Source of the DNA: a bacterium
GTDB taxonomy: Bacteria > Patescibacteriota > Dojkabacteria > SC72 > WJKH01
Direction: 5' to 3'
Length of the DNA stretch: 55,377 nucleotides
Assembly (NCBI GenBank): GCA_029547225.1
Contig: JAKPPS010000039.1
Coordinates: forward strand, 1 to 55,377
The stretch's first letter is position 1. Every line of letters begins with the position of its first letter. The notes beneath the pieces were generated by a model. The model was not told where the DNA came from. It saw only the letters and a list, made by a program, of their open reading frames with translations, and made no database searches. Of the stretch, positions 1-55,377 are shown piece by piece. The position numbers were made by a program, and so were the translations under genes.

Positions 1-1
1 T

Positions 2-2638
2 GGTACAACAGGTAAGCTTGGTACACTCGGCTTTGCAGGTTCAACATCGGGATTGGTAACAGTACAACCTGCCGCAGCAGCAGGTACATGGACGCTGACA
101 TTGCCAACGAGTGCCGGTACAAATGGATATGTATTATCAACGAATGGCTCAGGAGTGACTACTTGGTCGGCAGTAACCTCGTTGGTAGCTGCAGACACTT
201 GGGATTATGATGATTTCGTTGATACAATGTCTCTTGATGCGAACTTGATAACTAATCAAACGACCTATACTTCAACCCACAATTATACTGGTACTACAAC
301 AACTGGATTAACATACAATGCAGATAGTGTTACGACAGCAAATGCAGTTGAGATATCAGCAGATGGATTAACTACTGGTAGTGGAGTACGGCTTTCATCT
401 ACTTCAACAGCTGGTGGAGCAAGTGTTACGAGTAGTGTTTTGTATATTGATAGAAGTGGTACAAATGCTTACAATGCACATATCTCTACTGGCATAAATA
501 TTAAGGTTGCTAATACAGGAACATCGTCAATTAATCGTGGAGTTCAATCAACTGCAAATGGTGGAAGTAATAATTATGCTGGCTATTTTGTTGTAAATGG
601 TACAACGGGTTCAAAAACTGGTTTATTTTCATGGGTTTTAAATGATTCGTCTTCAGTATCATATTCAGGATATTTTGCAAATACAACTACCAATACAACA
701 ACTGATGCATTGGCAAAATATGGTATTTTTGTAAGTTCAACTGGTAATTTTCCTGGCTCGAGTGGTCGTGCAACAACCAATTATGGTTTATATGTAGATA
801 CAGTATCTGGAGCAGATGCAAATTATGCCGCTGTTTTTGCAGGTGGAAATGTAGGTATCGGTACTTCAAGTCCTAGCGCTTTACTTAGTTTGTATGGTCC
901 ATTCAATACAATCCCTAATTTGAACATTGAAAGACGTGATCCAGATATAGCAAATGGAGATGGTTTGGGTGTAATAGAATTCGCTGGCAGTGATGCGACA
1001 GTATTAGATCAAATTGGAGCAAAAATTTATGCGGTCGCAGATAATACTTGGGACGGTGGAACGAATGACGCTCCTACTCGGTTGGAATTTTTTGTCCAGA
1101 GTAATGGTACTACAGATACTCTGACAACTCCAGCCCTCACAATTGATAGTACTGGATATGTAGGTATTGGCACACAAGCTCCTGCAGTAGCTTTAGAAGT
1201 TAGTGGTAATGGTAAGTTTAGTGCAATTGGTTCTGGAACCTATGTTGGAGCAGTTAATCGAACTTCAGATGGTACATTTACCACTGCAACTTCAGATATC
1301 CGTTTTAAAAAAGATGTTGAAACAATTACAGGAGCATTAGATAAAGTAAATCAATTAAGAGGAGTTACATTTAATTGGATAGATCCAAATGAACCAAAGC
1401 GGATGACAGGTATGATCGCACAAGAAGTAATAGATGTAATGCCTGAATTAGTCTATCAAAACCCTACGGATGGATATTATGGATTGTTGTACGGAGAAAC
1501 ATCAGGACTATTGATTGAAGCGATAAAAGAATTAGATGACAAGGTAGATAATCTTGGATTTACTGTAACCGAAATAGATGGAGTAAAAAATCTCAATTTC
1601 GATGGCACTCTAGTTGCAACAAATATCAAAGCACAAAATATCGAAGGCATGGAGATAATATCTGAAAATATATCGACACTTGAAGACACTCAGGTCTCAA
1701 CAGAACAGCAAATAACAGAGATCAATGATCAATCACTAGATTTGCAAACACGACTAAGTAGTGCGGAGATAAGCATTGCAAACAATGTTGCACGACTCGA
1801 CCAACATTCTTTAATACTTGATAGGATAACTGCGATAAATACTCAGATGTATCAATACAATATGGATATACAAGTATTGGGAGATATGTTTATTGATGGA
1901 AGTATAAATGTAAGTAGTGAAGCAATCTTTAGTGGTCAAATACTGTTTAATCAAGATACAGTCGGACAAGCAAGGATATTGACAGGTCACACAGAAGTTT
2001 ATGTTCCGTTTACTCAAGAATATAGGTATCAACCAGTTGTTACCTTAAGTATGCTCGGAAATAACAGTGTAAACAAGTTCTATGTCGACGAAGTAACGAC
2101 TGCAGGTTTCAAAATTAAAATTGATGGTGTTCAAGCAGACAATGTTACACTAAACTGGCATGCCTTTGCATCTCCAAATGCTAGATTGGTTGATAGTACA
2201 GGAGTTGTAGCTGGAATACAAACTTATCGCCCACTTAAGGGATTAGATCAGATATTTGTTGACCCTTTGATAGATGATACTTGTGTCGGTTATGTTGAAA
2301 CACAAAGTTTTAGTGAGACACATGATGGTGTAGATCTAGCAAAATATGAAGGTTGTATCATAAGCTCAGTTGGTGTCGGTCGTGTTATCTTTGCTGGTTA
2401 TGAGGATATTTCAGGTAATATTGTTAGGATAGATCATGGAAATGGTATAGTTACTGCTTATGCACATGGTACTGGTGAGTTCTTTGTAGAAGTTGGAGAT
2501 TATGTAGATGCAGGTGATCCAATCATGATGATGGGTACAACTGGTACTTCTACAGGTATTCATACGCACTTTATGTTAATACAAGATGGCACAGCTATTA
2601 ACCCTAAGGGCATAATACCGTATAATGCAATCTATTAG
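2..2638 (+). CDS. 5'-partial large fibre/adhesin-like protein with peptidase S74 intramolecular chaperone domain and C-terminal M23 peptidase
   Basis: Frame is open from base 2 (no start in window). Thr/Ser/Gly-rich beta repeats and GNVGIGT motifs; S74 signature SDIRFKKDV...LRGVTFNW...GMIAQEV; coiled-coil; M23 zinc motifs HDGVD, YAH, HTH. Confidence 0.85.
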   Translation, partial: GTTGKLGTLGFAGSTSGLVTVQPAAAAGTWTLTLPTSAGTNGYVLSTNGSGVTTWSAVTSLVAADTWDYDDFVDTMSLDANLITNQTTYTSTHNYTGTTTTGLTYNADSVTTANAVEISADGLTTGSGVRLSSTSTAGGASVTSSVLYIDRSGTNAYNAHISTGINIKVANTGTSSINRGVQSTANGGSNNYAGYFVVNGTTGSKTGLFSWVLNDSSSVSYSGYFANTTTNTTTDALAKYGIFVSSTGNFPGSSGRATTNYGLYVDTVSGADANYAAVFAGGNVGIGTSSPSALLSLYGPFNTIPNLNIERRDPDIANGDGLGVIEFAGSDATVLDQIGAKIYAVADNTWDGGTNDAPTRLEFFVQSNGTTDTLTTPALTIDSTGYVGIGTQAPAVALEVSGNGKFSAIGSGTYVGAVNRTSDGTFTTATSDIRFKKDVETITGALDKVNQLRGVTFNWIDPNEPKRMTGMIAQEVIDVMPELVYQNPTDGYYGLLYGETSGLLIEAIKELDDKVDNLGFTVTEIDGVKNLNFDGTLVATNIKAQNIEGMEIISENISTLEDTQVSTEQQITEINDQSLDLQTRLSSAEISIANNVARLDQHSLILDRITAINTQMYQYNMDIQVLGDMFIDGSINVSSEAIFSGQILFNQDTVGQARILTGHTEVYVPFTQEYRYQPVVTLSMLGNNSVNKFYVDEVTTAGFKIKIDGVQADNVTLNWHAFASPNARLVDSTGVVAGIQTYRPLKGLDQIFVDPLIDDTCVGYVETQSFSETHDGVDLAKYEGCIISSVGVGRVIFAGYEDISGNIVRIDHGNGIVTAYAHGTGEFFVEVGDYVDAGDPIMMMGTTGTSTGIHTHFMLIQDGTAINPKGIIPYNAIY

Positions 2639-2660
2639 TTAAATTTTTAAGTTGTTCGTG

Positions 2661-3575
2661 ATGCACGATTTGATTATTGTTGGTGCTGGACCTGCAGGTT
2701 ATACCGGCGCGATTTATTCAGCAAGATATGGTTTAGATACTTTAATTATTGGAGAAATGGTCGGAGGTCTGGCGAGTGAAGCACATAAAATCTGTAATTT
2801 CCCAGGCTCTTTTGAAACTTCAGGTGTCGAACTAATGTTTAAGTTTAAAGACCATGTAAATAAAGTAGGAGCTAAAGAGATCAATGATAGGGTAGAGGAA
2901 ATCACCAAAATGCAAGATGCAGAAGGTAAAGATATTTTTACAGTAAAAACTAATCGCAGTGGTGAATTTACTGCCAGAGCAATATTATTAGCTAACGGGC
3001 TTAAGCGTAGAAAACTTAACCTTCCAAACGAAAATCAATTATACGGTCGCGGATTAAATTACTGCGCCACTTGTGATGGTCCATTGTATCGTGGTAAATC
3101 TGTTACAGTAATTGGTGGTGGTGATGCTGCTACAACTGCAGCTTTATTTCTCTCGGAAATTGCTACAGAGGTACATATGATCGTCTGGGAGTCCGAACTT
3201 CATGGAGAAATGGCTTGGATCAATGCAATACTTAACAACAAAAAAGTAATTCCACATTATAACAGTGGAGTCAAAGAGTTGCTTGGTACAGATAGATTCC
3301 AAGGACTTATTACTACACGAGATGAAAAAGTTGTAACTGATGGTGTTTTTGTTGAGATAGGATTTATTCCGGATGTATCGTTAGCTACTAGCTTAGGGGT
3401 TGAGATAGATGAGAGAGGATATATTATCGTTAATAAGGATTTTTCAACAAATGTTAAAGGAGTTTTCGCCGCAGGCGATGCTACTAATGGTATGAACGAT
3501 TTTAAACAGGTTCTCACTGCTTGTGCTGGTTCAGCTATCGCTGCTCAATCAATTTTCTTGATGATAAAGCAGTAG
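2661..3575 (+). CDS. trxB: Thioredoxin-disulfide reductase family flavoprotein
   Basis: GAGPAG FAD motif, CATCDG redox motif, GGGDAA, TNVKGVFAAGD. ATG at 2661 preferred over TTG at 2652. Confidence 0.88.
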   Translation: MHDLIIVGAGPAGYTGAIYSARYGLDTLIIGEMVGGLASEAHKICNFPGSFETSGVELMFKFKDHVNKVGAKEINDRVEEITKMQDAEGKDIFTVKTNRSGEFTARAILLANGLKRRKLNLPNENQLYGRGLNYCATCDGPLYRGKSVTVIGGGDAATTAALFLSEIATEVHMIVWESELHGEMAWINAILNNKKVIPHYNSGVKELLGTDRFQGLITTRDEKVVTDGVFVEIGFIPDVSLATSLGVEIDERGYIIVNKDFSTNVKGVFAAGDATNGMNDFKQVLTACAGSAIAAQSIFLMIKQ

Positions 3576-3703
3576 TATACCCAGACTTAACGAAAAATCT
3601 ATTGTGATAGTATTTAGTAACCAATCACTTGGATAACTAACAGTATCCAAAAGAGCTTGGATTTGCTGATTTTTTATTTCCACGAAAGCGTGTGAAATTT
3701 ATT

Positions 3704-3957
3704 CTACTTTTTCTCTGATTTTGGTGCGAAAAAGAGAATGTATATCAATGGTAAAAGACCTAATGTATTGAGTATCATAAGTGCGATAAACCAGATTTTA
3801 CTGCCAGCTCTTGCGGATTTCCACAGTGCGATGGCTCTTAGGGTAATATCAAGTATTGTTAAAACTATCATCAATATAAAGGCCAATTATCTGCAAAGCT
3901 TGTTGGGAAAGAAGGGGCTATAGTTGCAATCTTTTCTACAAACAATGTATTATCCAT
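3704..3957 (-). pseudogene. DUF5652-like small membrane protein with an apparent 1-nt frameshift
   Basis: ALWKSARAGSKIWFIALMILNTLGLLPLIY is typical of DUF5652. ATG at 3957 gives MDNTLFVEKIATIAPSFPTSFADNWP, which joins the conserved frame if one T is added at CCTTTATA (~3880). Confidence 0.6.
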
Positions 3958-4110
3958 TTTTTTATGATTTAATTTAATTTCTCTGATTTACTCAATTTAT
4001 TATAATGTTGAAGTTGTAAGAATACAAGATATGCTAAGTATGATAGCCACCAATTAGCTGTTTAAATGGCTAGTATCTGTCTTGATTCTGATTAGATACT
4101 TGAGTAGATC

Positions 4111-5379
4111 TTAATCATTATCGTTCAAATATCTGTTTGCGAGCATGCCACAGGCACCGTTAATATCATTTCCTCTGGATACGCGTATAAAAACATTAAT
4201 CCCGTTTCTTTTCAATAAATCGGCGAACTCATTTATTTCTATCAATCGGTTGCTTAATATCCTTGGGCGATTATTTTTACTTTTGAAATCTTTGCTATCA
4301 CTAATATTTTCAAGATTTTTTTCTGAAATAGCTGAACTTTTATTCTTGTAATTTGTATATCGTATATCATCAATTCTAATACTTTTTGTAATATCCGGAT
4401 CATTTTTACCTCTGTTGTAATTAATTATATTAACAAAGGCTAACTGTCTAAATGGCTTAATCAAGTCAATAAGCTCGTAAGCGTCATTTACACTGTTATT
4501 GATACCATCTAAAAAAATATACTCAAAGCTGATTCGCTTATTCTGGGTAAAGGCGTAATCATGAAAAATATTGATTAATTGATCAAGCCTATTATATCGA
4601 GCAGAGGGGATAATTCTTTCCCTTATGAGCTGATTTGCACTATGTAAACTAAACGCAATTCTAAATTGCCTTTTTTCTTTTAATAACTCTGGTAATAGAT
4701 CGACAATGCCAACAGTTGATAAAGTGATATTTCTAGCTCCAAGTCCGATGAAAGAATTCGATGTGATAATATCAATAGCTTTAAGGACATTATCCAAATT
4801 GAGTAATGGCTCACCCATACCCATAATAACGATATTGGTAACATCGTTGTTAGTAGGTAACTTATATTCACTATTTTTAATAAGATCTGTTTGATCTGGA
4901 GTAGGGTTCTTTAGTATTCTTTTGAAGTACATAATCTGGTCTATTATTTCTTGTACAGAAAGATTCCGAGTAAAACCAAGTCTACCAGTTGCGCAGAATG
5001 CACAGCCCATCGGACAGCCAATTTGAGTGGAAACACACACCGTGTTGCGATCCTTTTCGCTAATTAGCACTGACTCAAATTGATTGCCATCTAGGGTTTT
5101 AAATATTATCTTTATGGTGTTTTTATCACAACTGAACTTTTTTGGCTCGAGTACGCTAAGTAAGATATTCTTTTTGATCTCTTCTCTGAGAGAGTTTGGA
5201 AGTCCAGTTATTTCGTTGAAATCGTTGACACATTGATTGAAAATTGATTGGTTGAATTGTTCAATTCTGTACTTAGGAAGCGACTTTTGCTGTGCAAAGA
5301 TTTCGAAATCAAGTGTACCTAACATTACTTGTGTTTTCGGGCTATTAATATTTGTGTTTACTGTCAAGTCTTTTTGCAT
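4111..5379 (-). CDS. rlmN: 23S rRNA m2A2503/tRNA methyltransferase RlmN (radical SAM)
   Basis: CVSTQIGCPMGCAFCATG (CxxxCxxC), MGMGEPLLN, SLHS, C-terminal GACGML; carries two extra loops. Confidence 0.92.
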   Translation of the reverse strand: MQKDLTVNTNINSPKTQVMLGTLDFEIFAQQKSLPKYRIEQFNQSIFNQCVNDFNEITGLPNSLREEIKKNILLSVLEPKKFSCDKNTIKIIFKTLDGNQFESVLISEKDRNTVCVSTQIGCPMGCAFCATGRLGFTRNLSVQEIIDQIMYFKRILKNPTPDQTDLIKNSEYKLPTNNDVTNIVIMGMGEPLLNLDNVLKAIDIITSNSFIGLGARNITLSTVGIVDLLPELLKEKRQFRIAFSLHSANQLIRERIIPSARYNRLDQLINIFHDYAFTQNKRISFEYIFLDGINNSVNDAYELIDLIKPFRQLAFVNIINYNRGKNDPDITKSIRIDDIRYTNYKNKSSAISEKNLENISDSKDFKSKNNRPRILSNRLIEINEFADLLKRNGINVFIRVSRGNDINGACGMLANRYLNDND

Positions 5380-5477
5380 ATTTTGCTTAATACTAAATTT
5401 GTTAATATTGTGTAAAAATGGTAGAATTAAGTATATATGATTATTGTATCATTTATCTTCTAAATATTCTTCTTTTT

Positions 5478-5550
5478 GCACCTGTAGCTTAATTGGCAGA
5501 GCAACTCACTCCTAACGAGTAGATTGTCGGTTCGATTCCGGCCAGGTGCG
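5478..5550 (+). tRNA. tRNA-Arg(CCT)
   Basis: Acceptor GCACCTG/CAGGTGC, D-arm TAGCTTAATTGGCAGAGC, anticodon loop CT-CCT-AA, T-loop GGTTCGATTCC. Confidence 0.92.
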
Positions 5551-5692
5551 TTTTTTGTTTTTCTCCGGTCTCTTAATGAAAATATTATTACGCTTTAGAT
5601 TTTCTCATGCATAGGAAATGTTGGAAAAATGAAAAATCCTTAATTATCGTCTCGCAATATGATATCAATTTTTTTATTTACTGATATTCTTC

Positions 5693-7711
5693 CTAGTTTA
5701 TTTCGTACACCATTATTGAAATATTCTGATCTGTTACCTCGATATGATAACTCTTGTCAGAGCTGAAGTTTGTGATGAAATATTTATTAATAATATTATT
5801 GGTATTTGTTTCTTCTGCATTTGTCGATGTCTCTGAATCTGTATTCTCAAGTCGTGACTCTTCATTTTCTGCAGGATCCTCAGTGTTATTCTCATCTATA
5901 CTTTTATGAATGAGTTGGTTTTTGCTTAGGAGCATATTTTGATTATCTCCTTCGTAATCAATAAAGTTGATGTTGTAATCCTGTTCATATAACACATATT
6001 TGCTGTTTGGTAACCATTTTATATCTGATATTGGTGAATCTTCAGTCGAATTAAGAAGAATTTTCTTACCCAATCTTGTGTAATTATCTGTTTCTTCTTT
6101 ATAAAAAGTGAATGTGTACAGTGCAAACTCGTTTTCAATATCTGCAATCTCATTTGCATCATTTTGATTCATTGAATCTTCGGAACTAATGTCTAGAGGT
6201 ATAACCGATTTATAAAGTATCATCGTATCATCAGGAGAATATGAAATGAATGTACTCGGATCTGTAGTAATAATGCTATATTTTTTATTAATTCCGTCAT
6301 ACCAGTATAATGCATGAGTTGTTTGTATTATTGTCCCACGACCTGTATCATTTGGCTTAAAACCAATTATATCACCACAAAATAGAGTGGAGTAAGGCGA
6401 ATTACTGAAAGATGCCAGTTTATTGTTATCGTTGTTAGATTGTAACAATGTGCTGATCTGTCTTAGATATTCTGGATTGTTGTTAAAATAAATTTCATCG
6501 ATAAATACTTTCTCTTCAGTCCCATTAAGCTTTTTCTGAGAAATTTTGTAATATTCTTTCTCGACCATGACGGGAGATAATGTTGTCTTCTCGGTTTCAT
6601 CAAGTTCTTCTTGTGATGAAGCGGTAGTATTATTCTGTATAGTATTGATGTTTTCAATAGTATTTGCATCTTGTCTGTACTGGTCAATAATGGTTCTTTT
6701 TTCCTTGGTTAGATAATAAAAGTTACCATATGTGTCTGTAGTCCAAATTGAAGGATTCTTAAGTAATACTGTGGTTGCACCTGTATTGAAATTGAAACTT
6801 AATACTTCACTTTTATTCGATAATATAATGTTCTTATTGTCGTCGGCCCAAGTAATTGAATAATTCTCATAGTATGAATCCAGTTGGACTTCAATAAGTT
6901 GAGCTGTGTTATCATTTGTAGTTGCGATGAAGCTTCGCTTATCTGTGATGTAAGTTTTCATTTCATCCGGATTGGTAATATTGGAAATGTCTTGACTGTA
7001 ATTTGTTAAAGTAAAAAGTATGTATTCACCATTTTCTGTTGGAAGTGCTTCTATGCTGTAAAATTGTGTTGTTGGGATATTTAAGATGGTTTTCGGGTTC
7101 TCGGATATGTCCCAGAATGCCCTGTTGAAGCGATATTCTTGAAGTGAAACAATTTCTGTCGAGTTTGTATCATAAGTCATGTCGATAGATGGATTGAGTA
7201 TAGATTGCGGACGAACCTTGCTTATAGTTGAGACATCTTTCTCTTTATCAAAAGTCTTAGATGAAATAAAAAAAAGATGATCTTCGTTTTGTGATAACAG
7301 TGTGTCGATTAATTGTCCTTCGATAGTTGTAAGGAGTTGTCCCTCAATATCATTTTTTATCATGTAACTATGAACAAAAGTCGATTTTGAGGGCATTATT
7401 TCGACCTGTTTTACCCATGGGTGATATCCGTCTTTTAATAGACTTACTGAATATTTGCCTTCCTCAAGAGATCCAACAGTTTTTGTGGTTTTGCCAATTA
7501 TTTTATCCATCAAAGATATGTCAGCTTGAGTTGGATCGCTATCTACACTTAAAACTCCAGTTTGTCTCACAGAAGAATCTTTAAAGCTTAATCTGTATCC
7601 TTTGGAATATAAAACTACAGCGATGGTACCAGTTATTATCAAGATAGGGATGATGATTATGCTAACAATGTCAAAAATCTTATGTAACAACTCTTTATTC
7701 TTCTTGTGCAT
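5693..7711 (-). CDS. PEGA-domain membrane-anchored protein with probable beta-propeller region
   Basis: N-terminal TM then YSKGYRL...TGVLSVDSDP...LEEGKYSVSLLKDGYHPWVKQVEI (PEGA); later SYSPDD and WLPNSK propeller-like repeats. Confidence 0.75.
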   Translation of the reverse strand: MHKKNKELLHKIFDIVSIIIIPILIITGTIAVVLYSKGYRLSFKDSSVRQTGVLSVDSDPTQADISLMDKIIGKTTKTVGSLEEGKYSVSLLKDGYHPWVKQVEIMPSKSTFVHSYMIKNDIEGQLLTTIEGQLIDTLLSQNEDHLFFISSKTFDKEKDVSTISKVRPQSILNPSIDMTYDTNSTEIVSLQEYRFNRAFWDISENPKTILNIPTTQFYSIEALPTENGEYILFTLTNYSQDISNITNPDEMKTYITDKRSFIATTNDNTAQLIEVQLDSYYENYSITWADDNKNIILSNKSEVLSFNFNTGATTVLLKNPSIWTTDTYGNFYYLTKEKRTIIDQYRQDANTIENINTIQNNTTASSQEELDETEKTTLSPVMVEKEYYKISQKKLNGTEEKVFIDEIYFNNNPEYLRQISTLLQSNNDNNKLASFSNSPYSTLFCGDIIGFKPNDTGRGTIIQTTHALYWYDGINKKYSIITTDPSTFISYSPDDTMILYKSVIPLDISSEDSMNQNDANEIADIENEFALYTFTFYKEETDNYTRLGKKILLNSTEDSPISDIKWLPNSKYVLYEQDYNINFIDYEGDNQNMLLSKNQLIHKSIDENNTEDPAENEESRLENTDSETSTNAEETNTNNIINKYFITNFSSDKSYHIEVTDQNISIMVYEIN

Positions 7712-7945
7712 GTTAATTCGAAAATCAAATTATTCTAGCTATTATATCTTATTGCACAATATATTTCTATTTTTTATTGTTGGTAAGATTATTATCTTGT
7801 AAGGCTCTGAAAAATTTAAAATACAAATCTTTTTTAAATAGTATTTTAGTTATTAAATATTTGATAAAATAAAGACATCGCATTATTTTGATGGTATAAT
7901 CAAACGAATTATAGATAGATTAGATAATTTCTTTATTTACCTTTT

Positions 7946-8959
7946 ATGGCAGATAAAATTGCAGATAATAAAAAATTAAAAAGATTGATGACAGGGGATA
8001 GGCCGACACATAACACTTACTCTATAGCTCACTACATCGGATCTCTTAAGTCAAGGATAATAAATCAAGATAAGTATGATACATTCGTTTTTATTGCAGA
8101 CTATCATGCATTGACAACGCATGCAGATAAAACTTCTTTGATATCCAGTAATACAGTTGGCATGATCAGGACAATGTTAAGTCTTGGTTTGGATCCCAAA
8201 AAAGTAGTCTTGTATCGCCAATCAAGGATTGTTGAAACATTCCGATTACATACGATTTTATCTATGCTTACAGCAATGCCGGAGCTTGAAAGACAGCCTA
8301 TGCTCAAGGAAAAAATAGCTTCCGGTTATAAGCTAACATACGGTTTGATGGGTTATCCAGTATTGATGGCATCAGATATCTTGATTATGGATGCAGACTT
8401 GGTACCTGTGGGTAAAGATAATGAAGCTCATATTGAGATAACAAAAGATTTAGCACGTCGTTTTAATAGTATGTACGGTCATGGAGAAGATGTCTTAGTT
8501 GTGCCCGAAGGAGAGATTGGAGAAATTGTTATTGGTCTCGATGGACAGGGAAAAGCTGGAAAATCTACAGGTGGTATATTTTTCGATGATAGTACAGAAG
8601 AAGTTAAGAAAAAAGTAATGAGTATGTATACCGATCCAACAAGATTAAAAGCAACTGATCCGGGCCACGTAGATGGAAATCCTGTTTTTATTTATCATGA
8701 TTTATTTAATACGAATACTGATGAAGTGAAGGATTTAAAGGATCGTTATGTTAAGGGTACTGTTGGAGATGTAGAAGTAAAGCAGAAATTATTAAGTGCA
8801 ATTGAGCAATTCATGGAACCAATCAGACAAAAAAGATCAGAAATAGACAAGAATATGACAGATGACGATATATTTGATTTATTAAGACAAGGTGAAGAAA
8901 TTGCAAACAACTCGGCAGAAAAAACTATAAATCGAGTTATGAAGGCGATGGATTTCTAG
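7946..8959 (+). CDS. trpS: Tryptophanyl-tRNA synthetase (divergent signature motifs)
   Basis: TGDRPT, FIADYHALT, GYPVLMASDIL, VPVGKD, MYTDP...DPGHVDGNPVFIY. Confidence 0.93.
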   Translation: MADKIADNKKLKRLMTGDRPTHNTYSIAHYIGSLKSRIINQDKYDTFVFIADYHALTTHADKTSLISSNTVGMIRTMLSLGLDPKKVVLYRQSRIVETFRLHTILSMLTAMPELERQPMLKEKIASGYKLTYGLMGYPVLMASDILIMDADLVPVGKDNEAHIEITKDLARRFNSMYGHGEDVLVVPEGEIGEIVIGLDGQGKAGKSTGGIFFDDSTEEVKKKVMSMYTDPTRLKATDPGHVDGNPVFIYHDLFNTNTDEVKDLKDRYVKGTVGDVEVKQKLLSAIEQFMEPIRQKRSEIDKNMTDDDIFDLLRQGEEIANNSAEKTINRVMKAMDF

Positions 8960-9041
8960 TTTTATTTTTATTGATTAGTTTGATTCTGGAAGCGAATTGT
9001 CAGAATTCAAATAATAATTTTTAAGTTTAGGTGGTGTAATT

Positions 9042-10058
9042 ATGTTAGGATTTTCGAAGAGAGTCGGTATCGATCTCGGGACAGCAAACTCAATAGTGTT
9101 TTTAGAGGGGCAGGGCGTAGTCTTAATGGAGCCTACAGTAGTTGCCTTAGATGTCTCAAACTACACTGTTATTGCAGTAGGACAGGAAGCAAAAGAGATG
9201 ATCGGTAAGACTCCGGATAATATTGTTGCAAAAAGACCTCTAAGAAACGGTGTAATAGCAGATAGTCGTGTGACAGAAGCCTTATTAAAATATTTCTTAC
9301 GCAAAGCTTTGGGGCGTTCAGCGTTTTTTAAACCTGAGGTTGTGATAAGTGTACCTGCAGGTATTACTTCAGTAGAAAAAAGAGCTGTACTAAAAGCTGG
9401 TATGGGTGCTGGTATTGGTAAAATGCATCTTATCCCAGAACCTCTTGCCGCTGCTATCGGTGCAGGTTTACCGATCCATACTTCATCTGGAAACATGATA
9501 GTAAACATGGGTGGTGGTACTGCAGAAATTGCCGTGATCTCCTTAAATGGGATTGTAGAATTCAGTTCATTGCGAGTTTCTGGCGATGCACTAAATGAAT
9601 CAATTATCGCTTATATGCGAAAAACTCATGGATTACTAATTGGAGAGCAAACCGCTGAACAAATAAAGATAAATATCGGTTCAGCAATTAAAGTTGCCCG
9701 CCCAAAAAGTATGGAGATAAAGGGACGAGATTCGACAGGTGGTATGCCAAGATCAATTACAATAGATTCTAACGAGGTAGCTGAAGCGTTAAAAGTTCCT
9801 TTAACTCAGATAATTCATGCAATCAAGTCGGTTTTAGAAAAAACACCACCAGAACTTTCTGCAGACATTATTGATAGAGGAATGGTCATGAGTGGTGGTA
9901 CTTCGATGTTAAGTGGCCTTGATACGCTATTGACTAAAGCTACTGGCGTTGCAGCCCATGTTGCTGAAGAACCAATATATTGTGTCGCTAAGGGCACTGG
10001 AGCCTCTCTAGAATTGCTTGCTGAAGGCAAACTTACATTAAGTAGTATGCTCGAATAG
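9042..10058 (+). CDS. mreB: MreB/Mbl family actin-like protein (stand-alone paralogue 1)
   Basis: GIDLGTAN, RPLRNGVIAD, EPLAAAIGAG, NMGGGTAEIA, LEKTPPELSADI. Confidence 0.92.
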   Translation: MLGFSKRVGIDLGTANSIVFLEGQGVVLMEPTVVALDVSNYTVIAVGQEAKEMIGKTPDNIVAKRPLRNGVIADSRVTEALLKYFLRKALGRSAFFKPEVVISVPAGITSVEKRAVLKAGMGAGIGKMHLIPEPLAAAIGAGLPIHTSSGNMIVNMGGGTAEIAVISLNGIVEFSSLRVSGDALNESIIAYMRKTHGLLIGEQTAEQIKINIGSAIKVARPKSMEIKGRDSTGGMPRSITIDSNEVAEALKVPLTQIIHAIKSVLEKTPPELSADIIDRGMVMSGGTSMLSGLDTLLTKATGVAAHVAEEPIYCVAKGTGASLELLAEGKLTLSSMLE

Positions 10059-10100
10059 AAGTGTTCTTTAAATATTCTATCCTTTGTTCAAACAGATTCT

Positions 10101-11594
10101 ATGTCTAAGCAAACAAAAAATACGAAAAATTCAAATTCTATTCTTATAGCTACTTTTTTCCTCTTTTTTGCTACAGCGATTATGGGTAGATTATCGGCAT
10201 TTGTCGATTATTATTTTACTTATTGGAATATTGAGGTTAGCGATAGACTGATTAGTAAACTTATTTGGGCAACATTCTATTTACTATTTGTTGTAATTGT
10301 ATTGATAAATGATATTTTTCGTTATTGGCGAGAAATAAACGATGGTAAAGAGTATACAAATGTGAAAAATTCTTTGAGTATCAATACAAAACAAGAGAAT
10401 ATTCAAGGAAAAGTTACCCTTAATAGAAAAAAAGAATTCACTTTCAGAAATAAAATTAATATCCTGATATTAAAAATATGGGAAAGTAAAGTTGCTTTCT
10501 ACAAAGAAAACAAGATAATTGTTTGGGCAAGCCTTGCTATAGTTGTATCATCGCTGTTTAGCGCACTTTTCGCTTATAATAAATCTGAATCTATTTGGGG
10601 ATTACCATATTATGCATTGCTAGTTTCAATACCGTTGATGATCAAATATGTGTGGGGTAATAAACTACAGTTTAAGCTAGTAATTTTCCAAAATATTATA
10701 CTTATTGTACTTGCACTTGTAGCACTGTATCAAAGTCGAATTTACAATTATTTGGGTGCAGAAGTTCATCCAGTAATTAGTTTTTTTGATACTTATGGTG
10801 GATTTATGCCAATTAGCTTCTTTTTGATATGGGATGATTTGATTTATTTGAGGCCAAGCTCTTTAATGGTTGATCCAAATTTTCTAGCAATCTTCTCTGT
10901 TATAGCGTTATCTTATAATGCTGCATTTCTTCCTCGAGTCAGAGAGATTAAAAAACATTTTTGGCGTATTGTTACAACCGTAATTTTGTGTTCATCCATT
11001 TTTTCGGTTGCGTATATAGTAATTGCCTCAGCTTCGCGAACTGCTGTTTTGATGCTGGTAGTAGCGATTTCCACATATTTAACAATAAAAGTAGTAAGTT
11101 ATATCTCAAGTAGATTATCTCTAGTTAGAAAAAAGCCTGCTAAACTCTATTCAAGTGTGATTTGGGTTTATCTGTATAATATCTATCTTCGGATCAAAGA
11201 TGGATTACTTTTGAAGGACGTTTCTTCTTTACAAAGAATAGAATATGCCAAGATTTCTTTACAAGCTTTTAAAGAATATCCGGTTACTGGGATAGGCATA
11301 GGATCGTATGGAGATTACTATCGTAATGTTTTTGATAGCAGTGCGGGTGTTGCAACCCCTCATAATGCATACATGAGAACATTGGCAGAGATGGGTTTTC
11401 TAGGTGTCGCAGCCTTTCTTTTTTATTTTGTTGCATTTGTAAAAGTAATCTTAGATAACCGAAAATATATTTATTTAGCAACATTATTTGGGATTGTGGC
11501 AGGTTCTATCTTCTATGATTTTATTATGACTCCCTGGATGTGGATTTATTTTGGTATAATATACGCTGATGCTACTAATAAAAAAACCGAATAA
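10101..11594 (+). CDS. O-antigen ligase/Wzy_C-like polytopic membrane protein
   Basis: Many TM segments; RPSS..DPNF, SASRTA, YPVTGIGIGSY, PHNAYMRTLAEMG motifs. Confidence 0.8.
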   Translation: MSKQTKNTKNSNSILIATFFLFFATAIMGRLSAFVDYYFTYWNIEVSDRLISKLIWATFYLLFVVIVLINDIFRYWREINDGKEYTNVKNSLSINTKQENIQGKVTLNRKKEFTFRNKINILILKIWESKVAFYKENKIIVWASLAIVVSSLFSALFAYNKSESIWGLPYYALLVSIPLMIKYVWGNKLQFKLVIFQNIILIVLALVALYQSRIYNYLGAEVHPVISFFDTYGGFMPISFFLIWDDLIYLRPSSLMVDPNFLAIFSVIALSYNAAFLPRVREIKKHFWRIVTTVILCSSIFSVAYIVIASASRTAVLMLVVAISTYLTIKVVSYISSRLSLVRKKPAKLYSSVIWVYLYNIYLRIKDGLLLKDVSSLQRIEYAKISLQAFKEYPVTGIGIGSYGDYYRNVFDSSAGVATPHNAYMRTLAEMGFLGVAAFLFYFVAFVKVILDNRKYIYLATLFGIVAGSIFYDFIMTPWMWIYFGIIYADATNKKTE

Positions 11595-11607
11595 AAATTC
11601 AAAAATA

Positions 11608-12738
11608 ATGAATCTTGCACAAGTTGATGAGATTTTGTTGCAAATAAGGCTTCCTTTGAGCCTTGTTTTGACACCTATCAATCTTGAAGTTGAGCGAAAA
11701 AAGTTTTTCGATTCAGATAGTTATGAACCACATTTCAAATATCGAGTTGTCAAGAACAAGAATTTACAGATATTTGAAAGTCTGAGTGAACTTGAGGAGA
11801 TTGATGATGTCGATCCTAGGATTTCCGATATGTATCTGAAATTAATAAGGCAGAAATCGGAAACTAACGATTTGATGAATAATGTCGGCAATAACGAAAA
11901 GTTTACGCAGATAGCTATTAAGAAATTTGGTATGCCAAGTGCAAAATTATTTCGAAATGCTTGCCGAGTTTTAAAAGGAAGAACTTCAATTTACAATGTA
12001 AAAAGTGATACGCGAATGCAGGATACCTCAAGCTTGAATTATTCAGAAATATCATCGATTGTTGATGAATTCTTTAGGTATGCAGGCTTAGAAGGCTGGA
12101 AATCGGGTATCTCTGCAAATATCGCTAGCAATGGTGTAAAAGCTGGTGTCAAAACAAAAGTTTTGCTTATGGATAAAGATATTATGAAAAAGCCTTTTGA
12201 CTTAAGAAAAACTATTGTCCATGAGATCGGCACTCATGTTCTTCGTGCAGAGAACGGCTTGAAATCAGGTTATGGAGTTTTTTCAAGAGCTAATCTTAAT
12301 TCGTATTTAGATACTGAGGAAGGGCTTGCACTTTACAATGAGGAACTTTTTGGCGTATTAACCCTTGAGTCTTTGCGTAAACGAGCTTTATTTGTTTACC
12401 TTATAGGGGTAGGGCAGAATTGTACTTTTAGAGAGCTTTACAATATTTCTTTAGGATTCTTGAAGCCAAAAGATGCTTTTAATACGGTATTGAGAGTCAA
12501 GCGAGGGATTGGTGATGGTTCCCAAGCTGGTATCTATCCAAAGGATATTGTGTATTTCAGAGGATTTAGAAGAGTTAGGAAGGCTATAGATCGCTCTCCA
12601 ACTATTTATAAATCTCTCTATGCGGGGAAAATCAGTCTCAAACAAGTAGAGTGGGTAGAGGAAGGTTTGTTGCCAAAAGCTAAGATATTTCCGGATAAAG
12701 AAGAGTATTCAAGATTATTCAAGAAATTGGGGATTTAA
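11608..12738 (+). CDS. DUF1704 / MATCAP-like zinc metallocarboxypeptidase
   Basis: HEIGTH (HExxxH) followed by TEEGLA, RVKRG and KDIVYFRG, LYAGKIS. ATG at 11608 avoids overlap with the upstream gene. Confidence 0.82.
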   Translation: MNLAQVDEILLQIRLPLSLVLTPINLEVERKKFFDSDSYEPHFKYRVVKNKNLQIFESLSELEEIDDVDPRISDMYLKLIRQKSETNDLMNNVGNNEKFTQIAIKKFGMPSAKLFRNACRVLKGRTSIYNVKSDTRMQDTSSLNYSEISSIVDEFFRYAGLEGWKSGISANIASNGVKAGVKTKVLLMDKDIMKKPFDLRKTIVHEIGTHVLRAENGLKSGYGVFSRANLNSYLDTEEGLALYNEELFGVLTLESLRKRALFVYLIGVGQNCTFRELYNISLGFLKPKDAFNTVLRVKRGIGDGSQAGIYPKDIVYFRGFRRVRKAIDRSPTIYKSLYAGKISLKQVEWVEEGLLPKAKIFPDKEEYSRLFKKLGI

Positions 12739-12830
12739 TCATTCGAAAATCTGTTCGCAAAATTGGATCAGCAGAACCTAAAAATTTCGAAAATGCTTAT
12801 TCACATGCGTGCGGAATTAGTCTACAAGTG

Positions 12831-12880
12831 CAATCTAGTACAACCTAGTGCAATCTAGTGCAATCTAGTGCAACCTTGTG
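12831..12880. repeat. 10-bp tandem repeat (consensus CAATCTAGTG, 5 copies)
   Basis: caatctagta caacctagtg caatctagtg caatctagtg caaccttgtg, between convergent genes. Confidence 0.9.
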
Positions 12881-12948
12881 TAATCGATTCTTGCACAAAG
12901 AATCAATCTAATAATAATGGAACTCCAGAAAGTAAAAGATTGCTAGCT

Positions 12949-13947
12949 CTAAATGAATGATAAAATCATCTCTTTTGCAATATTGATTATTTCGTAACCA
13001 TCTTTAGGCTCAATCTTTTTTTCATAAGCTTTAAATCCAGGATTCATGTTTACTTCGAGGACATAAGGCTTATCATCTTTGTAGATAACATCGATAGCCA
13101 TAAAGTCACTTTTGAAAGCTGTACCACATTTCTTAGCTAATTCGATAAGTCTATCCTCTGGGTTTGTAAGAAGCGAATATTCACCTTTATCAACGGTAAT
13201 AAATGATCGAGTTGCTTTACGGATCCAACCTGATATCAATTTATCTCCATTTACGAACAATCTCAGATCTTCACCTATGTCAGTAAACTCTTGCAAAAAG
13301 AAATCCTTCAACTCTTTTTTGTTAAGGTTTTCTTGAGCAAAGTCCTCAACCTTATTTATCATGTAAATATTCTTTTTTACAGTTGCATCAGAAGGTTCTA
13401 AATTTGACTCAGAAGTATTTGTATCAGAAATATTCGTTTTTGGTCTTAAGTCATTCTCACCTGAGACGTGTTTTGCAAGTACAGTTTTATTGTTAAAAAT
13501 TGATTGATAATCATCATAATTTCCATCAGCTCTATAAAATGAGTGTAGATAGGGGATATCATTCTGAGAAAAAATCAAAGCTTGTGTCAATTTTGAATAA
13601 TTGTGCATTATTTTAATAAAATCAGAGTTCTGTATTTTAATCTGTTTCTCTGGATTTTTTTTGTTGAAATTTTCTATATGTTCAACTATTAGTCGTTTTA
13701 TTTCATATTCTTCTCGGCTAAAATGTCCACGCATGATAATGTGAGTATAACTTGTAATATCTTCATTACGCACAAAAATACTGTAATTCCCGTCCTTTTG
13801 GTCAATCGATATTTCGTGGTTGTAAACATAATCGGAGGTGTGACCGAGCTTTGTAATCTCCTCTTGGAGTCTCTCTATGGCATATGGTGTCTTGTTTGAG
13901 TCACCAATCCTGGGTTGCTTATCTATAATGAGGAATTTATAGTTCAT
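12949..13947 (-). CDS. Divergent RimK/LysX-like ATP-grasp amino-acid ligase
   Basis: YAIERLQEE..KLGH N-domain, FLQEF..GEDLRLFV, MAIDV...YVLEVNMNPGF. Confidence 0.78.
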   Translation of the reverse strand: MNYKFLIIDKQPRIGDSNKTPYAIERLQEEITKLGHTSDYVYNHEISIDQKDGNYSIFVRNEDITSYTHIIMRGHFSREEYEIKRLIVEHIENFNKKNPEKQIKIQNSDFIKIMHNYSKLTQALIFSQNDIPYLHSFYRADGNYDDYQSIFNNKTVLAKHVSGENDLRPKTNISDTNTSESNLEPSDATVKKNIYMINKVEDFAQENLNKKELKDFFLQEFTDIGEDLRLFVNGDKLISGWIRKATRSFITVDKGEYSLLTNPEDRLIELAKKCGTAFKSDFMAIDVIYKDDKPYVLEVNMNPGFKAYEKKIEPKDGYEIINIAKEMILSFI

Positions 13948-14235
13948 ATATTTGGTATTAAAATTATATGATTATTTGGGTAAATTGTACCATACTTCCA
14001 CAGTAAATTCATTCTAAAATGAATATCACGATTATTGACCAAAAGTAGGGTAATAAAGTGTAAAAAAATATGCCTCAAAGTTGAGAATAGAAATAAAGAA
14101 AATTTGTAGGATTTATGCATAAAATCGTAGCGCAAATTATAGGTCGTTGCATATATTTCGTTACTTTGATATTCTTTACTAAGTAGTTCCTCTGCTACTG
14201 CCCTCAGAGGAACGTTAATTTATTATTATAATAGT

Positions 14236-15006
14236 ATGCAAGCACAAAATGACATGAATCCTGTTGAGAGAATAAGACAGGAGACGCAGGTTAATACCTA
14301 CGCAAAAACTAATTCTAAGGGCAAGGGAGATGGCCATGGTGGATTAGTTATAGCTGGTTTCTCAGCAACACTATTAATTGGATTAATAGTAGTGTTACTA
14401 GTTGGGGCAGGTGTTGTAGGTTATCTTTTTTATCAAGAAAAACAAAAACCAGATAACTCAGTAGAACTAGCAGATTATGAAGTACAACAAATGAAAGAGA
14501 AGATTGGCAAACTAATACTCTTACCATCCGATCAAGAGCCAACTGTTGCTACCATCGTTGATATCGAAAAACTAAAAGAAACAAACCCAACTTTTTATAA
14601 GAACGCTTCAAACGGAGATAAAATCTTAGTATATTCTGATAAAGCAATATTATATGATCCAGATAATAACATCATCTTAGATGTAGCTCCGATTGTTACA
14701 GATCCTGCTTCTCAATCAGCATCCTTAAGTGTTGAATTGAGAGATGCTTCTGACGCAAAAGACCTTGATCAGATAAGTGCTGAAATTGCAAATTATGGTT
14801 CACAGTTTGTTGTAGCAACCAAGTCAGAGTCTGCGGATGCAAGCGACAATGGTGTTGAAATATTTATAGTAACTACCGATGAAACAAAAATGCAGATGGC
14901 AAGTGCTTTAGCAACATCAATGGGTGCTCAGATAGTTGAATCGATGCCACAAGGAGAACAAGCACCAGCAGATGGTGTTGATGTAGTCATTGTTTATGGT
15001 GATTAA
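14236..15006 (+). CDS. Single-pass membrane protein with LytR C-terminal-like domain
   Basis: One TM helix; EPTVATIVD...FYKNA.NGDKILVY motif common in CPR proteins; ends DVVIVYGD as in LytR_C. Confidence 0.6.
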   Translation: MQAQNDMNPVERIRQETQVNTYAKTNSKGKGDGHGGLVIAGFSATLLIGLIVVLLVGAGVVGYLFYQEKQKPDNSVELADYEVQQMKEKIGKLILLPSDQEPTVATIVDIEKLKETNPTFYKNASNGDKILVYSDKAILYDPDNNIILDVAPIVTDPASQSASLSVELRDASDAKDLDQISAEIANYGSQFVVATKSESADASDNGVEIFIVTTDETKMQMASALATSMGAQIVESMPQGEQAPADGVDVVIVYGD

Positions 15007-15030
15007 TCAATTATTTCTTTGAGATATTAT

Positions 15031-15057
15031 CTCCCTCTGAAAAGAGGGAGTTTTTTT
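15031..15057 (+). terminator. Intrinsic terminator
   Basis: CTCCCTCT-GAAA-AGAGGGAG followed by T7. Confidence 0.88.
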
Positions 15058-15102
15058 ATCATTTATTAGACGAAAAAGTATTATTTGCTTCTAATATTTT
15101 TG

Positions 15103-15154
15103 GTATGCCACCAACCTTTGTACAATACACGAGACTTTTATCCATGACTACCCA
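15103..15154 (-). repeat. Dispersed two-box repeat, copy 1
   Basis: Minus strand TGGGTAGTCATGG-N25-GGTTGGTGGCATAC; both boxes are identical at 31674-31724 (+). Confidence 0.8.
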
Positions 15155-15313
15155 AGCATTTTGCTAAGCGCGATCTTGTGTACACCATGATGAAATAAAA
15201 TAAATAGTTTGTTAAAGGTAGTTGAAAGTATTATTAAAGGTGTGCAAGAGTTAATTCTATGCAAAACACGAGGATTGTAATGGTGACGGTTACTTGCTCT
15301 GTAAAACGGTTGG

Positions 15314-17125
15314 TTACAATTTTATTATCTCTTTGATTAATCTTTGGTCTATAGCTTGAGCAATGCCGTTATATCTCGTGAGATCAAATGAAGTAATTAG
15401 CGTATCAATCCTATCAAATCCTGTGCCATGTAGAGCGACTTGTTCCGGATTATCAAAGCAATGGCAAATAATATCGAGATTCCTATTCCTTTTAAGTGCA
15501 AGTATTGCATTTCGATATTGTAAATTACCATTTATCAAGTGCCCGTTATTGTATATTGTTTCGTTGTGATAGGTTCCGATATTCAGTTTCTCATTATGTA
15601 TTAATTCAGTAAGTTTCGTATCTGTAAGATATTTCTCAAGTTCTTTGAGTGGGTCGGCGGAGATTATAACTATCTTTTTACATTTATTATTTTGTACGAT
15701 TAATCCATCTACAAATTCTTTGATCGCTTCTGGACGATTTTTTCCTTCGGATGGAAAAATATTTAAATACATTTCAGGCATCATGTTTACCTCAAGAATC
15801 GTCCCATTTTCGAGTGTTAATGGGGCAGAGATATCTTTACATAGTATATCTATCCCGACGCAATAAGCATGCATGGATTTAGCTATTGAAACACAAATAT
15901 CTTTGATCTGAGGATGTACAATATCGGTAACATCTTTTGTCATACCACCTTGACTCATACTTGCAGTTTTGCGAACATAAATCCTTTGACCTTTTGTTGG
16001 AATATCAACGTATGATAAGTCTTGCTCTTTGAGGAATATCTCAAGCATCTCATTTTTTTCGATCGGCTTGAGTGTATGAGTTGGATTAAGTTTATCTCTG
16101 TTTGGATCTCTATTAATTTCATCTATGAGTTGTTCAATATTACTTGTGCCATCGCCGATAACATAAGCAGGTATTCTTTTAGTTGCGGCAACATATTTTC
16201 CATTGATTATCAAAATTCGATAATCTTCTCCGCTAACTTGTTCTTGGATAATAATCTTTGTTTGCCAAACGGCTCTTATTTTCTTATGTATTGCTTCATA
16301 AGCCATTTGTATCGCTTTATAAGCCTGTTCTTTTGAAATAATATTTGTCGTTACTCCAGCACCACCGGTAAGTCCGTTTGGTTTTATTACAAAGGGTTTT
16401 TTATAATTGTCGAAAATACGATCAACCTCAAGTTTGCAATCATCAATCTCTTCTCCAAGTAAGTGCCAAGGAGCGTTTGGTAGTCCGAGATTATCAAAAA
16501 ATGTATTTGAAGGTATTTTATCTCTTTGTATTTTTTGTGCGATATGACTATCAAAAGATGAAGATGCGGCACAGTTGATAGAACTTTCACATGCGATTCC
16601 AAGCAAATAATACTTATTTATTGACGAAATCCCTTCGCCAGATCTTTGATTAACGAAAAACTGATTTATTTCGTAACCTTGGTCGATTGTTTCAGTAAGG
16701 ATTGGAATTGTACTCATCGATTCAATCTGTTTCTTAATAATGTCGGAATGGATTTTATTATTGGTTTCTTCAAAACTAAGTTTTGCATCTAGATACTCAT
16801 ATACAACATTAAAAATCTCTGACCAGAGATTGGGTAGGTGAGAGTAAACAATAAATTTGTGGATATCAATAGTTGCTTTTTCTTCGCCATTGTGGGTAAT
16901 TTTATCTTTCAATCCACTAATAGAGACATTTTCACCTTTTCGAAATGTGTGTAGCAGTTTATCGTATTTGCTGTAGTATTCAATCCTGTCGCCAAATAAT
17001 CGGTGGTAATTAATGATTATATTTAATAGCTCAATTATCTTTTCATCAACAATATAGCTCGATTTGAAAGAAATCGAAGTCAACATGCTATCTAAGTTTA
17101 TTCCTTGAATTATTTTTATCTCCAT
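15314..17125 (-). CDS. Cyanophycin synthetase-like ATP-grasp protein (N+G domains, degenerate short C-domain; CphA2-like architecture)
   Basis: VIKPNGLTGGAGVT, GEDYRILII...RIPAYVIGDGTSNIEQLI, TASMSQGG..DVTDIVHP, LEVNMMP; no GTNGKT Mur-ligase P-loop. Confidence 0.78.
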   Translation of the reverse strand: MEIKIIQGINLDSMLTSISFKSSYIVDEKIIELLNIIINYHRLFGDRIEYYSKYDKLLHTFRKGENVSISGLKDKITHNGEEKATIDIHKFIVYSHLPNLWSEIFNVVYEYLDAKLSFEETNNKIHSDIIKKQIESMSTIPILTETIDQGYEINQFFVNQRSGEGISSINKYYLLGIACESSINCAASSSFDSHIAQKIQRDKIPSNTFFDNLGLPNAPWHLLGEEIDDCKLEVDRIFDNYKKPFVIKPNGLTGGAGVTTNIISKEQAYKAIQMAYEAIHKKIRAVWQTKIIIQEQVSGEDYRILIINGKYVAATKRIPAYVIGDGTSNIEQLIDEINRDPNRDKLNPTHTLKPIEKNEMLEIFLKEQDLSYVDIPTKGQRIYVRKTASMSQGGMTKDVTDIVHPQIKDICVSIAKSMHAYCVGIDILCKDISAPLTLENGTILEVNMMPEMYLNIFPSEGKNRPEAIKEFVDGLIVQNNKCKKIVIISADPLKELEKYLTDTKLTELIHNEKLNIGTYHNETIYNNGHLINGNLQYRNAILALKRNRNLDIICHCFDNPEQVALHGTGFDRIDTLITSFDLTRYNGIAQAIDQRLIKEIIKL

Positions 17126-17171
17126 TTTGCTATATTGAGTTAACTTAATACAAATTATTTTTGTGTATTGC

Positions 17172-18416
17172 TTATATACCTCTGAGTTCTAAAGCATCTG
17201 CAACTTTCTTTACTGAGAGAGCATAAGTGCCCATGCGCATATCAGTGCCTAGACTCTTTGTCGATTGATGTGCTTCGTTAAATGCTTTTACCATCAATCC
17301 TTGAAGTTGTTTTTCAACCTCTTCTTTTGACCAGTAATAACCTTGACGATTTTGTACCCATTCAAAATAGGATACTGTTACGCCTCCTGAGTTCGCCAAT
17401 ACATCTGGAACCGATAAGATACCTTTATCTGCCAATATGTAATCAGCTTCTGGTGTTACAGGCCCATTAGCCATCTCAATTATATATTTTGCGTTGATGC
17501 TGTCGGCATTATCTTTTGTTATGACATTTTCTATTGCGGCTGGCACTAATACGCTCACAGGCAATTCTAACAATGACTTATTATCAACCTCTTTTTCTTT
17601 TGCAAATTCAGTAATTATCTTTTTATCCTCGTAAATGTGCTTTATCAATTTGTTGACATCAATACCTTTTCTATCATAGATACCTCCATTGATATCGCTA
17701 ATTGCCACAATCTTGAAACCTTTTTCATAAGCTAACCTTGCGAAGTGAGAGCCAACATTTCCAAAACCTTGTACAGCAATTTCAGTATCTTTAGGTGATA
17801 AACCTTGGAGCTTTGATAATTCGTTGAGGATAAAAACACCACCAAGCCCAGTTGCTTCAGTTCTACCTTGAGAGCCGCCTAATTCGATCGGCTTAGCAGT
17901 GATAGTCGCTGGTTGCCAAGAGCCTTTGATTTTGCTGTATTCGTCAATCATCCAGGCCATAATCTGTGAATTTGTATTCATGTCTGGAGCGGGTACATCA
18001 ATATCGGGTCCGATCAAGTCTGCAACAGCTCTTATATATCCTCGAGATAATCTTTCTATTTCACCAATTGATAATTTTGTTGGGTCGACTGTGATACCAC
18101 CTTTTGCACCACCGTAAGGGATACCAGTTACAGCGCATTTCCAAGTCATCCATACTGATAATGCTTTAACTTCATTTAGGTCAACTTGGGGTGCGTATCT
18201 GAGTCCTCCTTTGTATGGTCCTCTTGCGTTACAGTGTTGTGCTCGATATCCAGTAAATACTTTAGTAGTGCCATCGTCCATCACAACTGGGATGTTTACT
18301 TCTAAAACTCTATCATGTTTTGATAGTCTAGCTACTGTGCTTTCCTTTAATTTTATTATCTTTGCAACTTTCTCAAGCTGTTCGATAGCATTTTGGTATG
18401 CATTATTTTTTTCCAT
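17172..18416 (-). CDS. gdhA: Glutamate dehydrogenase (Glu/Leu/Phe/Val dehydrogenase family)
   Basis: GPYKGGLRY, MTWKCA, GGAKGG, DVPAPD, QGFGNVG, NSGGVTVSYFEWVQN. Confidence 0.93.
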   Translation of the reverse strand: MEKNNAYQNAIEQLEKVAKIIKLKESTVARLSKHDRVLEVNIPVVMDDGTTKVFTGYRAQHCNARGPYKGGLRYAPQVDLNEVKALSVWMTWKCAVTGIPYGGAKGGITVDPTKLSIGEIERLSRGYIRAVADLIGPDIDVPAPDMNTNSQIMAWMIDEYSKIKGSWQPATITAKPIELGGSQGRTEATGLGGVFILNELSKLQGLSPKDTEIAVQGFGNVGSHFARLAYEKGFKIVAISDINGGIYDRKGIDVNKLIKHIYEDKKIITEFAKEKEVDNKSLLELPVSVLVPAAIENVITKDNADSINAKYIIEMANGPVTPEADYILADKGILSVPDVLANSGGVTVSYFEWVQNRQGYYWSKEEVEKQLQGLMVKAFNEAHQSTKSLGTDMRMGTYALSVKKVADALELRGI

Positions 18417-18524
18417 AATATTTAGATAAAAATTTAGATACTATTTATACATTGTAAATACTGCAAAATATTACACCTTGTTATTTATTGTTACAATATT
18501 GAAATAGAAATTAATCGAAAAAGC

Positions 18525-19706
18525 TTATATATCGTGATCTCTTATGTATTCCATGATTGGTATTGCAACTTTTATAATATTACCAGCATCTGGCTTGTAG
18601 TGAAGTCTTAATCCAGGATTGTAATTTATTTCGTTAATGGCACATTCTGTTGGTTTGGTTATATCTGGAGTAATCAGATCAACGCCACCATATTTCAAAC
18701 CGATTGCTTTTACTGCTTTGATAGCAAGATCGATGTAGTACGGGTGTGTGATATCTGCACATTCTTCTGTTGTACCACCGGTAGTGAGATTTGCATTGTA
18801 TCTCAAAAATATTTTTTTGTCTTTATCGATTACGGATTGCAGATTGTATCTGAGAGTTAGTAATTTACTTATTGTTTCAACATCTATGGGTATTGGTAAT
18901 AATAATCTCTCACTTCTTAAAATATTCTTTGCATCTATAAGTTGTTGTATTGTGCTTGTGCCATCTCCAATAACATATGCTGGGACTCGGTGTACTATTG
19001 CAATAACTCGATTATCAAGTACCAATAATCGATAATTCTCACCTTGGATAAACTGCTCAACCAAAACTTCTGTTGGTACTTTTGCGTGATTATTATCAAC
19101 AGCAAACTGATAAGCCTCCTGAACATCTTGCAAAGCAGGTTTCGAGGATAGAATTTCGGGTGAGATTGTAATGTTTTCTGAAGTGATACTCCCCCCTAGT
19201 ATCTTACCGTTACCTTTGATACTCCCGGGGAGTATACTTTGGGACTGTTCTTCAATCTGATTAGTAAGAGTCGAGGACACAGTAAGATCAGCAGGTTTTT
19301 CGAGCACTTTCCTTAAGCCGGGTAGGATAGAAACTCCGTGTCCGCCTAATGCTTGTAATGGCTTGATGACAATATTTTTAAGCATTAGATATTTTTCGAT
19401 TGCCTCTTGCGGATTTGAAACTACGAACTGTTTTGGTACTGGGATATCGAATTTTGATAAAACTTTGTTTGTAAGGCTTTTTCTCTTTGCAATAGTACTA
19501 CTCGGTGTGTTGACTAAGGGGGTTACAGTATTTGCAATGTACCAATGTTTATTATTATATATAAATTTTGCGAGTAATCCTTTCTCAATAATTTCATATT
19601 CGATATTTAATTGATCGGCTGCTTCTACAAAATATGATAGGTGGATATTTCCAGCAATCTTAAGGTAGTTATTTTGTAAAGTGCTTTTTTGTCGTTTTTT
19701 ATCCAT
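18525..19706 (-). CDS. Stand-alone CphA/GshAB-type ATP-grasp ligase
   Basis: VIKPLQALGGHGV, EQFIQGENYRLLV...RVPAYVIGDG, NANLTTGG, GVDLITPDI, INEINYNPGLRLH; ~60-aa insert after the Gly loop. Confidence 0.8.
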   Translation of the reverse strand: MDKKRQKSTLQNNYLKIAGNIHLSYFVEAADQLNIEYEIIEKGLLAKFIYNNKHWYIANTVTPLVNTPSSTIAKRKSLTNKVLSKFDIPVPKQFVVSNPQEAIEKYLMLKNIVIKPLQALGGHGVSILPGLRKVLEKPADLTVSSTLTNQIEEQSQSILPGSIKGNGKILGGSITSENITISPEILSSKPALQDVQEAYQFAVDNNHAKVPTEVLVEQFIQGENYRLLVLDNRVIAIVHRVPAYVIGDGTSTIQQLIDAKNILRSERLLLPIPIDVETISKLLTLRYNLQSVIDKDKKIFLRYNANLTTGGTTEECADITHPYYIDLAIKAVKAIGLKYGGVDLITPDITKPTECAINEINYNPGLRLHYKPDAGNIIKVAIPIMEYIRDHDI

Positions 19707-19809
19707 ATTTGATATTGTATCTCAATTAGTTCGCTTGAGCAATTGCGAAATATAATTATAAATAATTTTAAGTAAAATCACTTGATTTTTATTTAATTTT
19801 GAGCGATTA

Positions 19810-19984
19810 TTAAAGAATGAAGCGAGAGAAGTACCAAGCTTGCTTGAGGACTTCCGAGCGAATGAGTTAACACGTAGTCTTAAGGAATGAAGCGAGAGAA
19901 GGCAAGCTTGCTTGAGGATTTCCGAGCGAATGAGTTAACACGATAGTCTTAAGGAATGGAGCGAGAGAAGGCAAGCTTGCTTGA
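19810..19984. repeat. ~69-70-bp tandem repeat (2.5 copies), REP-like
   Basis: Unit TAAGGAATGAAGCGAGAGAAGGCAAGCTTGCTTGAGGATTTCCGAGCGAATGAGTTAACACG(A)TAGTCT starts at 19811, 19881, 19950; contains palindrome CAAGCTTG. Confidence 0.92.
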
Positions 19985-20036
19985 ATGTAAAATACATTTG
20001 ATATTAGTAAATATTTAAATTGTACTGCCTTACAAA

Positions 20037-23000
20037 TTGAGTACTACAAAAAACACTTTTTCTTTTATTAACTTGATCAGGTTCATATTGATCTTGGGGC
20101 TTTTTGTTACAGTTTTTTATGCAACTTTTGATAGGCAGATAGCACGCACTTTTGGTACTCATACGATGCCAGAGTATGATGGTAAATTTCCGCTGAATAG
20201 CAATTATGCCTTTAGTCATGTTATTGATATTGGTGCGAATCTGGATAGTGTAACTATTGCTGACCAGTTTCATGATAATGTTGATTGCGTTTATTATACA
20301 GATTTTTATGTATTTGATCTCGCAGGTTCGCTTATTACTTCTTGGTCTGATGATACGCTTGGTCGTATAGGCGGTATGGATATGACTGAAGATGGTAGAG
20401 TGGTGCTTGTGGATGAGAGTAATTTAATTATCGTGACTTATGATAGTGATGGTTCAAACCGTTCAGACAGGGGACTTAATTTACCAAGCCAAGCGTCTAG
20501 TTTTGTGATTGAGGGTTTGACTCTTTCTCAAGGTGGAGATGTGTATGTCGGAGTTGAATATACAGATGACACAGAATACAACAAAATATATAAATACTCT
20601 CGCAACGGCGAATTTGTTACAAGTTGGGGAGAAAGAGGTACGGGTCTTGGTCAATTTTCTGACATAATAGCTTTAAATCTTGATTCAGATGGGTATATTT
20701 ATGTGTTAGATGAAGCAGGTAAAGTCGCAAAATTTACTCCTGATGGAACTTTTGTCTATGAGTTTAATCATGGGATCGTTCCCAATCCTGGTGAATCAAT
20801 CGTTGATATTGCTATTGATAATACTGACACAATAATGGTTTCTTATCAACAGTATGTCTATTTGTATGATCAGACAGGTGGATATATCGATCGAAGAGAT
20901 ATTAGTACTGAGGCGTATTGGGGAGAGGCAGTTAGTTGGTTGAGAATAGATGTTAATAGTGATGGAGAAATATTGATAGGTGACGATGGTAATCAGGGTA
21001 TATATTATTATGATGATTCTTTCGCATTACTTGATAGATTTTTGTCAAAAATATCTTGGGAGGGTGGCATAATACCATCTTATACTGGTGATGGTGATAT
21101 GGTAATTGACGTTAATGGAAACCTTTTCTTTACGAATAATCTAGATAAAACAACGGTTTACAATAGTGAGGGGATATTGATAGATGCTCTCGAAATTTAT
21201 GCTGAAGGTGGTATGGATTTTGATAACCAAGGTAATTTATATTATGTTGATAGTGGTAATTTTATTAGGCAGTACGATAGCAATAGAAATCCTATAAGTA
21301 CTTGGGGCAACCAAGGTTTAGGCAATGATATTGAGTACGCAGAAAAAATCGCAATCAGTCCAGATGGATATATATATCTTACTGATCCTCGGGGTTGTTA
21401 CTACAAAGTTGATAATAGTCATAATGTTATATTCAAGAGGTGTAACAGTGAGATTGATGGTCAACCTAATTTACACACATATATAACAGATTTGGTTTTT
21501 GATAGCCAAGGTAACTATTATATAATTTTTAATGAGAATGATTTAAGTCATGTTAGTGCTTTTACATCAGAGGATGTTTTTATTGAAAGTTGGGGGAGTG
21601 AGGGCACTGCAGATGATCAATTTAATTATGTCTCCTCAATGACTATTGATCATAATGATGATTTATGGGTTGCTGATACAGGAGCAGATTGTATCAAAAG
21701 GTTTACAACGGATGGTGAATATACAGGTAAGATTTGCGATTATGATGGAAACCCATTTGAAACTGTAGCATATATTATGTATCAAGATGGAGTTATATAT
21801 GTTGCAGATGCTTCAACTCGAGAGATAGTTATGTTTTCATTTGATACTTTGCCACCAGAAATTGATATTGTAGCGCCTACGAAAAATAAGACTGCTACGA
21901 TAACAGATACGACAATTGAGATTTATGATAATCGCGGTTTGTTATCCGAAGATATTGTTGTTGATAATGCTTCAACAGCAGATTATACAAATCTTAGTTG
22001 TCAGCAAGTAGATCCTAATAATGTAAGCTGTACAATAAATATTACCTCTAGCGGTAACTTGATTATTAATGCAATCGATATTGAGGGAAATCTTGCCACT
22101 TTAAGTGAAAATGGCTATGTTGTAGATTTGCCACCAGTACCTGTGATACTTACAAGTGTTGATGGTGTAACTGGTTTTGCCGATAATGATACTCTGACAT
22201 TTAGTTTAGAAAATCGTAGTCCTGTCATTGTGGGAGTATCAGATCCTGATACAACAATTTTCTTTTTAGCTGGTACAAATCGTTATCAAGCAACTCCTGA
22301 TGCTGGGGGAAATTTCACCTTGACTTTACAAAATCCACGCTTACCTCAAGGTTCTTCTGTGTCATTGTTATATTGGGCAAGAGATGGTAGTCGATCCTTA
22401 TCTACGGTAAAAACGCTAAATATTACTGTTACGGCACCTGATGTGGACACTGCTGAGACTCAACCGATTTATCAATATCTATATCTTCCAAAAGGAGCTC
22501 AGCGTCCTTCTGGCACAACACCAATTGTTGAACTTCCTACTGTTGTACCATATGAACAGGTCGAACTACCAACGATAGTAACAGAGGAAGAAACCATCCC
22601 AATACCAACAAGACGTCTTCCAAATACACAAGTTGAGAATATCGGTACTAGTTGGATAACATCAGAACAAGCTCAGGAGATAGCGATGTGGAGTGCTGGC
22701 GGAGCAGTTGTAGCATTTACTGTTGCAATGATATTAGGAGAATCGAATCCTGTTGCATATGTATTTAGATTTATTACTTACGCTTTTGGTTGGTTGAAGG
22801 TCAAGAAAAAGCATAATTCGTTTATTGTCGTTTATGATGCTGTTACAAAGGAGCCAATCTCGTTGGCGATAATAAGGTTTATTAAGTCAGGTGGTGGTCT
22901 TGTAGATACTCAGGTTACAAATGAATATGGGGTTGTGGATGTTGCATTGCCAGACGGAGAATACAATCTTGTTGTTGCCGCTCGAGATTACAAATATCCA

Positions 23001-23594
23001 ACTAGTGTTATCACAGTAAGTAATGATGAAGTTTATGAAAACATTTTTCGTGGTGGCAAGCTTAATGCAAAAGAGGGTATACCTCTAAATATTTCGATAC
23101 CTCTTGATCCGATTTTGAGTAGTGATAAAGCTTACAATGTAGCAAAATTCAGAAGTGTATTAGCGAATATGGTTGAAGTATTGCAATATCTACTTTTAGT
23201 TGTTGGTTTTATTTTTGCAGGTATAGCTTATCTAGGATCAAGTACTACACTAAATCTTGTTGTGCTGGCTTTATATTTCTTAATAATCATTATAAATATT
23301 TATATAGCAATAAAAGGTAACAAAAATTATGGTCAGGTAAAAGACACTTATGGAAACTTTATTTCAGGTATGACTTTGTCTTTAGTTGAGAATAAATATG
23401 ACAGAGTAACTGCAGTTAGAGTTACCGATAAAAAAGGTAAGTATAGATTTGTTGTCCCGCAAGCAGAGTATTCAATTAAAAGTAGTGATGAAAAATATCG
23501 CTTACAAGAGAATATTATTATAAGTAAGAGTAAAGAATCAACCAGTTCACTCATAATAAACAAAAATATATTAGTAGAAAGGATAAGCAAATGA
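20037..23594 (+). CDS. Large NHL-repeat (beta-propeller) surface protein with Ig-like, TM and carboxypeptidase-regulatory-like domains
   Basis: N-terminal hydrophobic segment; NHL repeats (WGERGTGLGQF...DSDGYIYVLD; WGSEGTADDQF...LWVADT); Pro/Thr linker; TM helices; VYDAVTKEPI and VTDKKGKYRF modules. Confidence 0.8.
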   Translation: MSTTKNTFSFINLIRFILILGLFVTVFYATFDRQIARTFGTHTMPEYDGKFPLNSNYAFSHVIDIGANLDSVTIADQFHDNVDCVYYTDFYVFDLAGSLITSWSDDTLGRIGGMDMTEDGRVVLVDESNLIIVTYDSDGSNRSDRGLNLPSQASSFVIEGLTLSQGGDVYVGVEYTDDTEYNKIYKYSRNGEFVTSWGERGTGLGQFSDIIALNLDSDGYIYVLDEAGKVAKFTPDGTFVYEFNHGIVPNPGESIVDIAIDNTDTIMVSYQQYVYLYDQTGGYIDRRDISTEAYWGEAVSWLRIDVNSDGEILIGDDGNQGIYYYDDSFALLDRFLSKISWEGGIIPSYTGDGDMVIDVNGNLFFTNNLDKTTVYNSEGILIDALEIYAEGGMDFDNQGNLYYVDSGNFIRQYDSNRNPISTWGNQGLGNDIEYAEKIAISPDGYIYLTDPRGCYYKVDNSHNVIFKRCNSEIDGQPNLHTYITDLVFDSQGNYYIIFNENDLSHVSAFTSEDVFIESWGSEGTADDQFNYVSSMTIDHNDDLWVADTGADCIKRFTTDGEYTGKICDYDGNPFETVAYIMYQDGVIYVADASTREIVMFSFDTLPPEIDIVAPTKNKTATITDTTIEIYDNRGLLSEDIVVDNASTADYTNLSCQQVDPNNVSCTINITSSGNLIINAIDIEGNLATLSENGYVVDLPPVPVILTSVDGVTGFADNDTLTFSLENRSPVIVGVSDPDTTIFFLAGTNRYQATPDAGGNFTLTLQNPRLPQGSSVSLLYWARDGSRSLSTVKTLNITVTAPDVDTAETQPIYQYLYLPKGAQRPSGTTPIVELPTVVPYEQVELPTIVTEEETIPIPTRRLPNTQVENIGTSWITSEQAQEIAMWSAGGAVVAFTVAMILGESNPVAYVFRFITYAFGWLKVKKKHNSFIVVYDAVTKEPISLAIIRFIKSGGGLVDTQVTNEYGVVDVALPDGEYNLVVAARDYKYPTSVITVSNDEVYENIFRGGKLNAKEGIPLNISIPLDPILSSDKAYNVAKFRSVLANMVEVLQYLLLVVGFIFAGIAYLGSSTTLNLVVLALYFLIIIINIYIAIKGNKNYGQVKDTYGNFISGMTLSLVENKYDRVTAVRVTDKKGKYRFVVPQAEYSIKSSDEKYRLQENIIISKSKESTSSLIINKNILVERISK

Positions 23595-26500
23595 GAATAT
23601 TAAAAACAATTACAAAAAAGAGATATTTGGAAAAATTAGCAAGTATTGTTCTTACATTAATAATCTCTTTCTCATCGCTTATATCAATTTTCCCAGTTCA
23701 GCAATCAAAAGCTTATCAATTAGTCGGCTTAGAAGATATTGGCAATATCATGCCAGGTTCAACGGATGACTTTACTGCCGAGAGTTTCAAAGATGAAGAA
23801 GGGACTATGATTTTTTATGATGTAGATAGTGCTTTCGAAATTCATATTTCTCAGATAAACAAAAGTGGGGAATTGATATGGAGTAATATGTATATCGATC
23901 TCTCAACTTATGGAATAGATCCGTACGCTCCATCTTTACAACATGATTATATAATTACAGATGGAGATGGTGGAGTATTTATTTTTGGATCAAAGGTTGT
24001 TGATTATGGAGATAATTCACATTTTGATAATAATAATAATGTTAGGAATATTTATGTAGTCCATGTGCTTGTGGATGGAAGTATTGATGCAGAATTTCCA
24101 CAAAGATTTATGCCTGCATCATTCGATCAAGAAATTCTTTCAGCTTGGCCAGATTATCAGGGCGGTTTTGGTATTTTTTATAAGTCTAAAGTTTTGAGTG
24201 ATTTTATATTTGAGTATAGACTACAACATGTTTCTGCTGATGGTACATTGCTCTACAATGTTAATGACTATGTAGATGTGCCACAAGTTAGTATGCACTG
24301 TACAAATCAAGATTTAGCTTCTCAGGCTCAGATCCCTTTTGATATGCAATATTATCATTATGGTTTTTCCTTTTATGGATGGAGAGAGTGTTGGGAGTGG
24401 TGTCAAGAAACTATTGATGACGCTCATCCTTTTTGCCAATATACAGCAACAGATAATCGCAGTTGTTCTGTAATCGGAGCTCCCGGAGAAAATATTGATA
24501 ATTGTACTTGGGATACGCTATCTAATAGCTTGGGAAACAAATGGCCAGCATTTTATGGAGTCAAACAAGATTTATTACCAATAACTTCAGGTGACGATAT
24601 AATTATGGAGCCTTATGCTCAAGCCTTGGATAATGTGGGTATATTAGTTGGTGAAAGCTCGATATATCATCCAAGTTATATGTCTGAATATCTACTTGAA
24701 GTTAAAGATGCAAAGTATCTTGCAGATGGAGATTTACAAATTATGTTTGAAAGAAAAAACTATGAATTTGAATCAACAGAAAGTATTGTGGTACAGCAAT
24801 ATGATGCAATAACATTTACTCCCAAATATGATGGTATGGGTATAGAGTATCACGGAGATGCACCTTTGACAGATCTATCAAACCCTTATGGTATTGAATA
24901 TAACGGTAAATTACTCGGTGAAGAAGGTTGGTATATTACTCAGATTAGAGATATGGATTTAGATTCTAATAGAGAGAAATTGATTATTGCAAAGCATAAT
25001 TTTGATGGTACTTTATCTTGGCAAAATACTTACGAATATGAGCTTGATAATGATGTCTATTCTTTTAGTTACGATTTTCGGTATACACCTCTTTCTAATC
25101 TTGTGGTGGACGATCAAAATAATCTAATTTTTGCTTGGGATGTATATAATTGGATGGAATCAGATTATTTTCTGATGTCTTTTTATCAAAAATATGACAA
25201 AAACGATGGTACCGGTATGTGGGGTACTTATCCAAATGAGTTAGTCAGTTACGAATATAGTGTAGGCAATCTACTTTGGGAGACTGCGCTTTATACTGAT
25301 AGTGATAACGGTGCTTTCATAACATTCTTTGTGGATGATGAAGATGCAAATTTTTTGATAGGTCGTATTGATGAGAATGGCATTTTTGATGATTTTAATC
25401 AAAGTATTTTTATCGGGCCATGGACAAGTAATTGGCCAAATGTTTTCAAAGGAAATACTGGAGATGGGTTATTTGCACTTGCCGGTCCAGGTCTACTTGA
25501 TATATATAAAATGAAACTAGCTAACCAAATAAAAGTAAACCAAGGGTATGCAGTATATAGTGATGAAGTAACTAATTTTATTGATACGACCACAGATATT
25601 GGAGTTACAAAAGATGATAATAATTATCAAAATCGTGTTAGAATATTTAATAATGCATTGATGGTATCTTCTCTATTTGCTGATGTCAGCACGGATAGAG
25701 ATTGGACAAATGTTGTAGCTCAAAATAGCTTAGAATTACAAAAGGCTTTTATTACAGGCTTTGATTCAACAGATGGAAATTATCTTTTCCATGATTTATA
25801 TATCCCATATGATTCTCAATTACCACTTGCTGCAAGAGCGATTGTATGTCCTGATGCAACAAGTTTTGCAACGATAAGTCGTACATGTACAGGAGCTTAT
25901 GCTATTAATGTGGATCAGGCAATAAATCCTCTCAGCCTTGTTTCATTTGGAGGTTTATCATATTGGAAAATACCAAATCTGACAGGTACGGGAGTTATGC
26001 TTGAAAGTGCATCTACATTTGAAATTACTCCAAGCGTATCCCAAGTCGAGCCATCAACAGAAATATCTGTAATAGTCAGTGCGCTTGATGCAGATGGCCA
26101 AGTCGATACTAATTATGTTGGTACGATAAATTTAATATCTCAGTCAGGTGCTGTTTTGCCTTCGAGTTATACATTTACGGTTGCAGACGCAGGTGTACAC
26201 ACATTCACAGGTGTAAAATTTAACAATACAGGTACATATACAATTATGGCCACAGATACACTAGATCCAACATTGAGCGGTGTTTCGGCGAATATTATTT
26301 CTGCAGATGCGGACTGGGATAATGGAGAAGAGGATCCAGATATAGTTGTGCCACCACAAGATCAAGAAACAATAATCATTGATCCTTCATGTGCAACAAA
26401 TACACAAAGGGAAGAATGCCAAGCAGAATTAACTATCAGCAATGTTGAAATTATAGATGATAATGATGGAGATACAAATATTGACAGATCAGTATGTTGG

Positions 26501-27211
26501 GATACCAATCTCGAATCTCAAGGATTAATAAATTATGGTACGGAACAAGAAGAATTTTATCAGTTCTCTTCACCAGCAGAAATTAATTATGTTGTTACAA
26601 ACCATTGTATTAATATTGATGAGCTAGAAAACAATAGTAGATATTTTTTCAAAATCTCATCAGTTTCTTATGCCGGTAAAGAAACTGAATACGAAGGCAC
26701 TTTTGATATCGGTAACTATCTTGGAGATCAAATTGACCAGCCCGAAGATTTTATTATTGTCGATGAGGAAGAGGTTATATCTCAGTCAGAAGCTATTATT
26801 GATACAGAGGGATTACTTGATCTTAATCTCGATTTACAATTCAAGACACCACAAGAGGCGACATGTTATTTAAAATATGGATTATCATTAAATAATCTCG
26901 ATAAACAGAGTCAATCAAATACAGTTGGTACTGTCCATAATTACAATATTAATCTTCAAGACCTCTCCTATGAAGATAAAGTTTTTTATGAAGCCTATTG
27001 TCAGAGGATTATCGAGGAAGGTCAAACAGATGCAGGCGGAGAAATGTTATATCTCAAAAGAGGTACTGTTGAGATGGTCCAGATTGATACTGTAGATGAA
27101 CAGAAAACTGTAACAGTTACTGTAATGCTTGGATTATTCTTGATAGGCTTGATATCTGTAGTTCTTTTGATAACGGGATATCTTAAGATTACTAAGAAAA
27201 AAACTATTTAG
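23591..27211 (+). CDS. Large acidic secreted/surface protein with Ig/Fn3-like domains and C-terminal TM anchor
   Basis: Signal peptide; LPSSYTFTVADAGVHTF module; WDTN...INYG...HCINIDELENNSRYFF (Fn3-like); C-terminal TM plus KKK. ATGA overlap with the upstream gene. Confidence 0.75.
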   Translation: MRILKTITKKRYLEKLASIVLTLIISFSSLISIFPVQQSKAYQLVGLEDIGNIMPGSTDDFTAESFKDEEGTMIFYDVDSAFEIHISQINKSGELIWSNMYIDLSTYGIDPYAPSLQHDYIITDGDGGVFIFGSKVVDYGDNSHFDNNNNVRNIYVVHVLVDGSIDAEFPQRFMPASFDQEILSAWPDYQGGFGIFYKSKVLSDFIFEYRLQHVSADGTLLYNVNDYVDVPQVSMHCTNQDLASQAQIPFDMQYYHYGFSFYGWRECWEWCQETIDDAHPFCQYTATDNRSCSVIGAPGENIDNCTWDTLSNSLGNKWPAFYGVKQDLLPITSGDDIIMEPYAQALDNVGILVGESSIYHPSYMSEYLLEVKDAKYLADGDLQIMFERKNYEFESTESIVVQQYDAITFTPKYDGMGIEYHGDAPLTDLSNPYGIEYNGKLLGEEGWYITQIRDMDLDSNREKLIIAKHNFDGTLSWQNTYEYELDNDVYSFSYDFRYTPLSNLVVDDQNNLIFAWDVYNWMESDYFLMSFYQKYDKNDGTGMWGTYPNELVSYEYSVGNLLWETALYTDSDNGAFITFFVDDEDANFLIGRIDENGIFDDFNQSIFIGPWTSNWPNVFKGNTGDGLFALAGPGLLDIYKMKLANQIKVNQGYAVYSDEVTNFIDTTTDIGVTKDDNNYQNRVRIFNNALMVSSLFADVSTDRDWTNVVAQNSLELQKAFITGFDSTDGNYLFHDLYIPYDSQLPLAARAIVCPDATSFATISRTCTGAYAINVDQAINPLSLVSFGGLSYWKIPNLTGTGVMLESASTFEITPSVSQVEPSTEISVIVSALDADGQVDTNYVGTINLISQSGAVLPSSYTFTVADAGVHTFTGVKFNNTGTYTIMATDTLDPTLSGVSANIISADADWDNGEEDPDIVVPPQDQETIIIDPSCATNTQREECQAELTISNVEIIDDNDGDTNIDRSVCWDTNLESQGLINYGTEQEEFYQFSSPAEINYVVTNHCINIDELENNSRYFFKISSVSYAGKETEYEGTFDIGNYLGDQIDQPEDFIIVDEEEVISQSEAIIDTEGLLDLNLDLQFKTPQEATCYLKYGLSLNNLDKQSQSNTVGTVHNYNINLQDLSYEDKVFYEAYCQRIIEEGQTDAGGEMLYLKRGTVEMVQIDTVDEQKTVTVTVMLGLFLIGLISVVLLITGYLKITKKKTI

Positions 27212-27493
27212 CACTCTTAACTAATGATAAAGCAGATTTATCTCTTGATAAGCATTGAAATAAGAAAAATATTAGCATTATGTAACCATGCGTTAATATG
27301 CTGAATTATCCGTCACCATTACTAACCGAGAGCTAGACAACAAAAAGCCATTGCCATATTTTGAAACTATCTTTAAAAGAGGACATAAAGTAGTTCCGTT
27401 CTCTTGATATTGAAGCGAAATATAGATGATTATTTATAAATCATCATATCTTAAGTAAGTAAAATTTGAAGTGTATTAGGGTAATAGCAATCT

Positions 27494-29017
27494 CTATCTC
27501 ACAAAAGTTTTACTTGGATCAATAAGGAAACCTTTTAATTCTTTACGACCGATGAGTAGGGGAAAGATCATCTCTTTTTGGGTACTTATGATTGTCTCAA
27601 ATTTCATTGTTAGACCGCGCATTTTGATATCTATTTCGATAACAGGTTTTACACGGATTTTACCATCTTCAAAAATTTTTGCGAGACGGACTATTTCACC
27701 TTTATTATTCTCTTTTTCTATAATAACCTTTTCTACTTTATCAATAAATTCTTGAGCATCAGCATAATTTTCAAAGGATCTCGGTATATCCAATTTATTA
27801 AAATTTTTTATTGTTTCAGCAAAACCTATTTGAGCAGCAAGTCCATCATCGATACGAGAAGTTGTTATGCCAGTATCGAGTAAACCCTTGATGGTAGAAG
27901 TTTTTTGTTTAATTTTGATTTTATTTTTTTTCAGTTTGATTTTAGTTGTTGGCTTATGATAAACAATAATTTTCTCTACAAGATTGACTATTTCTTTACC
28001 TGATAACTGTTCAATATCCTCCTCAACTTGACCTCCGAAAAGATCTTTTGCAATCCTGATACCATGTTTATCATTTTTTATGTTTATTTTCTTAACTAGT
28101 TCGAGACGATCTCTTAGTCCACACATATTAGCTATTTGGATCGCTAGACCGGGTCTAGCGTTGAGTTCAAAGACCATAGGGCCATTATCTCGGTCAATCG
28201 CGATGTCGACACCTGCGAAGCCAAGGCCACTAGCTTTTTGGCATTTGATGGAAATATCTAATATTTCGTTCCAATAAGGGATTTTGAAACCTCTTAAAGG
28301 AAGATTAATATCTAAATCAAGCGTTGAATCAACAATGTCATAAATATCGTCGATAAGGGATTTTTTATTTCTATGGATAGCGACAGTTGTCAATCCTGAA
28401 GCTAAATCGATACCGACACCGATGCCTCCAGCGTGGAGATTTGCAGTACCATTAGATTCTTTTGTTGGGATGCGCAATTCTGCCATAATAGGGACACCTT
28501 TAAAAACAATAACTCGAACATCTGGAACTCCTTTATAACAATATTGTTTTAATGTGGCGTCGTTTTTTAAGCGCTCTTCAATTATTGCAATATCTTTCTC
28601 TTCACCCATCGAAAATCTACCGTCTAATATGTTTTCGATATGTAATTGGATGTCTCTTTGAGTCATAATTTGTCCATTTGGCCTAATCCATGCCTGTTGG
28701 TCATTTACAAGTTTTTTTTGTTTTCCGTAAAAAACAATAATTCCATTTCCTCCTGTACCGCGGTTTGGCTTTATGACAAAACTTTTTGGTAAATTTGCCC
28801 AATCAAGATTGTTGATCTGTTTTTTACTTCGGATCACAAAAAATAATTCGGGAGTTTTTATGTTTATCCTCGAAAGTAGGCGCTTAGTTAATAATTTGCT
28901 GTCAACAATTTTTTTAGCCCAACGAGGATTGTATGGTCTTACATATTCTTGATTACGGCGATTTATACCCAATATCTCGCCAGTAATATTTTTATTTTGT
29001 AATATTTCTGCTATCAC
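27494..29017 (-). CDS. Alpha-L-glutamate ligase-like ATP-grasp protein fused to a C-terminal retropepsin-like (RimB-type) protease domain
   Basis: ILGINRRN..YNP..VDSKL, FVIKPNRGTGGNGI, GVPDVRVIV, ANLHAGG, FELNARPGLAIQIAN; C-terminal LLDTGITTSRID and PLLIGRKEL. Confidence 0.85.
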   Translation of the reverse strand: MIAEILQNKNITGEILGINRRNQEYVRPYNPRWAKKIVDSKLLTKRLLSRINIKTPELFFVIRSKKQINNLDWANLPKSFVIKPNRGTGGNGIIVFYGKQKKLVNDQQAWIRPNGQIMTQRDIQLHIENILDGRFSMGEEKDIAIIEERLKNDATLKQYCYKGVPDVRVIVFKGVPIMAELRIPTKESNGTANLHAGGIGVGIDLASGLTTVAIHRNKKSLIDDIYDIVDSTLDLDINLPLRGFKIPYWNEILDISIKCQKASGLGFAGVDIAIDRDNGPMVFELNARPGLAIQIANMCGLRDRLELVKKINIKNDKHGIRIAKDLFGGQVEEDIEQLSGKEIVNLVEKIIVYHKPTTKIKLKKNKIKIKQKTSTIKGLLDTGITTSRIDDGLAAQIGFAETIKNFNKLDIPRSFENYADAQEFIDKVEKVIIEKENNKGEIVRLAKIFEDGKIRVKPVIEIDIKMRGLTMKFETIISTQKEMIFPLLIGRKELKGFLIDPSKTFVR

Positions 29018-29666
29018 GCTCGAGTATTTGTTTAAATCTAAATAATTCTGTGAATCTCAAAGAGCTTGATTTACCAATCAAAACATTGATTAAAATTATG
29101 ATAGCTAATATCCACAAATTCCCGAATAGAAAGTTTGATATTGGGGCAAATTTCATAATCGACCAGCCAAGTAAAGCAATTAAAATGGTTTCAGCGATTG
29201 ATCTGATCGTTGTTGCTATATCCTTTTTAATGTAAATTTTCAGGATAAAATCTGATAAGGTCGCTATCAAAGCTACTGAGACGGGTGATAGAGTAGAGAA
29301 GTTTAGTCCAAATTGTAAAAATGGAATAGCGTTAACTAATAATAGTACTCCTGCTAAAACCAATACGAGAATTATGTAATTGGTTGTTAGTCTGGCGATA
29401 TAATGCATCCTAATTTTTTTTAATAAGGCATGCGAAAGTAATGTAGTTGCTATTACTATCAGTGTAAAAAATATTCCAAGTTTAGCGCCAGAAAGAAAAT
29501 ATGCAAGAGCTAAAATAAGTGCTGGGTACACTCCCAGGCCTTTGAGTCCAATAAGATATCTGAATACATTTGTTAAAGTTGCCGTAACCGGAATCAAGAT
29601 AATCAGGGTTAATATCATCTCTTGTGATAATCCATTATTTGTAAGCCACATTGTTATTTCATTCAT
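28992..29666 (-). CDS. 7TM-domain protein (7TM module of inactive-transglutaminase systems)
   Basis: About 7 TM helices; RYLIGLKGLGVYP, RMHYIAR, LRFTELFRF; overlaps the glutamate-ligase-like gene. Confidence 0.82.
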   Translation of the reverse strand: MNEITMWLTNNGLSQEMILTLIILIPVTATLTNVFRYLIGLKGLGVYPALILALAYFLSGAKLGIFFTLIVIATTLLSHALLKKIRMHYIARLTTNYIILVLVLAGVLLLVNAIPFLQFGLNFSTLSPVSVALIATLSDFILKIYIKKDIATTIRSIAETILIALLGWSIMKFAPISNFLFGNLWILAIIILINVLIGKSSSLRFTELFRFKQILERDSRNITK

Positions 29667-29833
29667 GCGGATATTTTACCATATTATGATATATTTTTGT
29701 ATAGTTATATATAAATATCTTATAGCGGTCCATTCCAGAAATATAAGCGGGGGTTATAGTAAAAAGTTAGATTTCAAATTAGAAAAGGGTTATAATTTAC
29801 TTAATTAAGCAAATAAATTTTTTGAGAGTTATT

Positions 29834-30226
29834 ATGGATGATCAAATTTTAAATACAATAAGTCGTAAGATAGAAACCGCAGAGGACTGGAAGATTTTTA
29901 TTGAGCAGTATGTAAGCCTAATTGAGAATGAGTTTGCAATTTGGGAGGCAAAGATTTCTGATTCAGCGAATATTCACGACTTAGCTGTTGCAATGCCAGC
30001 ATTGATAACATTGGTAAATACACTCGGATATTTTCGTGGCCAGGATGGAGTTTTCAGTAGTCTAAATATGGGTATTCGCCTTGAAATGAATAATCAGCTG
30101 TATGAATATGAAAATACTTTCAATAAAAGGCTTCAGAAATTGATTGATGTGATAATGCAATCGGAGGAGAAAAATATTTATATTCAGACTCTTCAGAACT
30201 ATTTCATAAATTCGAGAATAGGATAA
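29834..30226 (+). CDS. Hypothetical helical protein
   Basis: Clean ~130-aa ORF in an otherwise empty gap; no motif recognised. Confidence 0.6.
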   Translation: MDDQILNTISRKIETAEDWKIFIEQYVSLIENEFAIWEAKISDSANIHDLAVAMPALITLVNTLGYFRGQDGVFSSLNMGIRLEMNNQLYEYENTFNKRLQKLIDVIMQSEEKNIYIQTLQNYFINSRIG

Positions 30227-30426
30227 GGGCTTCTGCAAAGTATTTTAAGTATAATATCTAATTATAAATAGATTATTTGCTTTTTAAGTCTTTTGAATCT
30301 GTTGGATTCCAGGGATAACTGATGTCTTTACAAAATGTGCGATTAGAGTCGCCTCGAATGATAAGATAGATCTATAAAATTTAGTGAAAAGCGTTTTCTT
30401 AATTATTTGTTAATTTTCCTAGAATG

Positions 30427-30455
30427 TTGCGGTATATAGTAGACTCTGATAGAAT
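30427..30455 (+). promoter_or_regulatory. Sigma70-type promoter, probably leaderless transcript
   Basis: TTGCGG-17-TAGAAT with extended TG, 6 nt before ATG 30462. Confidence 0.6.
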
Positions 30456-30461
30456 TGCCAC

Positions 30462-31547
30462 ATGCAAACCGAAAATACTGTAAGTGCTGGCAAAAAGATC
30501 TCTGAGAAAATTGATAAAATAATATCAAAATCAAATCGTATCCTGGTATTGTCGCATTTTTCTCCAGATCCAGATTCTCTAGGTTCTGCGCTATTTTGTT
30601 TTGGCACAATAAGGGCAAAGTATCCAAATAAAGAGGTTCGTGTTTTTGTCGAAGGGACAATGGCAAAAGAGGCGCGTCGATTAAAGTATTCCGAAGAGAT
30701 AGGAAATGGTAATTTATACACTGAGTTGCAAGATTACAAACCTGATCTAATTATCTCATGCGATGGCCAAAATTGGGATAGGTTTTCAAGGATTGAGGGT
30801 GGTAAAGCACGCGATTTTGTTACTTTGAATTCAATATCTACGATAACCTTTGATCACCATTTTGATGGTTTTACAGATAAATATGATATTTATTATAATA
30901 CGAGCACTACTTCAACATGTGAACTTGTGTATGATGTATTCATAACAGATCTACAATACCCATTTTTTGATCGCTCTGATGAACTTATACTTTTGGGTAT
31001 TATCGGTGACACAAACCGTTTTAGATACAAAAACCCTAATCATCGCAAGACTTTCAAGATAGTATCGGATATTATTGATCGAGGTACAGACATCGAATAT
31101 GTTCAATTATTATCTGATTATGTGACAAGAGACCAACTAAAAGTCATTAGCCATCTGATAGAAAACTATTCATATGGGGAAGATTACAATTATAGCTTTA
31201 TTAGCGAAACTTTTTACAATGAAAATGTTAAAGATCAACTTACTGATGATGAATATTCTTCAGCTTGTCATCACTTTATGGATCATTTCTTGCGTATAGT
31301 TGAGCCAAATAAGTGGGGTTTTATACTTGCACCAAAATTATATCCTGATGGAAAGATAATATATAAAGGCTCTTTTAGATCAATGTCAGATATTATTGAT
31401 ACAACAGTATTTTCGAAGAAATTAAATGGTGGAGGTCACAAGTGTGCATCTGGTTTCGTTGTTGAAGCTTCCAAGCTAAAAATTGCTTTGGCAAAAGTAA
31501 TCTCAGTTATTGAGGAAAACAGAGATATTGCTTATAAAACAGCTTAA
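30462..31547 (+). CDS. nrnA: DHH/DHHA1 phosphoesterase (NrnA-like nanoRNase/pAp phosphatase)
   Basis: HFSPDPDSLGS, DHH, GIIGDTNRF, SFRS, GGGHKCASG. Confidence 0.85.
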   Translation: MQTENTVSAGKKISEKIDKIISKSNRILVLSHFSPDPDSLGSALFCFGTIRAKYPNKEVRVFVEGTMAKEARRLKYSEEIGNGNLYTELQDYKPDLIISCDGQNWDRFSRIEGGKARDFVTLNSISTITFDHHFDGFTDKYDIYYNTSTTSTCELVYDVFITDLQYPFFDRSDELILLGIIGDTNRFRYKNPNHRKTFKIVSDIIDRGTDIEYVQLLSDYVTRDQLKVISHLIENYSYGEDYNYSFISETFYNENVKDQLTDDEYSSACHHFMDHFLRIVEPNKWGFILAPKLYPDGKIIYKGSFRSMSDIIDTTVFSKKLNGGGHKCASGFVVEASKLKIALAKVISVIEENRDIAYKTA

Positions 31548-31673
31548 AATACGATCATCATTGCCAAATACTTTTAATGTGAGAAATTGAATATCATTCA
31601 TAATACTTAACAAGAAAATTAGTTTAAGTACTCAGAATTTTAATGTGAGAAGGGTGACAAATCAATCAGAGCA

Positions 31674-31724
31674 TGGGTAGTCATGGGTGGAGTTGATTGG
31701 AACGCGATGTGGTTGGTGGCATAC
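31674..31724 (+). repeat. Dispersed two-box repeat, copy 2
   Basis: TGGGTAGTCATGG-N24-GGTTGGTGGCATAC, matching 15103-15154 on the minus strand. Confidence 0.8.
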
Positions 31725-31759
31725 TATAAATCTCACAAAAATGTCTGGTGTGTATTAAT

Positions 31760-31786
31760 AAAAAAAAACTCCCCGGTTAAGGGGAG
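31760..31786 (-). terminator. Intrinsic terminator after rplL
   Basis: Minus strand CTCCCC-TTAACC-GGGGAG followed by a long T run. Confidence 0.88.
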
Positions 31787-31815
31787 CCTTTCTTTACAAT
31801 TGATTTTGAATCAAA

Positions 31816-32217
31816 TTACTTTAATTCAACTTTAGCACCAGCCTCTTCGAATTGCTTCTGAATTTCTGCTGCTGCATCTTTTGAAACACCCTCTTTAATC
31901 TTCTGAGGTGCTGATTCAACAAGATTCTTTGCCTCTACAAGACCCATCTCTGTAATTGCTCTTACGACCTTGATTACATCGATTTTTCTTGCACCTGCAT
32001 CTGTAAGAACTACATCAAATGATGTTTTCTCTTCTTCTGCGGCTGCTGCTGGAGCTGCTGCTGCAACTGCTACTGGAGCTGCTGCACTTACTCCAAATTT
32101 CTCTTCCATAACTTTAACGAGGTCTGCTAACTCTAGTACTGACATTTTTTCTACAATCTCTAGAACTTTTGTTGCATTCTCTGATAATGTTGGAAGTGCT
32201 TTTGTCTCTTCTGCCAT
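31816..32217 (-). CDS. rplL: 50S ribosomal protein bL12 (L7/L12)
   Basis: [39 protein letters not shown]. Confidence 0.97.
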
Positions 32218-32256
32218 TTTTGTAAATATTATAAATTAAATACTATTATTTAAGGC

Positions 32257-32781
32257 TTAATTGCCTTTGCTCGATAACTCACCTAATACTCTTACAAAAC
32301 CTCTAACATTGCCAGTTACAGCATTCATAAATCCTGTAAGTGGAGCATTTAGAGAACCAAGTAATTTTGCTAATAATTCTGGCTTTGATGGGATTTCTGC
32401 CAATCCTGCTGTTGATTTCTCATCAAAATAGGCATTATCTACAACGCTGAATTTATAGCCTAATAGGTCTTCATTTTTTGTCTGAACTTCTTTTAACAAT
32501 TTTGCAACTACAGTTGGATCTTCTTTATAAGCGATAATCGCTGTTTGACCATCAAATTCTGATGCTTTGAGTGGCTGATTTTTATCCTGCAGTGCCAATT
32601 TGAATAATGTGTTTTTTACAACAACATATTTTGCATTTTGCTCTGCCAATTTCTTTTTGAAATCGGTGATTGTTACATTGTCGATCCTATCAGGATTGAT
32701 TGCAATAAAACCTGCACTTTCGGCAAGTATAGCTTTGTAACTATCAAGCAATTGCTCTTTATCTGTCTTTAGTTTTGGCAT
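32257..32781 (-). CDS. rplJ: 50S ribosomal protein uL10
   Basis: VVKNTLFKLA, LAEIPSKPELLAKLLGSLNAP; lies between rplA and rplL. Confidence 0.95.
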   Translation of the reverse strand: MPKLKTDKEQLLDSYKAILAESAGFIAINPDRIDNVTITDFKKKLAEQNAKYVVVKNTLFKLALQDKNQPLKASEFDGQTAIIAYKEDPTVVAKLLKEVQTKNEDLLGYKFSVVDNAYFDEKSTAGLAEIPSKPELLAKLLGSLNAPLTGFMNAVTGNVRGFVRVLGELSSKGN

Positions 32782-32888
32782 TTGCTTTAAACTTTAAGTT
32801 ATGTAAAAAAGACTCAATAGCATGAAATACGCTTACGATACAATTAAGTACCTTCCGTAATAAATTGTCTACTATTTGAATCAACTTA

Positions 32889-32978
32889 GTCTCACAGTGC
32901 TGACAAGCAATTAATAATTGATTTATAAGCTAGATTTCTCTAATTTGTCAGTAAACCAATTAACACTGTTTCTTCGAC
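32889..32978 (-). promoter_or_regulatory. Probable L10 leader (L10/L12 autoregulatory RNA)
   Basis: Minus strand GTC-GAAGA-AACAGTG...TTAA...CACTGT-GA-GAC resembles the kink-turn stem of L10 leaders; lies between a strong promoter and rplJ. Confidence 0.6.
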
Positions 32979-32985
32979 TGTGGGT

Positions 32986-33014
32986 ATTATATACTAAGCT
33001 TGCGATTATTTCAA
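32986..33014 (-). promoter_or_regulatory. Sigma70 promoter for rplJL
   Basis: TTGAAA-17 nt-TATAAT on the minus strand. Confidence 0.8.
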
Positions 33015-33080
33015 GTGTCACCGTAAAGACATTTATTGATAGGGGAATGGAGAAATTACAGAATCGAAAGTCCAGGGATT

Positions 33081-33111
33081 AAAAAAAAACAGCCGATTTC
33101 TCGACTGTTTT
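33081..33111 (-). terminator. Intrinsic terminator after rplA
   Basis: Minus strand ACAGTCGA-GAAA-TCGGCTGT followed by a T run. Confidence 0.85.
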
Positions 33112-33149
33112 CTATCTTCGATAAAAGTTATCTAAACAATTAATCTCAA

Positions 33150-33827
33150 TTATTCAACAATAATCTTATTTGCAAGACCCATTGAAACAGAGATATGAGC
33201 TGTTTTGATAGCTTGATTTGCTGGTTTAGCGACAATTTCTGCAGTTTTTGCAATACAAGCATTTACATTATCAATGATTTTTTGATCTTCCATGTCGGCT
33301 TTTCCTACTACAAAGTGCATAACGCCACTTTCATCACATGCAAATGTCATTTTACCTTTCTTATATTCACTTATCGTACCTGTTAAATCTGTTGCAACTG
33401 TACCGTTCCTTGGGTTTGGCATAAGTCCTTTTGGACCGAGCTCTTTACCGAGGATAGCTATTTTAGGCATGACATCAGGTGTTGCGACAAGGATATCAAA
33501 ATCTATTTTGCCAGCTTTTACATCTTTGATTATTTCATCAAGGCCTACAAGATCTGCTCCTGCTTTCTTTGCTTCATCGAATTTCTCAGGAGTTGTTATA
33601 ACTGCAATCTTTATCGATTTAGCGATAGGATAGGGTAGAGCAATAGATCCTTTGATTGATTTTGCATCTTTCTCTTTTGGGACATTTATTGCAACATGTA
33701 ATTCCATTGTGCCAACAAATTTTGAGTATGAAGATTTTTTAACTTCTTTTACTGCTTGTTCGATTGGCATCGCTGTTGTAGTATGTTTCTTTACTATTTC
33801 TTGATATTTTTTTCCGTGTTTTGCCAT
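33150..33827 (-). CDS. rplA: 50S ribosomal protein uL1
   Basis: MAKHGKKY, IDFDILVATPDVM, LGPKGLMPNPRNGTV. Confidence 0.97.
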   Translation of the reverse strand: MAKHGKKYQEIVKKHTTTAMPIEQAVKEVKKSSYSKFVGTMELHVAINVPKEKDAKSIKGSIALPYPIAKSIKIAVITTPEKFDEAKKAGADLVGLDEIIKDVKAGKIDFDILVATPDVMPKIAILGKELGPKGLMPNPRNGTVATDLTGTISEYKKGKMTFACDESGVMHFVVGKADMEDQKIIDNVNACIAKTAEIVAKPANQAIKTAHISVSMGLANKIIVE

Positions 33828-33849
33828 TGTTTTCAATTCTAAAATTAGG

Positions 33850-34275
33850 TTATTCTATTACTTCAATACCCATCTGTTTGGCTGTACCTGCAATGATTTT
33901 TGTTGCTTGTGCCATATCAGTAGTATTTAGGTCAACCATTTTGACTTCTGCAATCTTTTTTAGTTGATCCTGAGTTATTTTACCAACTTTCTTTAAGTTT
34001 GGTGTCTCTGAACCCTTAGAGATTTTGAGCTCTCGTCTTATAAGTTCTGATGTTGGGGGTGTTTTTAAGATAAAACTAAAAGTTCTATCTTTGTAGATTG
34101 TGAGTATTACTGGTGTAAGGATTCCACCCATCTCTTTTGTTTTTTCATTGAACTGATTACAAAAATCTTGTCCATTGATACCATAAGGAGATAGTGTAGG
34201 ACCAATTGGAGGTCCCATTCTTGCAGCTCCTGCTGGGATAACCATCTTTATTACTTTTGTTATCTCTTTTGCCAT
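33850..34275 (-). CDS. rplK: 50S ribosomal protein uL11
   Basis: GPPIGPTL, FCNQFN, FILKTPP, IIAGTAKQMG. Confidence 0.97.
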   Translation of the reverse strand: MAKEITKVIKMVIPAGAARMGPPIGPTLSPYGINGQDFCNQFNEKTKEMGGILTPVILTIYKDRTFSFILKTPPTSELIRRELKISKGSETPNLKKVGKITQDQLKKIAEVKMVDLNTTDMAQATKIIAGTAKQMGIEVIE

Positions 34276-34310
34276 ATTTTTAATTTCATAATTTAAGTTT
34301 AATTAGTATT

Positions 34311-34988
34311 CTACAGTCTTACTATCTGAGTGAAGTCCAATTCAACAGGTGCTTCTCGTCCCAAGAATGAGATAAGAACCTCTGCTTTACCTTTGGTTGC
34401 ATCAATCTTTTGTACACTGCCGATAAAATCAGCAAATGGACCTTCGGTGATTTTCACAGCATCACCTACATTGAATGAAGCTTGGTAAGCTGGTTGCTCT
34501 ATTTCCATGTACTTCATTATGGCTTTTACTTCGTTTTCAGGTAGAGGCCTCGGATATTTATCCGTTCTGACAAAACCAGTAACGCCATCTGTATTAACTA
34601 TCAATTCCCATGTTTTCTCATTAAGGACCATGTTGATAAGTAAGTATCCTGGGAAAATTCTGTCTTCTTTTACAACTTGTTGTCCGTTTTTGATAACAAT
34701 TTTCTTTTGTGTTGGCACTATAATCTCTCCGATGAAATCGTCAAGACCAGTTGCTTCAATTCTTTGTTTCATAGCTTTTGAAGCGCTTACTTCATGTCCA
34801 GTCTGTGTATTTACAACATACCATTTCTTATCTTGGCTATATTTCTTTAGGTTTTCAACATTATTCTCACCTTCAGTAGCTTCTTTAATATTTTTAGCTT
34901 CATCTTTGCGTGATATTTTTTTTGTTTTACCAAGTACCTGATCTGCTGATACTCTAACTTTTCGTGTTTTTCTTTTTGTCACTGCCAT
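34311..34988 (-). CDS. nusG: Transcription termination/antitermination factor NusG
   Basis: WYVVNT..GHE, IFPGYLL, VTGFV, KOW motif GDAVKITEGPFADF; basic N-terminal extension. Confidence 0.96.
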   Translation of the reverse strand: MAVTKRKTRKVRVSADQVLGKTKKISRKDEAKNIKEATEGENNVENLKKYSQDKKWYVVNTQTGHEVSASKAMKQRIEATGLDDFIGEIIVPTQKKIVIKNGQQVVKEDRIFPGYLLINMVLNEKTWELIVNTDGVTGFVRTDKYPRPLPENEVKAIMKYMEIEQPAYQASFNVGDAVKITEGPFADFIGSVQKIDATKGKAEVLISFLGREAPVELDFTQIVRL

Positions 34989-35022
34989 TTCTTTTGTATA
35001 AAAAAATTAATTGTAAAAAATC

Positions 35023-35337
35023 CTAGAATTGTGTCACTATCAATCTAAACACTGTATCTAAAAGTGTAATAAATAATGTCAGAAGAACACAAATAGTAAA
35101 TGTATAAACTGTTAATGATACTAACTGTTTCACTGAAGGGAAAACTACACCGTCAAGTAATAGAACGCGGGCTAAATCCGTGATAATACCTAATAATAAG
35201 CCACCGCCGACACCGATAATAAGTGCGTAAGTTAATCCAAGTGCCAAATAGCTGATGATACCTGCTACAAGACCAAAGATGATCCATGCGACTAATACTA
35301 CAATAAAATCAATTTTTTCAAGTTTTATTTTTTTCAT
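35023..35337 (-). CDS. secE: Preprotein translocase subunit SecE (divergent, 3 TM)
   Basis: Position between tRNA-Trp and nusG; VVFPS followed by a TM helix ending LLD. Confidence 0.75.
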   Translation of the reverse strand: MKKIKLEKIDFIVVLVAWIIFGLVAGIISYLALGLTYALIIGVGGGLLLGIITDLARVLLLDGVVFPSVKQLVSLTVYTFTICVLLTLFITLLDTVFRLIVTQF

Positions 35338-35401
35338 AACTTTAATGTTTAAACTAGAACAATTTTATCGAGATAAAAATTATCAATCGATAAAAGAAAA
35401 A

Positions 35402-35473
35402 CAGGCCCACCACGGCTCGAACGTGGAACTACGGTTTTGGAGACCGCTGTTTTACCATTGAAACTATGGGCCC
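35402..35473 (-). tRNA. tRNA-Trp(CCA)
   Basis: GGGCCCA acceptor, anticodon arm GCGGT-CTCCAAA-ACCGT, T-loop GTTCGAGC. Confidence 0.95.
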
Positions 35474-35569
35474 GCAAACTGTATTTTAAGTAATCTGTTA
35501 CGCTAGTTGTTAAGGTAAAATATAGCGAGTCACAATCCCACTAATTATAAAGAGCTAATGAACCAATAT

Positions 35570-35737
35570 CTATTTAATTTTTCCTTCTTTATGCTCGGTA
35601 TGTTTGTTACATTTTGGACAAAACTTATTAATTGTCATTTTGTCTTTCATGTTACTACTTTTCAACTGAGTGTAATTTCTGTTTTTGCAGTCAACGCACT
35701 CTAAACCGATATAATTTTTCTTGTTTTTCTTTGCCAT
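35570..35737 (-). CDS. rpmG: 50S ribosomal protein bL33 (Zn-ribbon type); not in the ORF track
   Basis: Manual translation MAKKNKKNYIGLECVDCKNRNYTQLKSSNMKDKMTINKFCPKCNKHTEHKEGKIK*. Confidence 0.96.
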   Translation of the reverse strand: MAKKNKKNYIGLECVDCKNRNYTQLKSSNMKDKMTINKFCPKCNKHTEHKEGKIK

Positions 35738-35885
35738 GTTGAAATAAATAATAGCTAAATTACTTTACGAATAAATACAAGTGATTATATGAGAAATTTC
35801 GCTCGGGGTCAATTGGGTTATTATCTCATATTCTGGATTAATTTACAACAGCTTACATAAACAGAATATTTACTTATTAAAACCC

Positions 35886-37271
35886 TTATTCTGATACGGT
35901 ATTTTTTAAAGTGTTGATAATCCCACGTCCAGCCATTATGCCAGTAGCAGCTGCACCGGTTATCGTGCCTGATAATCCTGAAGCATCACCGGCCACAAAA
36001 AGATTTTTAAGCTGGGTCTCAAGGTTGTTATCTGTTTCGATAATCGAAGATCTAAATTTTACTTCAGGAGCATAAAGCAGGGTAGAGGCTCCGTTAATTC
36101 CGGGCATAACTTTATCAAGGATTTCTAGCCCTTCAAGGATATTTACGATTATTCTGTGTGGAAGTGCCATTGAGATATCACCAGGTGTTACTTCTGTATG
36201 CGAAGGTTTGAAAATTGTTTTATCAATACGACTCCATGTACTCCTCCGACCTTTTTTTAGGTCAATTAGCCTTTGTAAAATTGGTTTATTACCCCCAATA
36301 GTTGATGCTAATCGGGCAATTGATTCTGCATAAGCGACAGTATTTTCCACGGGTTCTGTAAGATTTACCTCACAGAGAAAAGCAAAATTAGATGTTTGTG
36401 AGTCATGAGAGGAGTTGGAATGCCCATTTACACATACAAAACCTGGATATTTTTCTGTTGCCACAACTCCGTTTGGACAAGAGCAAAAAGTCCTAACTAT
36501 ATCGTCAAAGGTTGGAGTCCTAATTTTAAAAACGACTTCGTATAATGCCTCGGAATACTTTTTCATGATTATTGCAGGAAATTCAACTCTGACACCAACT
36601 TCTACAGTATCATAAACATAATTTATTTCATATTTTAAACTTATAGTTTGTAGCCAACGTGTTCCAATGCGACCGGGTGCCACAAGAACTTTCTTTGCTT
36701 TGATAATTGAGCCATCTTCTCGTATGACTCCAGTGCAAATTTTTTTATTATCTTTATAATTTTCAACTAATAAATCGCTGATTTTACAATTCTCGATTAA
36801 GCTGATACCTAGCGATTTTAACTCATTCTGAAAATCTTGAATAAACGTGTGAAGCCGATCTGTGCCAACATGACGAGCTTTCCGAACTATTAAATCAATA
36901 TCTTTACGGTGAGCTTCGTTTACTAATTTTTGTGCGAGTTTTGGATCTTCGGGGTATGAAATACCATCTATATCAGAATCAAGAAATTTCTTTTCGATAG
37001 AATCTAATATTTTTGTATATTCTTCAGCCGAGATATAACGAAAAGCTTTTTCATGTGATAGCTTAGGAGTAAAGTGCAATTTGCCATCTGAAAAAGTACC
37101 AGCACCACCGAAACCTTGCATTACTTCTTTAGGATTTCTGTTTTCAACTAAATGCCCCATGTCTAGTAGAGCTATTCTACTGTTAGGAGATTTCGATGCT
37201 ATTTCATAAGCTGCAAACATACCTGCAGGACCAGCACCGACAATAACAATATCGAAAGAATTTTTCTTCAT
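35886..37271 (-). CDS. Uncharacterised FAD-dependent oxidoreductase (COG2509-like)
   Basis: GAGPAG, GFGGAGTFSDGKL, RHVGTD, VRTFCSCPNG, LYAPEVKF, LFVAGDASG. Confidence 0.85.
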   Translation of the reverse strand: MKKNSFDIVIVGAGPAGMFAAYEIASKSPNSRIALLDMGHLVENRNPKEVMQGFGGAGTFSDGKLHFTPKLSHEKAFRYISAEEYTKILDSIEKKFLDSDIDGISYPEDPKLAQKLVNEAHRKDIDLIVRKARHVGTDRLHTFIQDFQNELKSLGISLIENCKISDLLVENYKDNKKICTGVIREDGSIIKAKKVLVAPGRIGTRWLQTISLKYEINYVYDTVEVGVRVEFPAIIMKKYSEALYEVVFKIRTPTFDDIVRTFCSCPNGVVATEKYPGFVCVNGHSNSSHDSQTSNFAFLCEVNLTEPVENTVAYAESIARLASTIGGNKPILQRLIDLKKGRRSTWSRIDKTIFKPSHTEVTPGDISMALPHRIIVNILEGLEILDKVMPGINGASTLLYAPEVKFRSSIIETDNNLETQLKNLFVAGDASGLSGTITGAAATGIMAGRGIINTLKNTVSE

Positions 37272-37393
37272 AATTGAGAATTTGAGAGGTTAACAAATAA
37301 TTATACTAGGATAATTCGCTTTGTCAAAAACATTGTTATGACTTTATTACTCTCGGGTCTTTATTTGATGAAAAATTGGAAAAGGGGATACAG

Positions 37394-37467
37394 AGCTGGA
37401 TCCGGGAATCGAACCCGGGACCTCATTCTTACCAAGAATGTGCTCTAGCCTTCTGAGCTAATCCAGC
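37394..37467 (-). tRNA. tRNA-Thr(GGT)
   Basis: Anticodon arm CATTC-TTGGTAA-GAATG; T-loop GGTTCGATTCC. Confidence 0.95.
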
Positions 37468-37580
37468 GAACTATATAAGAAAATTTGAAAAAACTCTATG
37501 CTGATATCGCTAATTTTATTATTGTCTTTTTAATAAATCTCAAGAAAAGCTTTTTCAAGTCTTTTTATTGTGCAAAAAAA

Positions 37581-37664
37581 TGCAGGGGACAGGATTTGGA
37601 CCTGTGTAGTCACAAGGACGCCAGATTTACAGTCTGGTGCATTTGACCGCTCTGCCACCCCTGC
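37581..37664 (-). tRNA. tRNA-Tyr(GTA)
   Basis: Anticodon arm CCAGA-CTGTAAA-TCTGG, long variable arm; T-loop reads GGTCCAAATCC. Confidence 0.92.
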
Positions 37665-37668
37665 ATAG

Positions 37669-37745
37669 TGGAGCCGAAGGAGAGATTCGAACTCTCGACC
37701 TGCTGTTTACAAAACAGCTGCTCTAACCAACTGAGCTACTTCGGC
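37669..37745 (-). tRNA. tRNA-Thr(TGT)
   Basis: Anticodon arm GCTGT-TTTGTAA-ACAGC; encoded CCA end. Confidence 0.96.
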
Positions 37746-38046
37746 AAATAATAATTAATTTTAAAGAACATCGACTCTCTTGATAGATGTTTTTTGCCTG
37801 AGATCTATCTGCGTCAGTGATTATACAACATCGACCGAGAAAATGGAAATGCTTGATAATTTGCTACCGTGATTTTATATTGTCGTATTTTTTAAGTCAA
37901 GATTGTACAAGAAATACTGGACATAGATTGTGTTATTTGTTCAATGAAATGTGAAAAGAAGGTCTTAATGATATATGCTCTAAAATATTCGGAATAGGGC
38001 TTGTGGAAATATTGATTTTTAGCTAACTAAAGTGGAAAAAGTGAGT

Positions 38047-38189
38047 GGCTCTGACAGCAAGGAGAAGCCTTGCACGTCCCAATAAAGAGACTGTGACCCC
38101 GCAACTCAATCCCACGGGATTGAGCGATTTTGGGATCTAACACTGTGCGTTACGGACGAAGGTGTTCCTCCTATTCGTCTGCCAGAGCC
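38047..38189 (-). ncRNA. Candidate 6S-like rod-shaped RNA (strand uncertain)
   Basis: GC-rich island folding end to end: GGCTCTGGCAG/CTGTCAGAGCC, AGGAG/CTCCT, CCTT/AAGG, CGTCC/GGACG, central bubble, GATCCC/GGGGTC, CTCAATCCC/GGGATTGAG. Confidence 0.6.
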
Positions 38190-38545
38190 TAATACATTCT
38201 TATATGATTTACGATTTTATACAAGGTGATAAATCTTACTCAAAATAACACAATCTCATATAATATTAAGCATAAAATATGTGATGAATTTCATTTGTTA
38301 TAGAAGCAAAAAGTGTAGCGGCTTATGATGATCACCTGTATTTACATCCCCTGGAAAATTACTATAGCTTGCTTTGCATGCTCAAAGAATCTGTAAAGTT
38401 AGAATAAAGTTTTAAAAAACGACTTATTTCTAATGCCACTTAACTTCGGCCTAATAATTATTATTTTCTCCTAAACCATCTTGATACTGACTTCGAAAGT
38501 AAGAAAACTAATTGATAAAAGTGTAGCTGAGGAAAATCACAATTC

Positions 38546-39181
38546 TTATGAAATACCTAAAATACTTAGTAATCCTGAAAGGACAGTAGTTATGAAAGCT
38601 GAAAAGATAAAACTCAGTGGGGAAAAAGGTAAGAAAATAAGTAACCAGATAAATGGTACGTATCTCTCAGTTTGTTCCCAAAAGGTGCGTATTTTGTCAG
38701 GTAATATTACCCGCATTATTCTGTGTCCATCAAGTGGGGGTAAAGGTATAAGATTGAAAACCATCAAAGAAAGATTTATCAGTACAAAATAGTATATTAA
38801 TGTTTGAACAAGTATTAGATCCCCAGGAATTATGTGGTATAAACCTGCGAAAACTAAAGCTAGAAAAAGGTTAGATATTGGTCCAGCTAAAGCGACTAAA
38901 GCTGTGTCTCTTACAGGTTTTACAAAATTAGCTTCATTTATTGGTACTGGTTTGCTCCAGCCAATACGCGCAACGACCATTGCAATTAATCCTATTGGGT
39001 CAATATGTTTTAGTGGATTAAGAGTTAGTCTGCCAACAGATTTTGCTGTATAATCGCCAAGTTTCGTTGCTACTAATGCGTGGGCGTATTCATGGACAGT
39101 TGAGCTTAGTAGGACAACTACAATTATTATTGCGACATTTATGATTGATATAATAGATATTTCCATTGTTTGATCGAGCAT
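38546..39181 (-). CDS. Site-2 protease family (M50) membrane metalloprotease
   Basis: HEYAH, GRLTLNPLKHIDP, ALAGPISN, FNLIPLPPLDG. Confidence 0.92.
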   Translation of the reverse strand: MLDQTMEISIISIINVAIIIVVVLLSSTVHEYAHALVATKLGDYTAKSVGRLTLNPLKHIDPIGLIAMVVARIGWSKPVPINEANFVKPVRDTALVALAGPISNLFLALVFAGLYHIIPGDLILVQTLIYYFVLINLSLMVFNLIPLPPLDGHRIMRVILPDKIRTFWEQTERYVPFIWLLIFLPFSPLSFIFSAFITTVLSGLLSILGIS

Positions 39182-39249
39182 TTATTATTGTAAAATATGA
39201 TATTTAGTAGTCAGTAATTTTTGATAGATAATAAATTATTGATATCCAC

Positions 39250-39278
39250 TTGCAAATATTATGACTTTTTGATATTAT
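39250..39278 (+). promoter_or_regulatory. Sigma70 promoter for rpmB
   Basis: TTGCAA-17-TATTAT with extended TG. Confidence 0.65.
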
Positions 39279-39323
39279 CACACGTAGCTTAATGAAACAA
39301 GCATTCAGTTTATTGCTAAATCT

Positions 39324-39554
39324 ATGTCAAAATATTGCGCATTATGCGAAAAATCAACAATTGCAGGAAAAAGAATACAACATCACCACTCAGTCGGTTG
39401 GCGTTTTAAAGCTCCTCGAAATACTCGAGTTTTTAGACCAAATGTTCGTAAAGTAAACCTTGAAGTAGATGGAAAGATTGTTAAGGCAACAGTTTGTATG
39501 AAATGTTACAAAAAATTGCGAGCTTCAGAAGGTGATTCAAAGGTCTCAGAATAG
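39324..39554 (+). CDS. rpmB: 50S ribosomal protein bL28
   Basis: MSKYCALCEK...TRVFRPNVRKV...VCMKC. Confidence 0.93.
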   Translation: MSKYCALCEKSTIAGKRIQHHHSVGWRFKAPRNTRVFRPNVRKVNLEVDGKIVKATVCMKCYKKLRASEGDSKVSE

Positions 39555-39695
39555 GTCCTAATTTCAAATATATCTCTTTCATTCCAATATTTCTTATTAT
39601 TTTCTAGCCTTGAACTTTTTGAGGTAGCTTAGTAAAAAATTCGTCTGAAAGACATTTAACCTTGAATAAACTAATAAATCTGATAGAATACAGCT

Positions 39696-40748
39696 ATGTT
39701 ATTTGACTCATTATTAAATCTAGTTACATACGATATCGGCATTGACCTTGGTACATCCAATACATTAGTTTTCTTACGAGGGAAGGGTATTGTTATATCT
39801 GAGCCATCAGTAGTTGCCATTAACAAAAAAAATAAAACTGTATTAGCAGTTGGTTTAGAAGCAAGACAAATGATAGGTCGTACTCCTGCAAATGTTGTTG
39901 CAAGTAGGCCACTAAGAGATGGAGTTATTTCCGATTTCGATTCTACGCAGGCAATGATTCATTATTTTATCGAAAAGGTGCATAGATATTCTCCAAAAAC
40001 ATTCGTTATTCCGAGACCAAGAGTAATTGTTGGTGTTCCTTCTTCGGTTACTGAAGTTGAAAGGCAGGCTGTCATCGATGCAGCGAAAACCGCAGGCGCA
40101 CGATCAGTATTTATTGTTGAAGAAGCAATGGCTGCAGCAATCGGTGCGGGGCTTCCGGTCGAAGAGGCTTCTGGAAGCATGATAATTGATATAGGTGGTG
40201 GTACGACAGACATTGCAGTTATTTCACTTGGAGATATTGTAGTTGATAAAACGTTGCAGGTTGCAGGTGATGAAATGGACCAGGATATAATAAATTATGC
40301 ACGACAAAAGTATAATCTACTTATTGGTGAGCGCACTGCCGAGGATGTTAAAATCGCAATCGGTTCTGCTTATCCATTAAAAGAAGAAAAATCAGTCATT
40401 ATACAAGGTCGAGATTTAATTAGTGGTTTGCCAAAATCAGTTGAGTTTTCAAGTATTGAGGCTCGTGAGGCAATAATGAATTCGATCATCAAGATTTTAG
40501 ACGCGATTAAGGATGCAATCGAAGAGACACCTCCAGAGTTACTCTCTGACTTAATATCTTCAGGTGTTTATCTTGCAGGGGGCGGAGCTATGATAAAGGG
40601 TATTGATAAACTATTTCAAGAGGAGTTGAAACTTCCTGTAAAAATTAGTGAAGAGCCACTTTCTGCTGTTGCTAAAGGTACAGCATTAATGCTTGATCAC
40701 ATTGAATTATTGCAACGTATCCAGAGATCTTGGGATGAGCTTCAATAA
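39696..40748 (+). CDS. mreB: Rod shape-determining protein MreB (operon copy)
   Basis: DIGIDLGTSNT, RPLRDGVISDF, DIGGGTTDIA; precedes mreC/mreD/PBP2. Confidence 0.96.
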   Translation: MLFDSLLNLVTYDIGIDLGTSNTLVFLRGKGIVISEPSVVAINKKNKTVLAVGLEARQMIGRTPANVVASRPLRDGVISDFDSTQAMIHYFIEKVHRYSPKTFVIPRPRVIVGVPSSVTEVERQAVIDAAKTAGARSVFIVEEAMAAAIGAGLPVEEASGSMIIDIGGGTTDIAVISLGDIVVDKTLQVAGDEMDQDIINYARQKYNLLIGERTAEDVKIAIGSAYPLKEEKSVIIQGRDLISGLPKSVEFSSIEAREAIMNSIIKILDAIKDAIEETPPELLSDLISSGVYLAGGGAMIKGIDKLFQEELKLPVKISEEPLSAVAKGTALMLDHIELLQRIQRSWDELQ

Positions 40749-40900
40749 TTATTACCCCATAATATGAAATTTGCTTCAGTAATAGTACTATCTTTAGTGT
40801 TTTGTAGTTTTTTCAATAGGTATTTTTTGCTATATAAATCTTGGCTATCTTTTATGGAGATGGTGTGTGTTTTTGATCCGAGATATGATATTATTAGGCG

Positions 40901-41725
40901 ATGATAAAGTTAGAGAATAACAAATTAAAGTGGGTGCTATTATTTGTCGGGATAACGTTGCTAACAATTTCTACCAATTTTTTGCCGGTAGGAGATTTCC
41001 TAAGAAATAGTATAGGTTATTTTGTTGAACCAATTTCATATTGGATGAATAATGGTGCAAATGATGTCAAAAACTTTTTTGGATCTTTTGTCTATTTTAA
41101 TCAGATGCGAGATGAAAACAATAATTTGACAGTCGAGAATGCAAATTTAAAATCGCAATTAGCTACGCTTCAATCTGTCTATGATGAGAATGCTTTTATT
41201 AAAAGTGAGATAGCATACCAACAGTCATTTCAGCAGAGTGAGATAAAAATAGTTGAAGCTCAGAGTATTGGCGGAGGTATTTATTCAGGTGGTGATTATA
41301 TTTTGATAAACAAGGGCCGTTTAGATGGTATTTCAGAGGGTATGGTTGTTAGAAGTGGTGAAATATTTCTTGGGATAACTTTTGAAGTTTCGGATAAATT
41401 GTCAAAGGTTATGTTGCCTGAAAGTAAAAACAGCAAGTTGGAAGTCAGCATATGTAAAACACCAGCCATTGATACGATACAGACAGATTGTGTAAAGGGG
41501 CTGATGGTAGGTTCGATTTCTGGTGTTAAGGTAGAAAATATTGCTACAAATGCACCTGTGTTGCAGGGCGATTATATTTTAGTGGATGATGCAAAAGTCG
41601 GTAAACTACTTTTAAGTGGAACACTAGGTAATATTACAAGTAAGCCTGGTGATTCTTATCAGCAGGCCGAGGTTCAATTGCCTTTGAGTTACAATGATAT
41701 AAGATGGGTGGTAGTAGAATTATGA
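40901..41725 (+). CDS. mreC: Rod shape-determining protein MreC
   Basis: N-terminal TM, coiled coil (DEN..L..EN), INKGRLDGISEGMVV. Confidence 0.88.
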   Translation: MIKLENNKLKWVLLFVGITLLTISTNFLPVGDFLRNSIGYFVEPISYWMNNGANDVKNFFGSFVYFNQMRDENNNLTVENANLKSQLATLQSVYDENAFIKSEIAYQQSFQQSEIKIVEAQSIGGGIYSGGDYILINKGRLDGISEGMVVRSGEIFLGITFEVSDKLSKVMLPESKNSKLEVSICKTPAIDTIQTDCVKGLMVGSISGVKVENIATNAPVLQGDYILVDDAKVGKLLLSGTLGNITSKPGDSYQQAEVQLPLSYNDIRWVVVEL

Positions 41726-42189
41726 TGACATTATTTGGTTTTATCTTATTACCTTTTGTAGAAAACTTTATTTGGGGATTGGGATTAGGCAGCATCCTGC
41801 TTGTATTAGCTATTTACTGGTACAATAACGAAACACTAACTGTCCCAAGGTTTTTACTTATTCTATTTATGGGTATTGTTATGGATATTTCATTTTTGTT
41901 GCCTTTGGGCACTGTATTAGCTTGTTTCGCGATTTCAATTATCTTTTTCACTGTGTTAAAACTTTTTTTGAGTGATAATGGGGTGGTACAAAGGTATGTG
42001 TTGTTTTCAGTCTCGTTCATTGTATTTCATACTTCACTTTATTTATTTACTCACCAATGGCAGATGGGTTGGGGTATTATTGGTATGGTGATTTTCGATA
42101 TTATTGTCTTAATCGTTATTGAGGCAGTAAGTTCCATATCTGTTCAGAAACAGTTATGGGGTCAGTCACAGAAAAAAATAAAAATTTAA
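41722..42189 (+). CDS. mreD: Probable MreD
   Basis: About 5 TM helices with GIVMD..LPLG, between mreC and PBP2; ATGA overlap with mreC. Confidence 0.65.
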   Translation: MMTLFGFILLPFVENFIWGLGLGSILLVLAIYWYNNETLTVPRFLLILFMGIVMDISFLLPLGTVLACFAISIIFFTVLKLFLSDNGVVQRYVLFSVSFIVFHTSLYLFTHQWQMGWGIIGMVIFDIIVLIVIEAVSSISVQKQLWGQSQKKIKI

Positions 42190-42199
42190 ATTTCCTATT

Positions 42200-44224
42200 A
42201 TGAATTTCAAGTTTTCCAAGAAAATCCAAAATAATCTTGAAAAAGACATCTTTTCGAGTAAGAAGATTGTACAATCAACTAAGTCAGTTAAGGCACATTC
42301 TGATCTTGGAGAGGTAGACGAGCTAAGTACTATACATTTTAACAAGTGGAATTCTGTATATGCTTTTGTACTCTTTGCGGTTGTTTTTGTTTTGATGACA
42401 GTGGCAATTATCGATTTACAGGTTATCAAGGGTCAAGAGTATTCAAATCGTTCTGAGAGTAATCAGTTACAGGTTAGAGTTGAATATCCTACGCGAGGGG
42501 TAATCTATGATCGCAATGGTGTTCAATTGGCAAGTAATATACCTTCATACAATGTATATTTGACAGTTGACAATTATTATAATGACGAAGGTGAAATAGA
42601 CACTGAAAAATTAGGTAAAGTCTCAGCAAAAATTGAAGAAATCCTTGGCGAGAAGTGGTCAGAATATGTTTTAAAGCCAGATGAAACATACTCTTCTGTC
42701 TATGAAAGAATGTTAGATTATATTGATAAATACTATTTTCTAAGTGAGTTACTTGTTGCTTCAGGTATAGATAATGAAAAAGCCATTAAACTTAAAGCAT
42801 ACACAAGTATCGATAACAGTATTACGGTAGATGATGCTACAAAAAGGTACTACTCTAATGCATTAAGTACTTCACATATTCTCGGTTATGTTGCAAAAGT
42901 AAATGCAGATGATCTTGAGACAAGAGATTATGTAGATATGAATGATTTTGTAGGAAAATCGGGTGTTGAATACTATTATGACCGTGAGCTTATTGGCCAG
43001 AAAGGTGAATATGCAGTTGAAATAGATGCCTATGGGAATATCGTTTCCGATCTTCAGATGAATATTAACGAAGTAGTTCCTGGAAAGAACCTTTATCTTA
43101 CAATTGATAATGAAATCCAGAATAACCTCTACAACTCTTTACAAAATGGCGTAAATACTTATGGTGGAAATGGTGGAGCCGGGATAGTGATGGATGTAAA
43201 TACTGGCGAGATATTGGCTATGGCTTCATATCCAAGTTATGACAATAATCTTTTTGTTGATGGTATCTCAAGCAGTGAGTACGAAGCTCTCACAAGTGAT
43301 ACGAGATTACCTCTGTTTGATCGAACAATTTCTGCACAAATACCGCCTGGTTCGATATTTAAAACAATAGTTGGTTCTAGTGCTTTAGATGCGGGTGCAA
43401 TTGATCGGTACACGAAATACAATAGTACATATGATTATTCGTTCTCAAATGGGGCATCATTTTGGGAGTATGGTCGCAGAGCATATGGATGGATTGACAT
43501 AATTGGAGCACTGGAAGTGTCATCGAACATATTTTTTTGTGAAACGGTAAGAAATTGGGATATGGATAGTCTCGTACCTTACCTCGAAAAATTTGGTATA
43601 GGTGAATATACAAATATTGATATTCCAGGTGAGATGCCTGGTCGTTTACCATCAGCACAGAATAAAATAGCCCTGGCTAATTCCTCAAGTCCTTGGTTGG
43701 AGCCGGTTTGGTATCCTGAAGGAGATTCATGTAACTCAGTGATAGGACAGGGTATTACGCTTGTTACACCAATACAGGCTGTGAATTGGGTTTCTGCGAT
43801 TGCCAATGGAGGGAAATTGAATACTCCTCATGTTGCCAATTATTTTGAAGAGATTTCTCCGGTTGATGGCGAGAAGATTACTGAAAAGGTAGATTTCGAG
43901 CCAATAAATCAAAATATTGTATCTGAAAGTGCATTACAAATTGTTCGAGAGGGAATGAGGGAAACGGTTGTTGGCTCAAGTGGTTTTCTATATTTCTTTA
44001 ATGAGCTACCATTTTCTGTCGCCGCAAAGACGGGTACTGCTGAATTTGGTGCTGTAAATGCTGATGGAAAATATGAACATACTCATGCATGGGTTATAGG
44101 GTTCTATCCTTACGAATCTCCGAGGTATGCATTTGCTTTCTATATGGAAGATAGTACCTTAGGTACTGATGCGGCTATGGTGGCTCGTGACTTCTTGAGA
44201 ACAATCCCCGAAAAATATAGGTAG
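42200..44224 (+). CDS. mrdA: Penicillin-binding protein 2 (class B)
   Basis: RGVIYDRNG, GKSGVEYYYD, SIFK (SxxK), SSN (SxN), KTGTAE. Confidence 0.93.
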   Translation: MNFKFSKKIQNNLEKDIFSSKKIVQSTKSVKAHSDLGEVDELSTIHFNKWNSVYAFVLFAVVFVLMTVAIIDLQVIKGQEYSNRSESNQLQVRVEYPTRGVIYDRNGVQLASNIPSYNVYLTVDNYYNDEGEIDTEKLGKVSAKIEEILGEKWSEYVLKPDETYSSVYERMLDYIDKYYFLSELLVASGIDNEKAIKLKAYTSIDNSITVDDATKRYYSNALSTSHILGYVAKVNADDLETRDYVDMNDFVGKSGVEYYYDRELIGQKGEYAVEIDAYGNIVSDLQMNINEVVPGKNLYLTIDNEIQNNLYNSLQNGVNTYGGNGGAGIVMDVNTGEILAMASYPSYDNNLFVDGISSSEYEALTSDTRLPLFDRTISAQIPPGSIFKTIVGSSALDAGAIDRYTKYNSTYDYSFSNGASFWEYGRRAYGWIDIIGALEVSSNIFFCETVRNWDMDSLVPYLEKFGIGEYTNIDIPGEMPGRLPSAQNKIALANSSSPWLEPVWYPEGDSCNSVIGQGITLVTPIQAVNWVSAIANGGKLNTPHVANYFEEISPVDGEKITEKVDFEPINQNIVSESALQIVREGMRETVVGSSGFLYFFNELPFSVAAKTGTAEFGAVNADGKYEHTHAWVIGFYPYESPRYAFAFYMEDSTLGTDAAMVARDFLRTIPEKYR

Positions 44225-44316
44225 TTGTTATCACTGTCGATGCTGATGGTTGTGTGAATAAACATCATTCATTTTTTCTTAATATCTTTTTAATAGTTGT
44301 AGGTTATGATCTATTT

Positions 44317-45666
44317 ATGAGATTTAGGGAAAGTGGTATCGGGGAAGAATACAAATTGCTCATAGGTTTTCTGATGACAAAACAGGGTATTGGGTCCATA
44401 CGGGCCGTGAATATTCTACTTGGTTTAACGGACGATGAAAGAAAAAAGCTTTTTGGTCAGATAAAAGGAACAGGTGAATATTCGGAATATCTTAGTTTGT
44501 TAAAGAAAAATAGAATCGAAGTAGTAGATAGTGAAGGCGAGCTTTACAAAAAGCGATTTGGAGAATTGAAATATCGACCGGCGGTGTTGTTTTGCAGGGG
44601 GAACATAGGGTTAATGTCGCGTACGACTGTTGCTGTAGTAGGAAGCAGAAACTGCGATCAATATGGTGTAAATGCAACCCGTAGAATAGTTGAGCAAGTT
44701 GCAAAATGTAAAAATATTGCGCTTGTAACTGGCTTGGCGACAGGGATCGATAGTGTGGCTCTGGAAGAAGCAAGAAAATACGCTGTACCGACAATCTCAG
44801 TTATTGCTGGAGGGCATAAAATATTCTCGAAAATAAACAATGATTTGATTATTTCAGAGTACCCTCCGGCAAATAAATTAAGTAAGGGGCATTTCATTAT
44901 TAGAAATCGTTTGATTGCGAGTCTTGCCGATGTAGTTATTGTTGCACAAGCAGGTGAGAAGAGTGGTGCATTATATACCGCAGAATATGCAAAACAGTGT
45001 AATAAACTTCTTTTTGCAGTGCCAGGCCAAATGACGGATTATCGTTTTATTGGGTGCAATAGACTTATTTCAAATGGTGCAAATATTGTAGATTGGGAAG
45101 GGAATTGGTTACATAAAGCTAACTTAGTAGGTGTGTTAGGAGATCAGGAGAATCTTTTGGAAAGGGTGTTGGGAGTATTGATTGATATTCAAATAGATCA
45201 AAAAGAAAGAATTAACCAAGTAGAGAGAGAGAAGTTGATGGTAATTAACTATAATATTTATGATGAAAAAACTCCTGAAGAGTCAATAATTCGTAATAAA
45301 GAAAATGATAATTCGAATAGTCAGAATTTTATTCTAAAATGTCTATTTGACAGTATTATCAAAGATATTGTTTCTTCAAAATGTCAGGAAAACAGTAAAT
45401 GCTCAATGCTTGCTCAGAGGATTATTGAGAAAAATACAAGTAAGAGTGCGATGAGCATTATTCAAAATGAAAATAAAAGAAAACTTTTTCTTGCTGTCGC
45501 TTTGTACTGTCAACAAAATATATTACAAGGGCAGGGATTATCGTTTGAAGAAATATGCTGTGGTATCAATGAATTTAGGCGAGATGAAATCCGCAGATAT
45601 TTGACAAAACTTGAGGTTGGGGGTATTTTGAGACAAAATTTAATCGGTAAATATGTACTTTGTTGA
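44317..45666 (+). CDS. dprA: DNA-processing protein DprA/Smf
   Basis: VAVVGSR, TGLATGID, ISEYPP, FIIRNRLIA, SGALYTA, FAVPG; C-terminal winged helix. Start 44317 preferred (TATGAT 6 nt upstream). Confidence 0.9.
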   Translation: MRFRESGIGEEYKLLIGFLMTKQGIGSIRAVNILLGLTDDERKKLFGQIKGTGEYSEYLSLLKKNRIEVVDSEGELYKKRFGELKYRPAVLFCRGNIGLMSRTTVAVVGSRNCDQYGVNATRRIVEQVAKCKNIALVTGLATGIDSVALEEARKYAVPTISVIAGGHKIFSKINNDLIISEYPPANKLSKGHFIIRNRLIASLADVVIVAQAGEKSGALYTAEYAKQCNKLLFAVPGQMTDYRFIGCNRLISNGANIVDWEGNWLHKANLVGVLGDQENLLERVLGVLIDIQIDQKERINQVEREKLMVINYNIYDEKTPEESIIRNKENDNSNSQNFILKCLFDSIIKDIVSSKCQENSKCSMLAQRIIEKNTSKSAMSIIQNENKRKLFLAVALYCQQNILQGQGLSFEEICCGINEFRRDEIRRYLTKLEVGGILRQNLIGKYVLC

Positions 45667-45735
45667 AAAAATAGAAAAATATAAAATAAACTTGTATACT
45701 AATATTTTAAGTATTTAAAAAATAGAAAAGAAAAG

Positions 45736-47829
45736 ATGAGCAATTTATTAATAGTTGAGTCGCCCGCAAAGGCAAAAACAATAGAAAAATATTTAGGTAA
45801 GGATTATAAAGTACTAGCTACTTTGGGCCATATTATTGACCTTCCTAAAAATAAAATTGCTGTTGATACTGAACATGAATACAAACCAGAATTCATAATA
45901 ATGGATGGCAAGAAGAAGATTATATCTAGTCTTAAAAAGAGTCTCCCCAAAAAAGGTGAGGGGGAAGTACTTCTTGCTATGGACCCTGATCGTGAAGGTG
46001 AAGCAATTGCATGGCATACTATGAATGCCTTAAAGTTAAAGAATCCAAAGCGTGTAGTTTTTCATGAAATAACCAAAGATGCAGTTGTCGAGGCGATCAA
46101 GAAACCAAGACATATAGATGACAATCTTGTCGATGCTCAGATTGCACGAAGGGTGTTGGATCGCTTAGTAGGATACAAATTGTCACAGTTATTGTGGAAA
46201 AAGATGTGGTATGGTCTCTCTGCGGGAAGAGTTCAATCAGTGGCATTAAAGTTGGTGGTTGAAAGAGAAAACGAAATTCTAGCATTTGTACCGAAAGAAT
46301 TTTGGGAAATTAAAGCAGATTGTAAAACAGCAAAAGATTCTGATTTTGTTGCTGAATTAGTAAAGATTAATGATAAGAAGGCACACATCGGTAATGCAAC
46401 TTCTTCCGATGAAGTGCTCAAGGCTTTAGAGGGAAAGGATCTATCTGTTGATACAATTGCAAAGAAAACTGTACAAATGTCAGCGAAACCACCGTTTACG
46501 ACTTCGACTTTGCAACAGTCTTCGAATAATATTCTTGGATATTCTACAAAGAGGACAATGAGTCTTGCACAACAGTTATACCAGGCAGGATATATCACAT
46601 ATATGCGTACAGACTCTGTAAATCTTGCACAGCAGGCTATTGAGCAGATACGAGAGAAAATAAAGGCAGATTATGGTGACAAATATCTTTCAGCTAAAAC
46701 TAATTATTTCAAAAACAAGGCTAGATTAGCTCAGGAAGCGCATGAAGCAATAAGGCCTTCTCATTTTGATGTAAGTACTGAAAAAGTTGCAAAAGAACTT
46801 GGTTCTCAAGCAGCAAAACTTTATGACATAATTTTTAAGAGAGCACTAGCGTGTCAAATGTCACCTCAAGTTGTTGAGAAACTAGAGATTTCTCTTTCTA
46901 CTAAGGGCACAGATAACAAGAAGTATGGTTTTAGTGCTAAAGCAGATAATCTGTTGTTCGATGGATATTCTAAGGTTTGGGGAAAGAAATTTAAGGATTC
47001 AGAAGATTTAAAAAGCCTTGGAGAAATCAATGAAGGAGAGAAAGTAATAGTAAAAAAACTTATCCCAACTCAGAAATTTACAGAACCGAAATCAAGATAT
47101 ACCGAAGCAACTTTGGTCAAGGCTTTAGAAAAATATGGAGTAGGGCGACCTTCAACTTATGCTACTATAATAAGCACGATAATTGATAGAGGTTATGTCA
47201 CAAAAGAACAGAAATATCTTAAGCCAAAGGATGTTGGATTTACAGTTACAAATTTCTTGCAATCAAATTTTAACCGTTTAGTAGATTACACTTATACTGC
47301 AAAAGTTGAAGAAGATCTCGATAATATTGCGGAAGGTAAGGTAAAATATCTACCATTTATAGATAATCAGTATAAGCCTTTGGTGTCAGAGCTCGAAAGT
47401 GCAGATAAAATAAGCAAAGATCAGGTTCTTATATTGGGTGATTCAGAAGAAAAATGCCCTGAATGTCAAAGCCCTATGCAAGTAAAATTAGGTAGATATG
47501 GTAAATTCCTAACCTGCTCTCGTTTTCCAGAATGTAAAGGTATGAAAGGTCTTGCGGGCAGTGAATCACAACCAGAAATTGATCTCGATAAATATGTCGA
47601 AGTTGGTAAGTGTGAAAAATGTGGGTCTGAAATGGTTATGAAAACTGGACGTTTTGGAAGTTTTTGGGCATGTTCAGCTTATCCGAAGTGCAAGAATATT
47701 GTTTCTGCGAAACTAAAAGAAAAATGTCCAAAATGTGGAAAACCGCTAGTTGAGAAGAAGGGTAAATGGGGCAAAACATTTATCGGTTGTAGTGGCTATC
47801 CAAAATGTAAATATATTAAGAAGAAATAG
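45736..47829 (+). CDS. topA: DNA topoisomerase I
   Basis: IVESPAKAKTI, DPDREGEAIAWH, SAGRVQS, ITYMRTDS, three C-terminal C4 zinc ribbons. Confidence 0.97.
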   Translation: MSNLLIVESPAKAKTIEKYLGKDYKVLATLGHIIDLPKNKIAVDTEHEYKPEFIIMDGKKKIISSLKKSLPKKGEGEVLLAMDPDREGEAIAWHTMNALKLKNPKRVVFHEITKDAVVEAIKKPRHIDDNLVDAQIARRVLDRLVGYKLSQLLWKKMWYGLSAGRVQSVALKLVVERENEILAFVPKEFWEIKADCKTAKDSDFVAELVKINDKKAHIGNATSSDEVLKALEGKDLSVDTIAKKTVQMSAKPPFTTSTLQQSSNNILGYSTKRTMSLAQQLYQAGYITYMRTDSVNLAQQAIEQIREKIKADYGDKYLSAKTNYFKNKARLAQEAHEAIRPSHFDVSTEKVAKELGSQAAKLYDIIFKRALACQMSPQVVEKLEISLSTKGTDNKKYGFSAKADNLLFDGYSKVWGKKFKDSEDLKSLGEINEGEKVIVKKLIPTQKFTEPKSRYTEATLVKALEKYGVGRPSTYATIISTIIDRGYVTKEQKYLKPKDVGFTVTNFLQSNFNRLVDYTYTAKVEEDLDNIAEGKVKYLPFIDNQYKPLVSELESADKISKDQVLILGDSEEKCPECQSPMQVKLGRYGKFLTCSRFPECKGMKGLAGSESQPEIDLDKYVEVGKCEKCGSEMVMKTGRFGSFWACSAYPKCKNIVSAKLKEKCPKCGKPLVEKKGKWGKTFIGCSGYPKCKYIKKK

Positions 47830-48075
47830 TGTTTATTGAAAAACAATATACCTGTTTTTTGCTGAACTAAAATGTAGAATTTCCCCCATAGTGAGTAATC
47901 GGTATTTTGGCACAATTCAATACTGTGCCATTGTGTTCAATTACATTATTAATATATTCGTCACAATAATAAACCATAATAATAAACTATGAAAATTTAT
48001 TAAAAATAAAAATCCTTAGCAAAGTAAACTACTTTTTGGATAAAAAACATTAAATTATTTTAATTTGTACTTCAC

Positions 48076-48726
48076 ATGATGAGAAAACCAAGAGAAAAAT
48101 ATTTGCACGGAGGTCTCCGGATGTTGACTAATGCAGATTTAGTGGCTTTGATACTTGGTTCAGGTGTAAAGGGTAGGGATGTGTATAAAATTGCTGATGA
48201 GATTAGTGCACTAATTGAACGACAACGGAAAATCAGAAAAGAAAGTGACTCAAATTATCAGAATCTTTTCGAAAAACTGAAAAATATTGTTGGAGTCGGA
48301 GATATCAATGCGACAAAAATTATTTCAGCAATAGAGTTGGGAAGTAGGATTAATTCAAATAATGAAACAACAGTACTCTGTAATACTCAAGATATTTATA
48401 AGATGTGTTACGATATTTATGCTAGAAAACAAGAGATAGTAATAGCTTTTTATCTTGACGCAAGATATCGACTAATAGAAAAGAGACAAATTGGGCAAGG
48501 AAGTGTGGATAGAATCTCTATACAGGTGAGAGATATTCTTGTTGGTGCGTTGGAAAATAATGCAAGTTGGGTTGTCTTGGCACATAATCATCCTTCTGGA
48601 GAGAGTAAGCCGAGTGAAGAGGATTATGTATTCACTAAAAGATTGAAAGAGGTTTCAGATGCTCTGGGAGTCGGTTTTTTGGAGCATATTGTTGTAACAA
48701 GCACAGGTTATTCTTCGATTAAATAG
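48076..48726 (+). CDS. radC: RadC-family JAB domain protein
   Basis: KPREK, HhH (GVG...A..I.SAIELG), AHNHPSG..PSEED, LEHIVV. Confidence 0.93.
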   Translation: MMRKPREKYLHGGLRMLTNADLVALILGSGVKGRDVYKIADEISALIERQRKIRKESDSNYQNLFEKLKNIVGVGDINATKIISAIELGSRINSNNETTVLCNTQDIYKMCYDIYARKQEIVIAFYLDARYRLIEKRQIGQGSVDRISIQVRDILVGALENNASWVVLAHNHPSGESKPSEEDYVFTKRLKEVSDALGVGFLEHIVVTSTGYSSIK

Positions 48727-48882
48727 TGTATTTAATATTGTGTTAATGGGTGTTTAAGAATCGAGCTTTTTTCTAAAATAAAAAAAACATAAAACCCTTT
48801 TCTGATTCCCACTTTATTCATAACAATCGAAATTTAACACGAACTGTTTGCAAATCATTAAGAATAATTTATAATCGTCACT

Positions 48883-49626
48883 ATGGTTGAAATAATAAAA
48901 AAATATAAAAGCAGCAAATATAAGGGTTTGATGGTGGATCTTGATGATACCCTTATTACTTCGAATCAAGTATATGATAAGGCAATGAAATATACTTCAA
49001 GTTTTGTAGCACAGAAATTTGGCTTAGATAAAGAAGCTTTCTACAAATTAGTACAATCAAAACATGAAATTATCGATCATAATTTCCCTACCGTACACAC
49101 TCGACATAGTAGGATACTTGTCTATCGCATGGCTTTAGATGAAATGGCTATCAATTATGATTTGGGTATTTTGCCGGATATTGAAGATATGTATTGGGAG
49201 TATTTTTTAAATCATGTAAAAGTATATCCTGAAGTTAAAGACACACTCAAGAAAATTCGTCAGGCAGGCGTAAGGATTGCAATCGTCTCAGATGGAGATC
49301 TTTCATTGAGGATTCGTAAAGCACGTAAAACGGGATTAACGAAATTAGTTGATCAGATAGTCGCATCGGAAGAGGTGATTTTTGAAAAGCCCTTTAGCGC
49401 AATATTTACATTGACATTGTCTAGATTGAAGCTCGAACCTGCAAACTGTATTATGCTAGGGAATAATTATAAAAGTGATATTAGAGGCGCTCAGCTTGTT
49501 GGGATAAGAGCAGGTATTTTTAATCCAAGTACAAAATCTAATCTGATAGGGCAAGATGGAACGATAGTGCCTGATTTTACAATCTCTAGATTCTCGGACA
49601 TATTGAAGGAATTGCAAATTGTCTAG
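48883..49626 (+). CDS. HAD-superfamily hydrolase (YjjG-like)
   Basis: DLDDTL, IVSDG, EKP, MLGNNYKSDIRGA. Confidence 0.88.
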   Translation: MVEIIKKYKSSKYKGLMVDLDDTLITSNQVYDKAMKYTSSFVAQKFGLDKEAFYKLVQSKHEIIDHNFPTVHTRHSRILVYRMALDEMAINYDLGILPDIEDMYWEYFLNHVKVYPEVKDTLKKIRQAGVRIAIVSDGDLSLRIRKARKTGLTKLVDQIVASEEVIFEKPFSAIFTLTLSRLKLEPANCIMLGNNYKSDIRGAQLVGIRAGIFNPSTKSNLIGQDGTIVPDFTISRFSDILKELQIV

Positions 49627-49784
49627 ATTTTGGTATAATACCTTGTTAACCTTTTGCAGAATCAATCAATTATGTGCGATTATGTGATAGGTTAGTATAT
49701 TATTTATTTCACATGCCTTTAAATGATTCCTTGTTATATAGCGATATATAATAAAGAAGGCAGGTGTTGAAAGGAACAAAAAAT

Positions 49785-50927
49785 ATGGCAGAAAAATCTG
49801 TAAAAGCTAATGTCGCTGTAGCTCCAAAAAAAGCGGCCAAAAAAACTATTTCCAAAATTGTCTCTAAAGAAGAAAAAGTAATGTCATCTGACATGATTCT
49901 TGAAGACGCAAAAAAATATAAAACAGAAGAGAAAGCTGAAAAAACTTCAACTGTAAAAGAGAAGGTTGAGCAGAAATCTTCACATTTTGAAAATAGAAAT
50001 GATAATAGACCACACAGTAACTTTGCTAAGAAAACATCAGAAAATAAGCAAGTTAAAGAAGAGAAAATCCCAGAAAGAGCAGAAATTGCTTTACCTGAGC
50101 TAGAAAAATTCCTTGAAGCGGGCTCTCACTTTGGTCACAAGAAAAGTAGATGGAATCCAAAAATGCAAGAGTACGTATATGCTGAGCGCAATGGCGTTCA
50201 TATTATTGATCTCATTAAAACAATGAAGCTTCTTAAAACAGCTTTGAAAGAGATTCAACATGCATCTGATAGAGGTTCGATATTGATCGTTGGTACAAAG
50301 GGTCAAGCTGCAAGTACAGTTAAAGAGATGGCAGAAGAAGTCGGTGCATTTTATGTAAACAATAGATGGCCAGGTGGTTTATTCACAAACTTTGAAGTAA
50401 TAAAAAAGAGTCTTGATAAATTGATGAAGATGGAAGAGTCTCTTGCAAAAGGTGCTCAAGATTTAGTCAAAAAAGAACAGCTTATGTTAACTCGAGAAGT
50501 ATCCAGATTGAACAATCTTTATAGTGGTATCAAATTCATGGATAAAGTTCCAGCATTGGTTATCGTTATCGATAGTAGAGTAGAGAAGAATGCAATCAAA
50601 GAAGCTAGAGTTGCTGGAGTCCCAGTTGTCGCATTGCTCGATACAAACTGTGATCCAACATTAGTAGATTTCCCGATCCCATCAAATGATGATTCTATAA
50701 GAAGTATCAAATTGTTTGTTGATCTTTTCAAACAAGCAATCGAGGGTGGTCGTAAAGCAACTTCATTAGTTGCACTTAGGAGAGATTATGAAGCTAGATT
50801 AGATATGTGGAAAACTGAATTTGAAGCAGAAGAGGCTAGAATAGCGATGTTGAAACAAGAAGAAATCGAGAGATTGAAAGAAATGAAAAAGGGTTCAACA
50901 GTAGTAAGAGTTGTTTCAAAAAAGTAA
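49785..50927 (+). CDS. rpsB: 30S ribosomal protein uS2 with long N- and C-terminal extensions
   Basis: AGSHFGH...WNPKM, HIIDL, VGTK, RWPGGLFTNF, DTNCDP, PSNDDSIRSI. Confidence 0.96.
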   Translation: MAEKSVKANVAVAPKKAAKKTISKIVSKEEKVMSSDMILEDAKKYKTEEKAEKTSTVKEKVEQKSSHFENRNDNRPHSNFAKKTSENKQVKEEKIPERAEIALPELEKFLEAGSHFGHKKSRWNPKMQEYVYAERNGVHIIDLIKTMKLLKTALKEIQHASDRGSILIVGTKGQAASTVKEMAEEVGAFYVNNRWPGGLFTNFEVIKKSLDKLMKMEESLAKGAQDLVKKEQLMLTREVSRLNNLYSGIKFMDKVPALVIVIDSRVEKNAIKEARVAGVPVVALLDTNCDPTLVDFPIPSNDDSIRSIKLFVDLFKQAIEGGRKATSLVALRRDYEARLDMWKTEFEAEEARIAMLKQEEIERLKEMKKGSTVVRVVSKK

Positions 50928-51225
50928 TTCTTAAGCAAGTGAGATTGGACGAGAACTGTTTTTGAACTAATGTAACATCGAACTTACCAGATAATGATGT
51001 TTGGAAATACTGTTTTCACTGCAAGCAAATAGAAATATTATTGAAAAATGTGTGAAACAGTAGAAATAAAACCAATAGAAATCGACAATTTCGTGAAACG
51101 GGTGTTGCTAAGCTTGATAATAAGTGTAAAAGCTCAAAGATAAAGTTCAAAAAACTACCAAAAATAAGCAGTTAAACTTTAGTAATTCGATTTATACAAA
51201 TATATAAATTTTTAATAATAATAAA

Positions 51226-51945
51226 ATGGGTACAGTAAGTATGGATGCAATAAAAGAGTTGAGAGCTAAAACCGCAGCAGGCATCTCTTTGTGCAAAGAA
51301 GCACTTGAGGCTTCAGATAATGACATGCAGAAAGCTATTGAATATATCAATAGTCGCAGTGATGTTGTTTCAAGATTGCATAATATGACAGGTGCAAAAA
51401 TCGGTTTGTGTAAAATAGCTTTAAATGATGCAGATAATGATTTTGAAGGTGCTTTGAAGCTTATCAAAGAAAGAGGTTGGGAGGATGAAATTGCCAAATC
51501 AGGTGAAAAAGCAGTTAAAGAGGGTATCATTGAAGCTTATGTACATGGTGCAGACAAAAAGCTCGTTGCCTTGGCCGAAATAACATGCCTTACCGATTTT
51601 GTAGCACGCAATGATAATCTTAGAAATTTTGCACATGAAGTCGCAATGCAAATTGCAGCTATGGGTGCAAAATATATTTCTAGAGAAAGTATTCCAGCAG
51701 ATATACTTGACGCTCAAAAAGATCTCTTCAAAAAAGAAGCTTTGGCAGAAGGTAAACCAGAAAATATTCTTGATAAAATTGTCGAAGGAAAACTTAGTAA
51801 ATTCTATGAAGAGAATTGTCTACTTGATCAAAAATGGATTAAAGATGATACTCGTACAATAAAAGAGTTGCTCGATGAAATAATCAATAAAACTGGTGAA
51901 CCTGTTGAAATTCGCAGAATTTTACTTTGGAAATTGGGAGACTAA
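51226..51945 (+). CDS. tsf: Elongation factor Ts (short type, duplicated N-domain)
   Basis: KELR..T..G...CK.AL motif twice, EGIIEAYVH, TDFVAR, GKPENILDKIVEGKL. Confidence 0.95.
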   Translation: MGTVSMDAIKELRAKTAAGISLCKEALEASDNDMQKAIEYINSRSDVVSRLHNMTGAKIGLCKIALNDADNDFEGALKLIKERGWEDEIAKSGEKAVKEGIIEAYVHGADKKLVALAEITCLTDFVARNDNLRNFAHEVAMQIAAMGAKYISRESIPADILDAQKDLFKKEALAEGKPENILDKIVEGKLSKFYEENCLLDQKWIKDDTRTIKELLDEIINKTGEPVEIRRILLWKLGD

Positions 51946-52017
51946 TATTTTCGAAAGTATTCTCTGAAAAGAAAAATAGGGAAGCCTAGATTATCCTATT
52001 GAATTGTCTTTAAGATT

Positions 52018-52044
52018 AAGCTCATCTGAAAAGGTGAGTTTTTT
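52018..52044 (+). terminator. Intrinsic terminator after tsf
   Basis: GCTCATCT-GAAA-AGGTGAGT followed by a T run. Confidence 0.75.
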
Positions 52045-52237
52045 CTAATCCTGTATTAATAAATATTTTAATACTCTGGGACGATAATGTATAAAATTCT
52101 AATTCGATATTCTACAGATTTCCTTATACTAATTGCGTACTTGAAATAGTAATCAGTAATTGAGATAATCTATATGATAGTAAATAAATCTAAAAAAAGT
52201 ATTTTTTACTATTATAAATAAGTTAACAATATTATAT

Positions 52238-52783
52238 ATGGATCTAACAGAATTTGAGATTGAATTGATGGACTGTATTGAGCATTTGAAAGAGGATTTA
52301 TCACAGATAAGGACTGGTAGGGCAACTCCAGAAATATTGTTTGGACTTAGAGTGGATGCTTACGACACAATGAATCCAATTAAAAATGTTGCTTCAATTA
52401 ATGTTTCTGATGCAAAGTCATTATTAGTACAACCTTGGGATAAGTCAATAATCCAGAATGTTTATAAAGCAATATTATCCTCAGACTTAGGTGTGAGCCC
52501 TAGCGTTGAAGGAGATTATATCCGTGTACATCTACCTGATCTTACAGAAGAGAGAAGGAAAGATTTTGTGAAGGTTATGAAGGATCGAGTCGAAAGTGCT
52601 CGAGTTTCTGTCCGAAGTGTACGTCAAAAATACATGAAAGATATCGATGAAGCAGTTAAAGGTGGTCTTCCAGAGGATGATGGTAAGAGGTTACGAGAAG
52701 AGATCGAGAAAAAAGTGAAAACTGCGAATGAAGATATCGAAGCTCTCAGGAAAGAAAAAGAGAATGACCTTATGAGTATTTAA
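52238..52783 (+). CDS. frr: Ribosome recycling factor
   Basis: IRTGRATP, VQPWDKS, PDLTEERRK, ARVSVRSVR. Confidence 0.96.
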   Translation: MDLTEFEIELMDCIEHLKEDLSQIRTGRATPEILFGLRVDAYDTMNPIKNVASINVSDAKSLLVQPWDKSIIQNVYKAILSSDLGVSPSVEGDYIRVHLPDLTEERRKDFVKVMKDRVESARVSVRSVRQKYMKDIDEAVKGGLPEDDGKRLREEIEKKVKTANEDIEALRKEKENDLMSI

Positions 52784-52800
52784 TAATTGATGATATCTTT

Positions 52801-53979
52801 ATGTTTCAAAGTATTTTAGATTTTGTAATTAATATCGGATTGCTAATATTATTACTTGGCTTTTTGGTTCTAATACATGAGCTTGGTCATTTTATTTCGG
52901 CATTAATAGTAGGCGCTAAAGTCGAAGAGTTTTCTATTGGTTTTGGCCCGAAATTATTTTCAAAGAAAATAGGTGAGACAGAATTTCTTGTAAAAGTATT
53001 ACCGCTTGGTGGTTATGTCAAAATACTCGGAGAAGGAGACGAAGTTAATCCTGACGATGAGCGAAAAAAGAGCTTCAAGACTGATAGAAGTTTGAAAAGC
53101 AAGAAACCTTGGCAAAAGATTTTTGTTATGCTTGCGGGTGTAACGATGAATATTTTTCTTGCAATCATACTTTTCTATATTTTACTCATCAAATCGGGTT
53201 TCGCTTTTTATTTACCGCAGAATCTTGGAGAGATAGATTTGCCTTTTGGAAAAGTCACTCAAGAAAAATACGCTGATCTAAAATATACTCAACTTGTGGA
53301 AGGTGGTAATGCTCAGCTTGCTGGTATGCCAGATCAAGGTCTTATCAAGACAATGAATGGTGATCCAGTCTCGCTTACTTCCGAAATGCGAGATATTATT
53401 GGTCAATATAAAGGTCAAGTTGTATCAATGGTTGTATGTGATTATGAATTAGTTGTCTGTAAGGATTATTCTGTTAGTGTGACTGATGATGCACTTATTG
53501 GAATTCAATATTTCGATAATTATGCTTATAAAGTCCAATATGAATCCATAGAGAAAGTTTTCTCTGGTTTTCTTCATATCCCAAATCAGATTGTGATAAT
53601 AGGTGAGTATCTAGATTATATGTTTACCAATGCTAGAGAAACGGGAAATTACAAGGATGTTGCCGTAGAGGGTGTCTCAAGTCCTATCGCACTCTATTTT
53701 GTTATTGATTCACTCAAGAGTGATGGCATTTGGGCTTTCCTTGATATTATGGCTAATATCAGTTTTTCGCTTGCAATGGTAAATGTTTTGCCAATTCCAG
53801 CTCTCGATGGCGGTAGGGTGATATTTATTATTATTGAGGCGATAAGAAAAAAGGAGTTGGATCCAAGACTAGAGGCTCTTATTATTCAGATTAGTTTTCT
53901 TATCATGATGTTGATTATGGTTTTAGTCGTACTCAAGGATATTATCTTCATCAAAGATATTGGTGATATGTTTAAATAG
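52801..53979 (+). CDS. rseP: RIP metalloprotease RseP (M50)
   Basis: HELGH, FSIGFGP, LPLGGYV, AGVTMN, NVLPIPALDGG; follows frr. Confidence 0.92.
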   Translation: MFQSILDFVINIGLLILLLGFLVLIHELGHFISALIVGAKVEEFSIGFGPKLFSKKIGETEFLVKVLPLGGYVKILGEGDEVNPDDERKKSFKTDRSLKSKKPWQKIFVMLAGVTMNIFLAIILFYILLIKSGFAFYLPQNLGEIDLPFGKVTQEKYADLKYTQLVEGGNAQLAGMPDQGLIKTMNGDPVSLTSEMRDIIGQYKGQVVSMVVCDYELVVCKDYSVSVTDDALIGIQYFDNYAYKVQYESIEKVFSGFLHIPNQIVIIGEYLDYMFTNARETGNYKDVAVEGVSSPIALYFVIDSLKSDGIWAFLDIMANISFSLAMVNVLPIPALDGGRVIFIIIEAIRKKELDPRLEALIIQISFLIMMLIMVLVVLKDIIFIKDIGDMFK

Positions 53980-54164
53980 TTATAAATGTACACAGATATC
54001 GTTAATCTAGTAAATCCACACCTTTGCAGAGCTATTACTTCTGGCACTTTTGAATGCATACAAAATAGTGATTTTTCATATTCTAGGATATTGCATTTTG
54101 ATTGATTTTGGTCTATCTTCTATTAAGGGTTTGTCAAAAAACCGATAAATTCATTATTTATTAT

Positions 54165-55377
54165 ATGGCTACAGTAAGACTAACGAAGAAAGGTTTAGTA
54201 ATACTTATCATTTTGGGACTTTTGATAGTAGGCGGTGGCTCAGGCTATCTTATTTGGCGTCTAAATCAGGTAGAGAATCTTGGCAACGAGGAGAGTAGTG
54301 CAGGTGGTAATTGTAGTGCAGATGCTGATGATGGTTATTGTAATAAAGGCGCAGGAGAAAGTGCTGCTAATTGCGATGATTGCCCTCCTGTATGTGGTGA
54401 TGGTGCCTGTACTCATGAAGAAAGTTGTGGTACATGTTCAAAAGATTGTGGGGTTTGTGCATATTGTGGTGATGGATTATGTAATGGCGGAGAAATCTGT
54501 ATGGATACAGATGATGAGGATGGTAATATAGATGAGTGTGAAGATTGTGGATCATGTGATGATCGAGAAGGTTATTGTACTGTGTCTGCAACTATCTGTA
54601 ATAATGCAAAATGTTGTAGGGCGAAGTTTAGTGACAATTTCAGCTGTGCTGGTATTGCGATGGATAATCCTGGGGTCCAGTATATGGCTTTTTGCGATGC
54701 ACAAAATAATAGAGCAACTTGCTCATCAGATAGTGCAATTATGACAGCTTGTGAATGTGCTGTTCCAGATCCGAATGTTGATGGGTTGCAGAGTGGCTTG
54801 TGCGGTGGATGTAATAACCCTTGGGCGTATTATAAGCCAATACCTGATGCAGTTTGTAATGAAACATGTTACGAACCAGTAAGTGATCAAAATGGTTTAA
54901 TGTGTTGTGATGCTTGTTTACCTCCTGTTGATAAAGTCGGAGTTTGGAGAAATCCAGATTGTCGAGATGAAACAGATTGTGATTGCGGAGTCGTAGCAAA
55001 TAGTTGCGAAACAGGATATGTTGATACCGGCTGGTCACAAACAACATATTATCCCGGTGATACTGTCAAAATATCAGGATGGGCTGCTGATGTAGATGGA
55101 CTTGGAGCCTTTACTTTAGTGATAGATACAGTAGTTCAAAACAACATACCATTTGTGCTTAAAAATCATACCGAATCTTGTCAGTTGAGACCGGATATTT
55201 GTGATGCCGCGACAAATCCAGTCTATTATCAATACGCTCAAGTTTGGGAATATACTTACAAACTAGGTCCTTTAACAACGCCAGGTGATCATACTGTATC
55301 AGTATCCTGGGTTGATGCCTTAGGTAATGCTGGTGCAAATTGTACTGGTAGTAAAACACTAAAAGTCGGTCAACCAG
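54165..55377 (+). CDS. 3'-partial Cys-rich membrane-anchored/secreted protein; not in the ORF track
   Basis: Manual translation from ATG 54165 is open to the window end: MATVRLTKKGLVILIILGLLIVGGGSGYLIWRLNQ...CGDGAC...CGDGLC..., then an Ig-like segment (KISGWAADVDG...PGDHTVSVSWVDALGN). Confidence 0.88.
   Translation, partial: MATVRLTKKGLVILIILGLLIVGGGSGYLIWRLNQVENLGNEESSAGGNCSADADDGYCNKGAGESAANCDDCPPVCGDGACTHEESCGTCSKDCGVCAYCGDGLCNGGEICMDTDDEDGNIDECEDCGSCDDREGYCTVSATICNNAKCCRAKFSDNFSCAGIAMDNPGVQYMAFCDAQNNRATCSSDSAIMTACECAVPDPNVDGLQSGLCGGCNNPWAYYKPIPDAVCNETCYEPVSDQNGLMCCDACLPPVDKVGVWRNPDCRDETDCDCGVVANSCETGYVDTGWSQTTYYPGDTVKISGWAADVDGLGAFTLVIDTVVQNNIPFVLKNHTESCQLRPDICDAATNPVYYQYAQVWEYTYKLGPLTTPGDHTVSVSWVDALGNAGANCTGSKTLKVGQP

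Follow-up and report, generated by a model that had tools for sequence, protein, structure and literature searches.

Among the described systems closest to the locus studied here are phage tailspikes and fibres with a Peptidase_S74 (S74) domain, such as the K1F endosialidase, the T5/DT57C L-shaped fibre and S16 gp37; in phage systems, the S74 fragment acts as a chaperone and is thrown away after the cut. S74 is described as C-terminal in the tail-fibre classes, and the domain lacks density in the cryo-EM map of a phage fibre (10.1101/2024.10.28.620165). The MAT fibres of Bdellovibrio bacteriovorus carry S74 with an SDxxxK motif at the end in 13 of 21 cases, and one of them, Bd3182, is described to cleave itself at S782, giving two bands, a reaction blocked by S782A (PMC10769870). 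The main text of that paper, its supplementary tables aside, does not mention M23, and no enzyme after S74 is known to us from these fibres (PMC10769870). Lactococcal phages offer a known case of a fibre that sheds its C-terminal M23 domain, though at another cleavage site (PMC6115969): Tal2009 (Tuc2009) and TP901-1 Tal are described as trimeric fibres from which a C-terminal M23 is removed by proteolysis (PMC6115969; PMC9662197), part of the particles being processed so that two functional forms exist (PMC6115969). Unlike the protein studied here, Tal belongs to the virion baseplate, and its enzyme follows the cut with neither a lectin-like domain nor a coiled coil in between. Its processing does not involve S74 but a glycine-rich site. 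Internal S74 cleavage that parts a trimeric precursor is described for the membrane-tethered transcription factors MYRF and MrfA (PMC3828593), but these are eukaryotic, their functional released part is N-terminal and their C-terminal part is the membrane anchor. Enterococcal phage tail endopeptidases (architecture DA5) unite S74 and a domain that degrades the wall in a single fibre protein (PMC10194240); there, as described, S74 is cut off and the lysin stays on the fibre, whereas here the enzyme lies past S74 and would leave too. In the parts of the tail-fibre, M23 and MAT literature available to us, we found no mention of functional-looking domains after S74.

The window (the whole stretch of 55,377 nucleotides analysed, G000:C45:1-55377) comes from a Dojkabacteria-type bacterium (Patescibacteria), an ultrasmall organism whose habitat is wastewater sludge. 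The fibre frame, at 2..2638 on the + strand, has 878 codons and a stop and is open at the 5' end, where the contig start cuts it. With the full-length relative P0003 (1116 aa) as a size guide, the full gene would have about 1,110 codons, of which some 233 at the 5' end are missing beyond the contig start. The features are as follows.

2..2638, + strand: truncated fibre gene, 3' part (ORF open at the 5' end)
2..1291, + strand: shaft and tip (aa 1-430), rich in Thr, Gly and Ser (sequence; PHROGs profiles)
416..736, + strand: variable shaft cassette (aa 139-245; identity dip against P0003)
1172..1531, + strand: swapped "tip + S74" cassette (aa 391-510; P0001/P0003 alignment in 30-residue windows)
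1292..1555, + strand: Peptidase_S74 chaperone/autoprotease fold (aa 431-518; Pfam, motif and model)
1556..1648, + strand: linker (aa 519-549), low-confidence in the monomer model and with inter-chain contacts in the trimer model
1649..1855, + strand: one long helix (aa 550-618), a three-stranded coiled coil in the trimer model
1958..2167, + strand: beta-sandwich domain (aa 653-722; fold comparison of the AF2 model)
2273..2635, + strand: M23 (LytM-type) zinc peptidase domain (aa 758-878), with which the protein ends (Pfam, PDB matches)
2652..3575, + strand: thioredoxin-reductase-like flavoprotein, a neighbour and not part of the device (Pyr_redox_2, E 1.3e-42)

Pfam placed Peptidase_S74 (PF13884) at aa 431-485 (E 2.6e-18, 66.5 bits against a cut-off of 22), and translation from nt 1292 gave 448 residues from SDIRFKK to the stop, bearing out an earlier note on this DNA, which had described a nonterminal S74 motif SDIRFKK with its Ser at nt 1292 and about 450 residues after it; the Ser-x4-Lys dyad of the internal domain is kept. 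The motif SDIRFK, with the predicted nucleophile Ser431 at nt 1292-1294 and the predicted base Lys436 at nt 1307-1309, aligns with the T5-type L-shaped fibre (8hqz_d) and S16 gp37 (6f45), and aa 36-526 match PHROGs profiles of tail fibres and long tail fibres. The protein resembles phage S74 fibres in the S-D-x-x-x-K motif and the Pfam family, in a GIGT..P...L fibre motif before S74 (the shaft has two GxVGIGTxxPxxxL motifs, at nt 845-865 and 1157-1174) and in the trimer predicted by our model. Unlike the phage proteins with their C-terminal S74, it is cellular, with what looks like a signal peptide in relatives, and has three more domains after S74. In the PHROGs tail-fibre profiles, the S74 match stops at the profile end (e.g., 1562/1567, 565/576 and 992/1000); these ends map to aa 516-530 of the 878, so that by this measure S74 is not terminal as in phage fibres and about 350 residues lie beyond its canonical end. 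The nonterminal position pointed out in the earlier note is not special among relatives: more than 150 residues follow S74 in 48 of the 62 related S74 domains, all 48 with the Ser and Lys.

The relative P0003 is 84% identical to the window protein and has the same layout but a different S74 cassette. The identity of the two falls to 27-33% over aa 391-510, while the flanks on both sides are 97-100% identical, indicating that the S74 cassette has been exchanged; the replacement keeps S-D-x-x-x-K in the form SDISLK. A stretch of the shaft, aa 139-245, where the identity to P0003 goes down to 43-73%, is also diverged in a variant on contig C39, and a contig from run X12 has 364 other letters in place of nt 416-736. 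Both Ser and Lys are retained in 62/62 scorable related S74 domains and in either version of the exchanged cassette, a pattern that speaks for selection on catalysis.

In the monomer model of the half after Ser431 (mean pLDDT 83), numbered from Ser431, S74 occupies residues 1-88, the linker 89-119, the helix 120-188, the beta sandwich 223-292 and M23 328-448, in agreement with the coiled coil, beta domain and M23 domain earlier placed after S74. A trimer prediction, which the earlier note had proposed as a check, scored 0.82 for residues 1-320 after the cut, against 0.00 for the best of three controls; in the calibration, 20 of 30 solved pairs of one chain attained this mark, as did 1 of 23 solved single chains, and our run, unlike the calibration set, used three copies and a custom alignment. 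The trimer runs share at least 94% of their contacts with a partner pLDDT of at least 86, and the contacts span S74, the linker, the helix and the beta domain, recurring in the helix every 3-4 residues between positions 123 and 175 (numbered from Ser431). The high score may, however, come from trimers of S74 and H-type lectins whose solved structures the predictor had learned.

For the AF2 model of the beta domain (aa 620-755, pLDDT 80.5), VIA-align gave Z scores of 9.3-8.0 to 7eea, 4ru4, 6cl6, 2w94 and 2ccv, only just above the best Z of 7-8 that is common with this method. Tailspike tips were on top (7eea, Z 9.3; 4ru4, Z 9.1), and the lectins matched were discoidin I (2w94, Z 8.4, rmsd 2.5 with 77 residues aligned), HPA (2ccv, Z 8.0, rmsd 2.0 with 73) and SLL-2 (3wmp, Z 7.6). 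The best Foldseek matches, to 3wmp, 7eea, 4q56 and 2ccv, had E-values of 2e-3 to 7e-3 (best 1.9e-3), with no match at E 0.001 or better. The Pfam family H_lectin (PF09458) reached 12.4 bits in the window protein, below the cut-off of 24 (E 0.18), and was seen in 5 of 15 scanned relatives at E 2e-4 to 9e-3, every one below the cut-off. The modelled beta domain may share the fold of trimeric H-type lectins and of the tip domains of tailspikes and pyocin fibres, and it is a candidate sugar-binding domain.

With moderate confidence, we propose that autocleavage of this protein gives an adhesive fibre and a trimeric lectin-M23 hydrolase. The fibre would be chromosomally encoded, exported by Sec and displayed as a trimer on the surface of the Dojkabacteria-type cell, following a local family plan of signal peptide, conserved N-terminal domain, long fibre and S74. 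S74 would aid the folding of three chains into the fibre, the role it has in the tailspikes of phages and in MAT fibres of Bdellovibrio, and the Ser431/Lys436 dyad would then cut each chain just before Ser431. Two products are expected because about 350 residues lie beyond the S74 fold: a mature fibre with a newly exposed tip, and a trimer with 448 residues per chain, consisting of S74, coiled coil, H-type-lectin-like domain and M23, that would act as a glycan-targeted peptidoglycan endopeptidase. Its target would most probably be the wall of another cell contacted by the fibre, be it host, prey or competitor. We know of no host of Dojkabacteria, and we infer the episymbiont lifestyle from the phylum alone. 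As the S74 fragment of phages is discarded, a functional freed fragment is a new assumption. The part after S74 does occur elsewhere as a stand-alone secreted protein: P0004 (602 aa) is a coiled coil-beta-M23 unit with its own signal peptide and without fibre or S74, and is 39% identical over query residues 119-445 (numbered from Ser431). Judged by its sequence, P0004 fits a fragment that works once freed.

The plan of the proposed fibre may be analogous to that of the MAT fibres, which, as described for Bd3182 and its kin, are chromosomal, of about 1,000 aa, and lead from a signal peptide and a conserved N-terminal domain through a long trimeric fibre to a mosaic tip; unlike the window protein, they end in S74 or an adhesive tip, and the window organism is a Patescibacterium. 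The likeness was seen within the window family, in the N-terminal domain shared across 18 of 60 relatives and in the cassette exchange. In those 18 relatives, the N-terminal domain heads giant open frames, which include S74 in four genomes (G017, G026, G054 and G055). The 592-aa N-terminal variant on C39 matched no Pfam family.

The fibre could also stay unprocessed, or be processed in part, and carry the lectin and M23 at its distal end in the manner of a tail lysin, binding first and then digesting the wall locally while attached to the producer. Tal2009 and TP901-1 Tal, with their C-terminal M23 and partial processing (PMC6115969), offer a precedent, and in our trimer model S74, helix and beta domain form one continuous rod. 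Against this stand the Ser and Lys kept in all 62 relatives and, in the sources as cited, the complete S74 cleavage in Bd3182 (PMC10769870) and in a phage fibre (10.1101/2024.10.28.620165); we regard an uncut fibre as unlikely.

The predicted cleavage product ends in what appears to be an intact enzyme. Pfam placed Peptidase_M23 (PF01551) at aa 773-868 (E 1.4e-21, 76.9 bits against a cut-off of 28.7), with motifs at H774-D778 (HDGVD, nt 2321-2335), H822 (AYAHG) and H854/H856 (HTH, nt 2561-2569). The zinc motifs had been called intact from the first reading, and all five metal-binding or catalytic residues, H774, D778, H822, H854 and H856, are indeed present and align with His or Asp of 9gy1, 3slu and 6muk; 34 PDB sequences matched the domain at E ≤ 0.01, the best being 9gy1_A (E 1.7e-12). 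From work on LytM and lysostaphin, we take H-x3-D and the second His of H-x-H to be the zinc ligands and two His to be catalytic. The domain shares H-x3-D, the catalytic His and H-x-H with LysM-M23 proteins of the NMB0315/ShyA/MepM type and with lysostaphin/LytM, but these carry LysM or SH3b where the window enzyme has an H-type-lectin-like domain on a coiled coil and forms the end of a fibre precursor. The nearest M23 domains across the class are 47-53% identical (E 1e-35 to 1e-41) and belong to LysM-M23 proteins of about 380 aa, LysM being the peptidoglycan-binding partner. LysM-M23 proteins of about 450-470 aa make up most M23 proteins in these genomes and are present in 59 of the 61 genomes searched.

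This housekeeping-like distribution, and the fact that M23 enzymes are described as often being autolysins (PMC9662197), would suit a cleaved lectin-M23 fragment that remodels or opens the wall of its own producer, for example for the passage of fibres or pili or for daughter separation. We nevertheless consider such a role quite unlikely. Besides a LysM-M23 protein of its own (a 470-aa frame at C39:30226), the source genome has two more frames with M23. The fused copy is accessory, as it was not found in 220 other genomes of the class, and in place of LysM it has a lectin-like tip domain of the sort that receptor-binding proteins typically carry.

The neighbours of the fibre gene are uvrA, an ABC transporter, tmk, a sortase, the trxB-like gene, a radical SAM gene, trpS and mreB. 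Its upstream flank was reconstructed via C39, linked by exact overlaps of 75 and 28 nt, and by these sequence overlaps C39, of which 20 kb were considered, is most probably that flank. The trxB-like gene starts 13 nt past the fibre stop on the same strand, with no terminator-like site in the gap; a scan of nt 2300-4200 gave no usable signal, with 8 promoter-like sites, no more than in shuffles (7.9 expected), and 2 terminator-like ones (1.0 expected). In the RNA runs, only 0.07-0.17 of the sampled words were present. The gene order in G026 is rho, LysM-M23, leuS and fibre, and G054 has frames of the same length in the same order; of the 18 relatives with the N-terminal domain, 13 have a LysM-M23 gene on the strand of the fibre, 3-8 kb upstream of it. 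We dropped a functional link drawn from this order, which is conserved chromosomal order among kin.

The gene might still encode a phage, tailocin or contractile-injection-system fibre in an unassembled prophage, with M23 as a virion-associated lysin. Phage families are matched by S74, by the fibre repeats and by M23 (PHROGs tail fibre, E 1e-27; endolysin/peptidase, E 1e-19). C39 also has genes for a serine integrase and a DnaD/RepO-like protein at 15-17 kb upstream, and the true 5' flank of the fibre gene is not assembled. However, the stretch from the integrase to the fibre holds MFS transporters, the sortase, tmk, the ABC transporter and uvrA but lacks genes for a capsid, portal, terminase, tail tube, sheath or baseplate, and trxB-like, trpS and mreB follow directly downstream. 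Searches for phage capsid, tail, baseplate and sheath genes found none in 27 flanking proteins with Pfam or in 16 with PHROGs (5' flank inferred via C39), the exceptions with PHROGs being the fibre itself and a weak lysin-type match on a beta-lactamase-fold protein. The chromosomal, nonprophage setting claimed in the earlier note thus stands for the 20 kb of C39 that most probably lie upstream and for the window downstream. A signal-peptide-like N-terminus, judged by eye in the C39 paralogue or allele and in P0003, and the position of the orthologous G026 and G054 fibres beside leuS in the order given above also speak against a virion protein. Of the 540 phage records with a match, not one spans 80% of the query. 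A tblastn search of 50,697 phage records with the beta domain came back empty (at the sequence level), and IMG/VR has no close relative, the post-cut half giving 2 pattern matches in these viral contigs and 0 confirmed. On these flanks and records, a prophage origin is very unlikely.

The contig starts inside the fibre gene at an assembly branch point, but the chance that the assembler joined fibre/S74 and M23 from different genes is negligible, and we ruled out such a chimera, barring one mistake common to all the assemblies concerned: every junction is crossed by single contigs from runs filed under four other studies (X2, nt 1060-2516 with 0 differences; X3, nt 1328-2478 with 9 differences; X6, nt 979-2214; X12, nt 1487-2626), and P0003 has the identical order of domains. 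Separately, X3 has loose ends in the S74 region (nt 1403 and 1454) that may be other S74 alleles or genes.

The fusion of S74 and M23 is rare. It was found in 1 of the 150 best representatives, in none of the 220 other genomes of the class, in none of 2 other genomes of the family or 60 relatives of the order, and in no phage record. The fusion is known from two sequences only, the window protein and P0003, and may be a recent, little-tested construct. Searches with the post-cut half gave 96 pattern matches in genome contigs, of which 0 were confirmed, and one weak match among 67 loci in metagenome contigs, to S74 only; the ESM Atlas gave no usable match.

The modules seen so far behind S74 are lectin-like in 37 of the 150 best matches, where the same beta domain is joined to S74, and lectin plus M23 in the window; in G054 and G026 they measure 450-650 aa and match no Pfam family. 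A tentative generalization, possible though doubtful, is that in Patescibacteria and other uncultured lineages S74 has been turned from a disposable chaperone into a release peptidase, so that one exported precursor yields an adhesive fibre and a free trimeric effector, with an exchangeable module after S74. S74 domains with functional-looking domains behind them are common in sequence space and, if the released trimer is active, S74 would interest protein engineering and enzybiotics as a natural "fold, then release" module; if it is inactive, the locus would still be a clear case of mosaic fibre-cassette exchange in a reduced genome. The window protein combines a receptor-type fibre, a predicted self-processing switch that is open to clean point-mutant controls, and a predicted wall-cutting enzyme with a putative sugar-binding domain. 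For the question of how ultrasmall Patescibacteria attach to and take up material from other cells, this gene offers a concrete, expressible protein. If the tentative generalization is true, its M23 form would provide the first candidate for an enzyme with which an ultrasmall epibiont breaches the wall of its host where the fibre makes contact.

The fibre gene (nt 2..2638, forward strand) encodes 878 residues and is open at its 5′ end at the contig start; its genome bin comprises 1.01 Mb in 59 contigs, 84% complete and 1.6% contaminated. Pfam places Peptidase_S74, a self-cleaving trimer chaperone, at residues 431–485 (E 2.6e-18) and Peptidase_M23, a peptidoglycan peptidase, at residues 773–868 (E 1.4e-21), with a subthreshold H_lectin match at residues 667–722 (E 0.18). 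On translation, the SDIRFKK motif starts at nt 1292 and 448 residues lead from there to the stop, so the coordinates and motifs of the earlier note are correct; overall its observation is confirmed, and its interpretation, a fibre that cleaves itself and frees a wall-lytic fragment, is partly supported. The M23 residues H774, D778, H822, H854, and H856 align with the His and Asp of solved M23 enzymes, and the S–D–x–x–x–K motif with its counterparts in the DT57C/T5-type L-shaped fibre (8hqz_d) and S16 gp37 (6f45).

In the reading that we favor by a modest degree, three chains would fold into a trimeric fibre and each would be cut just ahead of Ser431, giving a fibre with an exposed tip and a trimeric S74–coiled coil–lectin-like–M23 hydrolase that would act on the wall of another cell. 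The alternative that survives best, itself unlikely, is a fibre left unprocessed or partly processed with the enzyme at its tip, as described for Tal2009/TP901-1 in the accessible part of PMC6115969. Improbable, too, in our estimate is a fragment that acts on the producer's own wall. The S782A substitution in Bd3182 abolishes processing (PMC10769870, accessible part) and, this result taken together with the conserved dyad, the window protein is predicted to be cleavage-competent.

The proposed fibre resembles phage S74 fibres, working similarly; the mosaic adhesive trimeric (MAT) fibres of Bdellovibrio, which are cellular and mosaic and have a signal peptide and a common N-domain; and the Tal proteins of lactococcal phages, from which a C-terminal M23 is shed (PMC6115969, accessible part). 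It differs from all three in that the enzyme follows S74 and the "discarded" fragment would be the effector. The Tal cleavage site is glycine-rich. An internal S74 dividing two functional halves is known from MYRF (PMC3828593, accessible part). Among the literature matches listed, drawn from non-subscription papers and from the MAT paper apart from its supplementary tables, we saw no account of an M23 domain placed after S74; nor, among the matches listed, did we find an H-type lectin together with S74 or a mention of S74 in the Patescibacteria literature. The terms S74, chaperone, trimer, and lectin have no occurrences in the accessible part of an M23 review (PMC9662197).

All PHROGs tail-fibre profiles stop at the end of the S74 match (residues 516–530), leaving ~350 residues extra in comparison with phage fibres, which bears out the claim that S74 is not terminal here. 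AlphaFold2 modeling of the part from Ser431 to the stop (448 residues; mean pLDDT 83, 42-row alignment) gave the following order.

Modeled domains, residues numbered from Ser431
1–88: S74 fold
89–119: linker, poorly defined
120–188: single helix
223–292: beta sandwich
328–448: M23

Modeled separately (pLDDT 80.5), the beta domain had no Foldseek match at E ≤ 0.001, its top matches being the H-type lectins SLL-2, HPA, and HAA and the Pam1 tailspike tip (E 2e-3 to 7e-3). Each of the first 13 VIA-align rows was either an H-type lectin or the tip domain of a tailspike or pyocin fibre (Z 9.3 for 7eea, 9.1 for 4ru4, 8.6 for 6cl6, 8.4 for discoidin I, and 8.0 for HPA); because Z values of 7–8 are common in VIA-align, we call the modeled domain "H-type-lectin-like" only. 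For a three-copy model of residues 1–320 from Ser431 the score was 0.82, with 0.00 as the best among three controls; of the solved homo-pairs 20 of 30 attained that mark, and of the single chains 1 of 23. The runs had at least 94% of contacts in common, with pLDDT at least 86, and interchain contacts involved S74, the linker, the helix (at a spacing of 3–4 residues), and the beta domain. The model supports a trimeric fragment, although it may mirror solved S74 and lectin trimers.

The combination of domains was tallied in the 150 best representatives of an exhaustive HMMER search (1.84 billion representatives), with the list cut-off at 86 bits.

Domain content of the 150 best representatives
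M23 only: 86
S74 and beta domain: 37
S74 only: 24
beta domain only: 1
beta domain and M23 without S74 (P0004): 1
S74, beta domain, and M23 (P0003): 1

An S74–M23 protein of typical similarity would score far above 86 bits, and the fusion, as judged from these matches, is thus very rare in the library searched. A match spanning S74 to M23 was found in this genome only, both in the order (61 genomes) and in the class (221 genomes). Ser and Lys are kept in all 62 scorable S74 domains and more than 150 residues follow S74 in 48 of them, in a sample skewed to proteins sharing the later domains. The nearest M23 domains (47–53% identical, E down to 1e-41) are the C-terminal M23 of ~380-aa LysM-M23 proteins from another order of the class; far more distant is the 470-aa LysM-M23 of this genome itself (E 6e-15). 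A weak M23 match (E 1.4e-4) also lies within a 1,169-aa open frame at G000:C44:62790-63143.

In the 602-aa P0004, a signal peptide of its own and a low-complexity region precede a beta–M23 unit like that of the window protein, with a common IDPL..C.GY linker; this architecture suggests that the unit after S74 can function unattached, as a secreted protein.

A prophage or tailocin fibre is very unlikely. Of phage records, 540 match some part of the query, none over 80% of it, and none matches the beta domain. The last 20 kb of C39, a contig of the same genome and probably upstream, hold the end of argS, a serine integrase, DnaD/RepO-like, S51 peptidase, MFS transporter, and beta-lactamase-fold genes, a 729-aa surface protein, sortase, tmk, an ABC ATPase, and uvrA; 13 nt past the fibre stop begins a trxB-like gene, followed by a radical-SAM gene, a PEGA protein, trpS, and mreB. 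PHROGs detected no capsid, portal, terminase, tail tube, or baseplate families in that 20 kb or among the window neighbors, and with housekeeping-type genes such as uvrA, trpS, and mreB nearby the chromosomal, nonprophage setting claimed earlier stands. The closest MreB genes (68–77% identical) belong to MAGs that bear the title Candidatus Dojkabacteria or are auto-labeled Saccharibacteria.

Other features of the setting were recorded. The large serine recombinase (L005:1100-3574, G000:C39:57677-60151; phrog_95 integrase, E 2e-83) adjoins the DnaD/RepO-like gene 15–17 kb upstream of the C39 fibre gene, and the pair may be the remnant or edge of an integrated element. Window 11569-19706 holds a MATCAP-like gene (tyrosine carboxypeptidase family), three RimK/ATP-grasp-like genes, and glutamate dehydrogenase, a peptide-ligase/peptidase neighborhood unusual for a reduced genome. 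Two giant adjacent frames (1185 and 1206 aa; window 20037-27211), in which NHL/beta-propeller-like and CarboxypepD_reg domains occur, probably encode additional surface proteins.

An assembly chimera at the junction is ruled out. Every domain junction is spanned by Logan contigs, which come from four runs (activated sludge, wastewater, bioreactor) that carry four other study codes.

Logan contigs over the fibre gene
X2: nt 1060-2516, 0 differences (year and habitat as in the window's probable source run, independence uncertain)
X3: nt 1328-2478, 9 differences
X6: nt 979-1734 and 1718-2214
X12: nt 836-1485 and 1487-2626

The full-length P0003 (1116 aa, 84% identical, E 1e-232) has the same domain order. 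It is 97–100% identical to the window protein over residues 541–750 and most of the shaft, but 27–33% identical at residues 391–510, the fibre tip and whole S74, which within near-identical genes indicates an exchanged S74 cassette. Both cassettes keep S–D–x–x–x–K, and the swap thus speaks against a chimera and argues for selection on the dyad. A shaft cassette at window 416-736 that differs from strain to strain, and where an X12 contig has 364 other letters in place of 319 nt, is also the region of greatest divergence in P0003 and the C39 version, and is possibly a receptor-binding or antigenically variable part. At window 2626-2700, the gene-covering X12 contig enters unlike sequence at nt 2626, and a second contig joins at nt 2665 onward; the fibre gene of that population therefore has a 3′ neighbor other than the trxB-like gene, or an insertion is present.

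C39 ends in a 592-codon open frame with a signal-peptide-like N terminus, judged by eye (Lys-rich start, hydrophobic stretch, ...VEA|S), past which it matches window residues 1–347 at 64% identity. This second version of the first ~590 codons (G000:C39:74801-76577, L005:18224-19999) corresponds to window 1-1043. Two exact overlaps link C39 to C45, the window contig: one of 75 nt (the start of C45, at C39:75499-75573) and one of 28 nt (the end of C39, at C45:1016-1043). The sequence between them is diverged, which looks like the pattern of a branch and rejoin of the assembly graph; no copy was found on any other contig of the genome. The first 233 residues of P0003, identical to the C39 frame at 200 of 233 positions, likewise tie the two contigs together. 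Most simply, the contigs represent a single locus for which the population has two shaft alleles, or else two paralogues whose shared ends have collapsed; under either reading the full protein, signal peptide included, is predicted to have ~1,110 aa.

Among 60 relatives, 18 have giant open frames (the largest of 5,358 aa) whose starts match the N-terminal 233 residues, and in four genomes (G017, G026, G054, G055) such frames also contain S74.

Orthologous fibres of two relatives
G026, L112:6727-12093: 1,788 aa, S74 at residues 1141–1196, ~590 residues after
G054, L113:1757-6814: 1,685 aa, S74 at residues 1237–1288, ~400 residues after

No Pfam family was found in these two tails, which share a conserved end-piece of ~200 residues with the motif ...SRWNDIYTKGTIRLGSG..., a putative post-S74 module. 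The order at G026:C1:408000-423000 (L112) is rho, LysM-M23 (450 aa), leuS, the 1,788-aa fibre, and a 929-aa ConA-like lectin protein. Of the 18 relatives with the N-terminal domain, 13 have a LysM-M23 gene on the strand of the fibre gene and 3–8 kb upstream of it, which we read as a conserved chromosomal order. An internal S74 followed by varied C-terminal modules is thus a theme of Patescibacteria, of which the M23 version is one rare member.

Follow-up and report, generated by a model that had tools for sequence, protein, structure and literature searches.

The stretch of DNA analysed here (the window, 55,377 nucleotides) belongs to a 1.01-Mb, 84% complete assembly of wastewater origin from Candidatus Dojkabacteria (WS6), Patescibacteria with a tiny genome. 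The four ATP-grasp genes, gdhA, the 7TM gene, the retropepsin-like domain and the DUF1704 peptidase listed in a preliminary description of this DNA were all recovered at their positions by open reading frame analysis and by Pfam and NCBIfam matches, on which family assignment is based (Table 1); the start given earlier for the DUF1704 protein, 11608, is the in-frame Met14 of ORF 11569-12738. When the whole assembly was scanned with the RimK HMM, four matches emerged, every one inside the locus, and blastp with the four ligases found no additional paralogue elsewhere in the genome, so the grouping exceeds chance. A 4474-nt contig of DNA run X2, which comes from another sample, covers 13605-18078 with 0 differences and, being assembled from a different run, supports the order 256-aa ORF, CphA2-like gene, GDH gene. 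Contigs from metatranscriptome libraries (two study codes, at least 99% identity) touch the DUF1704, RimK-like, CphA2-like, GDH and CphA-like genes, a hint of expression, possibly owing to DNA carry-over.

Table 1. Genes at the locus, with window positions, strand and principal family match
Feature	Position	Strand	Match
mreB	9042..10058	+	Pfam MreB_Mbl, E 1.4e-129
Wzy_C/O-antigen-ligase-like membrane protein	10101..11594	+	Pfam Wzy_C, E 2.6e-14
MATCAP/DUF1704 (QEGLA-type) metallocarboxypeptidase	11569..12738	+	Pfam MATCAP, E 7.4e-31
RimK-family ATP-grasp ligase	12949..13947	-	Pfam RimK domain, E 7e-10
256-aa ORF, one N-terminal TM segment	14236..15006	+	no Pfam/NCBIfam family
CphA2-architecture ligase, 603 aa	15314..17125	-	NCBIfam cyanophycin synthetase, E 1.9e-64
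Glutamate dehydrogenase (gdhA)	17172..18416	-	Pfam ELFV_dehydrog and its N domain, E 1e-77 and 1.4e-58
Stand-alone CphA G-domain-like ATP-grasp ligase, 393 aa	18525..19706	-	NCBIfam cyanophycin synthetase, E 3.3e-63, below cut-off
Two giant membrane/surface proteins, 1185 and 1206 aa	20037..27211	+	NHL/SGL-type repeats, CarboxypepD_reg domains
RloC-like ATP-grasp ligase with C-terminal RimB/RloA-like retropepsin, 507 aa	27494..29017	-	Pfam ATPgrasp_ST, E 1.9e-64
RloB-like 7TM membrane protein, 224 aa	28992..29666	-	Pfam 7TM_transglut, E 8.3e-15

In relatives, the core of this locus is a compact unit of ~7 kb: a five-gene operon (7TM RloB-like, RloC-like-retropepsin fusion, CphA G-domain-like, CphA2-architecture and, last, RimK-like) faces a convergent MATCAP/DUF1704 gene, itself located after mreB. 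All six genes are found in the canonical order and strand in 42 of the 45 loci with enough flank (median span 6.9 kb), and successive genes of the five-gene operon are separated by medians of -14, 9, 10 and 2 bp. Among the 41 genomes of the order, the RloC-like fusion is present in 41 (in one only weakly), the CphA2-like ligase and DUF1704 in 39 each, and the RimK-like ligase in 37. The proposal that the 7TM protein forms one set with the ligases and both peptidases had been staked on co-location in related genomes; the genes are co-located there as an operon-spaced cluster, and the proposal stands. The cluster adjoins L10-L7/L12, and the L7/L12 and mreB flanks are also conserved in Dojkabacteria, the small genomes of which have a strongly conserved gene order, so that synteny inside the order is, by itself, weak evidence. 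mreB heads an mreB-(wzy-like)-DUF1704 transcription unit, and the DUF1704-mreB gap is at most 150 bp in 48 of the 52 Dojkabacteria loci that hold both; mreB is a conserved neighbour within Dojkabacteria, at most a candidate for functional membership, and none of 16 loci from other lineages has it close to the system.

In the source genome, opposite-strand genes cut the operon into at least three units, hence co-regulation is not assured there. The intervening genes are lineage-specific insertions: the 256-aa ORF, which splits the ancestral operon and is accompanied by a terminator-like hairpin at 15031-15050, and the two giant surface proteins, inserted between the CphA-like and RloC-like genes, were each found in 0 of 80 Dojkabacteria loci, and the wzy-like gene, which overlaps the DUF1704 start by 26 nt, is present in 3 of 80 loci and in L002. 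The same applies to gdhA, inserted between the two CphA-like genes and regarded earlier as a member of the pathway, a claim that the comparison does not support: it is present in 8 of 41 relatives, inside the cluster only in the source genome and outside it in the other 7, and lies within about 10 kb in 0 of 80 Dojkabacteria loci. Its position here argues for local co-transcription only; a link between glutamate supply and the ligases is the most that gdhA could provide, and in this genome alone.

Links independent of local synteny are provided by the wider Patescibacteria. Of the genomes sampled outside the order, 106 have the RloC-like ligase; DUF1704 occurs in 41, every one of which also has the ligase, and in 30 of these 41, the DUF1704 gene is located within 10 kb of the RloC-like ligase gene. 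Moreover, 22 genomes outside the order encode the RloC-like ligase and DUF1704 in a single frame of 671-916 aa (~800 aa); seven such fusions were checked by ORF extraction and blast, one checked by Pfam contains both ATPgrasp_ST (E 2e-69) and MATCAP (E 3.6e-56), and, of the best 150 cluster representatives, about 68 span the whole fusion. Across Patescibacteria, then, the fusion partners of the RloC-like ligase include both types of peptidase, and together with the clusters of the relatives these fusions lend good support to the earlier view of a single writer-eraser system. Of the 47 genomes outside the order that have both a CphA-like ligase gene and the RloC-like gene, 24 have the two no more than 10 kb apart; CphA-like ligases occur without RloC in 35 of the 82 genomes listed there, so their membership looks looser than that of DUF1704.

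Every ligase scores under the curated NCBIfam equivalog cut-offs. The RloC-like protein scores 279.8 bits against TIGR02291 (cut-off 314.2), and its modelled ligase part is closest to ArgX/LysX and RimK. The ATP-grasp E-x-N motif is kept in the ligases, in 84 of 84 sequences for the stand-alone CphA G-domain-like enzyme, which matches CphA1 in the PDB (7lgn, E 6.6e-35) and carries, at residues 134-193, a 60-aa insert that is confined to this genome and absent from 83 of 83 relatives. The 603-aa ligase consists of an N domain, an ATP-grasp G domain and a truncated M domain; its best PDB chain is CphA2 8fxh (E 5e-41), and its AF2 model (pLDDT 91) is best matched over its whole length by the CphA2 fold 7ta5 (E 9.4e-40, TM 0.69/0.71). 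The RimK-like protein matches the RimK structures 5zct/4iwx by profile (E 1.4e-9) and RimK clusters of the Atlas by structure (TM about 0.75); in 30 of 37 relatives, however, its Mg-binding Asn is replaced by Ser, a change that may alter or abolish its activity.

Aligned with their homologues, both peptidases have intact catalytic motifs, as do the ligases. The DUF1704 protein matches Pfam MATCAP with 107.8 bits (cut-off 27) and TIGR02421 with E 1.2e-34, below the NCBIfam cut-off of that model; aligned to human MATCAP (7z5g, E 6e-12), it matches the HExxxH and EEG metal motifs residue for residue. These motifs are kept in 71 of 71 homologues, with H218-E219-x3-H223 and E251-G252 invariant. The retropepsin domain of the RloC-like fusion spans about residues 365-507; as a single sequence, it reaches 21.3 bits against a cut-off of 27 for the Zn_protease/RloA-like family, but a profile of 40 homologues confirms it by a match to PDB 9g58/9g59 (E 4.8e-9) in which the DTG motif falls in register, D381-T382-G383 being nearly invariant in 48 sequences. 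Neither peptidase has a signal peptide or a hydrophobic N-terminus, hence trimming would be cytoplasmic.

The 7TM gene overlaps the RloC-like ligase gene by 26 nt, and its product comprises the 7TM part alone, equivalent to positions 309-506 in the RloB model of 508 positions; 7TM_transglut is matched by 32 of 32 homologues. The preliminary description took this protein for an anchor; it does belong to the system, but 'anchor' may undersell it, given the invariant polar residues R36, Y37, H88, Y89, N194 and R210. Complex prediction weakly suggests that the RloC-like fusion binds the 7TM protein, with a score of 0.56 (best of three controls, 0.00). The pass mark was cleared by 58 of the 80 solved complexes and by 2 of the 110 mismatched pairs; only 7 of the 80 passed with a score of 0.60 or less, whereas both passing mismatched pairs did so. 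At least 80% of contacts recur between runs, and the partner pLDDT is at least 78.

Here we argue, with a probability of roughly 60% for the reading as a whole, that the locus is a dispersed copy of a single conserved gene system, compact in relatives, which represents an expanded Rlo/Rim-type amidoligase-peptidase machine building and trimming an amino-acid chain. Such a chain would probably be both built and trimmed by the enzymes of the cluster: the ATP-grasp ligases, using ATP, would extend the growing chain by amino acids or dipeptides, joined either to its carboxyl end or to side chains, with the CphA2-architecture enzyme as the predicted polymerase acting on a primer. The 7TM protein would be the site of synthesis at the membrane and might pass the product or a substrate across. 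The fused retropepsin would make internal cuts, the MATCAP-like protein, a predicted exopeptidase, would trim from the C-terminus, and, together, the two would set the length of the chain or recycle it. By analogy with known members of the families, the chain would most likely be acidic, perhaps rich in glutamate, and might be a free polymer, a capsule or a protein tail. In Pseudomonas aeruginosa, loss of rloB or rloC is reported to suppress the defects of mutants that lack all RloA proteases, the substrate channel of RloA being positively charged (bioRxiv 10.1101/2025.03.18.643919); RimB, as reported, cuts polyglutamate and stimulates RimK, and an active RimB-RimK hybrid exists (PMC11957791); MATCAP/TMCP enzymes are described as removing C-terminal Tyr/Glu and shortening polyglutamate chains (PMC10499314).

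Alternatively, the ligases could add, and the peptidases remove, a tail on the C-terminus of a specific protein, perhaps a ribosomal or cytoskeletal neighbour, by analogy with RimK/RimB on ribosomal protein S6 and TTL/TTLL with MATCAP/CCP on tubulin. This is compatible with the likeness of the RloC-like ligase model to ArgX/LysX and RimK, which act on protein C-termini, with the RimK family fold of the fourth ligase, with the intact motifs of the MATCAP homologue and its place behind mreB, with the adjacent L10-L7/L12 genes, and with the resemblance of the ligase-carboxypeptidase fusions to a writer-eraser pair. The C-termini of MreB, however, are neither acidic nor conserved, mreB itself is not a neighbour in the loci outside Dojkabacteria, and L7/L12 ends in ...VELK/VELA. 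E. coli RimK extends S6 at a Glu-Glu end, whereas S6 of the source genome ends in ...KKKEMDI, without such an end; acidic C-termini are found in only 4 ORFs of the genome, none of a known target class. Since, in addition, a CphA2-type N-G-M enzyme with a 7TM partner fits polymer synthesis better, tagging of this kind seems rather unlikely.

Genuine cyanophycin metabolism, in which the CphA-like pair would make or re-polymerise beta-Asp-Arg as a nitrogen store, the other genes being accessory, appears distinctly improbable. By sequence and by fold, the 603-aa protein is matched best by CphA2 and CphA1, and residues for the primer carboxylate and the incoming substrate are largely kept among its 51 homologues (R308, R in 51 of 51; D362, D in 50 of 51; R389, R in 50 of 51; S395, S in 51 of 51). 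In genome G104, the CphA-like gene near the RloC-like one stands at the corresponding place and encodes a full CphA1-type synthetase with Mur-ligase domains, and an S51 peptidase is present in the source genome. Yet D212 of StCphA2, which is reported to form a salt bridge with the Arg side chain (bioRxiv 10.1101/2023.04.15.537035), corresponds to Lys in the source genome and is not conserved (among the 51 homologues, 19 have K, 13 have E and 6 have T), the N393 position is Ser in 51 of 51, and the score against the NCBIfam cyanophycin synthetase model is 218, far under the cut-off of 877. The S51 protein matches PepE weakly (38.8 bits vs 156) and no cyanophycinase model. Cyanophycin would also leave the RloC-like, RimK-like, retropepsin and MATCAP partners unexplained.

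It is very doubtful that the system serves cell-envelope chemistry, with the ligases acting on peptidoglycan precursors or a surface glycopolymer, or supplying a D-Ala-D-Ala-type dipeptide, and the peptidases remodelling the product. True, no canonical Ddl was found in the 84%-complete genome, which has four Mur ligases, or in the single-contig relatives G006, G026 and G027; the Pfam name of the RloC family is 'sugar-transfer associated'; mreB and, in the source genome, the Wzy_C-like gene are neighbours; and P. aeruginosa rlo mutants are reported to show altered cell shape and ampicillin sensitivity (bioRxiv 10.1101/2025.03.18.643919). However, the cluster occurs with and without Ddl, which is strong (E<1e-30) in about 19 of 41 relatives, the cluster being present in 37-41 of 41; both peptidases lack export signals; and no glycosyltransferase is conserved in the cluster. 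Finally, that independent amidoligase modules merely lie side by side through the rigid gene order of small genomes, as the equally syntenic housekeeping flanks, the CphA-like ligases without RloC and the unrelated insertions in the source genome could suggest, is extremely improbable in view of the ligase-peptidase fusions in 22 genomes, the adjacency that recurs in distant families with different flanks and the operon-like spacing of five genes.

The builder-and-trimmer machine favoured here has a close known counterpart in RloABC of P. aeruginosa, an operon that likewise combines a 7TM_transglut protein with a TIGR02291/ATPgrasp_ST ligase and a RimB-like retropepsin and in which, according to the reported genetics, the ligase and the membrane protein act upstream of the protease (bioRxiv 10.1101/2025.03.18.643919). 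Unlike the secreted RloA, the Dojkabacteria retropepsin is a C-terminal extension of the ligase without a signal peptide; the entire N-terminal ectodomain is missing from the 7TM protein; the gene set is larger by three ATP-grasp ligases and a MATCAP-like peptidase; and, whereas 96% of the RloB hits reported in the same preprint are in Proteobacteria, the module described here is carried by 128 of 401 Patescibacteria genomes. With RimK/RimB (S6 polyglutamylation) and the RimBK hybrid, the system shares a RimK-family ligase and the pairing or fusion of an ATP-grasp alpha-L-glutamate-ligase-type enzyme with a product-cutting retropepsin, but in RimBK the protease is N-terminal to RimK (PMC11957791), in contrast to its C-terminal position on an ATPgrasp_ST ligase here, S6 of the source genome has no Glu-Glu end, and the cluster includes a membrane partner and CphA-like ligases. 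CphA2 (PDB 7ta5, 8fxh/8fxi; bioRxiv 10.1101/2023.04.15.537035) has the same three-domain N-G-truncated-M architecture, with the ATP-grasp catalytic residues and most incoming-substrate residues conserved; the Dojkabacteria enzyme differs in its identity of about 20%, in the loss of the Arg-binding Asp, in sharing its operon with a 7TM protein and three more ligases, and in its non-cyanobacterial host with a minimal genome, where no cyanophycinase was found. The DUF1704 protein, finally, shares the family PF08014 and the aligned HExxxH and EEG motifs (PDB 7z5g) with the MATCAP/TMCP (KIAA0895L) tubulin carboxypeptidases, and its pairing with ATP-grasp 'writer' enzymes recalls that of MATCAP with TTL/TTLL (PMC10499314); it is, however, bacterial, without microtubule-binding regions, and genetically fused or adjacent to its presumed writer.

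The preliminary description had joined four ATP-grasp ligases, gdhA, two peptidases and a 7TM protein into one pathway for a glutamate polymer or tag. All of these genes are indeed present, as judged from ORF calls over 9-32 kb of the window and family assignment with Pfam and NCBIfam (see the table).

Genes of the 9-32 kb region, in the order of their positions in the window
Feature	Position	Strand	Remark
mreB	9042-10058	+	
Wzy_C/O-antigen-ligase-like membrane protein	10101-11594	+	26-nt overlap with the DUF1704 start
MATCAP/DUF1704 'QEGLA' metallopeptidase	11569-12738	+	
RimK-family ligase	12949-13947	-	
256-aa ORF, no family	14236-15006	+	
Cyanophycin-synthetase-like (CphA2-like) protein, 603 aa	15314-17125	-	
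Glutamate dehydrogenase (gdhA)	17172-18416	-	
CphA G-domain-like ligase, 393 aa	18525-19706	-	
Two giant surface proteins, 1185 and 1206 aa	20037-27211	+	adjacent
ATPgrasp_ST/'alpha-L-glutamate ligase-like' protein, 507 aa (RloC-like fusion)	27494-29017	-	retropepsin-like C-terminal domain
7TM_transglut protein, 224 aa	28992-29666	-	
134-aa ORF of no family and DHH/DHHA1 phosphoesterase	29822-31547	+	between the 7TM gene and L7/L12
L7/L12-L10-L1-L11 ribosomal cluster			beyond the DHH gene

The four matches to the RimK HMM in the whole assembly (1.01 Mb, 59 contigs, 84% complete) are the four cluster ligases, and blastp with these ligases revealed no further paralogue in the genome. The N-terminus is not hydrophobic in any of the cluster's ligases and peptidases. 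The Rfam scan of the window yielded five tRNAs only, with neither a leader nor a riboswitch, and the promoter and terminator scan showed no excess over shuffled sequence (95 against 92.9 and 10 against 9.1, respectively), so that transcription units could not be drawn from counts at this level. Near-identical DNA was found in activated-sludge and wastewater runs under several study codes. Short contigs from metatranscriptome libraries (two study codes, at least 99% identity) touch the DUF1704, RimK-like, 256-aa ORF, CphA2-like, GDH and CphA-like genes, a hint of transcription to be read as such, since these contigs are small shares of their libraries, could stem from DNA carry-over, and measure neither expression level nor operon structure.

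In whole-genome searches of the window's own genome and 40 others of its order, 41 in all, the RloC-like fusion was found in every one (in one of them weakly), the CphA2-like gene and DUF1704 in 39 each, and the RimK-like gene in 37. The layout, as deduced from the annotation of 12 fetched loci and from tblastn on 80 further ones, recurs in the order L7/L12, 7TM, RloC-retropepsin, CphA-like (typically ~327 aa), CphA2-like (~565 aa) and RimK-like (~317 aa), facing DUF1704 and mreB, which run in the opposite direction. All six genes from 7TM to DUF1704 stand in the canonical order and orientation in 42 of the 45 loci with 7.5 kb or more of sequence downstream of the RloC-like gene, with a median span of 6.9 kb. 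With median gaps of -14, 9, 10 and 2 bp between its members, the co-directional five-gene unit has the spacing of an operon. The window keeps the gene order, but its cluster is spread by insertions: the 256-aa ORF, gdhA and the two giant proteins were each found in none of the 80 related loci, and the wzy-like (Wzy_C-like) gene in three; the latter occurs also in a relative of the same family (locus L002) and few others. The small ORF and the DHH gene next to L7/L12 are a further insertion, most relatives having ~150 bp at this place. The giant proteins contain TM segments, beta-propeller repeats of the NHL/SGL type and CarboxypepD_reg domains, and a paralogue of the C-terminal portion of the first lies on contig C30 (31% identity).

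The glutamate dehydrogenase had been taken for a pathway member, which is not borne out by these comparisons. Although in the window gdhA is flanked by two co-directional ligase genes, with gaps of 108 and 46 bp, it was found in just 8 of the 41 genomes of the order, and in the other seven it resides on a different contig or far from the cluster, so that it lies inside the cluster in the window's genome only. A 4474-nt contig from a DNA run of another sample matches window positions 13605-18078 exactly, which shows that the insertion did not arise in the assembly of this bin. The placement of gdhA is a single-genome event, compatible with a local coupling to glutamate. For the ligases, the peptidases and the 7TM protein, the idea of one system is supported by the conserved unit and by the fusions described below, and the unifying idea appears largely right except for gdhA.

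Among the ligases, the RloC-like fusion scored 218 bits against the Pfam cut-off of 31.4 for ATPgrasp_ST and fell just below that of TIGR02291 (279.8 against 314.2 bits); in its structural model (pLDDT 89), the ligase part is most similar to ArgX/LysX and RimK. The RimK-like protein belongs, by profile and fold, to the RimK family, with a predicted pre-ATP-grasp N domain (Pfam RimK, 39.3 against a cut-off of 21; profile against RimK structures, E 1.4e-9), the subfamily cut-off of TIGR00768 not being reached (44.6 against 143.4). Of 37 RimK-like sequences, 30 have Ser instead of Asn in the metal-binding E-x-N motif, followed two positions later by a conserved His; the window protein keeps the canonical Asn. 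Residues 134-193 of the window's CphA G-domain-like ligase form a 60-residue insert rich in Ser, Thr, Gly and Ile, which is absent from 83 of 83 relatives (323-347 aa). Of the literature candidates, Klebsiella CfmP is a TupA-like ATP-grasp protein not relevant to the cluster, and no link to CphA was found in the LdmS paper.

Both peptidases retain their active-site motifs. The DUF1704 protein clearly exceeds its Pfam cut-off (107.8 bits against 27), without reaching that of the TIGR02421 equivalog (120 against 338.65), and its PF08014 domain contains both the HExxxH motif and the EEG third ligand of the MATCAP/DUF1704 gluzincin carboxypeptidases. In its alignment to human MATCAP (7z5g, E 6e-12), HEIGTH and TEEGLA pair with their human counterparts at each residue. 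All 71 homologues, among them the fusion forms, share H-E-x3-H and E-G without exception. With this HExxxH/EEG site, TMCP/MATCAP enzymes are reported to take off C-terminal Tyr/Glu and to cut back polyglutamate chains (PMC10499314). In the RloC-like fusion, whole-model Foldseek returned ATP-grasp matches only, the small C-terminal domain being invisible to it; a profile of the C-terminal 140 residues recovered this domain, with matches to 9g58/9g59, a 'putative ATP-dependent zinc protease domain' of the Zn_protease/RimB-like family (E 4.8e-9), and to DDI1 retropepsins (E 3e-4, DTG aligned). The D381-T382-G383 motif is nearly invariant among 48 sequences; in one relative (locus L011, genome G019) the catalytic Asp is replaced by Asn (INTG), and this retropepsin domain may be inactive. 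In Photobacterium damselae, the 'QEGLA motif protein' RS17025, the adjoining GshB-annotated RS17020 (ATP-grasp) and also RimK are listed as strongly induced at low salinity (PMC10308900, a table entry), which echoes the osmotic phenotype of rlo mutants.

The 224-aa membrane protein corresponds to positions 309-506 of the 508-position RloB model, that is, to the 7TM part only. Its invariant residues (R36-Y37, H88-Y89 within 'RMHY', N194 and R210-F211) are more than a passive anchor would seem to need. In Pfam at E<=1, 7TM_transglut was its sole match, and the Atlas gave no usable match by features and a weak Rnf-Nqr-like one by structure (TM 0.50), from which nothing is concluded. A predicted complex with the RloC-like fusion scored 0.56 against 0.00 for the best control, which the tool grades as weak support: of 80 solved complexes 58 reach the mark, of 110 mismatched pairs 2 do, and among those that reach it just 7 of the complexes, but both of the mismatched pairs, score 0.60 or below. 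The runs share at least 80% of contacts, and the partner pLDDT is at least 78.

The association extends beyond Dojkabacteria. Among 401 sampled Patescibacteria genomes, the RloC-like ligase was found in 128, CphA-like ATP-grasp genes in 109 and DUF1704 in 61; outside the window's order, all 41 DUF1704-positive genomes fall within the 106 RloC-positive ones, and in 30 of these 41 the two genes are at most 10 kb apart. In 22 genomes outside the order, a single open frame of 671-916 aa holds both the RloC-like ligase and DUF1704; seven of these were extracted and confirmed by blast, and one by Pfam (794 aa, ATPgrasp_ST E 2e-69 and MATCAP E 3.6e-56). A search with the fusion against 1.84 billion cluster representatives gave 3688 matches (E<=0.001), with end-to-end cover at 750-840 aa in about 68 of the best 150, the few named members being Patescibacteria or Peregrinibacteria. 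Thus, the RloC-like ligase carries either a fused retropepsin, among others in Dojkabacteria, or a fused MATCAP-like peptidase, a strong sign that ligase and peptidase act on one molecule. The CphA-like ligases are a looser, recruited component: one to three often follow next, within 10 kb of the RloC-like gene in 24 of the 47 genomes outside the order that have both, and 35 of 82 listed genomes outside the order have them without RloC. In G104, from a different Patescibacteria family, a full CphA1-type synthetase of 852 aa (L100:6482-9040; ATP-grasp, Mur_ligase_M and Mur_ligase_C) directly follows the RloB-like and RloC-like genes. Clusters of other lineages further contain a formylglutamate-amidohydrolase (FGase)-like protein, TTL/YheCD-like ATP-grasp proteins and extra MATCAP paralogues, the latter divergent and 432-575 aa long; FGase-like, CPSase_L_D2-like ATP-grasp and MATCAP-paralogue genes were seen at L099:7104-10420 (G053), L095:7947-9674, L101:8344-9804 and L108:3990-5288.

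From the precedents of RimK/RimB and rloABC, together with these fusions, we infer that the four ligases, dividing the labour, would assemble at the 7TM protein a peptide chain, probably an acidic one, which the two peptidases would cut and trim. In a more novel reading, the cluster could make a new non-ribosomal polyamide, with the CphA2-like protein as backbone polymerase, up to three other ATP-grasps adding side-chain or terminal residues, the 7TM protein as the site of assembly and the means of passing the chain on to the cell surface, and the two peptidases controlling its length; we put the probability of this reading at roughly one in four. Alternatively, the same ligases and peptidases might write and erase tags on protein tails. 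This appears unlikely: the C-termini of MreB, L7/L12 and S6 are unsuitable, the four acidic-tailed ORFs of the genome gave no candidate target, and mreB is not a neighbour in any of 16 loci outside Dojkabacteria. A role in cell wall synthesis could be suspected because no canonical Ddl (PF07478) was found in the window's own genome, which does contain four Mur ligases; however, relatives have the cluster whether or not they show a strong Ddl match (such matches were found in about 19 of the 41 genomes of the order and are missing from the single-contig G006, G026 and G027), which makes such a role improbable.

Canonical cyanophycin metabolism, which the CphA likeness brings to mind, is disfavoured by the residues of the 603-aa protein. 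Its AF2 model (pLDDT 91) best matches CphA2 (7ta5) over the whole length (E 9.4e-40, TM 0.69/0.71), followed by CphA1, and displays the CphA2-type architecture of N, G and truncated M domains; no Mur-ligase Pfam match was found. The functional residues reported for Stanieria CphA2, including the Arg-side-chain binders D212 and H208 (bioRxiv 10.1101/2023.04.15.537035), were mapped via a HMMER alignment of 51 homologues. The Arg that binds the primer carboxylate is invariant (51/51), and the pocket for the incoming substrate is largely kept, with Asp in 50 of 51 (the window has Asn), Arg in 50 of 51 and, at S395, Ser in all 51, but N393 is replaced by Ser throughout. The protein probably elongates a chain as CphA does. 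The equivalent of D212, in contrast, is Lys in the window and K, E, T or N in 19, 13, 6 and 5 of the 51 homologues, and that of H208 is variable; with the Arg-binding residue lost, the product is unlikely to be canonical cyanophycin. Nor was a cyanophycinase found in the genome, only a 227-aa S51-family peptidase with a weak PepE likeness (G000:C39:60945-61628, L001:1225-1908; 38.8 bits against a cut-off of 156), which might hydrolyse Asp-X dipeptides. Pure coincidence of neighbouring genes is contradicted by the ligase-peptidase fusions.

Patescibacteria have ~1-Mb genomes and almost no biosynthesis; that the Dojkabacteria nevertheless keep four ATP-consuming ligases, all the RimK-type ATP-grasp genes found in the assembly, in one conserved unit points to an important function. 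Both the component families and the Rlo/Rim logic have been known before, and the Pfam family names used here reportedly go back to the comparative genomics of Iyer et al. in 2009. In the literature searched (DUF1704, QEGLA, cyanophycin, and Dojkabacteria with ATP-grasp or RimK), no prior description was found of the Dojkabacteria five-gene, four-ligase operon, of a wide Rlo-type module in Patescibacteria or of ligase-MATCAP fusions, and DUF1704 did not appear together with ATP-grasp; the accessible parts of the literature on Patescibacteria and cyanophycin had nothing on this cluster, and those on QEGLA offered the Photobacterium table entry only. If real, the polyamide would join cyanophycin, poly-gamma-glutamate and epsilon-polylysine as a fourth type of poly-amino acid in bacteria; an entire CPR class would have it as a core trait, and it would answer in biochemical terms what Rlo produces. 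The CPR versions of Rlo, with their CphA-type polymerases and ligase-fused MATCAP-like or retropepsin domains, may serve as natural experiments that point to a peptide chain as the product. Through the ligase-MATCAP fusions, a peptidase family that is otherwise familiar from work on tubulin also gains a bacterial setting; in a bolder variant, these fusions would be the bacterial root of the eukaryotic writer-eraser logic of tubulin tails.

The closest studied systems are RimK/RimB and the rloABC operon of Pseudomonas aeruginosa. As described, the retropepsin RimB cleaves polyglutamate and also stimulates RimK, and an active RimB-RimK hybrid exists (PMC11957791). The Rlo operon reportedly contributes to biofilm, to antibiotic resistance and to the tolerance of osmotic stress; strains stripped of every RloA protease are impaired, deletion of rloB or rloC rescues them, and the substrate channel of RloA is positively charged (bioRxiv 10.1101/2025.03.18.643919). 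The cluster of the window differs from both systems. The S6 substrate of RimK has a C-terminal Glu-Glu, whereas S6 of the window's genome ends in ...KKKEMDI. RloA is a secreted retropepsin with a signal peptide and a gene of its own, whereas the retropepsin of the window is the C-terminal domain of a ligase that lacks a hydrophobic N-terminus. Finally, RloB combines an inactive transglutaminase ectodomain with seven TM helices, of which the window protein represents the 7TM part alone, while the RloB-like proteins of Patescibacteria outside the class are 500-530 aa long with an N-terminal ectodomain, the one scanned showing PKD and 7TM_transglut and no transglutaminase-like match.
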